The position numbers were made by a program, and so were the translations under genes. 64,000 bases of DNA, taken from Amoebophrya sp. A120. Taxonomy: Eukaryota > Protista > Dinoflagellata. The notes below the pieces were generated by a model. The model had not been told where the DNA came from, ran no database searches, and saw only the letters and a program-made list of their open reading frames with translations. The stretch covers positions 3,906,130 to 3,970,129 of the forward strand of contig CAJINV010000006.1 of NCBI GenBank assembly GCA_905178155.1, given 5' to 3'. Positions 1-64,000 of this stretch are shown one piece after another (the first letter of the stretch is position 1; the number at the start of each line of letters is the position of its first letter).

Positions 1-2238
1 GGCTTTAATGCCATTGCTACGCCAGAGCATTTTAATAATATTAAAATGAATTCTTGCAGCGCGCTGCAAACCACCCGGCCAAATAGCGCAATGCGTGCTT
101 GATGTTCGTGGCTGGAGGTGGCGATGCATCATGTTTACTAATGTTTCTGTTTGTGCTTATGTTCACGAAACATCAAAGCCCACAGGTATTGAAACTCAAA
201 ATACCGGCCGTCTCTTCACGCCAGTTCTGATAGGTTTTGCGAAAGGATGGGCGCGCTTCTACTTGCGTCGAAAATCAACGACACGGCGAGCACCTGTGAT
301 TCCAGTTGTCGTTCCTTGCGCTTTGGATTCATTCATCGCACCTAATTCAGGAATGCAGTGAAACTTCTAAGACGATTAAATCAAAGCGAGCGCTTAAAAG
401 TCTGAAAGCACGACGCAAGAGAAGTAGAGAGCCCCTTGCGAAGTCATATACTTATCGCAACGCAAAATCAAAGCTGAAGGCTGAGTAGATCACTGCAGCC
501 GGAGCGAACTGCGTGGATTTGTGATGCGATTCCTGTATTTTTGGATTAAAGCGAGGAAAAAGGAGGCGGAAGTAGACAGTAGCTGAAATGGGCGCGGCGC
601 GTTAGTGGATACTTGTACTTCTGCCCTCGGGGCCCTATACAGCTTAAGGCAGGAGCACCCACGACCTAGGGGCGCTGAGCCCTGCAACCGCATATTAGCA
701 GGTGCTTCTCTAGCTGGCAGCAGGTCGATCCGTCAACGCCGCCCGAAATCTATCATAATTTAAAAAGAAGTCCAATACCTCAGGTTTCGCGAGAGCGGTG
801 GCGCTGCGAAGGTTGCGCTGCGTCTCTTCCGAACGAGTGCGCTATAATTTTTGGTTTCTTCTGAAGATTGCTCCTGGGAGCAAAAACGAAAAAAAAATCC
901 TGCTCGCAAGGTGAAGGTTGCTGTTTTGGGATCATAAGAATATTTGCATCACTTCAACATAATATCCACACTATCCACACTTCTGCTACAGGCAGGTGTC
1001 TATCTACAACTTGTATTGGCTTTCATAATGTGTGTGACCACATACAGCCCCGTAAGTACGCAACGAGTACGGATCTTCGCACGAACCGCTTCCACCGCTT
1101 CTCCTTGTTGATATACTAGAACGATACACGATCGCGACCACGAGGGAGTCTACAACGTCAACGTTTTTCCACGAAGAGCGCGGCTCTGAATTTATCCTAC
1201 TGCACGACGTGGGCCACCCACGAGTTTCAATCAGAACGAAGCGATGCGATATACATATACTTCTCATCGTACACGATTATTAATTCGGCCTTGCGTTCGC
1301 ACGATGTTGCCGATGGCGCATTTGGCAGTAAAAGATATCATCTACGGTCGGTGCTTTCTGTTCTTTTTTTTTTTCTACAATGTCCATCTCCTTGAATTAC
1401 AACCTTCTCTGTGAAGATGATCCAAGTTATGGCACTAGTACCGTAGAACTTTGAAAGCAACGAGTTCGCTCCTCAGACAGAACGAGGTCAACAAAATCAA
1501 AATTCTAAAAATCGAGACGTGGAACAAGAGCAAGGTAGTTGTCGGACGAGGAAAATCATGAAGGAAAGAGCAACAACTCCACAGAACGATTATAATGTAC
1601 GTTTGGTACCTGGGCATGAGCATGACTGAGCAGGCACGACGGACATAAAAGGAAAACGAAACGACAACGACTTGAACGACAGGACGATTACCTACGATCT
1701 ACAGAGCGCCAACAAGCAACCTGCATATAATCTGCGAACTTCGACGGATAGTGAAAAAACCAAAAAAAAACGCTGTGCGAGCGACGAGGAAAATATGGCT
1801 ACAACATCGTGGCCTCTTCCTACCAGAAGTTATGCTTCTGGAGATGAAGCACTCATCGGTCGTTTACAAGAACTTCGTCCGCTATAATGTTGAGTTTCTG
1901 ATTTCAGAGTCGGCGTTCGCGTTATGGGTCGTGTTCCAATGTGAAGAAAGCATCTCCTTTCATAGTTTTGTCTTCTTGGGCAATTGTAGTTGCGGCGCTT
2001 GTTGCACATGGTGAAGTCGGATAACTTTTGTTCAAGAACATCTTCTCGTTCATCCGGAGTACTGCTCTGTTGAAAAAGTCTCAAAGTGTTTCAAAAGTGT
2101 AGGACACCAACAAGAACCCGCAACAAGAACATCAGCTACACGTACTAGACTAAGCTGTACTCATCCACGACCAGACGTGGCGTCAGCACACGTCGCTAGT
2201 AATACAACGCGAGAAATAGAATCCACCCACCTTGCTCG

Positions 2239-4615
2239 TCACAAGTCTTTCCCCTGCGCGCATGAACTGCAAAAGTATCGTACTCGTAAAAATGCATTAC
2301 AAATTTCCTCCGCATGAGAAATAAAATTTGTAATGCTGATTTACCTTAACACAGGGATTTGTAATGCATGATTGCAATACGAGTACGATACTTTTGCACA
2401 GGATAGCGCGACTTTGGTTGCAAAGCTCCGCTTCTCGATCCAGATCAGGTGGTACCCAAAGTGTATGCAAGAAAAAAACTATGTGAGTGTAAGTCTGTCA
2501 TGCAGAAATTGCAAAAAACTGTTACACGTGTCATGCTGGACGTGCGTCGTAAGCTACTTTCATACGTTTTCCACGTGCTAGCTGCGCATCACAGATATTT
2601 TTCCCTGTAATTATACAAAACAAATTTGTGATGCTGCTCTTCCTGTTCCTACACCTACAAAGTTACACTTACACAGTTTTTTCCTCGATAAACTGGGTCT
2701 GCACGGACAGTATCAAATGTAAATAAAAGTATGTGTTTGGGTGTGGATGATGCAAAAGAACTTGAAGGACAGTAAAGATCTGTGATGCGTCGAAAGGAAC
2801 AATGGCGAGATGTCTTCCACCAATCATGCTACACACAAGTGAATTTTTCCTAAGAAGCCGACGAAAAGTTGTCATGGTCATGCTGCTGTGCCGCACAGTA
2901 AGAAGAGGCTCAGACATGCCTCAAGGACATCAAATTGTCTGCATCTTTGTGGTTCCAGACCAAAACGACATATTTTTCACCCTGCCTAGGCCCGTGCACC
3001 GTGTGCAACGGCTTTTCCGGATCGAAAATCACGCGGTCAAAGGCGGGTACCATCTATGCCTTGCAAAAGTATCCTCGCACTCGTTGTATTGCAGTCATGT
3101 ATTACAAATCTTTTTCTTAAAGGTAAATCCGCATTACAAATTTTGTTTCTCATGCTGAGGATGAAATTTGTAATACATTTATACGAGTACGATACTTTTG
3201 CACTGCATACCATTTGGCCATAGGCAAAATTCCCGAGCGATCCGCCCTGCTTGCCGCTGGGGCAGGAAACGTATGAAGTGGTTGATGAAGAATTTTGAAT
3301 TTTTCTTGGTCGAGAACAACATGCAGATCAACAACATTCTGCTACTTAGAACTGAAACAAGAGAACTCTCTTTCTGTAGAGCAGTCAAATGCATGACATT
3401 GACCAGCACGAGTACAATAAGCTCTACAAGCTGCTGCTTGTCTACTACACGACCAAAAACGACGACGAAAAATTCATATTGCATCACTCTCATCATGGAT
3501 ATAGAGTGCTTCCTGGCCAATTCCTCGAATCTTTCCAAGCGGTTGTCGATTTCGCTCTTTAGCTCCTGGGCTTTCGATTCCTGTGGATGTTGTTCCGTTT
3601 CATATTCATCTTCAGATTCATGCAAGACAGATCTGTCGTCTGTTTCATCGCACAACATTCGTTTTCCTTTTCGTATTGACATTTATTAAGCATATACAAA
3701 CCTGAGCAGCTGCTAAAATTGTTGCACGAAGACAAACTACTGTTGACCTCTGAAACGAGAATGTGACGGGCTGTGGCGCGATGTATCGGTTATGGAAGGC
3801 GGAAAAAGTGAATTTTCATTTTCTAGCAGTAGTTGCAGATACGAAGTCAAGGCATTCCTCAAGCGGGTGTCCTTCATGCTTTGTTCGACGTCCTTTGTTC
3901 ATCAGCTTCACCTGATTTTATTTCGTACCAATCTTTATCTCGTGGAAAGAAGTAATGATAGTTTTCAGCACTGTGCACCATCCTCCTGTCGTGCCCTCGT
4001 ATCTACTGCTCTACATCATTGTCATTCATTCTTTCCACTTTCCATACTGGCGACAGCAGACCGATTTTGACCAGCGGCGTGCGAATGAATTCCGGAATGC
4101 CGCAGACCATGATCAGCAGGCCGTATCCTGTGCAAAAATATCGCACTCGTACTAATTGCAAATATGCATGACAAATCCAACTTTCTACCTGAAATAGCAT
4201 GACAAATTGCATTTTTGTTCTTGGGAAAATTTGTAATGCAATCCACACTAGTACGATAGTTTTGCAATGCATAGGCCGATGCAGAAGACAATTTGTATCC
4301 ACCAGGCGCCAGCCTTGCTTTCCGGCGCATCCTGGTCGATATGCCTTGCAAACATGTCCTCTGGGTCCTCTAGAGTTCGTGATGCATGGGCATCAAATAG
4401 ACATCATCTATACGTACCTGTCATGCAAAAACGCAGTTTGCGTTTACCGCATGGCTGCGTACTTATTGCAGTGCCCCCATGGAAGCCCACTCCCGTAATT
4501 CAAATTGAAACAAAGAACGCTTCGTAGCATGACAACTTTCCAGTCCCAGATGACACGTTTGCAGTTTATAGACGATGACCTGCCTGGCGCCGGACTTCGG
4601 AACAGCGGCCGGCAT
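2239..4615 (-). CDS. Parvulin (PpiC-type) peptidyl-prolyl isomerase with an N-terminal transmembrane segment; 9 introns
   Basis: Hand-spliced protein: MPAAVPKSGARQV..WWIQIVFCIGLLIMVCGIPEF..HRATARHILVSEESKAQELKSEIDNRLERFEELARKHSSCPSGKQGGSLGNFAYGQMVPAFDRVIFDPEKPLHTVHGPVQTQFGYHLIWIEKRSFATKVAQGKDL*. Parvulin motifs ARHILV, SCPS..GGxLG.F..GQM and TQFGYHLI are present. Introns are 7 introners, one GT-AG intron (3581-3747) and one degenerate intron (~3272-3503). Confidence 0.9.
3791..4046. mobile_element. Introner family H (single, old copy)
   Basis: Ends TATGGAAGGCGGAAAAAGTGAA and TTCATTCTTTCCACTTTCCATA are imperfect inverted repeats. Removal fuses the TM exon to the parvulin domain in frame. Confidence 0.7.
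4124..4273. mobile_element. Introner family A (representative; ~24 copies, mostly ~145-210 bp)
   Basis: TIR TATnnnnTGCAAAAGTATCGTACTCGT; TSD GGCCG here. Other copies: 2261-2405, 3055-3209, 6534-6681, 8886-9035, 10110-10261, 18736-18883, 22761-22955, 25456-25610, 28841-28995, 29094-29258, 30978-31160, 31749-31904, 33635-33788, 33835-33989, 34884-35032, 35444-35653, 36343-36497, 41055-41205, 41596-41747, 46037-46233, 46257-48305, 62870-63019, 63876-end. Confidence 0.92.
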
Positions 4616-5972
4616 CCTTTTGCTTCTCTTGCTCGGCTGAAGATGACTGTCGTGTAGCAAATAAGTGAAGAAGGAATGCACTTCACGACGCGGACAAGAT
4701 GAAAATGGTAGATACTCCCTGGACCTGAAAATGTCGTGGCTGATGTTTACTGTCGGACTGGTTGTTCCTGTAGTTCTTCATCTTCTACGTTGTACTAGGC
4801 GAAATGGTTGTAAAAAAACACCTTCCAGCACATCCGGAAAGAGAAAGACAAAGACAACAAAACAACTGATATTCATGAGAATGCAAAGTAGTAGCAGTAC
4901 TGCCTACTAGAGCTGCTACAACTGTAGAAATGATCTGGAGCAGGGGAACCAACGAGAAAACCGTGGGAAAAAAGCTTCTGATAATAGTAGACATGCAGTC
5001 GTGGTTAAACAAGCTCGCAACTCGTCTTTAGCATCTACTTGTACGGCGAACACGTTTATTTCTTGATTTCCCTTCGTAACAAAATCCTTCGTTCGTCTTC
5101 ATTGAAGACGAACGAAGGACGCTTTTCATCAAGCTGAACTTGCTCGGTCGTTTTCGTTTTTTTTCTATATCATATATCAGCATGAAGTTGAAGAACATTC
5201 TACAGCCCGAGCATAGAAGTGAAAAATTTTCTCAGCATCTACATCACTAGAACTACGCAGCGCGACAGCAACACTATTTGCTTTCGCGTGTTGTGGTTCT
5301 CGTTGTGGTCATCTGCGCCCTTGATGGTCGCCGTTGTTCATCTCGTATAAGAGGAGCCAGTACTTTCTCTTCCACATGGATCTGAGTACTTATTCCATAT
5401 TTTTGATGCTTCGATTTTTCTCACTTGTCGACCTGCTCCGGGGATCTAATTAGTAGAAAAACTGGCGTTAAAAATACTCGAATTGGATGCGTCATGATCT
5501 CGCAGCTGACCACCAGCTCCTGCTGCATTTTAATTTACTTGATGAAAAGCGTGCTCAGACAGAATCAGTTCTAGTTCTACAGCGTTGATATTTTACTTCT
5601 CCACCTTCGGTCAAATCCTACATGATAATCTGCAATCGATCCTCTTCCTTCTTCCTTGATGCGTTGCAAACATATCCCGCACTGCTTGTGCACAAAAAAA
5701 ACTGCGGTAAACATCTTCACAAACAAAAAATCTGAAAGTGCACGTGGCCACACACCAACCCCTTTTCAAAGAAAATTCGGCCTACGAAAGCCTGAATTAG
5801 AATTTTTCCCGGTACTTATGTATACTATAGGCGAACAAGGTATCAGGCGGCACCATCAACCTGTTTTGTTCGTCGTCGTCCCCCTTCTCAAGTTGTCTAT
5901 AATAGAAGTCCACGCGGCGCTCCTTGATGTGCGTAGGTACTTCTGTAGTCCCAATTCAGCTCGAATAGAGAA

Positions 5973-7172
5973 TTAACGTGGCGGACGGTTCTCCTGGTCA
6001 CTCCCGTCGGAGTCGTCAAAAAGTCCCGCTCGCCGGACTACCTCATGGGGACCTTGCAAAAACAGAGCTCCGGCGCCGTCGTCATCGTGTCTCATCCGTT
6101 CGGCGGCATCTTCAAACTCAGGCTGCAACTCTCGAATGATATCCGGGCCGAAATTGCCGACTCGTCGTTGGCCGGCACGACCACGAATTCGCCGCGGCGC
6201 ATCGGGGACGGCAAGATCCCTCCGTTCCCTTGGCGGCGGTGTCACCTGCCGCGGCGGGGAACCAGCCTGCCGCTGCGCGTTTTCGAAGTTGCGAAGCGCG
6301 TTCTGCGCCGGCCGGTGGAGATCCGGGCTTGGGGATCTTGGAAGATCTTGGTAGGCACGGAAAGGAAGCGCCCCCACACCCGCCGCCGGAGGAGCAGCTG
6401 CTTGTGCTTGATGTTCTCCGACATTAATTCTGGCAAAATCTTCGAAGCCCAATAAACCTCTGGTCGTGCGCCGTTCTCGCTGCGGTGCGGCGGGAGGGGA
6501 ATTTGGTACCGGAGATCGGGATCTCCTAATCCTTATCCTGTGCAAAAGTATCGCACTCGTATTGGAAAAGTCACGCATTACAAATCTTTGTCTTAAGGTA
6601 AATCCGCATTACAAAATTTATTTCTCATGCTGAGGAAATTTGTAATGCATTTATACGAGTACGATACTTTTGCACTGCATACTCCCACCCAGCTGTGCTG
6701 GTCCCGGTGGGGGCGAGGCCGGAGGACCAGCTCGACGCCCAACGGGGGGAGAAGGGGTCCTCAATGTTGGGCGCGGGTCCGGGTTGATCCCTTCGCGGCG
6801 CTGCAGCCCTTGGGGCAGAGGCCCAACAGGTGGAAGTAGGTGACCGGGCCCCCCGCGATGAAGGAAACCAATTTGCTCTGGCTGCTGGTGTAGTGCTCCG
6901 GTGTATGTCGTAGCGGCGGCACTCCCGGCAGATGCAGAGCTTCGGCCCGTGGAAGTGGATGGCGCTAGTGCTACGTCATAAACATTATTCATCCCGGGGG
7001 ACGAAGAGGAGGAGCTGCTGCTGCCGGCTCCCAGCGACAAACCCGACACCAGCAGCGGGAAGGAAGCGAGATAGAAGTAGACCACCACGGCGGTGGTCGT
7101 TCTTGGGGTCCAGAACAACTGCAGCATTCTGAATACGTTCTTTGCCTGTAGTAGAGGGCTGATTGAAAACAA
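5973..7172 (-). CDS. Pro/Arg/Ser-rich low-complexity protein with one introner (6534-6681)
   Basis: ORFs 6651-7172 and 5973-6578 join in frame (..AQLGG-x-RRSRSPVP..) after removing the element plus 5 bp. Start uncertain. Confidence 0.6.
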
Positions 7173-8195
7173 CGTCGAGTTCTTGACGGGAAAGAAAAGA
7201 AACTACTTTTTAAAAGAGGAGATGTGGAGCTACTTGGTATTCTTTCGAGATCGTTTTTTAGTTGTGAGATAAACTTGAAAAAATTCTACGGAAATATATA
7301 GAAGTTCACTGCTATTTTTATGCAGCAGAGAACTAGTATAACTCAGCTGGAAATAATGGAAATGAGGCGCGATGGAAAGTAGAGCTCGCAACTACCGATA
7401 TTATCAAGGAATGATAGATCGATAATATGGCGAAACAAATTCCACATGTTTTGTCACCCATTCTGATCTTTGACCTTGAGAAGTTTCGATGATCTTCAAC
7501 TGCTGGCGCCACGGGCCAACAGAATGACAATACTAGACGTCGTGGAAATATAACAAAATCTGAATTATCGGATCATCGACATCATTCGGAATTTTTCTCA
7601 CGACTCTCAGTTCTCTTGGCACTTTGTTGAACATCACAGATCTTATTTTTGTCCCCTTCGAGTGATCCTGATCTGTCTTTGAAGAAAATTTCTTTGCAGT
7701 CCAGCAGATCTACTTTTACCAGCACCAGCAGTAGATCCGGATCGCGTAGAACCCAAACCAAACAACAGCCCTCATACATGCTGGAGTTCTTGCTGCTCCG
7801 GACAACAACTCCCTGTGTAGAAGTATACATACTTTATTATAGACTTACTACTTATACTAACTTTCTCTATCTTCAAAAAGTCTTGGTTCCCAATTGCATC
7901 TATACTTAGAACGAAGGAGAGAATGTTTGTTGTTGTTCTTCCTGCTGCTCGTGCTGGTAAAAATTTTGTTCTGCGTTTTATTTCCTGGTTCGTTGTCGTG
8001 CCGTTGGACGTACTTAGTTACCACGGAGCAACTGAACTACTAGCAGTACTCGAGGGTCGTGAGGAGAACAGCAATAAAGTTCCGCCTCCTCTTGGTCTTC
8101 GATTTGATGCTAACGGGCTTTTTACACAGGAGGATCTTCATGCAAGAACGTACTTGTGACCTATACGTAGCTACGGTGTCGTCTGCTCTCCTTCT

Positions 8196-11100
8196 TCAAA
8201 TCACCTTCGCCTCCTTCTATCCCACGAACAAACTATTTCACTGTGACGCTTTTGCAAGATCTGCATCACAAGTTGAAGTTTGTTAATACACATGACCGCA
8301 GAAAAGCTACCATGCGCGCTTCCCAAGGGATGAGATAAACACGCTTAAAAATTCGATGTTCTATGCAGGTGTAGCAAGACAAATACTTCTGTGTTGCATT
8401 CTATGCACCACAAGTTCACAGCGAAACAGTTTTTTCTTGCGATACGTTCTTCAGCTTATCCACTAGCTCGTCGACGTCTGCCACCTTCTATGAGAGTGCA
8501 CAACTTGTTCCCCTCCCACTCATTTGTATGGCATGAACAACAGCATCACAAGCAGCGCGCAGACTGTGTCTTTGGCATCACAAATCGTCTCCTGCGCAAG
8601 GATTCTAGTGCTGTTTGAGGTCGTCGTCGTCCCAAAAGCAAGATTTCTTATGCATCGAGTGCTTAAAGGGAACAGCGAGATGTCATGTCGCGTACTTCTA
8701 CTTGGTATTATGCATTACAAATGAGGAAATCAAGTGGGGTTGTGCAGTCTCATACCTTCACCCCGGCCGCCCTCACCGGCGGGTCCTCGACGGATAAAAT
8801 CTTCATTTTCGGTGCCAAATCGACGCCGAACGACGCGGCCTCCACCTTCTCCAAAGGTTTCTTCTTCGCTTTCATCAGATTCGGCTATGCAATGCAAAAG
8901 CATCGTACTAGTATAAATTGCATTACAAATTGGCTTGGCATTACAAATTAAATTGGTAATGCGGATTTGCGTTAACAAAAAGATCTGTAGTGCTTAAATG
9001 CAATTAGTGCGAGTACGATACTTTCGCAGTGCATATCGGCAAGGTCGCGTACCGTGGATCGTTCAACCGCAAATCGGCCGTGATCACCGCCGGCAGGGAA
9101 AGCTTCATCGTTTGAATCCCCGCGTCGACTTCCCGCTCCGTGGTGAGAGCCTCCGCGGTATGACAGTGCACAATTCCCCGTCCCTCTCATTTGTCATGCA
9201 AAATCACAATTCCACGCGCTGCGCTGCTTTGAGGCACCGTTTGCTTGACAGATTCATCTCGAGGAAGCCTAAGCAGTGCTACGCTACGCGCATGATGAAC
9301 TTGTCATGCTAGTAAACAAAATGCGACACACTTTGCCCCCCCATTGTGCCATGGCCGCAGATGATGAACTTGTCATGCGCAGACTTCATTTGCGCTGGTG
9401 TTTCTATTGCTGCTCACGCAATACAAGCGAGGGGGAGGGAGAGTGGTGCACTCTCATAGGCGGTGCCGTCGATGGAGGAGGTGAAAGTGGACTGGGGCCA
9501 GTTGAGCAGCCCCGCGAGGATCTGTATGCTACGAAAAGAGTGCTACAGTTGCACATTTGTAGTGAATTCAGCAACACAAATTTCTCTGCATGAGAGAGAA
9601 ACCCTGCAATGCAGAAATCCTACGGGAAAATAAACAGCTCTGAAACGAGGCTCCTATGCATATCCGGCATGACAGAGCTTGTCTGCTTTGCTTGGCCTGC
9701 AACACAATGTGTAACTGTAACACTTTTTTCTTGCGATAATCTGCCCCACCTGGTTACTGTCCGAGTCGATGGACTGCTTACTATCAAAGGCAAAAGCGTC
9801 TGGGTCTGGAAGGTTGGAACTTGTGATGCTAACTTTCGACTCTAAAAAAATCTGCATTGCATGACCAGCAAGAGGAGTCTAGCTTTTGCTACGCGGGGAG
9901 AGCGTTTGCCATGCGGAGTAGGCATCAGGAAGGGTTCTAAAAGTCTGTGATGGTAGGGCATGCATCACAAACAATCCTGGGTCATGCAAAATACGCATGA
10001 CAAACCCGGCAACATCCCAGACCCAGACACTTTTGCATTTGATATTTACCGCACAAAACCAAATTCGGACTCTCCTTTTCTACCACTTTCTGCAACAGCT
10101 TCGCCGTCGTATGAAATACAAAACTATCGTACTCGTAGTATTGCGATACAAATTAGCTCAGCATGACAAATGGAATTTCTCTTGCTGATTTAGCTTGAAA
10201 ACGCAATTTGTCTTGCATGACTGCGATTAGTACGAGTACGACACTTTATTTGCAGAGGATACACCGCCAGAGGTTGCAATTCCTGGTCGGTTCGCATGTC
10301 GGTCGTCAGCAAAATCGCTCGGTCTGCACCCATCGCGAGACTCTGGCGCATATGGATTGCAAATATGTCTGGGTGTGGAAACTTGTAATGCTCAAAGTGA
10401 ATGATAGACGCGCCACAATACGCAGCTATGCATGACAAATTTTGTGGCTGCCATGTCTTTACGTATTCCGCATGGCAAACTGCCTTTTCGCATGACAGTT
10501 AAGAGGACTCTTTCGTGCCTACGCAACACAGATTCTCGAGTCATGCCAGACAAGCATGACAAACTTGCATTCTTTCAGACCCAGACATTTTTACATTTGA
10601 TAGCGCAGCACTTCCTGCGATTTCTCCGCCCCGATGGAAACCGCGATCAACTCTGTCAGCAGACCCTGTTATGGCAGCGTCAGGACCGAAATTGGCAAAA
10701 AGTTGAAAATGAAAAACAACAAAATGTGTAATGCACAAAATGCAATCTTCCTCCACACGAATCCTGTATTGCAGAGCAGGCTAGGAAGGACACTGGAAGC
10801 CTGTTTGAGGATAGACATAGGGGGGGCTGCTAAAGTAGCATGGCAAAAGATCCCTTTTTTCCCCAAACAGCTTGACAAACTAAACTCGGGTGATTATACC
10901 GAAATTTGTCAAGCGCCGCCCAGAAATTGGGCTTGCAACTGGTATCGAGGATTTTACGCATCACAAATTCATTTCAACTTTGTCGATTTCGACTCTGACG
11001 TTTCCATACCTTTTCCTTCATGCGGATACCTTCCTCGACCGCGATCTCGCAGAAGTGTTGTGAGGAAAAACATCCCCAACCCAATTAAATTTGATGTCAA

Positions 11101-11396
11101 CATGTCGAGCTGCATGCCCAGGATGTGTTTCATGCGCAGCAAGCCCGTGACGAGCTGCGAAGTTCACAAAACTACCACCTTCCTTTAGCGGAAATTATTC
11201 CATCTTGACAACAACGATGGGCTAGGGTTAGGGACGTTTCTACTCAGGGAGATACGAAGGGGTTCATGCTCATCTTCACATTCTTGATTTCGACCCCGGA
11301 CTTGTCTTTTGCGACGCGCACCTTGACCGCGTAATCAATGACGCGCTTGACACACACGAGTGCCTTGTTCTGGAGAAACGGAGACGGACGAAGCAT
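8196..11396 (-). CDS. ETFB: Electron transfer flavoprotein beta subunit; 10 introner introns
   Basis: Spliced protein contains [128 protein letters not shown], the classic ETF-beta motifs. Confidence 0.95.
8489..8754. mobile_element. Introner family I (representative; ~6 copies)
   Basis: TIR TATGASAGTGCACAA followed by a C-rich tract; TSD CCTTC. Other copies: 9159-9458, 18979-19296, 24508-24744, 44407-44641, 45335-45546. Confidence 0.82.
9525..9738. mobile_element. Introner family C (representative; ~12 copies, mostly ~210-235 bp)
   Basis: TIR TATSnnnGAAAAAAAnTGT; TSD ATCTG here. Other copies: 2464-2690, 8218-8444, 26966-27191, 28586-28793, 32476-32704, 32739-32947, 35109-35317, 37269-37478, 37980-38190, 43295-43528, 50707-52708. 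Confidence 0.88.
10351..10602. mobile_element. Introner family B (representative; ~31 copies, mostly ~230-320 bp)
   Basis: TIR TATnnnnTGCAAAWATGTCTGGGTCTGGAA; TSD GCGCA here. Other copies: 2711-2988, 4340-4570, 9782-10044, 12275-12537, 16315-16565, 17105-17393, 17443-17699, 18359-18629, 19362-19622, 22159-22430, 23247-23499, 25001-25259, 27809-28070, 30676-30936, 31430-31696, 31960-32211, 32992-33262, 34040-34317, 34468-34726, 35705-35964, 36049-36309, 36562-36825, 37536-37798, 41924-42801, 45706-45962, 48344-50016, 53689-53963, 60389-60705, 60810-61133, 63538-63792. Confidence 0.92.
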
Positions 11397-12231
11397 GGTT
11401 GATGGTTCTTGCCGTCAAAACTTTTTTATCAGTGTTCTTTTTTGATTTTGCGAAATTTTCTTTGTAACTGTATCTTTTTGTACTATCACGAGCGACCGGC
11501 GTGGAATACGAGGTAAGTGTGTTTAGTATATGCGCATGGCCCAACTAGAGCAATACACGACCTTTCTTTTTCATCTCGCAGTAATTGTAGTTACACAGAT
11601 TTTTCAAATTCGTCCACAAGGCTGATCATGGTTGTGATGCGTTGCTTCTCTAAACTTACTCTCAACTACAACGCTAAGTACAGCAACCTCATCTCTCGTC
11701 TCGTCGTCAAATGTCTTCGCTGGTACAGCAGCAAGAGCAAGGTTTCATTTACGCAGATGCTCTTGAAACTGCAACAAGCGCTCGCCTAGTGCGGAAGACA
11801 GATCACACCAAGAACGACGAACAAAGAACAGGCAACGCCTTTTCGCGGAAACTCGTGTGGCCGAAACAGCGGTCATTCCAGTAATATGCCAAGATTCCGA
11901 CCTCATGCGAAGAGAGGATCTTCACTTCTACAGAAGAACACGACTGGTGGCGCCACCTCATCAAGGAGCCGATCTGTCGTCTCGCGCAGAAGTATGGTAC
12001 AACGTTGTGTCGGGAGTTGTCCTCGCCATGCTGCTAGCTCTGAATCTTGTTTGAAACAACCGAGTACAACTTCATCTCCAGCAGTAGCGAAGCGGTTTTT
12101 TACTTACTGTGCAAAAACCGTGTCAAATGCGTCGAGTGCGACCCACGACCACTTCTGATTTTATTCAAGAAGTTGTGCACGACTGCAGTCAGAAGTATAG
12201 TTGCAGTTCTCGTGCAAAGAATTATCCTCCT

Positions 12232-12950
12232 CAAGGCTTCGCATCCGGCTGGAAAATGACGCCAATGTAGGTCGTATGGATTGCAAAAATGTCTGGGTCT
12301 GGAAGAATGCAGGAGTTTGTCATACAGATTTTGCATCACCCATGAGGTCTGTGATGCTGGCCGAGCATCAGAGATTTTGCGAGGGCTTTCTGATGCTCAT
12401 ACCGCATGAGAAATGCCCTCTCCGCGTAGCACAAATTGCACCTCTTTTGCTCTTCATGCAATACAGTTTTTATGTAGATTCCAAGTGTAGCAACACAAGT
12501 TGTATCCTTCCAGACCCAGAAATTTTTACATTTGATAGGTCGGTATGGTTTCGATCGTGATCCCGTCGCTGGATATGGATGTGTCAGGATTGAAATCGAC
12601 GAAGATGAAATAACTTGCAATGCATAAAATAGATGAAAATTGTAACCCAGATTCCAAGTGGTGCATGACAACTTTGAGTAAGGCCGAAATCCAGTTTGTC
12701 GTCCTGTTTGGGTAAGGAAGACGCCTTTTGTCATGCTACTTTAGCAGCTCAGTTTCATTCTACTCCTCAACAGGCTTACAATCTGCCTCACTTGCCTACT
12801 CTGCAAGACATGCACTTTGTGGGCTGCATTTTATGCATGACAAACTCTTTCAACTTGAACTTTGACGATTTCAATCCTGACATTCACTCCCATACTGGAC
12901 TTCTTGAAAATGAACACGTCGCCCTCGTACCCACTCGTGTCGCCAACGTT
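12232..12950 (-). pseudogene. 3'-terminal fragment of the PIMT-like gene (copy 1)
   Basis: Encodes NVGDTSGYEGDVFIFKKSSDGITIETIPTYIGVIFQPDAKP*, near-identical to the ends of copies 2 and 3. Homology stops near 12950. Confidence 0.6.
12574..12894. mobile_element. Introner family G (representative; 3 copies)
   Basis: TIR TATGG..TGTCAGGATTGAAATCG; TSD CTGGA with an empty site at ~16280. Other copies: 10670-11008, 17955-18273. Confidence 0.85.
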
Positions 12951-13609
12951 AACAAGTGCCGCTCTTTGCGAAGTGCGTACTGCGCTTGAAGATGGACCGC
13001 GGCTACTGCTTCTGCTCAGTGTTTCAACACAGCTACCGTCGTTGGCACCTACCACCTACTTCCTTACTTAGAGGTGGTATGATTATTCCTCAACATTCGG
13101 ATGGCGTCTCCTCCAGAGGCTGCTCGGCCCTGTCCTGCTTGTTGGTCCCATACGGACCACCGTTGGGTCGAGCTCTCCCGCTTCGCTCCTTCCAAGCCGC
13201 ATGAGCTCCTCCCCATACTGCTTTGCTTCCAAGACCCTGCTCCGTACTTCCCGGTCCCTGCTATCCCGAAGCAACTCTCCCTGACGCTGCCGGCGGTCTC
13301 TTTCCGCCGCTCGTCGTGCTTCCTCTTGTTCCCTCGCCACAGTTCTGGGAAAAACAAGAGAGCGAATCCCTTGGCAGCAGCTATTATATACCCTGAATAA
13401 GTTATCATGTAACCGTTCTTGTAAAAAAGTGAATGCTGTTGCAATAAATGGCAGAAAAATTGGGGTTAGTGAGTACAGGCTGCATGTAATTATGCACAGT
13501 GTCACTTTTTCACGTCAAAAATGCATGTGCCATTTATTTTTTCACGCGCCATCACGTTCTTCTATCAGCGAAGGAAGCTGCGAGAAGATCTTCCGTGAAG
13601 TATTTCACT

Positions 13610-14990
13610 TTAGTACGAGTACGATACGGACACAACTTCTACGCAGCATATTGGCTCTGTCCTTAGCTCCGATCTCGCCACAGAGAGCTGCATTGCTGCG
13701 GAAGGAATCGTACCACCGTTGTTCCCATCGTCCTCTGCGGTTGCGGACGCACTCGCCGTCTGCGCAAAACTGCTTCTCGACATCGCTGGCGTCGCCGTGG
13801 TACTTGCTGCGCAAGTCACCGAAATCTCCGCTAGGGAAGCTACCCCGTCGTCATTCGTGTCGAACTCCGTCATGCACGTTTCTGCAGGAGTTGCAGTTGT
13901 TTCATCACCAGCCGAAGAGCTGCTGACATCTTCAACCCGCTGCGTGTCATGATTCTTGTTCCGAATCCCCATTTCGGCGACGAATTTCTGCATTTCCGCC
14001 ATATCCAACCGCTGATCACCGTTCAAATCGAAGACCAAAACCGTCCTGCCGTACTGGTACGCGTCGAAGTTGTAGAGCAGAAATGGAGCCTCATACTGGA
14101 AGTGCCGCATCAGTATCTGGGAGAGGTCGACGTGTAAGTAGTACATTGAAATTTCATTCATTCCCATCTACTTGCTGTTGCAGTGCTACTTTTACAATAC
14201 TAGACGCCACGCGCTTGTTGCGTGAGTAGATTAGTACACACGATTTTACAACATGATGGGCCGTTCAGATAAACATGAGCGAAACTTCTGTCATCGCCCT
14301 GGAGATGCAGACGCACGTGCACCAAAAGCAAGAAGTAGTATTTGTACCTGCATTCCCTGCAGCTCCACCGACGGGACCTGCTTCAGCATCTGGTTCTCCA
14401 TAGAAACCGTAGTCGCCACGTAAGTCGACCACTGTCCCTGGAAATGACTCAACTGCAGGTCGGTCATCGCGTCGAGGGAGGTCGCCTCCACATGATTAGT
14501 TTGCAGAAGGCTCGCAGTTCTTGTGGTGGACGAAAATAAGGACCAGCTCCTGGGGTTAGTCTTCTTGTTGGGCAAAGTCAAACTCGTCCTTGTTGTCCCT
14601 CCAAAGACGGTAGTTCCGTCAGGCAGTAGAGTGGAGGTGCTCCTCGGGGAATTGAAAGAACCATCTGCACCTGCTCCGCCCAAGCCAATATCACCTTCCT
14701 GCTCGCCAAGCTCAGCAACGACATCGGTGGCCGCGTCCTCCTCGATGTGGATCATGTGGTCCTCTGATACAACAAGACCACCAACACGGTCTTCATCCTG
14801 CAGCTGCTGCTGGATCACAGATTTGGGACTGTGCTGCAGTGCAGCCGTGAAAAAGTGCCAGTTCAACGGACTCGACATGTCGACGAAGGTGGCACTGTGG
14901 TACAGCGCCGCAAGCCCGGCGGTCCCGCCAAGCAATTCGAAGACACAAGGAGGTGGTCTCGTTCTTACACTTCCTGGTCGCGCCGCCATC
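13610..14990 (-). CDS. EF-hand calcium-binding protein (boundaries uncertain)
   Basis: EF-hand loops DLNGDQRLDMAE and DTNDDGVASLAE in ORF 13610-14167. Probably joined to ORF 14291-15151 by an intron at ~14135-14348. Confidence 0.55.
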
Positions 14991-15896
14991 TTGCTGGAGT
15001 CAGCACTTGTTAGATTGCTTTCACTAGGAAAAAAAATGGCGGCTTTTTTTTTGCAATTTTCCTGTATTTGACGCGTCTTTTTTGTTTTTCTGTATTGTTC
15101 TGACAAGGCCGCGAAAATTGACGAGATTATCAGTAGCAGCGAGCGATACATATGATAGGTGGTTTATCATTCATTCTTCCTCTTTGGTTGGCGGGGAATA
15201 AAGCAACAGAGTTCATACAAAAACTTCTTTTTCACGACAATCTCACGACAGAAAAGCGAGTCTGGCTGACATCCTCCCACGGCGACATTGTTGAATACTT
15301 ACTCGATATTATACGAAGAGAGCACGACGTTGCCGTTGTCCCTGACGAAATGAGCACAACCAAGTACAACCTTCATCTACTACGAAACTCCTTCAACGAG
15401 TATTGGTATTCCCGTGACAAACGAATAACGATGATCCGAGCATATCTCTTTTTCTTTGAAGATGTTCATCGTGCTTGACTGCAGTTTTAACTTTACTCGA
15501 CGAAATTCTGATTCTTATTCTTTTTCACGTCCTTACATTTTTAAAAACACAAATCCGCCGTCGTGGTCCCTTGAACCGTCTTTCATCAAAATCGTCCTCA
15601 AACTTCCGCTTCTGAATTTGATGATTTTCTGTCTGTTCATACGCATGAAGATTTTTCTTCCGGAACAACCAGAACCAAGCACAGTGGGGGAAAAACTATA
15701 GCTTGTCTCCACTTCGTTTGCCGACGTCTCGTCGAAACTATATTACACAGCACGCGCGTATAGATTTCCATTCATTTACCCCAGCTCCTGGCGGTCTCTG
15801 CGGAACCGATGTGTCGACCGTAGAAGTGCGCAAATACCACCGTGAGCCGCAACTAGCTAGTCCGCAGCAAGTCATCTACTTCATCGATCGCGCCCC

Positions 15897-17850
15897 TTAA
15901 GGCTTCGCATCCGGCTGGAAAATGACGCCAATGTAGGTATCAAAAGGAAAAATCCGTCCTCCCCATATCGAAAACGAGACTTGTGATGCTGTATTTGAGT
16001 ACACAAATCGACTTGTAATGCTGGAAGGCCAAGAGCCGCAGTTGTGGCCTCGGGTGCAGGCAATTTGTCATGCTGTTTCCCACTAAGTGGCTCTCTGTCA
16101 TGCTGAAGGCGCAAGGTTTTCCCACGCCAGCCAGCACTACCCTCCGCATGTCTTTCCTTCTAGCATGACAGAGCTGATTTGTCACCACGAATCTGCATCA
16201 CAGATCTTCGTTTTGATATGGGGTGGGGGGATTTTTCATTTTGATAGTAGGTCGGTATGGTATCGATCGTCTCCCCGTCGCTCGACTTCTTGAAAATGAA
16301 CACGTCGCCCTCGTTATGCATTGCAAATGTGTCTGGATCTGGATCTGGAAGGATGCGAAGTTTGTCATGCACATTCTGCATGACCCAGCATTACAGGTTT
16401 TTTGAGGGCTTAATGCCTATCCCGCATGAGAAACACCCTCTCCGCGTAGAAAAAACTACTGGACTCCTCTTGCTGCTCATGCAATACAGATTTTTTTAGA
16501 ATCCACAGGTAGCATCACAAATTCCATTCTTTCCAGACATCCAGGGTGGATATTTGCAGTGCATACTCGTACCCACTCGTGTCCCCGACGTTCAGCACTA
16601 TCAAAATGAAAAGTCTCCCGCTCCCACATCGAAGTGGAAGTCTCTGATGCGGGATCTGTGTACACAAATCAGCTCTGTCTTGCAGTGAGGCACAACTGCA
16701 GGCAAAGCATAAGCCTGCGTAGGGGTGTTTTGGTGTAAGTGCTTCGCATAGTAGAGGCCTGCCATGTAAGCGCAACAGCATTACAAATCGCCTGCATAAG
16801 GCGGCGGATTTTTTGCCTTCGCCCTCTTGCAAGAAGAGAGACAGGATCTTCTGTGGTCACAAATCAGCATGACAGATTTTATTTACAGGTATACCTTTTC
16901 AGCATGGGCGGGAGGGGGAATTTTTACTCGCAATAAGCACCGCAATGCCGTCTGGATTCAGGTTGTTCATTGCATATTTCTTCGCGTTCTTCTCGCTCAT
17001 CATGTATCCCCCGTGCAATCGGTCGTACTTTTTCCCCGTCGGCAGATTGTCATTCACCGCCCCGGCGTAATAGCTCGGCAACTGCACGACATTCGGCGCG
17101 ATTTTATGCATTGCAAATATGGCTGGGTCTGGAAGATTGGAACTACTTGTCTTCATGCTAAATCCTTCCGAATCATGCAAAAAGAAAAATCTGTGTTGCA
17201 GGAATGGCAAAAGCTGTCCACTTTCGACCAAGTTTGGAGGGGATTTCTCATGCAGGATATTAGCCATGACAGAGACCTCACAGAGTCTGTCATGCTAGGT
17301 CCCGCATTCCAGATTTGATGGGTCATGGAAAACCTGCATGACAAGTGGCCTAGCAATTATCTTGCAGACGTCCAGTGAGATTTGCAGTTGATAGATTTCG
17401 TGCAGTCGCAACTTGTTTTTCGCAAAGTCCGCAGATATCTCGTATGCATTTCAAAAATGTCTGGGTCTGGAAACTTGTGATGCTAAAATGTGGATGATGC
17501 AGACAGTTCCGAATGCAGCAACCCAGCATGACAATTTTCCGGAACGCTTTCTCATAGGCAATCCGCATGAGAAGTTGCGTTTTTGCATGTACAAAAGAGG
17601 CTGCGACTTTTGTTGGTTATGCCATACAGATTTTCTAGGTATGGAAAGCTAGCATTACAAGTTCCAACCTTCCACACCCAGACACTTTTACAATCCATAT
17701 CTCGGTGGGTTATGCCAGAAGTGCACAACGGCTTCCCTCCCTTGTCTTCCTAATTTGTCATGTAAAGACACCAATTTTTACCAGCATCGACTACAGCATT
17801 GTAGTTGTAGCATTCTCTGGCATGACAAGTAGCAGCACGAAGACGAACCA
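15897..17850 (-). pseudogene. Tandem partial duplicate (3' half) of the PIMT-like gene (copy 2) with 5 private introners
   Basis: Exonic sequence is near-identical to 17880-19100. It is truncated inside the family-I intron near 17850; AAGTCATCTACTTCATCG recurs at ~15869 and ~17852. Confidence 0.65.
15938..16246. mobile_element. Introner family E (representative; ~7 copies including divergent ones)
   Basis: TIR TATCAAAAKGAAAAATCC; TSD GTAGG with an empty site at ~17915. Other copies: 16599-16935, 28195-28517, 40215-40534, 40696-41008, 50228-50475, 59911-60297. Confidence 0.85.
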
Positions 17851-17879
17851 AAAGTCATCTACTTCATCGATCGCGCCCC

Positions 17880-20292
17880 TTAAGGCTTCGCATCCGGCTG
17901 GAAAATGACGCCGATGTAGGTCGGTATGGTTTCGATCGTGGTCCCGTCGCTGGATATGGATGTGTCAGGATTGAAATCGACGAAGGTGAAATAGCTTGCA
18001 ATGCATAAAATGGATGAAAATTGTAACCCAGATTCTAAGTGGTGCATGACAACTCTGAGTAAGGCCGAAATCCAGTTTGTCGTCCTGTTTGGGTAAGGAG
18101 GACGCCTTTTGTCATGCTACTTTAGCAGCTCAGTTACAGTTTCTACTTCTCAACAGGCTTACAATCTGCCTCACTTGTCTACTCTGCAAGACAGGCACTT
18201 TGTAGGCTGCATCTTATGCGTGACAAACTATTTCAACTTGAACTTTGACGATTTCAATCCTGACACTCTCATACTGGACTTCTTGAAAATGAACACGTCG
18301 CCCTCGTACCCACTCGTGTCCCCGACGTTCAGCACCGCGATGCCGTCTGGATTCAGATCATCAAGTGTAAATATGTCTGGGTCTTGAGACTTGTGATGCT
18401 AAAGTATAGATAAGACTGGCGCTTTCAAGTGCAGCCAAGCATGACAAGTTTACTTGACGCCGTCTGCTGCATAGCACGCTCACACATGTCATGACAAGCT
18501 CCGTTTTTGCATGACGACAAAGTGGCGCCTTTCTACAACTTGCTGGATGTGCAATACAGATTTTTCAGGAATGCAAGACATGCAACACAAGTTCCACTTC
18601 TCCAGACCCAGACATATTTGAGATGCATACAGGTTGTTCATTGCATATTTCTTCGCGTTCTTCTCGCTCATCATGTACCCCCCGTGCAATCGGTCGTACT
18701 TTTTCCCCGTCGGCAGATTGTCATTCACCGCCCCGTATCCTGTGCAAAACTATCGTACTCGAAGTAATTGCAGTCATGCATTACAAATTTTTTTCTTACG
18801 GTAAATCCGCATGACAAATTTTATTTCCCATGCTGAGGAAATTTGTCATGCATTGATACGAATACGATACTTTTGAGTTCATACCCCAGAGTAATAGCTC
18901 GGCAACTGCACGACGTTCGGCGCGATTTCGTGCAGTCGCAACTTGTTTTTCGCAAAGTCAGCAGATATCTCGGTGGGTTATGCCAGAAGTGCACAACGGC
19001 TTCCCTCCCTCGTCTTCCTAATTTGTCATGTAAAGACACCAATTTTTACCAGCATCCACTACAGCATTGTACTTGTAGAATTCTTCGGCATGACAAGTAG
19101 CAGCACGAAGTAGATGAACCCACTGAAGATCCCTACCAGCATCCAGACATGGGCTGGTTTTTCTGGTATAGATAGAATGGAATCCCATTCATCTTGAGGC
19201 TAGTACCGCGATGTATTTCTGCCACTGGAGGTCCTCCTCTTGTTTTCAAATACGCAGGACGACACTACAGAGCCGTTCTTGTGCACTCTCTTCATAGTGA
19301 CTTTTTGTGGTACTCAAACCCATCGACGACGCTGCAGCCGAAATACGCAAACGTGTTGGCCTATCAAATGCAAAAACGTCTGGGTCTGGATGAGTACAAG
19401 GTTTGTCATGCATATTTTCCATAAGGCATGATGTCTGTGATGCATGCCTGGCATCACAGATTCTGCGAGAGCTTTCTGATGCTCCTACCGCATGAGAAAT
19501 CCCCTCTTTGCGTAGCAACAAGTGGACCTCTTTTCCTGTTCATGCAATACAGGTTTTTTTAGCATCCAAATGCAGCATCACAAGTTGCACCCTTCCAGAC
19601 CCAGACATTTTTACATTCCATATGGCCGTAATCCCGCATCCAGACCCCAGATCCGCAATCGTCTGTCCCCGTTGCAGCTCCAGCATCTGCAGCATCCTGC
19701 GGTTTAGACTCGCTTGGGACAGGTTGGACTCGCTGTTCTGAAATCTGGGCACCACCTGTGAGCTGTCCGTGTAGTGCCCCCGCACGAAGTTGTAAGCGTC
19801 CGTCAGTGTGCAGTTTCCGGGCTCCGGGTAGTTTGTAGTTCCGGATCCTGCTCGACGAGAGCTGCTCGTCGCCGTCCCATCGGTTGTGCTAGTATAATCG
19901 CCGGTGCCGCTAGCTGCAGTGGTTCCACCGCCGGAGAAAGCGGCGGCGCGCTGCAGCAAGTTCATATTGGAGGACAAACAGGGAGGAAAGACGAAATCAA
20001 GGAGCGTCGTTGCTGTAGCTGTGATAGCCAAGAACAAGCCCCTCGAGGACGTTGATCGCCCACGACCCACGATGAAACTGTAGTTCTTCTTGTGCGGATG
20101 ATGAAACAAAAAGCGGTTGTTCAGCCGGACTATCCGATGGTGATGATTATACTGGTTTTTGGTCGCCTGGAGCTGCTGGTGTTGAAGATACGAGGAGGAA
20201 TTATTGCACAAGGGCCGGGCCACACGCTCAACAGAGCTGCTGTACAGACTCTTCATCGACCAGGGTGGACATAGCAGCTTTCTCTTGGACAA
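17880..20292 (-). CDS. Class I SAM-dependent methyltransferase, protein-L-isoaspartate O-methyltransferase-like (copy 3, full length; start uncertain, ATG at 19965)
   Basis: MLQMLELQRGQTIADLGSGCG (motif I), ..GFEY..FAKNKL..YDRLHGG..NLNPDGIAVLNVG..GVIFQP*, matching the PIMT layout. Five introner introns. Confidence 0.7.
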
Positions 20293-21260
20293 TTTGATGA
20301 TGAATGTTTATCTTTCACTTCTTGTTCCACGGAAACGGACCACCCGTCGGTTTCACGGAGGTGAACATTCTTTTGAGAAACAAGAAAGATCAAGAGTTGT
20401 AGTTGTACAACTAGGAATACAACAAACAAAAAGGCTCTCGAGCAGGTCGTTGTGGTAGCGCTCTTATTGTTCATCCGCTGGACCACGACACGATAGCACC
20501 ATGCTAGTAAGTTTCACTTCTTCTACAACTTTTTATCGAGCAAATTTCGTCTACGGCAAAAAGGTTGTAAGTAGTAAGGCTCAGGACGACACACTGCTAA
20601 GAAAAGTACACGGTGAGTCACTGACACTGTAGGTGTGGAGCGCCGATGTCTTGTTCGCGCAGAGGAGCTGGTGTTCTACTGCATACTAGGGTGAACAACT
20701 TGATCTTCAGGTTGACTGAAGTTTTTCTTCTATCTATTTTGATTTCCTCTCTTTCTAGTCATGCGCCTGCGCGTCGGGAAATATTACCAGAGTGCGCTGT
20801 CCTAGTTTTTACACTTAATTCGCGATTTTTTCATCTGACAAGAACCGGGAAAATAACAAATTACAGCCGCGCGTCTGCGCTGCCTTTTCCCAGAACCCGA
20901 CCGATAGTTTGGTTTTGATGTTGGGACTTAGAAGCCGATAATCGACACGATGGGCACATTTCTATCTGCTTCGGAACATCACGACAGGGCTCTAGCAACT
21001 GGAATTTTACCGCGATGAGTCAAAGGCTCTTTTTTTATCTTTTGTATACGAAGAGTACGAGCTGTGTCTCCTGCTGTACTAGCTTTTTATCTCATTCCTC
21101 CATGGGTGTGATTTTTCAACTGCAACTTCTCCTTTCAACACGTTTTTCCGTTCTGTTTTTCAGTCGGTTCATCTTGAAAAAATCGCATTCGCTCCTGCAG
21201 CTCAAAGAGCCGCATGACGAAGACCGGCACTAGTACAACTGCTTCTCTCACGTACTATCC

Positions 21261-24200
21261 TCATTCCAGCCTTCGTTTCTTCAAAGCTGGCGCGACCCCA
21301 CTTGCGGTTACCGAGGGCTCCGTTCCCGCTGCCTCCCCGCCGAAATACGCTGTTGGCGGAAACCCGGAACCAAAAACGTCGCTGTTTGGCTCTTTGTTCG
21401 CGTAGTTGCCTTTCTTCCCACCCCCGCCGCCGCCCTTGAAGGGATCCGACTTGTTGATGTTTCCGGCGCCCTTGAAGTTCTTGCTCATCGTCCCGTCTTT
21501 GGAGCCATAAAAATGCGGCCCACCAGATGAGAAGTCATAGTTGTTCTTCCCCTGTGGTCCTTTCATATTCGCTCCCATGTTGTGCTGGTCGCCAGTAGTA
21601 ACACCACTCGAGGAAGAAAAATTCTTGCCACCAGCATTCCCTTGGTCGTTTGTCTTCATGGGCCACACGACATTGTTCACGTTGCTGTGCAGCTCCACGC
21701 GGTCTGCATAGAATTCGCCGGGCTTTTTCTGGTTCCGGTGGATCGTGAAACGCACCAGACAGGGAATTTTCGTGCTCTGCAGCCAGTTGCCGATTGCGGG
21801 GTCCGAGCAGTCCGGGGCGAAATTCCCCAGTAGTTGCTGCTCCGCAATGTAGCGCTCGCGCAGGCCGTAGATTTTGTACTGCAGCGTGAACAGGTCCCGG
21901 TCTTCCGCGATAAAAAAATGCGACTTGATAAAACCCGACTTTCCAGCTTGAAACCGCGCCAGCGTGCCGACGATCCGCAGCCGGGGGTTCTTCTCGCACT
22001 CCTCCGCCCACTTTTCGAAGGATTTCGGGTGCTTAAATTCGTTCGGATGGACGAGCAGCATGGTAAGCGGAGCGTTGTTGTTCAATACGTCTCTTTGGCC
22101 CGGCAGCGATATCGGCGGCACCACCACGTCGATTCGCCCATTGTCCTTCCCCTTTTTCTATGCATTGCAAAAAGAATGGGATCTGTCATGCTAACTTTCG
22201 AGTATACAAAAACCTGTTTTGCATCCGTAGCGAAAGGAACTCAGATTTTTGTTGCCAACCGGAGAACGCATCTCTCATGCACGATAGGCATGAGGAAGCC
22301 TTCGCAAAAGCTGTGATGCTAGAGCATGCATCACAGGCATCGCGGGTCATCATGCTCAACATGTACGATTTGCATGACAAACTGACTCCCCCAATGTAGT
22401 TCCAGACCCAGACATATATTACATTTGATATTTTCCCCGACTGCTGATCGCCGGGTTTTCCAAGAGCGCCGCCCTTGTTTTTGCCGCTTTGATCTCCCTG
22501 CTTGTTTATTCCGAAGGTTGTTGTAGTACTATTTGTGGAGCCTTTGTCAAAGGATTTCGATGTGCTAGTTTGCAAGATCTGCGAAGTAGAGGAGGACGAT
22601 CCGACACCTCCTGGAGGGATCTTCAGAGTGGTACTGCTACTGCCAGAAGCTCCTGCCGCTGTCTCTGGTCCTCCAATCGTACTGTCTAAGAGCTTGTCCT
22701 GCTCCTCCCGCTTCTCTTTTTCGTCTCGCTCCTGCTCCGCTTTCAACTCTTCGGTGTTGTTATGCTGTGCAAAAGTAGTACCGCACGTGGTAGCAGAAAT
22801 TATGATTATCGCATGAGAAATTTCTTGCCCAGCATTTTTACAAATCAAATTTCGTAAAAAATTTTTATGTGCAGCTCTACCTTGAGAAAGAGATTGGTAA
22901 AAATTATGCGTGACTGCCACTAGTACGAGTTGTGCGATGCCTTTTGCAATTCATACATGTCAAATGTAAAGGGGTTGTTGGTGTCCAGCTGTTCTTGACC
23001 TCCCAACAGCATGTCGACACTGTTGTCGTCATTATCCTTCGAGAACGACGCAGTGGTCACCTTCACAGGGGCAGCGGCCTTGCTCAGCGGCTGCGAAGAG
23101 GAAGAAGAGGAAGCAGTAGGGGCGGTATAAGTATTTTTTGCAACCGTGTTGTGCTGCTGGTTTCCCTCTACTTCATCACCGCCTGCTGGCGCTTGCTGAT
23201 TACTCGTCGTCGCCGCCGCCGCCGGCGCTCCGGGAGTCGCAGTGGTTATCAACTGTAAAAATGTCTGGGTCTGGAAACTTGTGATACTAAAATGTGCATG
23301 ATGAAAACACTTCCGAATGCAGTCCGGCATGACAACTTCCCAAAACGCTTTCTCATAGGCAATTCGCATGAGAAGCTGCGTTTTTGCACGACAAAAGAGG
23401 CTGCGACTTTTGTCGGTTATGCAATACAGATTTTCTAGGTATGGAAAGCTAGCATTACAAGTTGCATTCTTCCAGACCCAGACATTTCTACAATCCATAG
23501 TCGTCGTCGTACTACCAACCAGCACAGCATCCCCGTTTTCGTCCAGCTTGGTCCAGATGTCGCACCCCACGGTCGGGTTCGACTCCCGATTCAGCGTCAT
23601 CTCGTCGTGAAACTCGATCTTTTCCGCCAGAAACTTATGGCGTTCTCAAACGTTACATTCTCAACTGTGTCTGTGACCACAACATGAATTTGTCATGCAA
23701 AACTACCTTGAGCCGGTAGATGATCAAGCTGCTTCGCATGACAAATCTCCGAAGGGCTAAACAGCGTCTAAATCCGTGCTGCCAAATCTGTAATGCGAAA
23801 GCAGTAAGCTTACGCCTTTGACTGTTGCGCCTCTTGCATCACAAATTCATGTAACAGTTGAGAATGTAACGTTTGAGAACGCCATAAAACTTGCCGGGTT
23901 GCTGCGGATTCCGGACCACGGTGAACCGGACCAGGGAGGGCAGCATGCTGGACTTCAGCCAGGGAATAATGGAATTCCGCATTTCTTCCTGCCTCTCCTC
24001 GGCCGTTGACGCCGCTGTCGCGGTCGCCTGATTTTTCACCGGCGCCGACGAAAACGGATTGCTCAGCGCTTGTTGTTGCCCGTGATCATGGACGTCGTCC
24101 GAAAAATTCTTGTCTGGCGGTGGAAGATGAACTAACCCCGCGGCAGCTCCCAGCACTTCATCCCCTACTTTCGACTGCTCTTTTTCCGACACGTGTCCGG

Positions 24201-27200
24201 TTCGCAGCTTCCACTGCTCCCGCAGGTCGGCAAACTTATGTACGAGGCAAAACAGATTCGGAATGGAGGGCGGGAACTGGGGCGATTTGATGAAGCCGTA
24301 CTCTGTGTTCTCTTTCATGGAAACGAACGTCCCGACCAATCTCAGCCGGTAGTTCTTGGCGCACTCGTTCACCCAGCTATCATAGGGCTTCCAGGGCTCC
24401 TTGTCGTGCACCACTAGCATGGTCATTTTCTCCTTCAGAAACATCATGTCCTTCATCTTGATCGGCGCAATCGACAGGTCGCACCGGTCCGCCCCGCCCG
24501 GTCCTTGTATGACAGTGCACAACTCTCCCTCGTTCTCATTTCTCATGCAAAATCCACATTTCCAATTGCTCCCTTGCGTCACTATTATGCCCGACAAATT
24601 CCGGTGGAGGCCCAAACAGTATAATGCATTGGGCGCAAAAATTTGTCATGCGTAGCTCTACCTGTGCTGGTGTTTGTATTGCTGTTCACGCTATACTACA
24701 AAGACATGAGGGGGAGGGGGAGTTCTTGTGCACCCAGTCGGATACCTTGCGGCGGCTGGATGAGAGGCTGCTGCTGCTGCTGCGCGGCTGCTCCCTGCAT
24801 CAGACTCTGGATCACGTTCAAGGCCGGATTGGTCGGGCCCCCGCTGCTCAAGGCGTCCCGCGCCCAGTCGCCGTACACGCCCCCCAAGGTGGAGGAAACC
24901 AGGTCCAACAGCTTCGCATTGGGCGGCGGGGGCGCCGGCGGTAGCTTGCCCTTTCCCTTGCCGCTCTGGTGGTCGGGGGGGTTGCGCTTTTCCGGTGGCG
25001 TATGGATTGCAAATATGTCTGGGTCTGGAAACTTGTAATGCTGAGTTGTGAATAGTGAATGGTGATGGTCTGTAATGCATACCCAAGCATGAGAAATATT
25101 TCCAGGGCTTAGTGTTGCGTTTTCCGCATGACAAACTGCGTTTTTGCATGACAAGCAAAAGGGTCTCTTCTTGGACACGCATCACAGACTTTTCAGTCAT
25201 GCCAGACAAGCATAACAAACCTTGCACCCTTCCAGACCCAGACATTTTTACATTTGATATGGCGGCGGTTCGGACAAAAGCGGCCAGCCCTTCCAGTTCG
25301 CAGCACTCGCGTTGCCTTTGGGAAACACCGGGACGTCGGTCGTTTCGTCGAAGAATTCGATGTGCTCGGCGTAGAATTTCCCCTGCTGCGCCGTGTTGCG
25401 GCAAATGGTAAACTTCACAAGCGCCGGCACCTTGGTCGATAGCCACTCGGAAATGTATGAATTGCAAAAGTACCGCACTCGTATAAATGCACTCATTACA
25501 AATTTCGATTTCCTCAGCATGAGAAAGAAAATTTGTAATGCTGATTTACCTTAAGGAAAAGATTTGTGGTGCAGGATTGCAATACGAGTACGATACTTTT
25601 GCACTGGATAAAATGGTGGCGTCCTCAATTTTCTCCGCCTCCTCGGCCAGCTGTTCCTCGCTGCTGGCTTGCAATCCCAGTTTTTCCTTGCAGTACAACT
25701 TTTTCGCGTCCACCAGCTTCCACTGCAGCACAAACAGATTCTATCCTATGCAAAAAAGTCCCCACCCCATTACTATCTATTATATTCATGCGAAAGTAGA
25801 GGTCTACAGAGGGTCGGAGAGAGGTGGCCGAGAGGTCAAAAAGAGGTGAAAAGAGGTCAATAAGAGGTCAACAGAGGTGGAGAGGTGGCGCGGGAGGTCA
25901 TTCGAGAGGGTGGCCGAGAGGTGGCGCGGGTATAGCCCGCTGAAGGACTCACTCTAAAGCTGCGCCTATAGGGACCAGAGGTGGCCGAGAGGGTGCCAAG
26001 AGGGTAAGCGAGAGGGGGACAGAGGTGCCGAGAGGTTGCGCGAATAAGGGCGAACCTCTCGCGCACCCTCTCGGCCACATCTCGGCCACCTCTGTAGACC
26101 TCTACTGGCGAGTATAGCCGGACTATTAGCAACACCTCTCGGGAGAGGTGAAAAAGAGGGTCTGCGAGAGGGTGAAAAAGACCCGAATCCGCCCGGCAAG
26201 CGGCCGATTTTGTTGGGACTGTTTCATGGCGCAAGCCCACACCTCTCGCGCTACCCTCTCGCGCTACCCTCCCGCGCACCCTCTCGCGCCACCCTCTCGC
26301 GCTAACCGCTCGCGCCAACAGTTTCCGCTGGGAAGCCAGTTGGGCGGGGGCGGGTGTGTGTGTGATCAACACAGGGCAGCGCGATCCCAGTTCTGCTTCG
26401 GCACCTATGCCGAGGCGGTTTCTCTTCGCCCCCAAGCTTCGCTGCAGCTGCTCCCTGCGCATAGCGCCTGAAGGCGCGGGAAGCGCGCAGGAGGCCCTGC
26501 GGGTTGACATAGCGCAAACCGGCGCCAGTAATTCCTTCGATCTGTCACGCTGTCCGTAAAGCCCTGTCGCTGCGGCCCGATCCGCAAATAGTCCTGCCCC
26601 GCCCCAACAGCCTTGCGCCCCGGCGTCAGCCGGGGCATGGCTGGTAGCTGTCATGCAAATCTGCATGCTCAGAACGTTTGTCATGCGGAACCCCAACACG
26701 AGAAGCATTTTCTAGTCGTGTTTTGGAATTTGTAATGCTTTTTTAATCAGCAGAATAGGCTGGATCTGTGATGCTGCTGAACGAGCTAAGTCGAGGCGAT
26801 TACACTAAGAGGCCATCAAACTTGTCATGCGGAACAACCAAAGGTTGTTGATTTGTCTAGCAGATTTCCCATCATGAGGACTATGGTGCGGGGACGTTTT
26901 TGGTCAGGATAGATTCCCGGACGCGGGGTCAAAGGAGTTCGACGTGATGAATCCGTACTGTTTCTTATCGCAAGAAAAAAGTGTTACAGCTACACATTTG
27001 TAGTCAATTCAGCAACACAAATTTCTCTGCATGAGAGAGAAACCTTGGAATGCAGAAATCCTACGGGAAATAAGCACCTATGAAACGAGGCTCTTATGCG
27101 TATCCGGCATTACAGAGTTTGTCTGTCTTGCTTGGCCTGCAACACAATGTGTAACTAACATGTGTAACTGTAACACTTTTTTCTTGCGATACTTCGCAGC

Positions 27201-30200
27201 TTCGAATTTGTAGAACGACCCGACGAGCCGCAAGCGGTAATTTTTCGCAAACTCCTGCTCCCACTGCTCGAAACTTTTTGGCGTATGGCGTTCTCAAACG
27301 TTACATTCTCAACTGTTACATGGTTTGTCATGCAAAATGAGCATCAACCTCCACACGGTGAAGCTACCTCGCATAACAAATTTTGGAAGGGCTAAGCAGC
27401 ATGGGAATCTGTGCCGAAATTGTAATGCAAGAGTTGCAAGATCCGGCCTTTCCCTGTTGCCATTCTTGCATCACAAATTCATGTAACAGTTGAGGATGTA
27501 ACAATTGAGAATCCCATATGGCGGCTCCAGTGGGTGCACCGCGAGCACTGTCATGGTGGAGGATAATACCTCATTTGTTGAAGATCCAGAAGAAGCTTTC
27601 GGGTTTTTCTGGTTCTCAAATTTCACCAGCGGCCAATTGCAGTCGACGCGGCCGGCCGGCAGTTGCTGGCCCGGGTTCAACATAGTTGGCGGTCGTGGCG
27701 GCGCCGGTGGGGCACGAGCAGTAGTTGCGAGTGCGGCGACCAGTGCACCAGCTGTGCTGGTGTCCAGAGGGACAGTACCGGCAGGTGTAGTTGCGCTTGT
27801 TGTGTTTGTATCGAATGCAAATATGTCTGGGTCTGAAGGGTTGGAACTTGTGATGCTATCTTTGGATTCTAAAGAAATGTGTATTGCGTGACCAGCAAGA
27901 GGAGCCCAGGTTGTGCTACGCGGGGAGGGCGTTTGTCATGCGGGATAGGAATCAGGAAGGCCTGTAAAAATATGTGATGCTAGATCATGCATTACAGACA
28001 TCCTGAGTCATGCCAAATATGCATGACAAACCTGGCAACCTTGCAGACCCAGACACTTTTGCATTTGATAGTTTGTTCCGGGTGGCAGCGCTGTAGATGA
28101 TGGTGGGACCACCAGGCCGCTGCCGCTGGTGCTGGCAAGAGCTGCTGCCCCCGTAATATTGGTGGACGACGACTGCGGGACTAAAACAGGCTGATGTCAA
28201 AAGGAAAAATCCCCCCTCCTCATATCGAAAACGATATGAAATGCTGTATTTGAGTACACAAGTCGACTTGTAATGCTACAAGGCCAAGAGCCGCAGCTGT
28301 GGCCTCCTTTGCAGGCATATATTGTCATGCTGGTTCCCACTTCCAGCTGCCCCCTGTCATGCTGAAGATGCAAAGGTTTATTCCCACGCCAACCAGCACT
28401 ACAGTCCGCATCTTTTCCCTTCTAGAATGACAAAGCTGATTTGTGACAACAAATCTCATCTGCATCACAAATTTCTACTTTGAGTATGGGGTCGTGGAGG
28501 GATTTTTCATTTTGATAGCTGATTCGCGTTCCTTTCCGTTTTTAATTCGTAGTGTAAATTCGCCTTTTCCGAATCCCGCCGCATGTATCGCAGGAAAAAA
28601 CTGTTTCACTGTAAACTTGTAATGCAAAACATATATCTTAGAAGTGTTTGTCTTGCTACACATGCAAGACAATCGATTTTAGCTGTGTTTTCCCTTAGGA
28701 ACCTCGCATGGCAAATTTTCTCTGTCATGTAGAGCAAACTTGTGATGCAAAACTTGCAAAATCCTTACAGTGAAACACTTTTTTCGTGGGATAGCATGAT
28801 ATCCATGTCCACAAACTCAATGTGGTCGCAATAGTACTTTTATGAACTGCAAAAGTATCGTACTCGTATAAAAATAAATGCATTATAAATTTCCTCCGCA
28901 TGAGAAATGAAAGTTGTAATGCGGATTTACGATAGGAAAGAAACTTGTAATGCAAGACTTGCATTTATGTGAGTACAATACTTGTGCAGTGGATAACTTT
29001 CCCGACTGCTGCGCGTTTTCGTGCACTGTGAACCGGACCAGATGCGGTAACTGCCGGGCCAGGATCTCCTCTTCGCTGGTTTCGAAAAACCTATTTCCTG
29101 TGCAAAAGCATCGTACTCGTAGTAACTAATTGCTGTTAATTATGCATTACAAATCTTTTTCTTAACGTACATCCGCATCAGAAATTCCATTTCTCATGCT
29201 GAGGAAATTTGTAATAGTAATACACCTAACTACTAAGACGATGCTTTTGCAGTTCGTAACTTATCCGGGAGAGCAATCACCTTCGCGCAGGCGTTATCGT
29301 CAAAATATTTGGACATGATGAACCCGTAGCGCACGCCCCGGTGCCCGTAATTAACCAGAGTTCCGATCAGCCTTAGGCGGTAATTTTTCGCGCACTCGGT
29401 CACCCAATCTGCGAACGCCTTCGGAGCCTCGAGGGGGTGGACGCAGAGCAGGTTTGTGCCGCCGTGGTAAAACTCAGGGTTCCCGTAATTCACGCCGGGC
29501 GCCGGGTTTTGCAGCGCCACCGCGTTTTTCTGGTTGCGCACGGTTATCGGCGCGTGGGTCAGGTCGATTTTGCTGTTCTGTTTATTGCCGTAAGTGGAGG
29601 AATTATTACTCAGGCTGCTCGCGGCCTGGACCTGGTTGTTCCCGAAATGTTGATCAAACGAGGTTGTGGTTGTTCCGGGTAGTTGCGGCACTTGAAGCAT
29701 GGCCGTAGTTGTTCCTGCAGCGGCGCCCCCACCCGCGTGGAAAACGCTCATATTTGGGTTGCTGTTCGCCTCCTCAAAGGTTGGGTAGTTCGCATAGACG
29801 TAACTGCTGCCGTTCGTCAGTTCCAGCTCGTGACCGAATTCCAGTGCTTCAAAGAACCGAAATCTTTGGTCCCAAGCGGAGTTCCTTTGGTTCACCGGCT
29901 TCCGCCCGTGCGTGCCCACGATTCCCTGAATCAGCACCGGGCCGTCGTGCTCCGTGTCGCGTGCCTCATCCAGAAACACAACGTCATCTGCATAGTAATT
30001 GTCCGTCTCCTTCCTGGTTTTCGAGCCTTTTTTCCCGATCCGGAATGCCACCAGCCGGTCCTTGCCGTATTTCTCGAGCCAGTTCGCCAGGATAGCGGAC
30101 TCGTTTGGGGTGATGAAGTAGTTGCTGGGGTCGATGATTATCCTGAGTAAAAACGTACCCACACCAGAGTCAGGATGACGATTTTGCAACACAAACCTAG

Positions 30201-33200
30201 GAGTTTTGTGAGTCACGCATGACAAGTTGCACTATGCAGTGTAGTGCAGGTTAGCAAGTGCAGCCGCGTCACAGATTCATCTGCTCATCCTGTTCACAGC
30301 ATCACAAATTCCAAAACACGATTGGAAATGGCTCTCATGGGGATGCGCATTACAAGTCTTCCTGGCTTTGCAAATCTGCATTACAACTCTGGTGTGGGTA
30401 CGTTTTTACTCCGGATAATGATCGGGTGGTGTTTTTGCTGCAGGAAAAACTGCTTCTCGTGGTTGCCGTATTTTTGCAGGTTCTCCGCAAAATGCTCCAT
30501 GAACCGTTTCTTCAACCCGCGCCAATTCGGAAAGGGGCAGAAGATCTGCTGCTCCTTGTTTTTCAGCGTGAACACGGATTTCAAAAAGCTGAACTTCTGG
30601 TCCTTCGTAGACGCCAGGCAGCCGATGAGGCGGAAATTTCGGTGCTGCTCACAAAAGTCGTACCACTGATCGAGATATCAAATGCAAAAGTGTCTGGGTC
30701 TGGAAGATTCCGAAATTTGTCATGCTAGTCTGGCATGACTCTGAACTGTGTATTGCGTGGCCGCAAAGAGCTCCTACTCCCTGTCATGCAAAAACGCAGT
30801 TTCACATGAGGAATACGCAACTCAGAATCATGGAACAAACTTGTCATGCTTGGCAGCGCATTCCCATTCCAGTGAGCTCACTATTCCCTTCCTTGCATCA
30901 CAAGTTTTCAGACCCAAACATTATTTGCATTTGATACGACACCCGTCTGCTCCACATTGTTGGCGATGGCTAGATTGTATGCAATGCAAAAGCATCGTAC
31001 TTCTAGTATAAATTGCATTACAAATCAGCCTAGCATTACAAATTGAACAATTGAATTTGACTTTGTAATGCTGAATTACTATTTATTACCTTGAGAACAA
31101 AGAGATTTGTAATGCATAAATGCAATTACTCCGAGTGGTACGATGCTTTTGCACAGGATAGATTGTCCGTGATCTGGTGCAGTTGATCTGGGAAGACCAT
31201 CTGGGAAACGGGCAATTTCGACAAATCCTCATCCTTACCGCCCCCGGCCCCGAATTTGCCCCCGCCGTCTTGCAGCTTCCCCATGCCCTTCTTGCCTTGA
31301 CTGTAAAAAGAACCACTAGTATTCAACTGTCCCCCGCCCTTGCCGTGATGTTGCTGCGATGAAGGAAGCCCTGCTCCGGCGTGATCCATCTCCTCCAACT
31401 TGTCCAGCAAATTGCCGATCCCCGGCGCGTATGCATTGCAAATATGTCTGGATGTCTGGAAACTTGTGATGCGAATCTACCAATTGTGGGCGCACTGGAA
31501 TATGGAGCCCAGCATGACAAGTTTTTGAGCTGCGTGCTGTGTGTTTCGTTTTTCGCATGACAAACTGCGTTTTTGCATGACAGGAAAGAGGCCCTTATTT
31601 TCCTGCTCATGTACTATCACAGATTTAAGAGTCATGCGAGACAAGCATGACAAACTTGCATCACCCCTGAGGACCCAGACACATTTGCATTTGATAACGC
31701 GCGGCTGTTAAACATTCCGGTGGACGATGCCAGGTCATGATCTGTGATTATGAACTGCAAAAGTATCGTACTAGTATAAATTGCAATACAAATTAGCTCA
31801 GCATTACAAATTAGATTTGTGATGCGGATTTGCCTTAACAAAAAGATTTGTAATGCATAAAAGCAATTAGTACGAGTAGGAGTACGATGCTTTTGCATTG
31901 CATAGTGGTTTGTTGTAGTTGGTGTTGTACACCCCCGTAGATGTTGAAGCCGCCGTAATTATCAAATGCAAAAGTGTCTGGGTCTGGAAACTTGTGATGC
32001 TGGGTGGCGTATCATGAGGAGGCCACAAGTGCTGGCTCAGCATGAGAAGTTTCTGAGCTTCTAGGTGTTGCCTATTCTGCATGACAAACTGCGTTTCTGC
32101 ATGACAGAAAAGTGGCGCTCTTGGGTAACGTGCATGACAGATTTAAGAGTCATGCCAGACAAGCATGACAAACATGCATTCTTCCAGACCCAGACATTTT
32201 TACTTTTGATAGTCCTGTTCTCCGTCAAAGTTCACGGGCATGCTGCTCGCAAACAATTCCACGTCAATTTTCCGGTCGAGAAACAACTCCACATTTTGCT
32301 TGTCGTCGATCGTCGCCGAGCTGGAACCACGGGGTGGCCCGAGGTTCGTCCCGAAATTCAGGTCGGGAATTTCGGAAAGAAGAAGGCAACTGTTGTAGAA
32401 GTCATGCACCTGGATGTTGACAGGTGGCGCGGCACTATTCTTTTCCGCACTACCTGCTCCACCACCGCTGCTGTTTATCCAGGAAACAAACTGTGTTAGT
32501 GTAAGTCTTTTGGGAAACAAAACTGCATCACAAGTTCTTTGCCTGCCGTGACAGGAAAAACTTGTTATGCTTATGCGCAGATAGGAACGGAAAACACATA
32601 GGAAGCGAGCCGATGATGCACGTCCCGCATGACAAGTGTAAAAACTGTTTTGCATTTATTTTCTGCATCACAGATTTACACTTACACAATTTTTTTCTTG
32701 CATACTGTTCCGCTGCAGGTTAATGTACTGTCGCACCGTATCCAGGAAAAAAAGTGTGTAAGTGTAACTTTCTTCAGGGAACAGCATCACAAATTTGCTC
32801 TACATGACAGAGAAAACCTGTCATGCGTGGCTTGTAAGGCAAAACACACATGAAAAGAGAGCTTCATGGCTGTCTGGCATGACAGGCGTACCTCTCTAGC
32901 ATGTTCTGCAACACAAATTTACACTTACACAGTTTTTTTCTTGCATACACCGTTTCGCGGTCCTTCAGCCCCATGGTCTTTTCCACCTTCCTATCAAATG
33001 TAAAAGTGTCTGGGTCTGGAAGATTCTGAGACTTGTGATGCACGTCTTGCATGAGCCATGATGTCTGTGATGCACGCCCTAGCATCACAGATTTTTTGAG
33101 GGCATCTTGAACTTGATGCCTATTCCGCATGACAAATGCCCATACTCCTTTTGGCAAGAGGAGTATAGCAAATTGCTACTCATGCAATACACATTTTTTT

Positions 33201-36200
33201 GGAATCCAAATGCAGCGTCACAAGTTGCATTCTTCCAGACCCAGACACTTTTGCAATCCATACTTCCAGGCATCCACCCCCCGCATGCCCTGTATAACCT
33301 GCTCAGGTGTTACAATCTCAAATCGGTTACCATAGAATGTCGAAATCTGTGATGCAAGAGTGCATGATCTAGCCAACTCTCATCGGATTGCGCATGACAA
33401 GTTCCGGAGCCCCAAACCCCACTACAATCTGGCGAAATTTGTATTGCAAAACGTGGAGCGCTGATGTGCGACGAGTCTGTCATGCTCAGCATGCAACACA
33501 AATTCCAGATTCAATTGTAACGCTTGAGATTGTAACGTTTGAGCAAGTCATACCCTGCTGCAGGAGAATCTGCCCGGTGGAAACGACTTCGTCACTCGTG
33601 CCGCGGTTCAGGATCTCGTGCTTCTTGCTGTGCATATCAAATGCAAAAGTATCGCACTCGGACTCGTCGTATAAATGCATTACAAATTTCCTCAGCATGA
33701 GCGATAAAATTTGCAGTGCTGATTTACCTTAACAAGCAGATTTGTAGTGCATGATTGCAATACGAGTACGATACTTTTGCAATGCATAGTGCACCTGCTG
33801 CAGCAACTCCAGGACGGACTGCGGGTAGAGCGTCTATCCTGTGCAAAAGTATCGTACTCGTACAAATGCTAATCCAAGTGTTGCATTACAAATCTTGTTT
33901 CCAAGCCAAATCTGCATTGCAAATTTTAACTCTCATGCTGAGGGAATTTGTCATGCATTTATACGAGTACGATACTTTTGCAGTTCATAGCGTCCCGTTC
34001 TGGGCCAGTTCGTCTTCGATGAACCGCTTGTGTTTGTCTTATGCACTGCAAAGATGCCTGGGTCGTCTAGAAAGTAAGTTGTGATGCTGGTTGACGATTC
34101 CTGAGGACACGACAAGCGACGGGTCAGCATGACAAGTTTCTGCGTTGCTAGGTGTTAATTGTCTATTCTGCATGACAAAGTGCGTTTTTCTTTCTGCATG
34201 AGTAAAAAAACGGGTTCTTTTTGCAAAACGTGCATGACAGACTTTGGAATCATACTGGCGGAGCATGACAAACCTTGCATTCATTCCCAGAGGACCCAGA
34301 GCTATTTGCATTGCATATGTCTAAGTTGATCACGACGAGGCACTTGTTCAACGACTGCATGGTACTAAAGGACTTTTTCGCACTCCCGAACGTTTTCTCG
34401 AGCACAATCGACATGGCGATCGCGGATCGGAACTGCAGCAGCGCCTGCTCCGAATGCGAGTCTTGGCTATCACATGCAATCATGTCTGGGTCTGGATAAT
34501 TGCGAGATTTGTCATGCTAGTCTGACATGACCCTGTGCTCGGGGTTTTTGCGTGGCCGCGAACAGCTCCTCTGGCCTGTCATGCAAAAATGCAGTTTCTC
34601 ATGCGGAGTACGCAACTCAGAACCACGGCAAAACTTGTCATGCTGGGCAGCGCATTACAATGCTTTCACCATAATTCCCTTCCTTGCATCACAAGTTTCC
34701 AGACTCAAACATATTTGCAATCCATATTGGCCCTGTTGCCGCAAGTCGATGCCGTTCATTTGCATGGAGATTTTCTGCTTTTCGTCCTGCCACTCCTGCC
34801 AAATTTTCTCCAGTTTCGGTTCAAACAGGTCGTTGAAATCACACAGAAGTGGTAGCAATTTGCTAGTCTGCACGCAGAAGAGGTATGAGCTGCAAAAATA
34901 TCGTACTCGCATAAATGCATTACAAATTCCCTCAGCATGAGAAATGAAATTTGTCATGCGGATTTGCCTTAAGGCTAAGACTTGTAATGCAAAACTTGCA
35001 TTTATACGAATACGATACTTTTGCACAGGATAAGAGGAGATAGAACTCGATTTGCGGGGAAAGCTCATATTCCCCAACGATCTCCAACACCTTCTGATAC
35101 AACACCCCTATCGCAAGAAAAAAGTGTTTCACTGTGAACTTGTGATGCATGGAATTGAACACAGAACTATTTGTCTTGCTACACCTGCAACTCATTGGAT
35201 TTTCAAGCGTGTTTTCCCTTGGGGAGCGCGCATGGCAAATTTTCAGTGTCATGTGTAGCAAAGTTGTGATGCGGATCTTGGAGAACCATTACAGTGAAAC
35301 AGTTTTTTCGTGGGATAACCCCGAGACTGACCACAATCAGGTCGCTATCCACTTGGCCCCCGCGCGAGGGGATAGCAGCTGCAGAGGAGCCATTCATATG
35401 ATCTTCAGTCGCGTTCAAGAAAAACTTGCTCTTCTTCAACCGGTATGAAAGGGAAAAATTATCGTACTCTCGTGGTATAATTGCAATACAAACTAGCTCA
35501 GCATTTCATTTCATTTCATTGAGACGAACCCCCTTGTAATGCGGATTCAGCATGAGAAATGAAATTTGTAATGCGGATTCAGCTTCGGAAAGAGATCTGT
35601 AATGCATAAATGCAAGTACAACTACGAGTACAAGAATACTTTTTCAATGCATACCCGCCTGCAGATGTTGTCCATCACGTCATCGGCCGCGAAAGTCGGC
35701 TCCTTATCAACTGCAAATATGTCTGGGTCTGGAAATTTGTGATGCTAAAATGTGCATAAATGAAAACACTTCCTCATGCAGGAAAGCATGACAAGTCTGC
35801 GCGACGCCTTATCATACGAACTCCGCATCAGAAACTGCGTTTGTGTATGACGTGCGAGGCTGCCACGTTTGCTTTTGTTGGCCATGCAATACAGATTTCA
35901 CAGGAATACAAGACCAGCATTACAAGTTCCAACTTTCCAGACCCAAACATTTTTGCATTTGATACTCCTGGTGGCTCAACAGCTTCAACATCCACTGCTT
36001 CTCCGTCTTTTTTAGCTCGAGCAACTGCTTTGGACTAGAAGTAGTCCTTATGCATTGCAAATATGTCTGGGTCTGGAAGATTGCAACTTGTCATGGTAAA
36101 TCTGAAGCATGCAAAAATCTGTGTTGCATGAGTGCCAAAAGCTATCCACTTTTGACCAAGTTGGAAGGGAGTTTCTCATGCAGGACAGGCATGGCAGAGA

Positions 36201-38260
36201 CCTCACAGAGTCTGTCATGCTAAGTCCCGCATTCCAGACCTCATGGGTCATGGAAAATCTGCATGACAAGTCTAAACTTTTCCAGACCCAGACATTTTTG
36301 CACTTGATAGTCCTGTTGTTGTTCCCTCCTCGGCTCTGCTGTTATGAACTCTAAAAGTATCGTACTCGTAATGTTGCAAATGCAATACAAATTAGCTCAG
36401 CATGAAAAATGGAATTTGTCATGCTGATTTAGCTTGAAAAAGAAATTTGTCTTGCATGACTGCGACTAAGACGAGTACGATACTTTTGCACAGGATAGCT
36501 GTTGCTTCACAGCTGTTGTAAAACTTTCCATCATTTGGTCCAGGTGGAAAACGACGTGCAACATCAAATGCAAATGCGTCTGGCTCTGGAAAGAATGGAA
36601 TTTGTGATGCTATCTTTCGATGATACAAAAACCTGTATTGCATGAGCAGCAAACGGCACTCAGATTTTTGCTCTTCTGGGAAAGCCTTTCTCATGCCGTA
36701 TAGGCATGAGAAAACCTTCACAAAACCTGTAATGCTGAAGCATGCACACCGACATCATACGTCATGTAAAATTTGCATGACAAACTCACCCAATCTTCCA
36801 GACCCAGACATATTTGCAGTTGATATGCAACATCTTGTTGCAATCCAATTCCTGGATCAAAAAGTCGAAAAACGCTATCCTGAGTAAAAACGTCCCCACA
36901 CCTAATGCAGATTTGCAAAGATAGGAGGACTTGTAATGCGCATCCCCATGAGAGCCATTTCCAATCGTGTATTGGAATTTGTGATGCTGTGAACAGGATG
37001 AGCCGATGAATCTGTGATGCGGCTGCACTTACTAACCTGCACTACACTGCGGAGTGCAACTTGTCATGCGTGACTCCCAAAACTCCTAGGTTTGTGTTGC
37101 AAAATCTATCCCCATCCTGACTCTGTTGTGGGGACGTTTTTACTCAGGATAAACGCTTCATCCTCTTTATTCGGCGTCTTCCTCTTGAATTCCTGGATGC
37201 GGACGATTTGGTACCCGACCGAGTCGTTCAACAATTGAATGTCCTGCCAATCATACTCCTGCCACACCTATGCAAGAAAAAAACTGTATAAGTGTAAGTT
37301 TGTGATGCAGATGAAAGTGCAAAACAATATATGCTTATCATGCTCCACATGCATGATGGGCTCGCTTCCTAGTGTTTTCCCGTCCTATCTGCGCATGCCA
37401 AGTTTTTCCTTTCATGGCAGACAAACTTGCGATGCTGTTTTCCCAAAAGACACACTAAAACAGTTTTTTTCTAGGATAACACCTGCTGCTGCTGGCCGCT
37501 GGAGCTGCTGGTGTTGTGGGCTGAAAAGTTGTGCTTATCAAATGCAAAAATGTCTGGGTCTGGAAGAATGCGAACTTGTCATGCTAAATCTGAATCATGT
37601 CAAAATCTGTGTTGCATGATTGCCAAAAGCTGTCCACTTTTGACCTAATCGAGAGGCAATTTCTCATGCGGAATAGGCACGATACAACTCTCACAGAATC
37701 TGTCATGCTCTGTCCTACATAACAGACCTCATGGGTCATGGAAAACCTGCATGACAAACCTAGCACTCTTCCACACCCAGACATTTTTGCATTTGATAAT
37801 GCTGCGGCTGCTGCAAATGGACTGCGCTGGTCACCTCCGGGAAACACATATTCATCAACAACTCGCTCTGCTGACTGTTATTCCCCGAGAGGAGCTTCTG
37901 CTCCAAAAACCGCTGCATTCGCGTCGTCATCTTGAAGGTTTTCGGACTACTCCTTCCTTCCACGACACCCCTAAGAACCTATCGCAAGAAAAAACTGTTT
38001 CACTGTGAACTTGTGATGCATAGAATGGAACAGAGAACTATTTGTCTTGCTACACCTGCAAGTAGACCTCGACTCTTTAGAGATGTTTTCCCTATGGAAG
38101 CGCGCATGGCAAATTTTCTGTGTCATGTCTAACAAACTTGTGATACAGATCTTGCAAAATCATCACAATGAAACAATTTTTCGTGGGATAGAACCCGGAC
38201 TTCTTCTACTACTAACTCACACGACTTTCTTCGCGTCACCTCCTTCACCTTCGGAAAACC
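21261..38260 (-). CDS. Very large protein with ~5 cold-shock/OB-fold-like repeats in the C-terminal half, split by 40 introners (5' end uncertain; may be two genes)
   Basis: Repeat unit 'W..EC.KN.RLR.VGT......YGFI.S..F....LF ... W......P.LVRFT..RN..PG.FYA..IE' at ~21700-22060, 23600-24420, 25340-27560, 28820-29460 and 30000-30670. Tested junctions are in frame, e.g. PGKF|LAEKIEFHDE across 23636-23886; not all 40 were tested. Confidence 0.65.
23636..23886. mobile_element. Introner family F (representative; 4 copies)
   Basis: TIR TATGGCGTTCTCAAACGTTACATTCTCAACTG; TSD AAACT. Other copies: 27284-27518, 33293-33552, 63068-63312. Confidence 0.88.
25770..26644 (+). mobile_element. Non-autonomous Helitron-like element nested in introner D 25742-26911
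   Basis: Inserted between A and T with no TSD. 5' end TTACTATCTATTATA; 3' hairpin GCCCCGGC-GTCA-GCCGGGGC (26617-26636) then CTGG. Removal restores CCCCACCCCA|TAGCTGTCATGC, matching other D copies. Confidence 0.75.
30139..30417. mobile_element. Introner family D (representative; ~7 copies, ~280 bp)
   Basis: TIR TATCCTGAGTAAAAACGTCCCCAC; TSD ATGAT here. Other copies: 11056-11254, 25742-26911, 36876-37151, 41222-41522, 42941-43229, 62516-62805. Confidence 0.88.
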
Positions 38261-40021
38261 ACTAATTCCGGACGATGGATTTGGATTCCAGAGGAAAGAG
38301 AATTATTTCTTTCCCACCCGAATTATTCTCCAGGCAATAATCCTCGACATCCATGTTTATTTCGATCCGATGAAATTCTAATTCACAGGAACAGATTCTC
38401 GATACAGATACGGATCAATCGAAAAAGGAAAAATCCTAATCCATCGAGAACAAAACTAGGAATGTTGTTCACCAAGGAAGAGACACTTCTATTTTTCTTT
38501 GAGTTTGAGTTTGGATGAATGAAAGATCAACATGAGCGTCAATATCAAGAATCGAATATACGTTAATTTATGATGTTGGAGTTGTGTAATTTTCCAGGAA
38601 TAATCTTCACATCGGGGCGATGAATGTTGAGCAAGCACAAACAGGGTGAGAAAGAGAAAGATATTATCGGAAAATACACTGAGAAAAAACATGAATACAA
38701 TCCACGAGAGGGCGCCTGTGATGGAAATCAAACAAAATCAATTAGAAGGCACCCGGAATTTCTTACTTCCTAAAGTCTTTTTTCCTACCTTGTTCGCAAT
38801 GACGGGACATGAGTTCTTTCCTCTTTCTGCACATTTTGTTTCAATCGACCTACTTATCGGGAAATTCTCAATAATCTCTTAGGATTTTTTGGAAGTGACT
38901 TACATTTCATCTCACGATCGCGTAGGCCACACAGACATTGGAGAAGTCGTAGAAATCCATAGATTTTTTTAGTTGATTATGATTCTGGAATTCGAATTTA
39001 ACTGCCCCTAGAACATAATATTAAAGGAACACCAACTACAACCCTTGGCATCTGTGCGACTTTTTCAAATCTAGACGGATCTGCTGCTGTCTGGTGAGCC
39101 AGAGCCTCCGATGATGATTCTAAAAGTTCATAACAGCTTCAGCAGACCAGAACAATCAGGGCGCCAATAATAGATATGTATTTGTGTCCTGTGCAGCTCA
39201 CCACGGACTAGGTCGGTAGAACAGAATTTCGCGTTCATGTTGCTCCGAGAAGAACATCACACGTCGAAGAAATCTTTTCGCGTTCAACTTGTTGTTCCGA
39301 GAAATTTATAAATTTTCGGAGTGACATCCTGATCCCAAGAAAGGCTTCGCATTCGCTTCCAAGCATCTTCCCGCAAGAATATGAATAACGCCAAAGAAAA
39401 TTATAAGTATAACTCGTACTAGTATGACAGTTTTTACACTGACTTAGTACAGTTTCAGTTTGGCTTTGAAAATTGTTGTATCACAAAACTCACCTAGTTT
39501 TAGTTTTACAACTCATCTCATACGATGTAGCTCGTCCCTAGCATGTGATGAAGGTACGACGGCGACTAGGTCGGCAAAACTTTTGTGTAGTTTAATTGTG
39601 TGTTCTTGTAGTACTAAGCTACAGTGTCAGTATAATCGCGTTGGATCATTTGTACATACAGCGCTAAGTAGTAGAAGAAACTCAAAGTCAAACCTTTGGC
39701 ACCAGCATAAGGAACGCGACCTCGTGTCAACCAAAAAGGAGCCCCTGCTTCGTGTTCACATCACATCCGGCTGAGCAAGTCTTCTTTTTTCCGGTCATAG
39801 TCTCTATCGCGGTGGGAAAATAAAACCGTTCATTCAATCAGTGGGCGATTGGTCTGCAACACGTGGTGCCGTTTGTCGTGATGCGTAATATGCTTATGCG
39901 TTCATGCATTGGAGGTCCTCTACTTCCTGGTCGTAAGAGGGTCAGTTGTACTTCCGCGTCATCAAGTGCATCATGCGCTTCACATGATGCACTACGGGTA
40001 CAATAATTCAAATGCAAGTTT

Positions 40022-43000
40022 TTATTTCCCAGTGAAAAGATGAAACAGGTCTTTATGAAGTTTTCCATTTTGATAATCTTCCTGCGTAATGTGGCCGTCA
40101 TCACACATTTTTTTCAGTGCTGCCAACCGCTGCTGCAGATCGGTTGGATCCTCGGGGGGTGGAAGTTGCTGCACTGGACTGGTCGTAGCGACCTGCTGCT
40201 GCGGCACCCAGCCGTATTAAGAGGAAAAATCCCCCCTCCCCATACCGAAAACGAACATTGTGATGCTGTATCTCAGTACACAAGTCGACGCGTATTGCTA
40301 GAAGGCCAAGAGCCGCAGTCGTGGCCTAAATTGCAGGCAATTTGTCATGCTGTTCCCCACTTCCAGTTGCGTCTTGTCATGCTGAAGATGGAAGGCTTCC
40401 CCACGCCAGCCAACGCTACAGTCCGCATGATCTTTTGCCTTCTAGTATGTGTATGACAAAGCTGAATTGTGGCCACAAATCTGCATCACAGATTTCCGCT
40501 TTGATATGGGGAGGGGAGATTTTTGTTCTTGATAAGCCGCCAGCTGGCATCAAGCCCCTTGCCGCCATGATTCCCTGGTTCAGAAGTTGAATACTGCGCT
40601 CCACGTCTTGCGGGGCTATCAGGAAGGCGTAGGGTGGCGCCCTTCGCCTGCTGTGGCTGTGGGCAATGCCGTCATCGTCTCCGACCGAGGACATTTATTA
40701 CAATGAAAAATGCCCCCACCCCGGAATTTGAAAAAGAAAAAGTTTCTCATGCACAGTTTCCAAATCAAAGCTTTTTGTCTTGCATGAAAGGACAACTACG
40801 AGCCCCTCTGATATGCAGAATCTACGCGCGCAAGGTATCTTTTGCACCATAACAGACCCGGCTACTGTTGGGCAACTTTGCAGCACAGATTTGAGCTATT
40901 CAGCATGGAGAATCTGTGATGCTGATATATGCAACACGGGGAATGTTTCTATTGGAAAGGTTTGCAATACAAATCAATGCTGCCAAGGAGGCATTTTTCA
41001 TTGTAATAACATTCTTCTGGGGTTCAGTGGTGTTCGGTACGGACAGAAGAAGTGTATCCTGTGCAAAAGTATCGCACTCGTATTGCAATCATGCATTACA
41101 AATTTTTTTCTTAAGGGAAATCAGCATGACAAATTTTATTTCTCATGCTGAGGAAATTTGTAATGCATTTATACAAGTACGAATACGATACTTTTGCAAT
41201 GCATAAAGTGAATCACCGGCTTGTCCTGTGCAAACAGGTCCCCACGACCCCACAGTCCTCAAGTTGGTAAGTCTGCAACACAAATCTGAATGCTTTGCTG
41301 GGAGTTTCTGCATGCCAAGTCTCCAACATCTGTAGCGTAGCGCTGTTTACTAGCGAGGATAGTCGCAACATCACAGAGACGCCTGCTTATCCTTTTTACA
41401 GCATTACAAATTTCACAGCACGACTACAAATTCCTCTCATGGGGATGCGCACCACAAACAATGTTCCTGTCGTTGCAAATCTGCATGACAGCTCTGGGGC
41501 GGGGACGTTTTTACTTAGGCTACCGCTGCCTCGCCTGTTGCTCCTCCGGGCTGAAACTTGTCTTCCCGCCGAGAAAGCTGGGCAGCACTTGCATCTATCC
41601 TGTGCAAAAGTATCGTACTCGTACTAATCGCAGTCATGCATTACAAATTCTGTTCTCATTCTTGTAAATCCGCATTACAAATTTTATTTCTCATGCTGAG
41701 GGAATTTGTCATGCATTTATACGAGTACGATACTTTTGCATTCCATAGCATCGGCTGCACGGCAATGGACGAGATGTGGCCAACCAGATCAAGTTTGTAG
41801 ATGGTCTGCGTGATGTAGCTCCTGTTGTATATGCTTTCTTTGGTGCCCGCCTTCAAAAAGAACAAGTACCGTTTGCCAAGCGCAAAAATGGTCTGCGCTT
41901 TCTGGTCGTTATCAAACCCTTCCTATCAACTGTAACTATTATGCAGGTGCCAATGCCCATACTGTATGGTCTTCGTCCATTCACGGACCGATGGATGCCT
42001 ACAGCGGCCCCCGCCCCCCGAAGGGGGGTGGGGTCGCCGTTTGGTGGTGCGCGAGCACACACCCGAACGCTGAAACGCACCGTGAGCGTCCTTCAGAAGT
42101 GGCGGGGCGGGCAGTGGGCCTCACCCCTAGAGCACACATAGCCTTCGGCTCTGATGTGAGCTAGACTATACTCTTGGAAGGGCGGTGGTTCGTTGTCGTA
42201 AGGATGCATGCACACGTGCCGTGGCAAGACTAAGACCGTACAGAGAGACTCCTGACGCCTCACTGGAGGCCATGACAGGTCTGGCCCTAGAGAGGGTCAG
42301 AGTCAGGGTGGGCAGAAAAAGACCAAGAGAATAGGGAAAGGAGGCCTGTACGGCATCCCTCCCGGCGTGACGACGGTCATGCCAATCTCAGTCACCTGCG
42401 GCCGCGTAAGGTTCTCGACCGACTCGCCGCCTCCAGCGGCTGAGCCACACAGTATGTCCAACCAATTCGTCGAGACCGCTTGCGCGCGTAAACATCCATC
42501 AGACCAAACAGCATGGGCGGCACCTCAGTCTAGTTACCCAGTCCTAAAAATGTCTGGTTCTGGAAGAGTTGGAACTTGTCATGCTGTTTTTGGACTCCAA
42601 AAAAAATTGTATTGCATGACCAGCAAGAAGGGCGCACTTTGTGCTACACGGATAGGGCATTTCTCATGCGGAATGTGCATCAGGAAGCCCTCCAGAAGTC
42701 TGCGATGCTAGGTCATGCATTACAAGCATCGTGGGTCATGAGAAATATGCATGACAAGTCTTCTTGCATTCTTCCAGATCCAGACACTTGTGCATTTGAT
42801 ACTTCCGCCATGTCCATCATGAGGTTCCCGAGGCCGCAAGTGCAGCAGCAGATTACACAGCTGGCACCAGAGTCCTGCCGCGCGTCACTGGAATCCTGCT
42901 GCATCTTTAGCCACAGTTCGGAAACCCGCCAAATGTGCTTTATCCTGTCGAAAAACGCCCCCACCCTATAGTCAAGTTGGAAAATCTGCAACACAAATCT

Positions 43001-43575
43001 CCAAGCTTTGGGAGTTGTGCATGACACGTTTTCATCTGCAGTGTAGTGCTGGTTAGCCAGGGCGGCCGCATGAGAGAGCAAGAGCAACTCTCTCATCCTG
43101 GCTACAGCATTACAAATTCCAAAACACGACTGGACACGCCTGTCATGGAGGTACGCATTACAAATCAATGTTCCTGTCATTGCACATTTGCATGACAACT
43201 CTGGGGTGGGCACGTTTTTACATATGATATGCGTGATGTATTCTTCATCGGGGTGCTGCGCCCGCACGTATTCCGCCACATTTGCGGCGTCTGCTATCCG
43301 AGAAAAAAACTATGTGAGTTGAAATCTGTGATGCAGACAGTGCAAAACTGTATACGATTGTCATGTTGGATGTGCGTCTTCATCATAGGCTGCGTTTATA
43401 CGTGTTTCCAATGATACTAGCTCCTGCGCATGACAGGTTTATTCTCCCTGTACTATTATGCAAAACGAATTTGTGACGCTGCTCTACTTCCTACAAAGTT
43501 TATACTTACGCACTTTTTTTCCTGGATATCTGCTTCATTCGTCTCGGAGAGGCACTCCGGAAGTGCTGGCCCCAT
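40022..43575 (-). CDS. Protein with a C-terminal SHOCT-like domain; 8 introner introns
   Basis: MGPALPECLSETNEADAANVAEYVRAQHPDEEYIT-HIWRVSELW..FALGKRYLFFLK..LQQRLAALKKMCDDGHITQEDYQNGK, matching the SHOCT pattern L..LK...D.G.IT.EDY...K. 3' end uncertain. Confidence 0.7.
41936..42544. mobile_element. Unclassified 609-bp insertion flanked by TAA, inside the left TIR of introner B 41924-42801
   Basis: TATCAACTG-TAA-[insert]-TAA-AAATGTCTGG. The host TSD CTTCC is intact on both sides. No TIR seen in the insert. Confidence 0.7.
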
Positions 43576-46010
43576 CTTTCAACGTTCTCCAATGCTACGC
43601 CAAATTACGCTTCGTCAAGTAGACCAATGTGATTCCTTACGAGTTTGAGGATACAAAGAAGAAATAAAAAGAAACCCAATGGAATGAGAGTAAAAGTAAA
43701 ACTTCCACCAAGAGCGACGTATCTTAACTTCGGTAGTTGGCAAAACATAATAATTTTCCTATTCCCCCTGAAAACAAATGATGATAAAATTGCGGGGTGC
43801 GGTAAGCTGACTGAAGAGACTGTAGGTCATGCGCAGCCGCAGCTGCAGGCTCTAGTAATAAATAAAAAAGTATGAACTTCTACATGTCATTTATCATAGT
43901 GTCTCTGATCTACTTCGATCGTGCGCAGCTGCACATTGATTCTGCTTCACCGAGAAAGCCTAGTACACCGATGGCATTGACTTCTCCTGCGGAGAGAACC
44001 GACGAATAAAGCGCGACAGACTTCCTTTTTTATTTTTATTTCTCCGTATAGAGAGGAAGAAATCACAACCGAGGGTCTTCAACCAGACGTGCTCTTTACT
44101 GATACTGATGGTAGATCTTGCGAGGCAAATACTTATCCCTGGACGTCTGGAAGGATGTAACTACGTTGGTTGTAATGCGTCCGCCGGTGGGGGCGCTTTG
44201 ACTACCAGAAGCTGCCCAGCACTTTTGCTCGAGTTAAATAAGAGATTCTTCTCATGCAGGATGGACGGGCATTGCAAAGAGCTCGCAGAATGTGTAATGC
44301 TTCTACCTAGCTGAAGACCTACTCACGACACACTTCAGCACGAAGACGAACCGATCACGACCACAACAAACAACGAAGATCATAGATCCAGGCCGAGCCG
44401 TCCATCCATGACATGCGCAACTTCTTCTTTGGAACAACCATTCCCCCTCCCCCTCATTTGTCATGCGAAATCCACCCTTTGCCTGCTAACACTATTTGCA
44501 TGACAGATTCCGGAATCCCAAACAGCACTACGATTCTCTACGGAATTTGTCATACAAAAGCTGCATCTTTGCCAGCGCTTGTTTTGCTGTTCCTGCAACA
44601 GAAATGAGGGGAAGGGGCGAGGGGAATGGTGCGCTCTCATAAACCTGACGAACTATACACAAAAATATCACTGACAAGCACCACCAGTCGGCCACCACAG
44701 AGCATCCTGGCTGGTGTGGTGATACCGGTTTACTTAAACTCGGTGGATTCCTCATTAGAATTCTAACTTTTACTTGTTCCCAACTTCATCACCAATCCTA
44801 GTGTTTATTTCAAGCAGGAGCGATTAATAATATGCACAGTTGCATTTTCATCTCTTCTCCTCAATAGATTTAGATTAGAGTACATTATTTTTTTAACTCA
44901 GCATGAAGAGCTTTCTCGCTAGAAGCGTAATAAATAGTGCTGCTTGACGGAAGTTTGCTAATTTGATCACTGTGCAAGAAAAAAACACAATCACAGTGAG
45001 ACACTTCTTTTTCTTTGGGAGCTTCGCATCACAGCTTTGCGTTTGTCTCGCATGACAGTTTTTTTCTTTCTTTTTGCGGTAGCATACTAGGAAAAGCACG
45101 TATCAAGACTACACGCAATCCATTTTTTCTTTTTTACGCATGCCGGGCTTTTTTGTGTTGCAAAAACGTGCAAAAGCGGTTGCAATGGTGTTTTTTTGTT
45201 GAATAATCGTGATCAAAGATATTCTGCGAAGTTTTGTCGGTTGTTCGGCGGTGGTAGTAAAACATATAAAAAAAAATGTGTAAAAGTAAAAAGGAAAAAG
45301 TGAAGTCGTAGCATATTCAAAAAGTAAATGAATTTATGAGTGTGCACAAGTACCCCTCCCCTTCCTTTGTTTTGAAAAATAGCGAATCTTCCTTGGGACT
45401 GTAGTTCGCATGGCAGGCTGCGCAAGCAGCACAGACAGCACTGCGTGCAATATTCTATGAAGTTCTCATGCAGCAGATGCACTGTTGCCGACGTTCCTGT
45501 TGCTGTGGATGCATGAAGGGGAGGGGGCGGGTTGTGCGCTCTCATAATCAATCTAAATTATTCTGTTCTAGTTGCCTTGGTTTTGTTCTTGCTCAATACA
45601 CAAAAGTAGGAGCCTTAGAAGAGGTGATCTTGTCTCATTTGCGGAACTATTCGTATCGGATGGTGCTTCAACAGCTGCTAGAAAAAATTCTCGTTCGATT
45701 TATTGTATCAAATGCGAATATGTCTGGGTCTGGAAGGTTCCCGGGTTTTGCATGGCCCGCAACGCATGTAATGCAAGGCCTAGCATCACAGATTTTTGGA
45801 GTGCTTCCTGATCATGCCTATTCCGCATGAGAAACGCCCTCCCCGCGTGGCACAAAGTACTCCTCTTGCTGGTCATGCAATTATACTATTTTTTTTAGAA
45901 TCCACCAAAGACGGCATCAGAAATTTCCAATCTTCCAGACCCAGACATATTTGCACTTGATATTTTGTCTTCTATCCCGTCCTGGTCGAAAAGCGCCTAC
46001 TCCTCGAGTC

Positions 46011-49000
46011 TTACTTTGCAGGTTCAGTCGCGGTACTATGCAAAGCCAAACCAAAAATGCATCTCAGCATCTGCGTGATAGCATCGGGTTGCGAGTTCTT
46101 TTTCGTAAACACGAGCCGGAGCCAGGTCAGAATCAGACCATCAAAATAACTTTGCAGGGAATAACATGCCTACGAGTGCCAGCAGCGATTGTCACCAACA
46201 CAACTGCGATGCTTTATTCTTCTTCACAGGATACGTCGTGGTCGGTGCAGAAGCAATATGCATGTGGAAAAGCATCGCACCAGTACGAGTCGCATTGCCT
46301 GATAAATGGAATTAATATTTACATTGCTTGACTTCCGGGTTCTGGTACGGCATACCCCCGGCGACAGGTGAGCTTGACAGGTGACTTTGACAGGTGACCT
46401 TGACAGGTGACCCTGACAGGTGACCTTGACAGGTGACCTTGGCCGGTGACCTCGACAGGTGACCTAAGCGCTGACGTCATTTATGAAGACACGCAAAGGA
46501 AATATTTGCGACACAATGAAAAATGTAAAAGATAAAAGCGCAAAAAAAAAGCGACGGAGAAAATCAAAATGAAAAAGATAAAAACGCAAAAACGCAAAGC
46601 AACTGCCTCCACAGAGAAAGGAATATTTGCGCTGCCGGGCAAAAATCGGAAAGCGCTTGCCTCCGCAACGCGTTACTTACATTGCCCTGCGTCATGGGAA
46701 ATGAATTGCGGCGAAACATTACAGAATTTGTCTGCAGCCACGCGGACCTATTTCCTTGACTCCTATTTTTGTTTTGTGTTGCAAAAAACAGGGCACCCAG
46801 TTCGTCCTTTTGCCTTTAGCGCTTCGCGCACTAAGCCACTATGCGCGCGCCTGGTGTGAGGCGAGGGGCGGACGCTGTCCGCCCCGATGCCGAACACCCT
46901 TCCCCCACTAGCGCTTCGCGCACTAGGCCACTATGCGCGCGCCTGGTGTGAGGCGAGGGGCGGACGCTGTCCGCCCCGATGCCGAACACCCTTCCCCCAC
47001 TAGGGACGGGCACAAGGCCCCAGCGTGGGGACCCTGTCCCCACGCTCGGGCGGGCCTTGTTTGTCATGCTGGGAAACTAAGGGCAGGGCGCCCCTGTGTG
47101 AGTAAGCTTACAAGCTCTGAACCTTCGACGTCGCCGCCCGGTCTCCATCGTGAGGCATCGCGCGAGCACGAATGCCGGCGAAGTGCTGGCGAGAGCTGAA
47201 AGGGTCAGAAGGCTCGTCGTACCCGGTAACCACTAAGACAGAACTCCGGACAGTGCTACTTCTAGTGCCTAGAGACAGCAACAGCAACCCCTGGAACGGC
47301 TGCGACGAAACAAGCATTTTTTTCTCTGCGTACTCTGTACAAACTGAAACTCAAACTTTCCCATTAGCACAGAGGGGCAGAAGAACAAGCAAAAAAGCGG
47401 TAGGTGAAAAACGAAGACACAGCCCGATCTACGGTAAACAAACACCCTAAAAGTGGGGTCGCAAGAATGTAACAGCTGAGGATAACGTCCTAAATGAGAA
47501 GTTGCGCCAGTGCTGGTGACAACGTCCAACAAGGAGCTGCATGCAAATCGCCAAACAACTGAGACGAGACACAGTCGCCGCGATCTGGAGTCACAGATCT
47601 AATCCACCATGGTGGAGCGCGTCATGCTAAATGAATTACCTAAGAAACCAGATTAATACTTACATTGCTTGACTTCCGGGTTCTGGTAACGCATACCCCC
47701 GGTAACAGGTGACCGCGACAGGTGACCTTGACAGGCGACCCTGACAGGTGACCTTGACAGCCAGGTGACCTTGACAGGTGACCTTGACGGGTTACCTTGA
47801 CAGGTGACCTTGACAGGTGACCTCGACAGGTGACCGTGACAGGTGACCATCACAGGTGGGCGCGACAGGAGGCCACGACAGGTGAAGACCATTTCCCCAC
47901 TAGCGTTCCGCGCACTAAGCCACTACGCGCGTGCCTGGTGTGAGGCGAGGGGCGGACGCTGTCCGCCCCGATGCCGAACACCCTTCCGCCACTAGTGCTT
48001 CGCGCACTAAGCCACTATGCGTGCGCCTGGTGTGAGGCGAGGGGCGGACGCTGTCCGCCCCGATGCCGAACACCCTTCCCCCACTAGTGCTTCGCGCACT
48101 GAGCCACTATGCGCGCGCCTGGTGTGAGGCGAGGGGCGGACGCTGTCCGCCCCGATGCCGAACACCCTTCCCCCACTAGCGCCACTAGGGATGGGCACAA
48201 GGCCCCAGCGTGGGGACCCTGTCCCCACGCGTGGACCTTGTTTGTCATGCAAGTCAACTGGCACTTTCTTATACCATCACGAGTACGATACTTTTTCAAT
48301 TCATAAGCAGTCGGGCGGCTCGAGCTCGAAAACCAGTTGTTCGTATGCATTGCAAATGTGTGTGGGTCTGGAACACTGCAGCTTGAGCTTGTCACGCCAA
48401 GTGTGGAATCACGCAAAAGTAAGTTTGTCTTGCATGCAAATTCCGAAAAACTGACGTAATTTGTATCACATGTCTCGCGCCGTCCTGTCATGGCGGCAGG
48501 GCGCATACTCTGACAGCGATGGGGAAGAGGGTAGGCAAAGCCTACCAGCGAGTATGCACGATCCTGATACCACTCCCATCGCAGGAAGGGTCGTGCACAT
48601 CACTTGTCCCCATTGCCAACACGGACCAAGCTGCGTCCTGAACGAGGGAGCATGCCCCCCCACTCCGCCGGAGGGTTTTCCCTTCTGAGGCCCAATACTA
48701 GATAAGGGAGGGTGAATGGGGGTGGGGCGCTCGCCCGCACTCATGAGTGCGGCGACAAGACCCCGAGCGCGGTTCTCATCGCGCAGCGAGTCTGTCCGAA
48801 TTCGCAGGCAGGCGACTGCCGGGCGGCCCCCCAATGCGGGGGCGCCCATTCCGTAGAGGTTAGCCACATGAGGGCTTTTGTAGTGGCGTGCCACTGCGTG
48901 ATGTACTTGCGCCGCGTTTTCGCGGGTTACGAGAGGCGCGCGCCTCTGGATGGAAGCACCCTCCGGCCGGAGTAGCTAGCGGCCTCGCGCGCGGTCCCTC

Positions 49001-52000
49001 GTCGTATTCGGCGCTTGGCCTTGAGTGGGGCCTGGCTTCGGCAACACAAGCCCCTGCAGCGCGCAACAAAGCATTTGCGCAGCGACCGACGTGATGCCTC
49101 CGCCTGTAGTCAGGCAAGCTCCCCATAGAATCGGCCGCCTGGCCTCTTTCCTACCTAGAGCAGGCGCGGCGGCCCCGGCCTTTTAGCGTCTACGCTTGCC
49201 GCCGGGCGCGCTGGAGCGAGGCTGGCTCCACGGCTGCGCTGTGCGCTGCTCTTACTGAAAGCGAGGGCCACTCAGCCCGTCCAAGCGGTGCTTCATTCAA
49301 CCAGAAGCACGCGGTGCATTTTCTCCCGGAACATGCGCGCGCGCGATGATTCACGGGCGAGCGACCCCCGGCCCCGGGCGTCGCGAGTACGCGGGCGCCG
49401 ACTCTTGTCGGCAGAAGGAGCTGCGATGCAGCTACGTAGATTTCTGGGCGTTACGCCTCGCGCAGGGATCTGCAGTCGCACACCTCGTGCTCAGTCCCCG
49501 ATCGAGGATCTGCACTCGCTCCCCAGTTCGGAAAGCGGATGCAAGCTGGCCGCGGCAGTACCCGCCAGCACTTGGCTTTTCTAATTGCTACTGCGCTCCC
49601 CTGACTCTGTTCAGCGCTTGCTGAAAACGTCAAGAGGAAGAAGCGCAAATTTCGATCGCGCGATCGAATCGGGCGGCGTCTAGCCGGGACGGGGCGCTTG
49701 CCCATTTTTAGCCAAGCAGATACATAGTAGAGCAATGAGGAGAAGGGGCCCGACCCTCGCATACCTATCAAATTACCTACCCTTATCTTCTCTCTGCCTG
49801 GAGTCACAGGCTCGCCAGCCGTTCGAAGATAATGAACATTTATTATTGCCCAAGTTAAGCGGCAGCTTCTCATGCAGGAGACCTCATGATAGAGATGTCA
49901 TGATAGGTTCTGTGACTGTATGCAAAAGCAAATGCATTATGGGTGTGGGCCATGGAAAACCTGCATGACAAGTCTTGCAACCTTCTACCTAGACCCAGAT
50001 ACGGTCGCAATGCATAGGTCCCGAACCAGTCCAAAACAGGTCCGATGAAAGACATGCGCAAAGCTTCTCTTGCTCCCCAGGCTGCTTTCGCTGGTCCAGT
50101 TACTTCATTTTCGTGTCCGAGAAGATGAAAAATAGCGTCGGCCGGCATGACATCAGGAAGACTTGGACCGTTGTGCACGAGATCTTGGCTGAGCCCGACC
50201 GCATTCTGGGCGAAATGCGAAAAACTGTATCAAAATAAAAAGCTCCACATCACTTACAGAAGCGATGAAAGATATATCCAAAAAAGAAAAGTCACTACTT
50301 TTCGTCTACTAAAACAACGCACCAACCGCGAAAGCTTATTCTTAGCTGCGCGCGCAGGTGGTTGTAAATTGATGAGTGCTACCTGCAGTGCTTCTACACC
50401 TTAGCCTTATATCGTGGCAACATTTAAATTTCCACTCGAAGTGGGAGCAGCAAGGCAGCACTTTTCATTTTGATACCCCGTAAGAAAAGCCCGTTGCAAT
50501 AGTAGCGACTCTCTTCAAAAAATTGAAGGACGCGTTGTCGGCATCGCAGCGCAGCAGCAGTTCCGTGACCAAGAGCGGGCCATGCTTCGCCGGATCGTGA
50601 ATGGTAATTTCCATTTTCCGACCTCCGAACCACGTTTTGAAAGGATTCAGGGATTTCGAACCAGTGTACTCCAGCCGGGCGACTTCTTCTTTCTTTCCAT
50701 CCTCACTATGCAAAAGAAAAAAGCTATGTATTTGTAATTGCATTTGTATATGCAAAAATGAACACTATATATTATGGGAGAAAAGCATCTGTCTTGCATA
50801 TCCTAAGAGACCGGTACGCGCTGAGGCCTAGATTTGTAATCGCGATGCTATGGCGAGGGTTGCTATTTTTGCGTCGAGCATACCGTCGGGGAAAGCAGGG
50901 GGCCCCCGCCTCCCGCCCTCCCGCCCGCTGCGTATCCCGCCTCCGCAGGGGGCCCCCGCCCTTCCGCCTCCGCAGGGGGCCCCCGCTCCCCTCCCGGGCC
51001 GCCCGCCTGGGGTCAGAGGGGGCCCCCGTCCTTCGTTCTCCGCGGTAAATCTCTCCTGCCCGCTGGGGGCCCCCGGCCTCCACCTTTGGCGCCCTCCAAA
51101 GGGGGCCCCCCGCCTTTCTCTCCTGCCCGCAGGGGGCCCCCGCCCCTCACTCCTGGTGTTCCAGGGGGTCCCCCGCCTTCCTCTCCCGCCCGCACGGGTT
51201 CCTGTCGCCTACACCGCACCTGCTGCTCCAGGGGGCCCCCCGTCTTCGTCTCCCACCCGCAAGGGTTCCTGTCGCGTACATCGCTCCGCGCCCACAGCAG
51301 GGGAAACGCAGCGGGGCCCCGTCCCGCAGTCACCCCCCGCTGCCGCAGGCAGAGAGCCCTCGCTGTTCGCCTTGGTAATGGGCGCGCCCCTGCCCTCCCA
51401 AGTGGCAGCACATTCATGTGTCCCGTGCGGCTGGAGTAACCCGTAGCGCCGGCTAGGCCTCTGCGCGGGGTCAAGCGCAAATACGCGGCTGGAGTAACCA
51501 ATAGCGCCGCCGAGGCTTTGCGCGGGGTCAACCGCAAATACGCGGCTGGAGCAGGAGAGACGTGCGCAAAGGCCCGCGAATAACGTTGCCTGCGGCCGCC
51601 GAGTTGGAAACGCTGCCTGGGGCAGCGCACACAGAGTTGAAAACGCTGCCCGCGCGTGCCGAGGTGATCGGCAGGGGCGGCCTGCGCGGGTGGGGGGTCT
51701 CTGCAAGAATTCGGGGCAGCTGTGTCGCGCCTGTCGTTGACGCCACGAGACGCGGTTGTCGTTCTGGCGTATTCACAACCATACGCCAACCAGCCAACCA
51801 ACCACAGACCAGCAGGAGATACTGCCCAGCACATGACCAGCGTCGCTGGGAAAAGGCGCCAACATGCGCCGCCGCGCGCCAAAATGGACAGACACCGGCC
51901 GCACATGCGCCAACGCGCAGCAGCGTGGGCGCGCCGGAAATACTGCCCCAATGCGCCAGCGTGGTCCCGGGTGGAAGTTGGGAAACCGGGCGCGCCGTGG

Positions 52001-53482
52001 TTCGCACAACAAAACTGCCGAAGTTGCGCGATTAGCACAAATAGAATCGAAACACGGCCCGCACCGCCCTGGTTCGGCGCAAAGTGTTGGGATAGTTGCG
52101 CGGCGGGTTGCACCGTGCAACTTGCCGCGCAACTCGGGCCATACCATCGCGATTCGCAACGCAAACCGTGCAAAAGTTGCACGAGTTGCACAGGTTTCCG
52201 GGAAACCTCGGAAGGCCCATACCGTCCTGGTTCGGCGCGAAATATTGCGATAGTTGCACGGCGAGTTGCACCGTGCAACTCGCCGTGCAACTCGGCCGCA
52301 CCGTCGTGATTCGCAACAAAAACGTGCAAAAGTTGCACGAGTTGCACAAGTTCCCGGGAAATCTCGGAAGCCGAAAACTCCGGGATCCTGGAAAAAGGTG
52401 AAGATCAGCAAAGAGAGACCAAGGGGAATCCGTCTCGCCACAAACTGCGAACCCGCATGGTATGGCGCGCGTTCGCCAATGAATTCGCTATGTTTGACCA
52501 GCGTAAAAAAAGGCGCTTCACGAGGGCACCGCGCCCGGGTATATACGCAAGGTCTGACCTCAATCACGATGCTAGTGCGAATAATTCTAGGCCTCAGCGC
52601 GTACCGTTCTGTATCCTAAACGCCATGTTGTGGGCCCAGCGATTTTCGTGTTTTACTATTGCGCTTTCCCATTACAAATTGGGTATGCTAGCTTTTTTCT
52701 CCGGGATACCTATTTGTGGCGCTGGACGGATTCTCCATCACGATTGTCGGTCGGTAGAGATGGCTTGACAATAGGGCCAAGGAGGTGAGTCCTTGTTCAG
52801 CGATGTGCATGGTGTACTGCAGATGGACGCCGCGGCGCAAAAACAAATCGGCTTCGCGCTGTTGTGTGTCTTCGGCGGTCGTGTAGCGGTAAAAGTGCCA
52901 TGCGGTGTCAAAGAGGCCACTCGCGGTCGTAAAATTTGTCTGCTTCACCCATTGCAGGTGCCCGAACTGGAAGGCAAGCTGCAATCCGCCAAACGCTCCC
53001 GCGTCGGCCATGGGTTCCTGGCCTTTGTAGCTTCTGGCCCCGGTAACAAATTCCCAGATGCTGCCACTGGTCGCCAGGTTCCGCAGTCCCGTCCCCTGGG
53101 TGATGACGTTTGCGACGTTGCGCGCCGTACTAGCCGAAGGAAGGCTTTTCCGCTGCACGTAAGCGAAAGGCATTTCGTCTTCCTCGTCCCGGCCCTCGAT
53201 GAACGCGCGCGTCAGAAAGCGATCGGGTAGATAGGCCAGAGGGTCGCTGGGATCGCCCGGAAGAAGCGTGAGCCGCTGCTTGAAGAAAGCATTCTCCTCT
53301 CGGAGGTCGTCGTAGCCGAGCCAGCCCCTCCACGACTCCGAAAAACCTTGGCCCGGCTCCGCCTTGAAGAAAACGTTGTAGGGGAAGGTGAATCCGTGAA
53401 ACTGCCCCATGAATCCGCTCTTCGCCTTATCCGCATCGACATTAATACGGTACGCGATGAGACACAAGGGCTGCTTCAGCAT
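46011..53482 (-). CDS. Uncharacterised protein (weak Tubby-C/LURP-one-like C-terminus); three introns enlarged by nested elements
   Basis: ORF 52688-53482 splices in frame to exons 50476-50706 (DGKKEEVARLEY..), 50017-50227, 48306-48343, 46234-46256 and 46011-46036 (..ATEPAK*). Probable upstream exons at 53476-54562 are in a shifted frame. Confidence 0.6.
46312..47059 (+). mobile_element. Non-autonomous Helitron-like element, copy 1, nested in introner A 46257-48305
   Basis: A|T insertion with no TSD; 3' hairpin GCGTGGGGAC-CCT-GTCCCCACGC then CTTG. Empty site GGAA|TTTGTCATGC matches the family A interior (e.g. ~36410). Confidence 0.75.
46363..46465 (+). repeat. 13-bp tandem repeat GACAGGTGACCTT
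   Basis: About 8 units here and about 13 at 47704-47886; a two-unit remnant at ~55166-55186. Confidence 0.9.
47071..47620. mobile_element. Unclassified 550-bp insertion flanked by the direct repeat GTCATGCT
   Basis: GTCATGCT at 47063-47070 and 47621-47628. Removal restores a family-A-like interior. Confidence 0.6.
47653..48240 (+). mobile_element. Non-autonomous Helitron-like element, copy 2
   Basis: Same 5' end (TTAATAYTTACATTGCTTGACTTCCGGG), hairpin and CTTG end as copy 1. Empty site CCAGA|TTTGTCATGC. Confidence 0.75.
47900..48179 (+). repeat. 92-bp tandem repeat (3 units; 2 more at 46816-47003)
   Basis: CTAG recurs at 47900, 47992, 48084 and 48176. Each unit contains the hairpin GGGGCGGAC-GCT-GTCCGCCCC. 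Confidence 0.9.
48500..49858. mobile_element. Unclassified ~1.36-kb GC-rich insertion in introner B 48344-50016
   Basis: GCGGCAG direct repeat at 48493-48499 and 49859-49865, with introner-type sequence outside both copies. Confidence 0.5.
50807..52611. mobile_element. Non-autonomous hAT-like DNA transposon nested in introner C 50707-52708
   Basis: 8-bp TSD TATCCTAA (50799-50806, 52612-52619); ~26-bp TIR SAGAMCGGTACGCGCTGAGGCCTAGA; GGGGGCCCCCG and GTTGCAC/GTGCAAC internal repeats. No transposase ORF. Confidence 0.8.
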
Positions 53483-56400
53483 TCTTGTTTCTTCTTTTTA
53501 GACAGCTTGCGCTGGTCCAAAAGTTGCACGGGTAGCAGTTGAGTAGAAGTACCGGACGACGGCCCTCCTGCGGCCGCGGCGGTCGTGGTAGTTTCCTTTG
53601 CCTCTGCCGCTGACGTGTCCATTGGGAGCGGGGCGTTGACGGCGAACGCCTGCTGCGCTGCTGGGGAGAGTTGCTGTAGTTCAGTCGCTATGCATTGCAA
53701 ATACGCCTGGCGTCATGGGAAATTGAAATAAGTATAAAGATAGCAACGTCCGTAATGCATGAGTGCGAGTGCGTGCTTTTCTTGTATCTATTTCTCCGTG
53801 CAGGAAGCCAATTTGTCAGGAGGAATACGGCAAAATTCGCGGCATCACGCGAAAAATTTCTGATGCGCTCATGCCGTACAAAGCATCGCTCTAACTGTGA
53901 TGCAAGACTCAGCAACACAAATTCGCTGCATCTTTCCAGACCGAGACATATTTGCAATGCTTAGTCGCAGCTGCTCTCACTGCCGCTTCCTCGTCTTCCT
54001 TTTGCTTGGGCAGTTCCAGGGGGTTGCGCTCGGTCTTCCTTTTGCTTTTCGTCTTCGTTTTCCTACCTTAAAATATTTTCAGAAATGAAGGTAGCGCAAT
54101 TCATGTATATTCCTTGTTCTTACTAAAGTCAAAGGTCAGAGTCAGACTTGTTCGCGCAACGTACAAGTATATCAACGTAAAATTATTAAACGCTAAATAG
54201 AGCATAAAAATTGAGAATGAGAACACAAATGTAAGTAATCGAAGATCACCTGCCTTCCCACGGAGCTGCCGTTCCTTTTCCGGTGCGGGCCCCTTGTAGT
54301 TCCGAACAATTTTCCCGACAACTACATCCGCAAGCTGGTACTGACAAAGAAACATGACCTGCGACCGTAGGAAGAACCGCGCAAAGGCCGTAAAGACGAT
54401 GTTGCGCTGCATGTTTCCTCGCCGAGCTGGTACTGTTTCACCACGACTTCTGCAACTTCTGAAAACGCGAATACACTGACCGGCAGTAGCAGTTTCCGTC
54501 CCCGTGTCCGTTTTGTCGCCCCGGACAAGATAATGTCCAGCACGAGAACTAGGGGCGACCACTTTTCTTATTTCTTGTGTTTCGCGAAACTAGAAATACT
54601 GACTTGCTTGGCGCGCAAAGGTAAAGTCGGTGTAGTGGAAAGAACAAAAGTTTTAGAGCGTGAGCGGATTACTTATGTCGTAAGTAAAGTATCGCTTTTC
54701 TTCCCCGTTCTTGTTGTGAAGGCCCCGAAGGCAAAAAGAAAAAATGTCTTCCTTTTGTTTTGCTTTTCTTGACGCCATGGACCACGAGCCATATTATTTA
54801 CAACGAAGCACGACGATGGTATGCAGCTTTGACGAGTACTAACAAACAAGCCCCAACATTTAAGAGGATCAGCATTCCTGCGACGACGTTGATGTCTATG
54901 TCTGTTCACTGCTTTTTTTTTTCTGTTTCCATGAAGCGACACGAAGATCACGACCACAATATTAAACGAACGAAGATCTTCATAAATAATCGATTGAGCG
55001 AAGGCCGAGCAATCGATGAAGATTTTTTGTTTGTTGGGCGGGGCGACACAGAACCGCTTGGAAGTTTTTCTTTCGCCTCGTCACGTCGTTAGCGCTACTT
55101 GAACAAAAATACGAACTGGCCAAACAACTTGCGTCCATCGATGAACATGGGGGCAGATGGGGGCGACAGGTGACCGCGACAGGTGAAAACATAAAGCAAC
55201 TTACACTGAATTACTGCGCCCCGCATATTACAGTGCGCTGCTGGCGAAGCAGCTAGCGTGATCTCTCGTCGGAGATTGTGTATCATTGCCGAGAACACCA
55301 GAGGCTCGAAAAGGTGATGCTAAGCGTGAGCCGCCTACGCTTCCACGTCGCCATCGGTCAGCATGCACATTTTTGTACACTGTCACTGTCTGTCAGGCAT
55401 GCGGAAAAATGCATTGCAATAAAATTTCATACACAGTTTCCACCCTCATTTCCGTGCAATACAAGAAGAAACCATGTGCCAGAAGAATTTGCGTTACGCA
55501 GTCCGAAAGATATTGGCTGTCACGAACTTTTCTCTTTCGATCAGTAGCGACATTTTTGTGCTATCATCTTGCGCCAGGAGATCCAAGAACCGAAGCCGAA
55601 CGTCGACCGAGGGGCTTTTAGGTAATTCCTGTTCCTCTTCAAATTTTTACACTGAACCACTTCCACTGCATACAGAAGTCTGCTGCTGGTGAAGCAGCTA
55701 GCGTGATGATCCCTCGGAGATTTTGTTTCATGATTGACAAGAACACCGGCGGCTCGGAAACGTAATATAAGGGTGATGTGCCACCTCAGCCGCGGCTACA
55801 ACGGCGAGTGCTTTGTTTTTGATATGCTCTGCCTTTTCCCGTGGTTTCTTGAACCCAAAATATGGTAAAGAAATAAATTTGTCGCATGTATCAAATGTTT
55901 ACTATTATTTCTTGTCCCATGTGTAAATAATGAAATAAGTCCAGCAGGTTTGCTACGTTAGCTTTCGCCGAACCTACTGGGGCAGGCTATGCCGTGAAAG
56001 TAGGTGGAACTTCTACGCCGGGAAAACAACAGCTTCATAGGTGGTCATGCGAGCTTCTTCTTCGGCTGTCTTGCGTCTTTTGTCGATTGCGCTTGTGCTG
56101 GTGACTGGAAACAAGCGCGACGAGAGAACAATACCTGCGATGATGTTGTTTTAGCGATTTCGATTTGTCTCGCACATCACACGCCGCGAGAAGTGGGTTG
56201 CGCGAGAGTGCCGCTTCGAACAAGTACATCTTCACAGACAGACCACGGGGCCGAAAGATTGATTTGTTGCATGACAAAGTAGAAGTCTACTCCTTCTACT
56301 TCTAGCCTACAAAAGTACAAAAGTACCTTCTAGTATTCGCTTTCGTTGCCAACTTCGCAGAGGGTACTTATAACTTCGCCTTTTGTACTGCTTCTACTGG

Positions 56401-58663
56401 TGCGCCTACCTCCCTCTGTCGGTTGCACAGGTTCTAGATCTAGATCAGACGCACGACGACGGCGAGAGTACCTGTATAAAGTGATGCTTCGTGGTTTCAT
56501 CACTCGAATGCAGCACGAAACACCCACACGTCGACGTAGAACCCAGTGTGGCTCTGCTGTTGTTCAGTGGAATCTGTATGATTATTGAAATCTGTTCGAC
56601 TCTAAGCTTTAGATTACATATCTGTATAAGTTTAAGTAGCTCGTCACAACAGTACAAAAATACCTTCCGTTCGGTGTCAACTTCGCAGAAGATGGTATTT
56701 CGCATGTGGAAGTACTGCAGCGTCTACTTTGACTGTCTTCATCTTGTGTTCATTGCGCTGGCTCTGGTACAAAAGCAAGACCAGAGATGTCTGGTACAGA
56801 AGCAGCGACCTGTGTGTAAAGTGGTATTGAGTGATTCTTTCATACTAAGGGGAAAAGTTCAAGAATAAGAATCCGAGCAAAAATTGCTTAGGGGGCCCAG
56901 CGACGGTAGGTGCTGGGTCGCGGTGTTGTAGTCTTTTTGTAGTAAGTACAAGACAAATGCCACACACAGAAGAAAAAGGAGAAAATACAAAAGGCCGGCT
57001 GCGGCCCCACCCCCAGGCTGCGGCCCGGCGCTTCTATGGCCCGGCCACCGCCCCGGCCCCGGCCTCGCCCGATGCTTTTGTTGGCCGGGGAACCCAAAGG
57101 GAGCCGGAGCCCAATTCTGTGGCCCTTTCGGAGGGCCAAAAAATCTCAAGGGGGGGCCTCCGCGGGGGCTTTCGCGGGGGGGTCTTCAGGGGGGTCGATC
57201 TTTCTATTCTTGAAAACTCAACACCCATGCTATGGTGCCGATTTGGGGGCTCAGAGGGGGGGCGCCAGTTTGCCGCTTCCGGACCCTTTTCGGAACCCCC
57301 CACCCTGTCCATTCTTGAAAACTCAACGCCGATTGGTAATTGCCTATTTTCATGCTAATCACGATCTATAAGCAAAAAGGCGCGCGAGTATTGAGACTGC
57401 CACTTTTTTGTACGGAGTGTCTCCTCCAGACCGATCCGAAAGTGGGCGCGCGCGATGCTTCTGGGCCACCCTCACGAGCCACCCTCCCCGGTTTTCCCGC
57501 TGGAGATGTACCTCGCCGACCTCCAGCGCGGAATCCATTTCGTCATCTGCTTCTGCGCCCTCGTCGAACCCGCCTAGCTATTTTTGCAAAAATTCTTATT
57601 CTTGAACTTTTCCCTGTAGTATTTCACTTACTTACTTTATTCATCACAAAAGACCCCGCCCCCACAAGGAGGAGGGTCCGACTTTACATACCGATACCTG
57701 CATGATGAAGATCTTTGCCGCGAATCCACGAAAGAATCCTGTGGTGTCAGTGTCACTGAGTGACACGAACTTCGCATCGCAAAACAACCCATACAGATCC
57801 TACAGCAGCACCGTAAACACTTACCTTCCGCCGCCCGGTCCAGATTCCTGCTGCATAGACTACCCGACAATAGGTCGTGCTGCGCTACCCGACAATAGGA
57901 GAAGCCGTCTTCGCATCGCGAGTACTGTTGTAGTCGACCATAGGTCGCGCCGCGCTTCTTGCGGTTGTTTCACCCCGTGCGCAGTGCCCCTTCCAGAGAG
58001 GTTCGTTCTATATGAGTGATGCTTATGGTTCTACATAATAATCGGAAGCGTGCTCTTGTGCTACTTGTAATCCCGGTAAACATCTGAAGTTGCAAGTGTT
58101 AGGATAAGATTTAAAATTTATAATCCAAAACGGTTCTGATTATTAACGATCTTCGCAATGCGGAAGTAATTGGGTAGGCTATATTTGTAATATTTTTTGT
58201 AAGATAGAAGCTCTTGTGTATGAAAAAGTAAAGTGCAATAGGAGGTGATCAGTGCCAGCTGTAATATACGATATCGAAAACCATACTAAGAAGAAAGATG
58301 CTAAAAAATGGAAATTGTTCAAGCAACAACAAAAACGGATATGATCATCTGGAAAAATGCATTCACATTCTGAAGCAAATCGTTGAAAATTTTAAATTTG
58401 CACTTTTTGGTGTTGGTCGGTATCGACGATGTAAATCTCGTATTCGCGGATGTAGGTCTCTCGGATGTAAATCTGATCGGGTTCGCATGCGGTATCAAAG
58501 TTAAAGACGCAAAAAAATGAAAACATGAAGTAGTAGTAAACAAAAGAACTCCCTTGATGGGTTTTGCTGTGCTAAACAAAAATCTGCTTTGTGCATTTGT
58601 TTTCTGGTTCCACCATCCAGCGCGATCATGCAGAGCAGTTCTTTTATTCAGAATCATACTTAC

Positions 58664-60786
58664 TTAGCGATACTTACTTAGCGAAACCACCTTGCTGCCA
58701 TCCGGGCACGGGTCGCTCATATCGCTGTATGGGTATTTGGCGCCGTTGTTGTATGGCGTTGGTCTTTGGTGTGCGTCCAACGAGCACAACTCGGTGATAA
58801 AAGTCGAGCCGGTGTCGAAGTAATTCCGGCACAAACCCTGCTGACCCGGGTCGGCTTGGCCGGGGAACTCGGCCATCATGATGTTATCGCATTCCTGCTT
58901 CTGGTGAACTGGCGCTTTCAAAACCGGGCAGCCACGGTCGTCCAATTTGAAAGGCACGTTGTCGTTCCCCATCGACATGGCATCGCACCTGTAGTTGCTC
59001 TCAGGTGGCAAGGATAGGTGGCAACGGCCGTCGTTGTTCTTGGTGAATCACTTCCCCATGCCCCGCTTCCCCACCTCCCCACTGCCCCATGGTGGGGAAG
59101 TGCTTCCTCCGTGGCGGGGAAATGGGGAAGCCAACCCCCGCATCCCCACCACCCACTGTAATACCTTCTCGCCCGCAGCTGCGCTCAACCACGTACCTAC
59201 CTATGTATGTGGCCGCCCGCCACAAACCTGGCGGCAGACACAGGCGGCCGGATGTGCAACAACGCACGGGGCGCGCAATCTTGTAAAGAAACATGACACG
59301 GGAAACACGGTGGGGGCACACTAAAGGGCCACGAAGAACGAAGGCGAGTAAGGGGGGGGAAGAGCCGAGGCACGGAGAGAAGGGGAGGCGCGTTCAGGGA
59401 AAAGCGGCAAAGCGGGCGGCGGAGAAGCACCGCCGCGGCCCCGAGCCCCAAACCCTAGACCCTAAAAAACAAACCGGCCGGCGGCTCCATGCCTCACCGC
59501 TCCAGCTGCAGTGAGGTGGTGCAGGGCAGGTGGGGAGGCAATGCAGAGGACGTGCGTGGGGCAGTGCTGCAGGTGCGGATGCGCGCCGTGGGGAGGTGGG
59601 TTAATGGGATGGGAACGTGATTCACGTCCTTATTCTTGTAGGGCTGCACGAAGACCTTGGTCACGACCCACCCCGCCATCTTCTGCGGTCCTCCCAAACC
59701 ATAATTTTTATCGTAATTCATACAACCGTTCTCATCGCATCCATCGCAATCCAGCATCTGGGGCGCCTGATTGTAGGTGCAGTAGCAATTGTTTTCAGCT
59801 GGTGTCGGTCCATCATGAGCCCACCACCGGTCGTCCGACATCGAGGACTTGTCCTGCATCATGACCGCGGCGAGGGATTTCGACTTGCCCTTTTTCTTGA
59901 CGACACACGCTATCAAGCTCATAAGTACCCCGCCCAGAAAAATGCAAACAAGTGTTTGCAATGCACAGTTCCCACACGGCAATTTTTTGTCTTGCATGAA
60001 GCCCATGCGATTCAGTTTGCCTTTGTTCAACAAGAATTTACTACCATGCGGCCTATGCAGCAGTAGAGCGGCCTAGTTCACATATACTCATTCTAGTATC
60101 GGAAGTTCTCATATTAGCATATTGCAACACTCCTGCGAAACCTCATAAGATGGTACTGATTCTGCTATGTGCAATTTGTGTTGCAGTTCTCGCTGATACT
60201 TCCTTGCGAGAAGATTCCGGAGAAAACTGAAAAGTTTTGCATTATACAAACACTCATCTTCCAACATTCGGGGTCTAGGGCACTTTCAATTTTGATACGC
60301 GCCTCTCCTTGTTCCGTGACGACCTTGTTCTCCAGAAAGGTTCCACCGACCTCGCTGCCCGCCCACGCGTTGGTAAACTCCAAATCCCTATGCATCGCAA
60401 CTATTTCTGGGTCTCGGGGGATGCAAACGAAGCTTACGATGCGCATTCTGCATCACAGGAAAATCTCGCATCGCAAACCAGCAAAAGTTGCTCATTTGTT
60501 TCCTATCGCTACCAGTTAAAGCGGATTTATTTTCATGCGGATTTTTAGGCATTTTGATTTTTTGAGACACCTTCACCTTCTAGAATGTCCAAGCTGCAAT
60601 GCTAGAGCTTGCATGCCAGCGCGTCTGGGCAACGAACCGAAAAACAGCATGACAAAGGTCTGCGTCTGCACCCTTCCAGACACAGAGACATATTCACATT
60701 CGATATTCCAGGGAGGTGGTGGTGGTGTTCTTCATCGCGGCGACTTCGGGTGTCGCACCAACCGCCACAAAGATCGCTTGCTTCAT
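58664..60786 (-). CDS. Cys-rich, possibly secreted protein; 3 introns
   Basis: MKQAIFVAVGA..|..GEAR|VVKKKGK..NNCYCTY..LDCDGCDENGC..YKNKD|NNDGRCHL..SKYR*, in frame after removing 60389-60705, 59911-60297 and GT-AG intron 59039-59625. Confidence 0.7.
59039..59625 (-). other. GT-AG intron derived from an unrelated inverted-repeat element
   Basis: Minus strand GTGAATCACGTTCCC...GGGAAGTGATTCAC-CAAG. Flanks TAAGGAC/CAAGAAC resemble a 7-bp TSD. Splicing is in frame. Confidence 0.7.
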
Positions 60787-62497
60787 TTTGCAACTTGCGG
60801 GACGAGCTTTATCAAATGCAAAAATGTCTGGGTCTGGAAGATTGCGAGGTTTGGTTGGTTGGTTGGATAGCGCCTGTCGCCGGTGCAGGTCCCGCCCTCC
60901 ATCGATTGAGGTTTGTCATGCTTGTCTGGCATGACCAAAAAGTTTGTGATGCGTGTCCAAGAAGAGACCATTTTTCTTGTCATGCAAAAACGTAGTGTGT
61001 CATGCGAAAAACGCAACACAAAGAAGCGCAGACATTTCTCATGCTTGGCCGTGCATTACAGAGCGAGAGCATTCACTATTCCCAACGAAGCATTACAAGT
61101 TTCCAGGCCCAGATGACATTTTTGCACTTGATAACAAGCTTGGGACAATAACAATTCCTGTTTCTAGCTGTAGAAAAGAGTAGGCTTTTCGTAACCGCTC
61201 CGAGGCGATTTAAACGAGGGTGTTCTAGAGGTGAGTCGTGTAACGACTAGCGGAAAAAAACTTGCTTTTGCTCCTGGATTTGTTGGTTTGTAAGTAAATG
61301 AGCATTTTTTACATCACTGATGGACGACGTTGAATGATGATGGTAATAGGCTTTCAGTGTTTCTTGCACGAAAGATTTTTTATCGGATGCTATAACTTAG
61401 TTTTACAATCGATTATATTGTCAAGTGGAGTCGCACGAAAATCTTAGCACCAGTTTACGACTTTTAGTTGTACTTCACGTATGAATGAGAAAAGATGAAG
61501 TGAGAACTTCCAGGCAATCGACGAAGAGGTGGACCTGACCAGAACGAAATTACAAATCGTACGAATCTTCCTATGTCGACGAACTACGCACATCATGTTC
61601 TGGTCAACTACAAAACGAATCAAAGGACGACGAGTGAGGAGAGTATCTCGGTCAAGTAGAAGATCTCGGTGCTACTACATCTATCAGCACTACTACGAAA
61701 GGCGTGCTTTGTTGTTCCCAGCGACAACCACGAGGACGATACGATATAGGATTTTGATTTTCTTCTTCTTCACCAAGCAATTCATAAAGTCACAGCTGGC
61801 TTGATACTGCTGACCCCAACCATCGAAAAGAACAGACTTGGTACTTGTTCATCGACTGATATAGCACATTAATATTTATGAACAAGGACGAGCTACTGAT
61901 CATGGTATGATACGACGGCTGCTATTGCTTTTCGACGAACTTCAGTTTACTTTTAAAACTTCATCCAAGCATTCAACACGCCAATAACGCATGCACTACT
62001 ACATACCACAACCACTAACAGATTGTGATTGCGTCTTGTTAGCATGACATAGTAAAATTTTTTGAACGTGCTAGTACTGTATCACGCCAGTTCATCGGCT
62101 CAGAGTCTTTCGTTCGAACACACAGCTGGAAGTTATGTTTAAGTACTCACCAGCCCAAAAAATGACGTGCGTGGTGCAGCGTGCAGCACCTGCAGCAGGA
62201 AGACTTGGATATACAGGGTCATCAGGTCGAGAAGCGTGTGAAGCTCAAGCTTTTTTTGTTGTAGGGGTAATTACAAGTTGTCCTTTTTGTTTCATATCAG
62301 GAGCGTGCGGCGCAAACCGGCGTGCTGACGGTTTCAGGGCGTTGAAAGGTGCGGGTTCTCCACGACCTTTCCGCCAGGGTTGTGCTGCTGTTGACACAGG
62401 ACGCAGATGTTGTACCAGATGTGATTGTGAATGCGGTGCCAATAGAAGAAGTAAGTATTTACACGACATGTCATCATCATACGGAAGCTGTCGCGTC

Positions 62498-64000
62498 CTA
62501 CTTCTTTGACGTCGTTATCCTGAGTAAAAACGTCCCCACCCCATAGTCAAGACGGAGATCTCGCAGCACAAATCGATAAGTTTTGGGAGGCAAGCATGAC
62601 AAGTTCCTCTCTGTAGTGTAGTGCAGTTTTTCAAGCACAGCCGCAACACAAATCCATCTAGTCATCCTGTTACTGTTCACATCAGGATTACACAAAGTCC
62701 AAAACACGACTGGAAACGCCTCTCGTGGGGATGCGCATTACAAATCTTCCTGTAACTGCAAATCTGCATGACAACTCTGGGGTGGGGACGTTTTTACTCA
62801 GCATAGTCGTTCCCGCTTGTTTTTGCTCCTCCTGGTCTGTTTTCACCCCGTACATTTTCTTCAACAATTTATGAACTGCAAAAGCATCGTACTCGTAGTA
62901 ATTGCTGTTATGCATGACAAATCTCTCTCCGAAGGTAAAACAGCATTACAGATTTGATTTGTAATGCTGAGCTGATTTGTAATGCGATTTATACTAGTAC
63001 GCTACTTTTGCACAGGATACAATTCGTTTTCCTCCAATTTTGCCTGGATATCCGCCTTTTTCTGGCGTATGGGGCTCTCAAATCGGTTACCTTCTCAGCT
63101 GTTCCATGAATTTGTCATGCAAAACTCTCATCAGTATCACTATCATCAAGCTGCTTCGCATGACAAATTTCCGAAGGGCTAAATGAGAGCATCTAAACTT
63201 GTGCCGAACCTGTAATGCAAAGGCGCGTAAGCTTTTCCCTTTCACTTTTGCGGTTCTTGCATTACAAATTTCATGTAACAGTTGAGAATGTAACTGACTT
63301 GAGAACGCCATATGACGGTTTCGCTGGTTGTAGTAGAGCAGGACGAGATACCTGGAGATCACATCAAGAAGAGTGTCGTTGACAATGATTTAGTTCAATT
63401 TTTCATTTTCATCAAAAAAAAGCCTCTTAGGACCACCAGGGTATTCATCTTGTTTATTTTTTGCATGACAAACTATAACTACACAGCACGCAAATAGATG
63501 AAGATTTTAGCAGGATCATTTATATGGCTGTGTTTTATATCAACTGCAAAAATGTCTGGGTCTGGAAACTTGTGATGCAACTGCAAGTCCGTGAACAATA
63601 AGTGCTCTGTGATGCGCCGCAAGCATGACAAGTTTTTTCGTGCTTCTGTGATGCGTATTTCGCATGAGAAACTGTGCTTTTGCATGACAGCCAAGAGGAC
63701 CTCTTGGTGGCCGCGCAATACAGAGTGCAGAGTCATGCCAGACTAGCATGACAATCTTCCAGACCCAGACATTTTTGCATTTGAATTTGATACTTTATAC
63801 CTTCCGTCCACATTAAACCCGGACAAACTGTCCAAAGCCAGCTTCGCATCGTAAATATCGTCGTAGACCACGAAATATGAACTGCAAAAGTATCGTACTC
63901 GTATTGCAATCTATGCATCACAAATCTTTTTCTTACGGTACATCAGCATTACAAATTTTCTTTCTCATGCTGAGGAAATTATTTGTATAGGCATTTCTAC
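62498..64000 (-). CDS. 3' part of an uncharacterised gene running off the window; at least 5 introners
   Basis: Short exons between introners, ending ..LLKKMYGVKTDQEEQKQAGTTSKK*. Confidence 0.5.

Follow-up and report, generated by a model that had tools for sequence, protein, structure and literature searches.

The 64,000-nt stretch of Amoebophrya sp. A120 DNA analysed here (the window) raises the question of how coding exons interrupted by dozens of transposon-like elements, most of whose boundaries cannot form GT-AG introns, yield intact messages, and by what machinery. A sequence-only reading had counted about 95 elements; our catalogue holds 94 whole ones (93 in the main catalogue and 50707-52708) and one cut off by the window end at 63876-64000. 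The catalogue combines a terminal profile, with three low-scoring rows dropped from its 79, a relaxed scan and elements chosen by eye; two old copies joined it only after RNA-like contigs had been aligned. TAT...ATA ends, also claimed by that reading together with terminal inverted repeats (TIRs) and a 5-bp target site duplication (TSD), are found in 84 of the 94 elements (83/93 without 50707-52708), and the TSDs, mostly 5 bp, are perfect in 54 of 93 elements, have one mismatch in 23 and are worse in 16. A scan without the TAT requirement returned 64 pairs of TIR and perfect TSD, of which 42 were TAT...ATA, and five shuffles gave 3-16 TIR and TSD pairs with no TAT...ATA among them. The proposed minimum of nine families is plausible, although the exact number was not reproduced: BLAST clustering gave seven multi-copy clusters (26, 20, 11, 6, 3, 3 and 3 copies) and 22 singletons, some visibly related. 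Families hold copies in both orientations. The spliced gene span of 17.6 kb holds 89 elements, compared with five within 16.8 kb outside it (Table 1).

The host genes had been described as conserved housekeeping genes, with ten elements in ETFB. The ten ETFB elements are confirmed, and subtracting each of them with 5 nt yields a 262-aa protein that is identical to database protein P0001 and has a Pfam ETF match; a representative-library protein search returned further ETFB relatives only. A parvulin-like gene is also recognisable, through a weak Pfam Rotamase match (E=0.025) of its product together with motifs of this family. Most hosts, however, are not recognisable as housekeeping genes. For the 2264-aa and 292-aa genes, the exon ORFs compared with Pfam gave sub-cut-off matches only, and the 425-aa protein of the P0121 gene gave none; the agreement of this gene with P0121 spans the first 419 of 425 residues, and three of its four elements reach 1.7-2.0 kb via nested inserts. 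The claim that removing the element and one TSD restores the frame is borne out by ETFB and by the 2264-codon ORF across its 40 elements.

Table 1. Coordinates of elements, introns and host genes in the window
Feature	Position	Strand	Basis or remark
Element field: 94 TAT...ATA TIR elements, mostly 145-390 bp, 5-bp TSDs, and one truncated by the window end; ~29 kb in total	2261..64000	.	Host genes on minus strand
Largest family, ~260 bp, 26 copies, both orientations	9782..63792	.	BLAST clusters
Second family, ~150 bp, 20 copies, both orientations	2261..63019	.	BLAST clusters
Third family, ~210-230 bp, 11 copies, both orientations	2464..43528	.	BLAST clusters
Parvulin-like PPIase gene, 8 elements plus a conventional GT-AG intron at about 3580-3747	2150..4786	-	All joints in X4
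Parvulin-like gene, element starts	2261, 2464, 2711, 3055, 3272, 3791, 4124, 4340	-	X4 joints
Intron with exactly pinned ends GT..CG, old element 3791-4046, TSD 2/5	3787..4047	-	X4 joint 3786/4048, zero slack; register 4 only
Intron of 358-codon ORF, from element 6534-6681	6530..6682	-	X4 joint 6529/6683; registers 1-4 allowed, 5 excluded
ETFB, 11 exons, 10 elements	8196..11396	-	Product equals P0001 at register 4 only
ETFB elements 1-5	8218-8444, 8489-8754, 8886-9035, 9159-9458, 9525-9738	-	ETFB gene
ETFB elements 6-10	9782-10044, 10110-10261, 10351-10602, 10670-11008, 11056-11254	-	ETFB gene
Tandem paralogous exons with 96-97% similarity, differing in their elements and in the sites of these	12230..20307	-	Paralogue comparison
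2264-codon ORF, function unknown, 40 elements inside	21264..38302	-	ORF restored on removal
Intron with exactly pinned ends GT..AA, element 22761-22955	22757..22956	-	X1 pieces 22431-22756 and 22957-23240 adjoin; register 4 only
1170-bp element with nested insertion (~25770-26644)	25742..26911	-	Missing in its entirety from transcript contig; nested part missing in L129
Element missing from related strain; empty site, one TSD	26966..27191	-	L129 alignment
Element missing from related strain; empty site, one TSD	27284..27518	-	L129 alignment
292-codon ORF, 8 elements including 41924-42801 with nested insert	40022..43575	-	ORF only; no RNA joints seen
P0121 gene (425 aa), elements 46257-48305, 48344-50016, 50228-50475, 50707-52708	46195..53497	-	Protein match

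Retention of the elements in mature transcripts, which would have contradicted their removal, was not what we found: at 48 of 48 bridged elements the RNA-like contigs are short by exactly the element plus 5 nt, these contigs (X1 and X4) being assemblies of a single study's two samples, presumed to be RNA on indirect grounds, as no run registered as RNA contained the stretch. In one 7408-nt X1 contig from the region of the 2264-codon ORF, 39 of 39 elements are gone between anchored pieces, and the missing lengths (5806, 1138, 2312, 514 and 200 nt) equal the summed elements plus 5 nt each. The X4 joints show nine of nine elements removed, and an ordinary GT-AG intron is spliced out in the same contig; ETFB lies outside the cover of both contigs. 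Exons down to 11-15 nt and nested 2-kb elements are treated alike, elements with a TSD identity as low as 2/5 are removed exactly, and so is the old element 3272-3501, although its terminal stem is not predicted. Element-bearing pieces are also present in RNA-like runs. Two RNA runs available as raw reads yielded 182 (X9) and 224 (X10) reads, almost all of them partial matches to element paralogues, with the exons uncovered. A contig with DNA-like coverage (X5, kind not on record) is continuous through both ends of 22761-22955 at a depth of 47. Repeat-to-repeat joints from X5 dominated the joints recovered in this comparison.

The cut very probably sits at one fixed register. Mismatched TSDs place the intron, on the sense strand, from the last base of the upstream TSD through TAT...ATA to base four of the downstream copy, and the same register, with four bases kept from the upstream copy (register 4), applies in either element orientation. 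All ten junctions in the register test allow 4; two allow 4 only, four exclude 5 and four exclude 3 or lower. Besides the two introns whose ends are exactly pinned (Table 1), ends pinned to registers 3-4 or 4-5 read AT..TT, CT..GT and CT..GA, all pinned junctions coming from minus-strand genes of one window. Where the TSD copies differ at positions 2-4, the transcriptionally upstream copy supplied the base in 6/6 junctions. The conserved columns of ETFB, like its identity to P0001, are reproduced under register 4 alone (none of 75 homologues has G at column 48, which is always D or C, while 74 have V or I at column 110 and 70 have N at column 257), and register 4 is the sole one common to the four junctions of the P0121 gene, with P0001 and P0121 being annotations and so not independent evidence beside RNA mapping. 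Codon plausibility gave no clear preference among registers, the highest score going to a cut after two bases.

The sequence-only reading held that most boundaries cannot form GT-AG, and 80 of 88 genic elements in the window indeed cannot under any slide; 4/88 are GT-AG at the true register and 8/88 under any equivalent slide. Over the larger set, G+1 (136 versus 133 expected), terminal AG (39 versus 31 expected) and GT-AG ends (10/461) are all at chance level, the bases at +1, -1 and -2 show no association in combination (p=0.44), and the old copies show no drift towards G+1 or AG. A G enrichment at +1, seen among window mismatches (7 versus 2), was rejected as it was gone in the loci (7 versus 13). 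U+2, on the other hand, deviates in 0/417 compared with nine deviations at the mirror position, and A+3 in 2/417. Because U+2 and A+3 are largely built in by the TIR, the evidence lies in the asymmetry against the mirror: 0 versus 7 deviations in the window, 2 versus 12 in independent loci (p=0.013) and 2 versus 19 pooled (p=0.0002), an asymmetry that is significant only after dropping 20/349 rows with at least two terminal deviations, judged to be mis-called ends (15 versus 20 and 13 versus 18 before, not significant). At +3, the pairing-neutral change of A to G, with G-U as its outcome, occurs less often than the mirror change that breaks pairing, a sign that the sequence is read. U+2 and A+3 appear to be read by sequence, and removal appears not to be purely structure-guided. 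Compared with U2 introns, the elements have the conserved U+2/A+3 and lack GT/GC...AG ends. Conservation of A-7 reached p=0.06, and TAT/ATA deviates in 1.5% compared with 4.4% mismatch between TSD pairs, a weak comparison as the TSD figure sums two copies.

A terminal stem is predicted with a probability >0.4 in 98% of 83 elements, with poor pairing at stem positions 4-7. G-U versus A-C stem pairs number 70:47 in the window and 182:176 in the loci, and the pooled p=0.2 does not establish selection for RNA pairing. Branch-like TTGAT at the 3' end has no orientation bias (75 versus 73), the internal motif GCATKACAAA was discarded as a branch signal for want of sense bias (265 versus 276), and an Rfam search returned no matches.

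As for insertion, related-strain loci (L108 and L129) have empty sites with one TSD, and tandem paralogues likewise give empty sites with one TSD. TIRs, a constant TSD and empty orthologous sites make the elements MITE-like. The composition of the insertion target is close to the coding background (smallest p 0.01 over 21 positions). Pfam found no transposase in 26+13 sequences and gave no match of any kind for the ORFs in long elements (three listed, one in the window and two in loci), and two viral-contig scans gave no matches. Insertion seems to have dyad symmetry, with both orientations, a 5-bp TSD and no target preference, whereas removal is oriented to transcription, a contrast that makes two machines likelier, namely a transposase that inserts and a splicing machine that removes. 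Of the earlier proposal that one shared machinery mobilises and removes all families, a single removal machinery is likely, as the tested families share their geometry, but its use for mobilisation is not supported.

We propose that these are non-autonomous transposon-like elements in coding exons, and that a remodelled major spliceosome probably finds both sites from the paired ends rather than from GT/AG. The elements insert in either orientation without clear target preference, and their presence differs between strains and recent paralogues. An integrase-like DDE transposase acting in trans would make the 5-bp stagger and would likely bind both the TAT ends common to the elements and their internal motif GCATKACAAA. 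The ends are predicted to pair as a stem, and the excised piece is N-TAT...ATA-NNNN, with one unpaired base 5' and four 3' of the stem; its loss deletes exactly one TSD and brings back the original codons. The machine would still read U+2 and A+3 but disregard +1, -2 and -1, a pattern to be expected from a spliceosome that has kept the contact of U6 with U+2 and has lost the checks of G+1/G-1 and A-2. In the yeast P complex, U6 A51 pairs with U+2 and G+1 pairs with G-1 (10.1101/212811), and A120 is reported to have U2, U4, U5 and U6 along with almost all proteins of the spliceosome, with U1 not detected (PMC7789003). The A of ATA at -7 might, speculatively, serve as the branch point. The balance tips slightly towards a remodelled spliceosome as the candidate catalyst, one that retains the check at +2/+3 and takes its measure from the stem. 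Against it, neither drift towards G+1/AG nor a 3' bias of TTGAT is seen, although both might be expected of a spliceosome. More tentatively, A120 may run a second splicing code, written N-UAU...AUA-NNNN: the transposon's terminal repeats would act as a ruler and replace U1, U2AF and the GT-AG check, possibly with the branch at A-7 or with a new non-spliceosomal enzyme.

A less probable but substantial alternative is a non-spliceosomal endonuclease-ligase, or a separate RNP, that recognises the end of the TAT:ATA helix and cuts 1 nt before and 4 nt after it, a route also suspected for euglenid nonconventional introns. Full indifference to +1, -1, -2 and their combinations, the lack of drift to GT/AG and of branch-site or orientation bias, and the like handling of very short exons and nested elements would suit such an enzyme, but the oriented constraint falls on U+2 and A+3, like a GUA donor, the rarer pairing-neutral change at +3 suggests sequence reading, and A120 retains a spliceosome, though one with U1 not detected. 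We know of no candidate enzyme for non-spliceosomal removal. Euglena does offer a precedent, with a fixed-spacer code and introns released as full-length circles, according to the portions of the two reports drawn on here (PMC12501133, PMC11282704).

Precise DNA excision in some life stage, similar to that of ciliate IESs, with transcripts made from element-free genes, is very improbable. Transposon-like symmetric ends and the exact loss of the element and one TSD would fit it; however, a symmetric cut would likely mix the bases at the mismatch junctions, all six of which take the upstream one, removal stays exact at 2/5 TSD identity, the conservation of the ends is oriented to transcription, element-bearing pieces occur in RNA-like runs, and the DNA-like contig is unbroken through 22761-22955 in one run. 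Removal at the RNA level is very probable; the preference for RNA splicing over DNA excision in the sequence-only reading is thereby strengthened, and its structure-guided removal is refined by the apparent sequence reading of U+2/A+3. That splicing by an ordinary spliceosome takes place at variable or cryptic GT/GC-AG sites close to the element ends, the odd ends being direct-repeat alignment artefacts, is scarcely credible. Perfect TSDs let most junctions slide and 8/88 are readable as GT/GC-AG, but 80/88 are not and pinned ends including GT..AA and GT..CG contradict it.

P0001 and P0121 carry the label Amoebophrya sp. A120, and the label of P0001 together with its identity to the spliced ETFB identifies the elements as the A120 introners described by Farhat et al. 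(2021) and already named in the sequence-only reading; host label, TAT inverted repeats (IRs) with an A-run, direct repeats (DRs) and non-GT-AG ends all match. In the part of that report used here, A120 IRs start with TAT and have a later A-run, introners are ~240 nt, removal is supported by RNA-seq, a transposase was not found, DRs are 3-5 nt (5 bp in its Fig. S19), and the sites are "variable" relative to the hairpin, with IRs 1-5 nt from them (PMC7789003). The elements here, in contrast, have one 5-bp TSD, a fixed 1/4-nt register, an invariant U+2, no recruitment of G or AG, and empty sites. In strain A25 the IRs begin with TTA, and strains AT5 and Kv have canonical introns. The class is already known; in the literature searched, we found no fixed cut position described for these introners. 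Against the 2021 account of variable sites with the mechanism left open, a fixed register and a two-base oriented code make the question testable, and the register provides an annotation rule for tens of thousands of A120 introns. Scarless removal explains how a transposon can flood coding exons without cost to protein sequence. If the second code is true, members of this transposon group become scarless introns wherever they insert and whichever way they face, and such a site-independent intron is a possible tool if the enzyme is found.

Like these elements, Euglena nonconventional introns are mostly non-GT-AG, with direct repeats, paired ends and fixed spacers to a short paired motif, but the code given in the source excerpt is N3-CDG...CHG-N5-6 with a purine opening the exon (PMC12501133), whereas here it is N1-TAT...ATA-N4 with an unbiased exon start. 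Our elements thus lack the euglenid code and share paired ends (the fold being predicted) with fixed spacers. As the two lineages are unrelated, the resemblance would be convergent, and the parallel suggests repeated evolution of ruler-type splicing. Introns of Fritillaria borealis are also MITE-derived with TIR and TSD; they use a modified U2 spliceosome and keep preferred AG-AC and AG-AT ends, so far as the cited parts describe them (PMC11282704, 10.1101/2025.08.15.670264), whereas terminal dinucleotides here are free save U+2. Introners of Aureococcus, Polarella and Symbiodinium share a DNA-transposon origin, either orientation and loss of the TSD on splicing, but depend on the TSD or the element for a recruited GT/GC/GA and AG (10.1101/2020.10.14.339549); the A120 elements recruit none.

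Gozashti et al. (2025) list A120 TIR DNA elements of similar sizes, including a family 38 described as "Ginger, 5-bp TSD, TA/TA termini" and as homologous to a transposase-like region of Copia/Gypsy (PMC12130899). In 23 of its 58 A120 rows, the TSD calls are 2-5, the splice sites are mixed and classed as co-opted or carried, and a fixed non-GT-AG register is not stated (PMC12130899). Our elements share TA..TA termini with the integrase-like DNA transposons IS3EU/GingerRoot, and their TSD resembles the 4-5-bp one of Ginger2, whereas the TSD of IS3EU/GingerRoot is usually 6 bp (PMC10045372) and that of the elements here is 5 bp throughout.

We found 94 elements in the window, plus one clipped by the window end, in keeping with the estimate of about 95 made in the sequence-only reading. 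An unbiased search for inverted termini flanked by perfect 5-bp repeats returned 64 pairs, 42 of them TAT...ATA (0 in five shuffles). Among the 93 tabulated elements, both termini are intact in 83 and the target-site duplication (TSD) has at most one mismatch in 77. BLAST grouping gave seven multi-copy families and 22 singletons; both orientations are present within each of the four largest families, and the internal motif GCATKACAAA is ~26-fold denser within elements than outside. The first ETFB exon is 100% identical to a database protein labelled Amoebophrya sp. A120, and a second search with another exon likewise matched an A120-labelled protein. The element class is known, as that reading had held, because Farhat et al. 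(2021; PMC7789003) already describe A120 introners as TAT-starting inverted repeats with 3-5-nt direct repeats, their removal supported by RNA-seq and their splice sites termed variable, with U1 not detected and an introner transposase not found.

Once every element is taken out together with 5 nt more, ETFB (10 elements) reads through as a 262-aa protein, and a gene with 40 elements becomes an ORF of 2264 codons. The earlier claim that removing an element with one TSD copy restores the frame holds for both genes but is not unique to this length: removal lengths of +2 and +8 also preserve the frame, so the reading frame alone does not set the removed length. Five sequencing runs (X1, X4, X5, X9, and X10) were compared directly with the window. 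In X1, a single 7408-nt contig tracks the long gene in six listed pieces, and the gaps between them (5806, 1138, 2312, 514, and 200 nt) equal the summed element+5 lengths over 25, 5, 6, 2, and 1 elements, respectively. Of the nine joint rows from X4, eight span nine elements and the remaining one spans an ordinary GT-AG intron. The tenth row (X1), which connects two paralogous elements, was set aside. The RNA nature of X1 and X4, two samples from one study, is a guess, supported by the spliced GT-AG intron and a near-empty intergenic bin in the RNA-like runs (1.8 versus 46 in the DNA-like X5). X9 and X10 gave no exon coverage, and the X1 and X4 contigs gave none of ETFB, so these were uninformative for removal. 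Element-like sequence with foreign flanks appears in ~80-200 RNA reads of X9 and X10, and would represent elements that are retained, or that lie in untranslated regions, at one or two loci elsewhere.

Where TSD copies differ, the product reveals the source copy of each base, and with it the register (the number of bases retained from the upstream copy). Four retained bases are permitted at 10 of the 10 junctions tested, with register 5 ruled out at four junctions and registers of three or fewer at four; two elements permit register 4 only (see table). The database protein matching spliced ETFB (P0001) is reproduced by register 4 only, which 75 ETFB homologues independently favour at three columns, and a 425-aa A120 protein (P0121) adds four further junctions, three of them across 1.7-2.0-kb elements with nested inserts. 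From the mismatched-TSD junctions and these two proteins, therefore, the intron on the sense strand is N-TAT...ATA-NNNN. A codon test on DNA alone singled out no single register. In elements shared between the window and the metagenome loci, TSD changes, scored by eye, fall at positions that are intronic under register 4. Removing the element with an 8-bp duplication at the standard register would leave one extra codon and keep the frame, as expected if the distance is measured from the ends of the element and not from the TSD. Neither a fixed register nor this code is stated in the openly readable text found on Amoebophrya, Syndiniales, and related systems, or in 23 of the 58 A120 rows in the PNAS supplementary table of introner families. 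Our verdict is that the elements are known and the splice code is a new variant.

Signals at the element ends were compared in 461 oriented elements, 88 from the window and 373 from the loci, where a codon model assigned strand (140 of 533 unassigned, 20 more excluded for at least two terminal deviations). Chance accounts for the frequencies of G at +1, of AG at -2/-1, and of the +1/-1 pairings, in line with the proposed removal without GT-AG. Although one element end mirrors the other in DNA, the two are conserved unequally. Deviations at U+2/A+3 versus the mirror positions number 0 versus 7 in the window, 2 versus 12 in the loci (p=0.013), and 2 versus 19 pooled, an asymmetry that reaches significance only once 20 of 349 rows, each with at least two deviations, are left out. 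G-U wobble could account for position +2 but not +3, and strand-biased mutation would drive the two in opposite directions. Folding predicts a terminal stem in nearly every element (one old element lacks it), positions 4-7 pair weakly, and a test for selection on RNA pairing gave no significant signal.

Among RNA routes, we lean towards a remodelled spliceosome, since the retained base corresponds to the U6-paired base in the yeast structure, the freed bases to those checked there by intron-intron pairing, U1 is undetected in A120, and tunicates offer a precedent. In the yeast P complex, U6 pairs with intron +2 and G+1 with G-1 (10.1101/212811); in the tunicate Fritillaria borealis, non-canonical introns are removed by a modified spliceosome (PMC11282704 and 10.1101/2025.08.15.670264). 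A Euglena-like non-spliceosomal route is a close rival. DNA excision, ranked behind RNA splicing from the outset, is unlikely, because mismatched TSD bases always resolve toward transcription, joints are exact even with nearly erased TSDs, and a DNA-like contig retains an element intact.

Public metagenome contigs, searched by pattern, yielded 139 loci, all of which bear the name JACKZZ01 and which total 675 kb with overlaps counted; three of them are orthologous to the window, with exons 93-98% alike. Two window elements are missing from the orthologous loci, a single TSD remaining, and the window in turn lacks three elements of those loci (two of them complete, the third visible only at its end). 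Tandem paralogues 96-97% alike bear different elements, and target sites resemble average coding sequence. The methyltransferase-like copies have each been invaded at different sites since duplication. No transposase was detected in the window and locus sequences scanned (Pfam, long elements). The TA..TA ends and 5-bp TSD may point to an integrase-like DDE enzyme, for which the note on family 38 (PMC12130899) and the superfamily features of integrase-like transposons (PMC10045372) are leads and not a test. One 815-bp locus element is near the size given for family 38 (808-810 bp), and its three ORFs have no Pfam match.

Coordinates of individual features (window positions unless a metagenome locus, L, is named)
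Position	Strand	Feature	Basis
3791-4046		Element, register 4 only	
22761-22955		Element, register 4 only	
12230-20307		Methyltransferase-like 3' exons in three tandem copies, PCMT match on upstream exon	
25770-26644		Non-TAT repeat nested within element	
L006 1020-1571; L012 2507-2760		Copies of nested repeat, 79-88% alike	
26700-26733; 36049-37619		X9 and X10 reads	
near 44150-44640		Degenerate element remnants	
46257-48305		Element with nested insert	
46339-48271		13-bp and 92-bp tandem arrays within that insert	
59043-59625	minus	Different inverted-repeat element (G...C ends), near 13-bp duplication	sequence
60810-61133	minus	TAT...ATA element, apparent 8-bp flanking duplication	
L075 4428-5242		TAT...ATA element, 23636 family	

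Only 5 of the 94 elements lie outside rough gene spans; together with the remnants, this suggests that copies decay when unneeded for splicing, or that insertion favours exons. Phase 0 introns are in excess without splice-site recruitment (168/88/117 in the loci; for the window, 30/17/24 with p=0.17). The nested non-TAT repeat, missing in locus L129, may be another mobile family sheltering within introns, and further nested inserts occur in the elements starting at 41924, 46257, 48344, and 50707. If the element with G...C ends is taken as an intron, it would run from GT to AG, stop 4 nt past the stem, and leave the frame intact with ~three added codons, which would make it a putative second, canonical-type introner.

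Follow-up and report, generated by a model that had tools for sequence, protein, structure and literature searches.

A spaced, repeated motif common to non-alignable families of intron-forming elements, resembling Amoebophrya A120 introners, in a 64-kb window

The non-coding, intron-forming elements in the 64-kb stretch of DNA analysed here (the window) share the short motif TGT[CAG]ATGC, and the new unit recurring within them is a same-orientation pair of motif copies 30-33 bp apart, about three helical turns. The motif and its spacing appear new, no account of the motif having been met in the papers searched; the elements themselves are already described, matching published introners of Amoebophrya A120, with the strain assigned from element anatomy only. 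On balance we consider it rather probable that the motif is a double-stranded DNA site for one mobilising machine common to all families, possibly an integrase-type transposase. This addresses an open question, the origin of the tens of thousands of non-canonical introns in A120, as the A120 genome paper (Farhat et al. 2021, PMC7789003), in the part available, reports no transposase and a later survey, likewise available in part, left most families unclassified. The sharing of a single motif, spacing rule and duplication length by families that do not align suggests a single mobilising system, for which the motif could serve both as a bait to find the protein and as a signature to find an autonomous element.

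In the whole window, 255 copies of the motif are present on both strands together (2294-63953), consisting of TGTCATGC (119), TGTAATGC (71) and TGTGATGC (65), with TGTTATGC occurring only 5 times. Markov simulations of order 1-2 predict 9-10 copies and order 4 predicts 43. The initial sequence-only reading described the motif as frequent in the elements in both orientations and rare in exons, and this was borne out: 84 curated elements hold 234 of the 255 copies, at a density of 10.8/kb inside and 0.5/kb outside, and between 22000 and 30500, in a tally in which one exon edge was deduced from contig coordinates, 3777 bp of exon contain no copy compared with 44 in 4724 bp of intron. Fourteen of the remaining 21 copies lie within decayed, nested or truncated elements delimited by hand, and the 7 left over in 35 kb, with 5.4 expected, represent a chance level outside elements. 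The outermost copy was also said to lie usually 30-45 bp inside each end. At each of the six coordinates quoted in that connection a copy begins 33-45 bp in from the end of an element, but as a general rule this applies only in part, as the exact 8-mer is found at 83 of 168 ends within 30-46 bp and at 93 within 26-50 bp, and copies are spread over the entire element rather than being confined to its ends.

The 84 window elements possess inverted TAT..ATA ends, TAT being present at 165 of 168 ends per position, with A at end positions 11, 12 and 13 in 145, 148 and 157 of 168, corresponding to TAT-N7-AAA ends. An exact 5-bp target duplication is observed in 54 of the 84, and exact 4-bp or 6-9-bp duplications in none. 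Insertion occurs in either orientation relative to the host gene (15:14 for subfamily SF0, 6:9 for SF1). The elements recur in families, falling into about 12 groups in a grouping made afresh, independently of the family letters A-I used previously. The dataset comprised the window and 39 metagenome loci, kept from at least 120 retrieved with a motif-pair pattern; 81 of the 120 listed loci were unlike the elements and were set aside as chance matches or tandem repeats. One duplicate element, from overlapping loci, is counted in the grouping, orientation and column-conservation figures and was removed from the closest-pair counts. No more distant lineage carrying the motif was found among the metagenome matches listed. 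Viral contigs gave 0 matches to the TIR plus motif pattern and 34 loci with the motif-pair pattern, none of which resembles the elements, and a literature text search for the bare 8-mer returned nothing relevant among the matches listed.

Within the window, Group I (250-290 bp, ends ..AAAATGTCTGGGTCTGG; span 9782-63792) starts at 9782, 10351, 12275, 16315, 17105, 17443, 18359, 19362, 22159, 23247, 25001, 27809, 30676, 31430, 31960, 32992, 34040, 34468, 35705, 36049, 36562, 37536, 45706 and 63538. Group II (~150 bp, ends TATN5GCAAAAGTATCGTACTCG; span 2261-63019) starts at 2261, 3055, 4124, 6534, 8886, 10110, 18736, 25456, 28841, 29094, 30978, 31749, 33635, 33835, 34884, 36343, 41055, 41596 and 62870, with diverged copies at 22761 and 35444. 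Group III, together with similar-ended elements (210-235 bp; span 2464-43528), starts at 2464, 8218, 9525, 26966, 28586, 32476, 32739, 35109, 37269, 37980 and 43295. The smaller groups, spanning 8489-63312, are IV (30139, 36876, 41222, 42941, 62516), V (15938, 16599, 28195, 40215), VI (8489, 9159, 24508), VII (23636, 27284, 63068), VIII (10670, 12574, 17955), IX (33293) and X (40696).

The motif is real in its 8-mer form but wider and more degenerate than originally written, a fuller consensus being about A-A-Y-Y-T-G-T-V-(A/T)-T-G-C, with variants that include TTTCTCATGC and TCTGTATTGC. Among the 149 pairs of like orientation spaced by up to 200 bp in the window elements alone, 33 are 30-33 bp apart, the 30-33 bp pair being favoured in the metagenome part of the data because those loci were retrieved by the motif-pair pattern. 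The pair is found in 9 of the 12 non-alignable groups and is absent from 3; across all 12, 14 pairs were observed compared with a null mean of 2.0 and a maximum of 8 in 5000 trials. For outermost inward-reading sites, distances to the end cluster near 36-37, 44-48 and 59-61 bp, with 10.5-bp phasing (p=0.002 for 24 representatives, p=0.04 for 12), and helical phasing is weak at longer spacings (p=0.017 and 0.058).

Conservation of the motif exceeds that of its surroundings. Lineage-invariant columns number 89 of 97 in the motif versus 178 of 394 in flank and other interior (p about 1e-18), and deviation from the family consensus is 4.5% in motif columns compared with 19-22% in neighbouring columns. 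Thus, the earlier statement that the motif persists where its flanks diverge holds, and at the family level motif and neighbours do not decay equally. With ends and motif masked, most group pairs align at shuffle level, a few reaching z 5-8, so that the sharing is not accounted for by families aligning end to end; column conservation and masked alignments together support a sequence under selection, common to families that do not align. Single copies do lose the motif, singletons being present at 38 of 1831 motif cells (2.1%) versus 4.0% in other invariant columns, a motif rate near half of the 5.7% per pair at which duplications mismatch. Between the closest pairs, 6 of 333 motif cells differ versus 10 of 318 conserved other cells, and in 29 copies identified independently of the ends motif deviation is 7.5% versus 14.7% at TIR positions 14-28. 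As counts on observed sequences, these figures suggest that the motif may decay more slowly than neutral once an element has inserted. Differences that postdate insertion are confined to one pair, 12574-12894 and 17955-18273, the same insertion in a duplicated gene, in which 1 of 3 motif copies has changed.

Removal of the elements from RNA could be followed in a host gene on the minus strand (21261-38302), where deletion of 40 elements, each with one 5-nt duplication, yields a single stop-free frame of 6792 nt, about 2260 aa. The exon pieces scanned matched no Pfam family at the curated cut-off. The frame fixes the removed length modulo 3 only, the +5 being fixed by RNA contigs, whose RNA status is probable but a guess, and which skip exactly the element plus 5 nt at 15 of 15 listed joints. 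These minus-strand introns (22159-30417) are 22159-22430, 22761-22955, 23247-23499, 23636-23886, 24508-24744, 25001-25259, 25456-25610, 25742-26911, 26966-27191, 27284-27518, 27809-28070, 28195-28517, 28586-28793, 28841-28995 and 30139-30417; no canonical intron was identified in the RNA-checked stretch. A raw RNA run, X9 (2026), gave 182 aligned reads, all on repeats, and was uninformative. The decayed element at 22761-22955, without an exact motif and with 1 weak profile site, is precisely removed (joint 22756->22957), and because its duplication has diverged the cut can be placed 1 nt outside the 5' TIR and 4 nt beyond the 3' TIR. Such fixed cuts, 1 nt before and 4 nt after the terminal stem, make splicing testable apart from mobility. 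Equally precise removal is seen for 25742-26911, a Group IV element with an 869-bp nested insert, in which all motif copies are GCAUNACA on the RNA and the closest exact copy is 907 nt from the 3' end; precise skipping is present in 4 runs for 22761-22955 and in 3 for 25742-26911, in contigs, which cannot show splicing efficiency. The Group IV element at 30139-30417 carries single-orientation sites, only UGUNAUGC on the RNA, and is RNA-supported, and a reversed relative at 36876-37151 has only GCAUNACA on the RNA, with support from the frame alone. By exact motif, the 15 RNA-supported introns contain both strands in 6 cases, only UGUNAUGC in 3, only GCAUNACA in 5 and none in 1; sense UGUNAUGC is thus missing from 6 and GCAUNACA from 4.

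These observations bear on the proposal, made from the sequence at the outset, that the motif is an intron-definition signal replacing branch point and pyrimidine tract. Restriction of the motif to introns agrees with it, as do splice dinucleotides so unconstrained that something else must define the introns (donors among 113 oriented elements are GT 34, CT 28, AT 27 and TT 24, with acceptors of 16 kinds). However, the motif lies in sense 153 times versus 166 antisense on the pre-mRNA of these 113 elements and within 50 nt of 73 of their 5' ends versus 64 of their 3' ends, an absence of strand bias and of 3' enrichment, and U2 snRNA, SF1, U2AF65 and U2AF35 are all reported in A120. The motif is unlikely to substitute for a branch point or pyrimidine tract because there is no strand bias and introns with either strand alone, or none, are spliced; an RNA-level signal of this kind is largely refuted as a single-strand polar one, and we consider it most improbable. 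Unlikely, but to be taken seriously, is the alternative that a host protein on motif DNA marks the element for removal during transcription, intron identity residing in chromatin and being read in either orientation. Orientation independence and helical spacing would suit any DNA-bound protein, some conservation of the motif after insertion is possible, no U1 snRNA was detected in A120 and 39 of the 40 introns of the long gene retain at least one exact copy. Against this stand the precise skipping of 22761-22955 and 25742-26911 in the contigs, and a cut that follows the TIR rather than the motif, which lies anywhere between 25 and 907 nt from the 3' end. A combination, in which one DNA-bound protein reads helically phased motif pairs both as a shared mobilising adaptor and as a co-transcriptional mark locating the hairpin-bounded intron for a U1-less spliceosome, is decidedly doubtful; if true, intron identity would be encoded in double-stranded DNA.

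Two further explanations were weighed. That the motif is a functionless relic of common descent or of mosaic exchange among families is very unlikely: TAT ends and 5-bp duplications in all groups probably indicate one origin, some cross-group alignments reach z 5-8, and internal copies may derive from end sequence, as 43 of 464 termini score as motif sites at the site threshold (92 at a low one), yet spacers are unalignable in most group pairs while the motif, its spacing and the avoidance of T at position 4 (5 of 575) persist, and that position exchanges C, A and G freely (24% deviation), unlike its neighbours. Highly improbable, too, is that copies of the motif supply stems required for the folding of RNA or single-stranded DNA, no sequence-specific reader being involved. 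Several interiors do fold far beyond shuffles (SF0 z -3 to -7, SF1 -5 to -6, SF6 -5 to -6) and convergent motif pairs 15-16 and 47-48 bp apart are common. Pairing, however, requires no single fixed sequence; in the consensuses of three subfamilies (SF5, SF7 and SF9) all sites are in one orientation, so that pairing among their copies is impossible, and the interiors of SF5 and SF9 show near-chance folding (SF9 z about 0). Sense-strand TIR mismatches (G-U 57 versus A-C 47) reveal no clear asymmetry.

Evidence for a role in mobility consists of conservation, the 30-33 bp pairs, phasing, both orientations, the splicing of introns with one motif strand or none, the subfamilies with sites in one orientation, the 5-bp duplication, the decay of the motif in single copies and the precedents cited below. 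The motif would be a putative binding site on double-stranded DNA for the machinery mobilising the elements, its sites being read as pairs about three helical turns apart, with one transposase, or a host factor which that transposase needs, binding several sites on one helix face and bringing both element ends together. A copy would need enough well-spaced sites to act as a source element, so that the motif would be kept while spacers drift, and splicing would rely on the paired ends rather than on the motif, with cuts at a constant distance from the terminal stem. The suggestion of a transposase subterminal site fits element anatomy, except that sites fill the whole element and not only subterminal zones. 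Other points against the mobility reading are the 3 groups lacking the pair, the weak phasing of longer spacings and the possibly slower-than-neutral decay. The best candidate enzyme would be of integrase type, similar to the fragment that has been reported from A120 family 38. No transposase or integrase family, including Gypsy-integrase-like or Ginger transposase, was detected in the 61 of 79 long frames scanned (loci plus 6 window frames) or in 40 of 76 short frames of nested inserts, and neither the window nor the fetched loci contain an autonomous partner with the same ends and repeats. Long TAT..ATA elements (0.8-2 kb) are short elements with nested inserts.

Comparison with known systems is based on the available parts of the papers cited. 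The A120 introners of PMC7789003 are alike in TAT ends followed by seven looser bases and at least 3 A, in short direct repeats, in a length of about 240 nt, in their many families and in non-canonical splice sites, all nine predominant A120 pairs starting NT. That paper gives repeats of 3-5 nt, whereas duplications in the window are uniformly 5 bp. In those parts it mentions neither a motif shared inside the elements nor a rule for spacing or a constant register of splicing, and it argues against mobilisation by transposases as a general mechanism. Among the first 40 of the 58 A120 families tabulated by Gozashti et al. 2025 (PMC12130899), most are 'TIR DNA, Unknown', with similar lengths; the families are treated there as mechanistically diverse, and the available main text makes no mention of 'subterminal' or 'internal motif'. 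Their family 38 is listed as Ginger, '5-bp TSD, TA/TA Termini', with an ORF resembling a Copia-associated putative transposase, and the duplication in the window agrees with this listed entry. Ginger2/Tdd integrase-type transposons (PMC2836005) are also TIR elements, TDD-4 and TDD-5 making 5-bp duplications as here, although Ginger termini are TGTNR and those in the window TAT. Precedents for repeated transposase sites exist in PMC1636448 and PMC10201428. Arabidopsis Emigrant, bound by Lemi1, is a non-autonomous TIR element with short internal repeats, direct or reverse, that are related to a portion of the TIR and show cooperative binding (PMC1636448); it differs in being pogo-like and a single family, whereas here one motif extends over about 12 non-alignable groups and fills spliced introns. 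The window elements likewise show the MITE character of several short repeats in both orientations within a non-autonomous TIR element. Tn7-like (CAST) ends carry several TnsB sites spaced by helical pitch, a 5-bp flanking sequence and a host bending protein, but the system is bacterial and multi-protein with TG termini, an analogy of architecture only (PMC10201428). The best species-labelled match of one window exon is Amoebophrya sp. AT5.2, with 79% over 30% of the query.

The motif TGT[CAG]ATGC occurs 255 times in the window, both strands counted, against 9–10 copies expected from Markov models of orders 1–2 and 43 from order 4, and 234 of the 255 lie within 84 curated introners, giving a density of 10.8/kb inside versus 0.5/kb outside. 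Once decayed, nested and truncated elements, delimited by hand, are included, 7 copies are left in 35 kb against an expectation of 5.4. Position 4 varies between C, A and G, T being found there in only 5 copies in the window and in 5/575 sites. The copies which the sequence-only reading placed at 2294, 2496, 9191, 10383, 15981 and 62766 are all correctly located, each 33–45 bp inward of an element end. Its statement that the outermost copy usually lies near the end is accurate for about half of the ends (the outermost exact motif starts 30–46 bp from the end at 83/168) and does not stand as a general rule; many remaining ends are filled by degenerate sites. We take the similarity of TTTGTNATGC(A/T) in the motif to the vertebrate Sox-Oct composite element, and of CATGCA to the apicomplexan TGCATGCA motif, to be probably coincidental.

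The 84 carrier elements are mostly 145–390 bp in length, start with TAT-N7-AAA and carry its inverse at the other end, the pattern of Amoebophrya A120 introners in excerpts of the A120 genome study (PMC7789003). An exact 5-bp duplication flanks 54/84 elements and an exact 4- or 6–9-bp duplication none. The best species-labelled match for one window exon is Amoebophrya sp. AT5.2, and A120 is the presumed strain. The element plus 5 nt is skipped exactly at 15/15 joints listed, of 17, in contigs of probable RNA (four runs from 2 samples of 1 study). Taking out 40 elements plus 5 nt each leaves a stop-free frame of 6792 nt at about 21261–38302 on the minus strand, which constrains the removed length modulo 3 only. 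At the joint 22756->22957, where the duplication copies differ, the cut lies 1 nt outside the 5′ terminal inverted repeat (TIR) and 4 nt past the 3′ TIR, a register compatible with two further joints. This joint is a mosaic of the two diverged duplication copies, which argues for the contigs being spliced transcripts rather than coming from an empty allele. N-T donors are expected from this register, and 9/9 predominant A120 splice-site pairs in Table S4 begin with NT (PMC7789003, in excerpt). TIR-defined splicing is the arrangement we infer. At 29094–29258 the terminal TAT is damaged at both ends, yet precise removal of 170 nt is deduced from contig coordinates. Contigs of sequencing run X3 are unspliced across two elements whose ends are damaged or interrupted (41206–41552 and 41894–42831), possibly reflecting intron retention, although these contigs may be pre-mRNA or DNA.

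Cross-family comparison of 24 representatives, trimmed by 30 bp per end, masked for the motif and scored against shuffles, resolved ~12 groups, with z of 5–40 for most within-group pairs. Interiors of most between-group pairs score at shuffle level, a few reaching z 5–8, and thus the families are not alignable end to end, as simple descent would have them; the motif is indeed shared by otherwise dissimilar families. Its proposed persistence amid diverged flanks is also borne out at family level: in 12 subfamily alignments the core deviates from consensus by 4.5%, compared with 22% across the five flanking bases and 19% in the rest of the interior. In the four alignments with at least 10 copies, lineage-invariant columns comprise 89/97 in the motif and 178/394 elsewhere.

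The motif decays in individual copies. Singletons affect 38/1831 motif cells (2.1%) versus 160/3963 (4.0%) in other invariant columns, with 45/1639 (2.7%) at TIR positions 14–28, and in a single duplicated insertion 1/3 motif copies is altered. The two duplication copies mismatch at 5.7%, most of which builds up once the element has inserted; divided between them, this is roughly 3% each. This fits neutral decay combined with constraint in source lineages. Counter to purely neutral decay, only 6/333 motif cells differ between the closest element pairs, and 29 copies found without using the ends deviate by 7.5% in the motif versus 14.7% in the inner TIR, these copies spanning other subfamilies and mixing lineage change with post-insertion change.

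The same families recur in metagenomes, being present in 39 of at least 120 loci retrieved with a family-agnostic bait of two motifs 30–34 bp apart, which biases the loci toward carrying the pair. Best-match identity is 67–91%, and 27 loci, among the matches listed, all fall under assembly prefix JACKZZ01. The 39 loci yielded 148 further elements, 113 of them flanked by a perfect 5-bp duplication, and the element detector returned none from 101 kb of shuffled sequence.

The sequence-only reading had left the motif as either a transposase subterminal site or an intron-definition signal replacing branch point and pyrimidine tract. The latter is not supported by the distribution of the motif in 113 elements whose host strand was called from open frames, where 153 copies read on the sense strand and 166 on the antisense strand, with no 3′-end excess, the elements being inserted both ways (15:14 and 6:9 in subfamilies SF0 and SF1). 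Among 15 RNA-supported introns the exact motif is on both strands in 6, as UGUNAUGC only in 3, as GCAUNACA only in 5 and absent from 1; by the looser profile, 11 have both strands, 2 one strand and 2 the opposite strand. In the intron at 25742–26911 a nested insert leaves the nearest motif 907 nt from the 3′ end, and skipping is precise nonetheless, while in subfamilies SF5, SF7 and SF9 every site has a single orientation. These observations rule out a polar single-strand signal as a requirement and leave self-pairing unable to account for the motif by itself. Counter to a purely DNA-level role, several element interiors fold strongly, and the contigs show precise skipping, not splicing efficiency. 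A DNA-level mark for intron definition appears improbable. We lean toward the motif being a site at which the mobilising machinery acts on double-stranded DNA.

Spacing was a further regularity, adding to what the sequence-only reading had observed. Of same-orientation pairs no more than 200 bp apart in window elements alone, 33/149 are separated by 30–33 bp; three helical turns span 31.5 bp. Profile search found such a pair in 9/12 groups, the 14 pairs comparing with a null mean of 2.0 and maximum of 8 (5000 random placements). Three of the 12 representatives lack a window member, and two of those groups have the pair in window copies too. Inward-reading outermost sites are phased at 10.5 bp from the end (p=0.002, 24 representatives; 0.04, 12), and longer spacings weakly so (p=0.017 and 0.058). 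A shared transposase, or a host cofactor of it, would bind paired sites on one face of the helix and bring the element ends together for a 5-bp staggered cut, after which the terminal stem would set the intron boundaries on RNA. The motif would then act as transposase-binding repeats do in the subterminal regions of MITEs (PMC1636448, in part), and helically spaced TnsB sites (PMC10201428, in part) may be likened to the pairs in architecture only.

No transposase was found among 61 long and 40 short frames scanned in the window and metagenome loci, nor is one reported in the available portion of the A120 study (PMC7789003). Among enzyme candidates, the strongest lead is family 38 of A120, for which '5-bp TSD, TA/TA Termini' and Copia-like homology are tabulated (PMC12130899, in part). 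Ginger was considered, and the termini of these elements do not match it. Introners themselves are already known; the motif is a real, apparently undescribed feature of this class. The literature searched, exclusive of Fig. S25 of PMC7789003 and of files 13–14 and file 8 rows 41–58 of PMC12130899, holds no description of motif or spacing. Neither the motif sequence nor an internal motif is mentioned in the PMC7789003 supplement text, nor a subterminal or internal motif in the PMC12130899 main text, nor the motif in excerpts of PMC12005148 and PMC11282704.

Several introners, in the window at 41924–42801, 46256–48304, 48344–50016 and 50707–52707 and in metagenome loci L044 (632–1465), L015 (2129–2941), L035 (433–1641) and L009 (6584–7838), harbour nested inserts of 0.5–1.8 kb and unrelated kinds. 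An 869-bp insert at 25776–26644 has an A|TC start, a GC hairpin then a CTGG|T end, and no duplication, ends which we presume to be Helitron-like; a second copy (L022, about 775–1572, 88% over 554 nt) lies within a different introner. As removal tracks the element ends, introners may be safe landing sites. At about 2200–2730 in L015, a nested inverted-repeat element with TAT..ATA ends and an 8-bp duplication lacks the exact motif, a single case suggesting that the motif is tied to the 5-bp-duplication system. Tandem and GC-rich repeats occupy nested inserts at 46350–46460, 47690–48180 and 50890–52400, and a 463-aa low-complexity frame in such inserts has no Pfam match. Minus-strand exons at 19623–20307 and 13610–14167 matched PCMT methyltransferase above cut-off and, weakly, EF-hand. 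Tandem paralogous gene copies at about 12200–12950, 15900–17750 and 17870–19000 carry differing introner sets, with both filled and empty sites.
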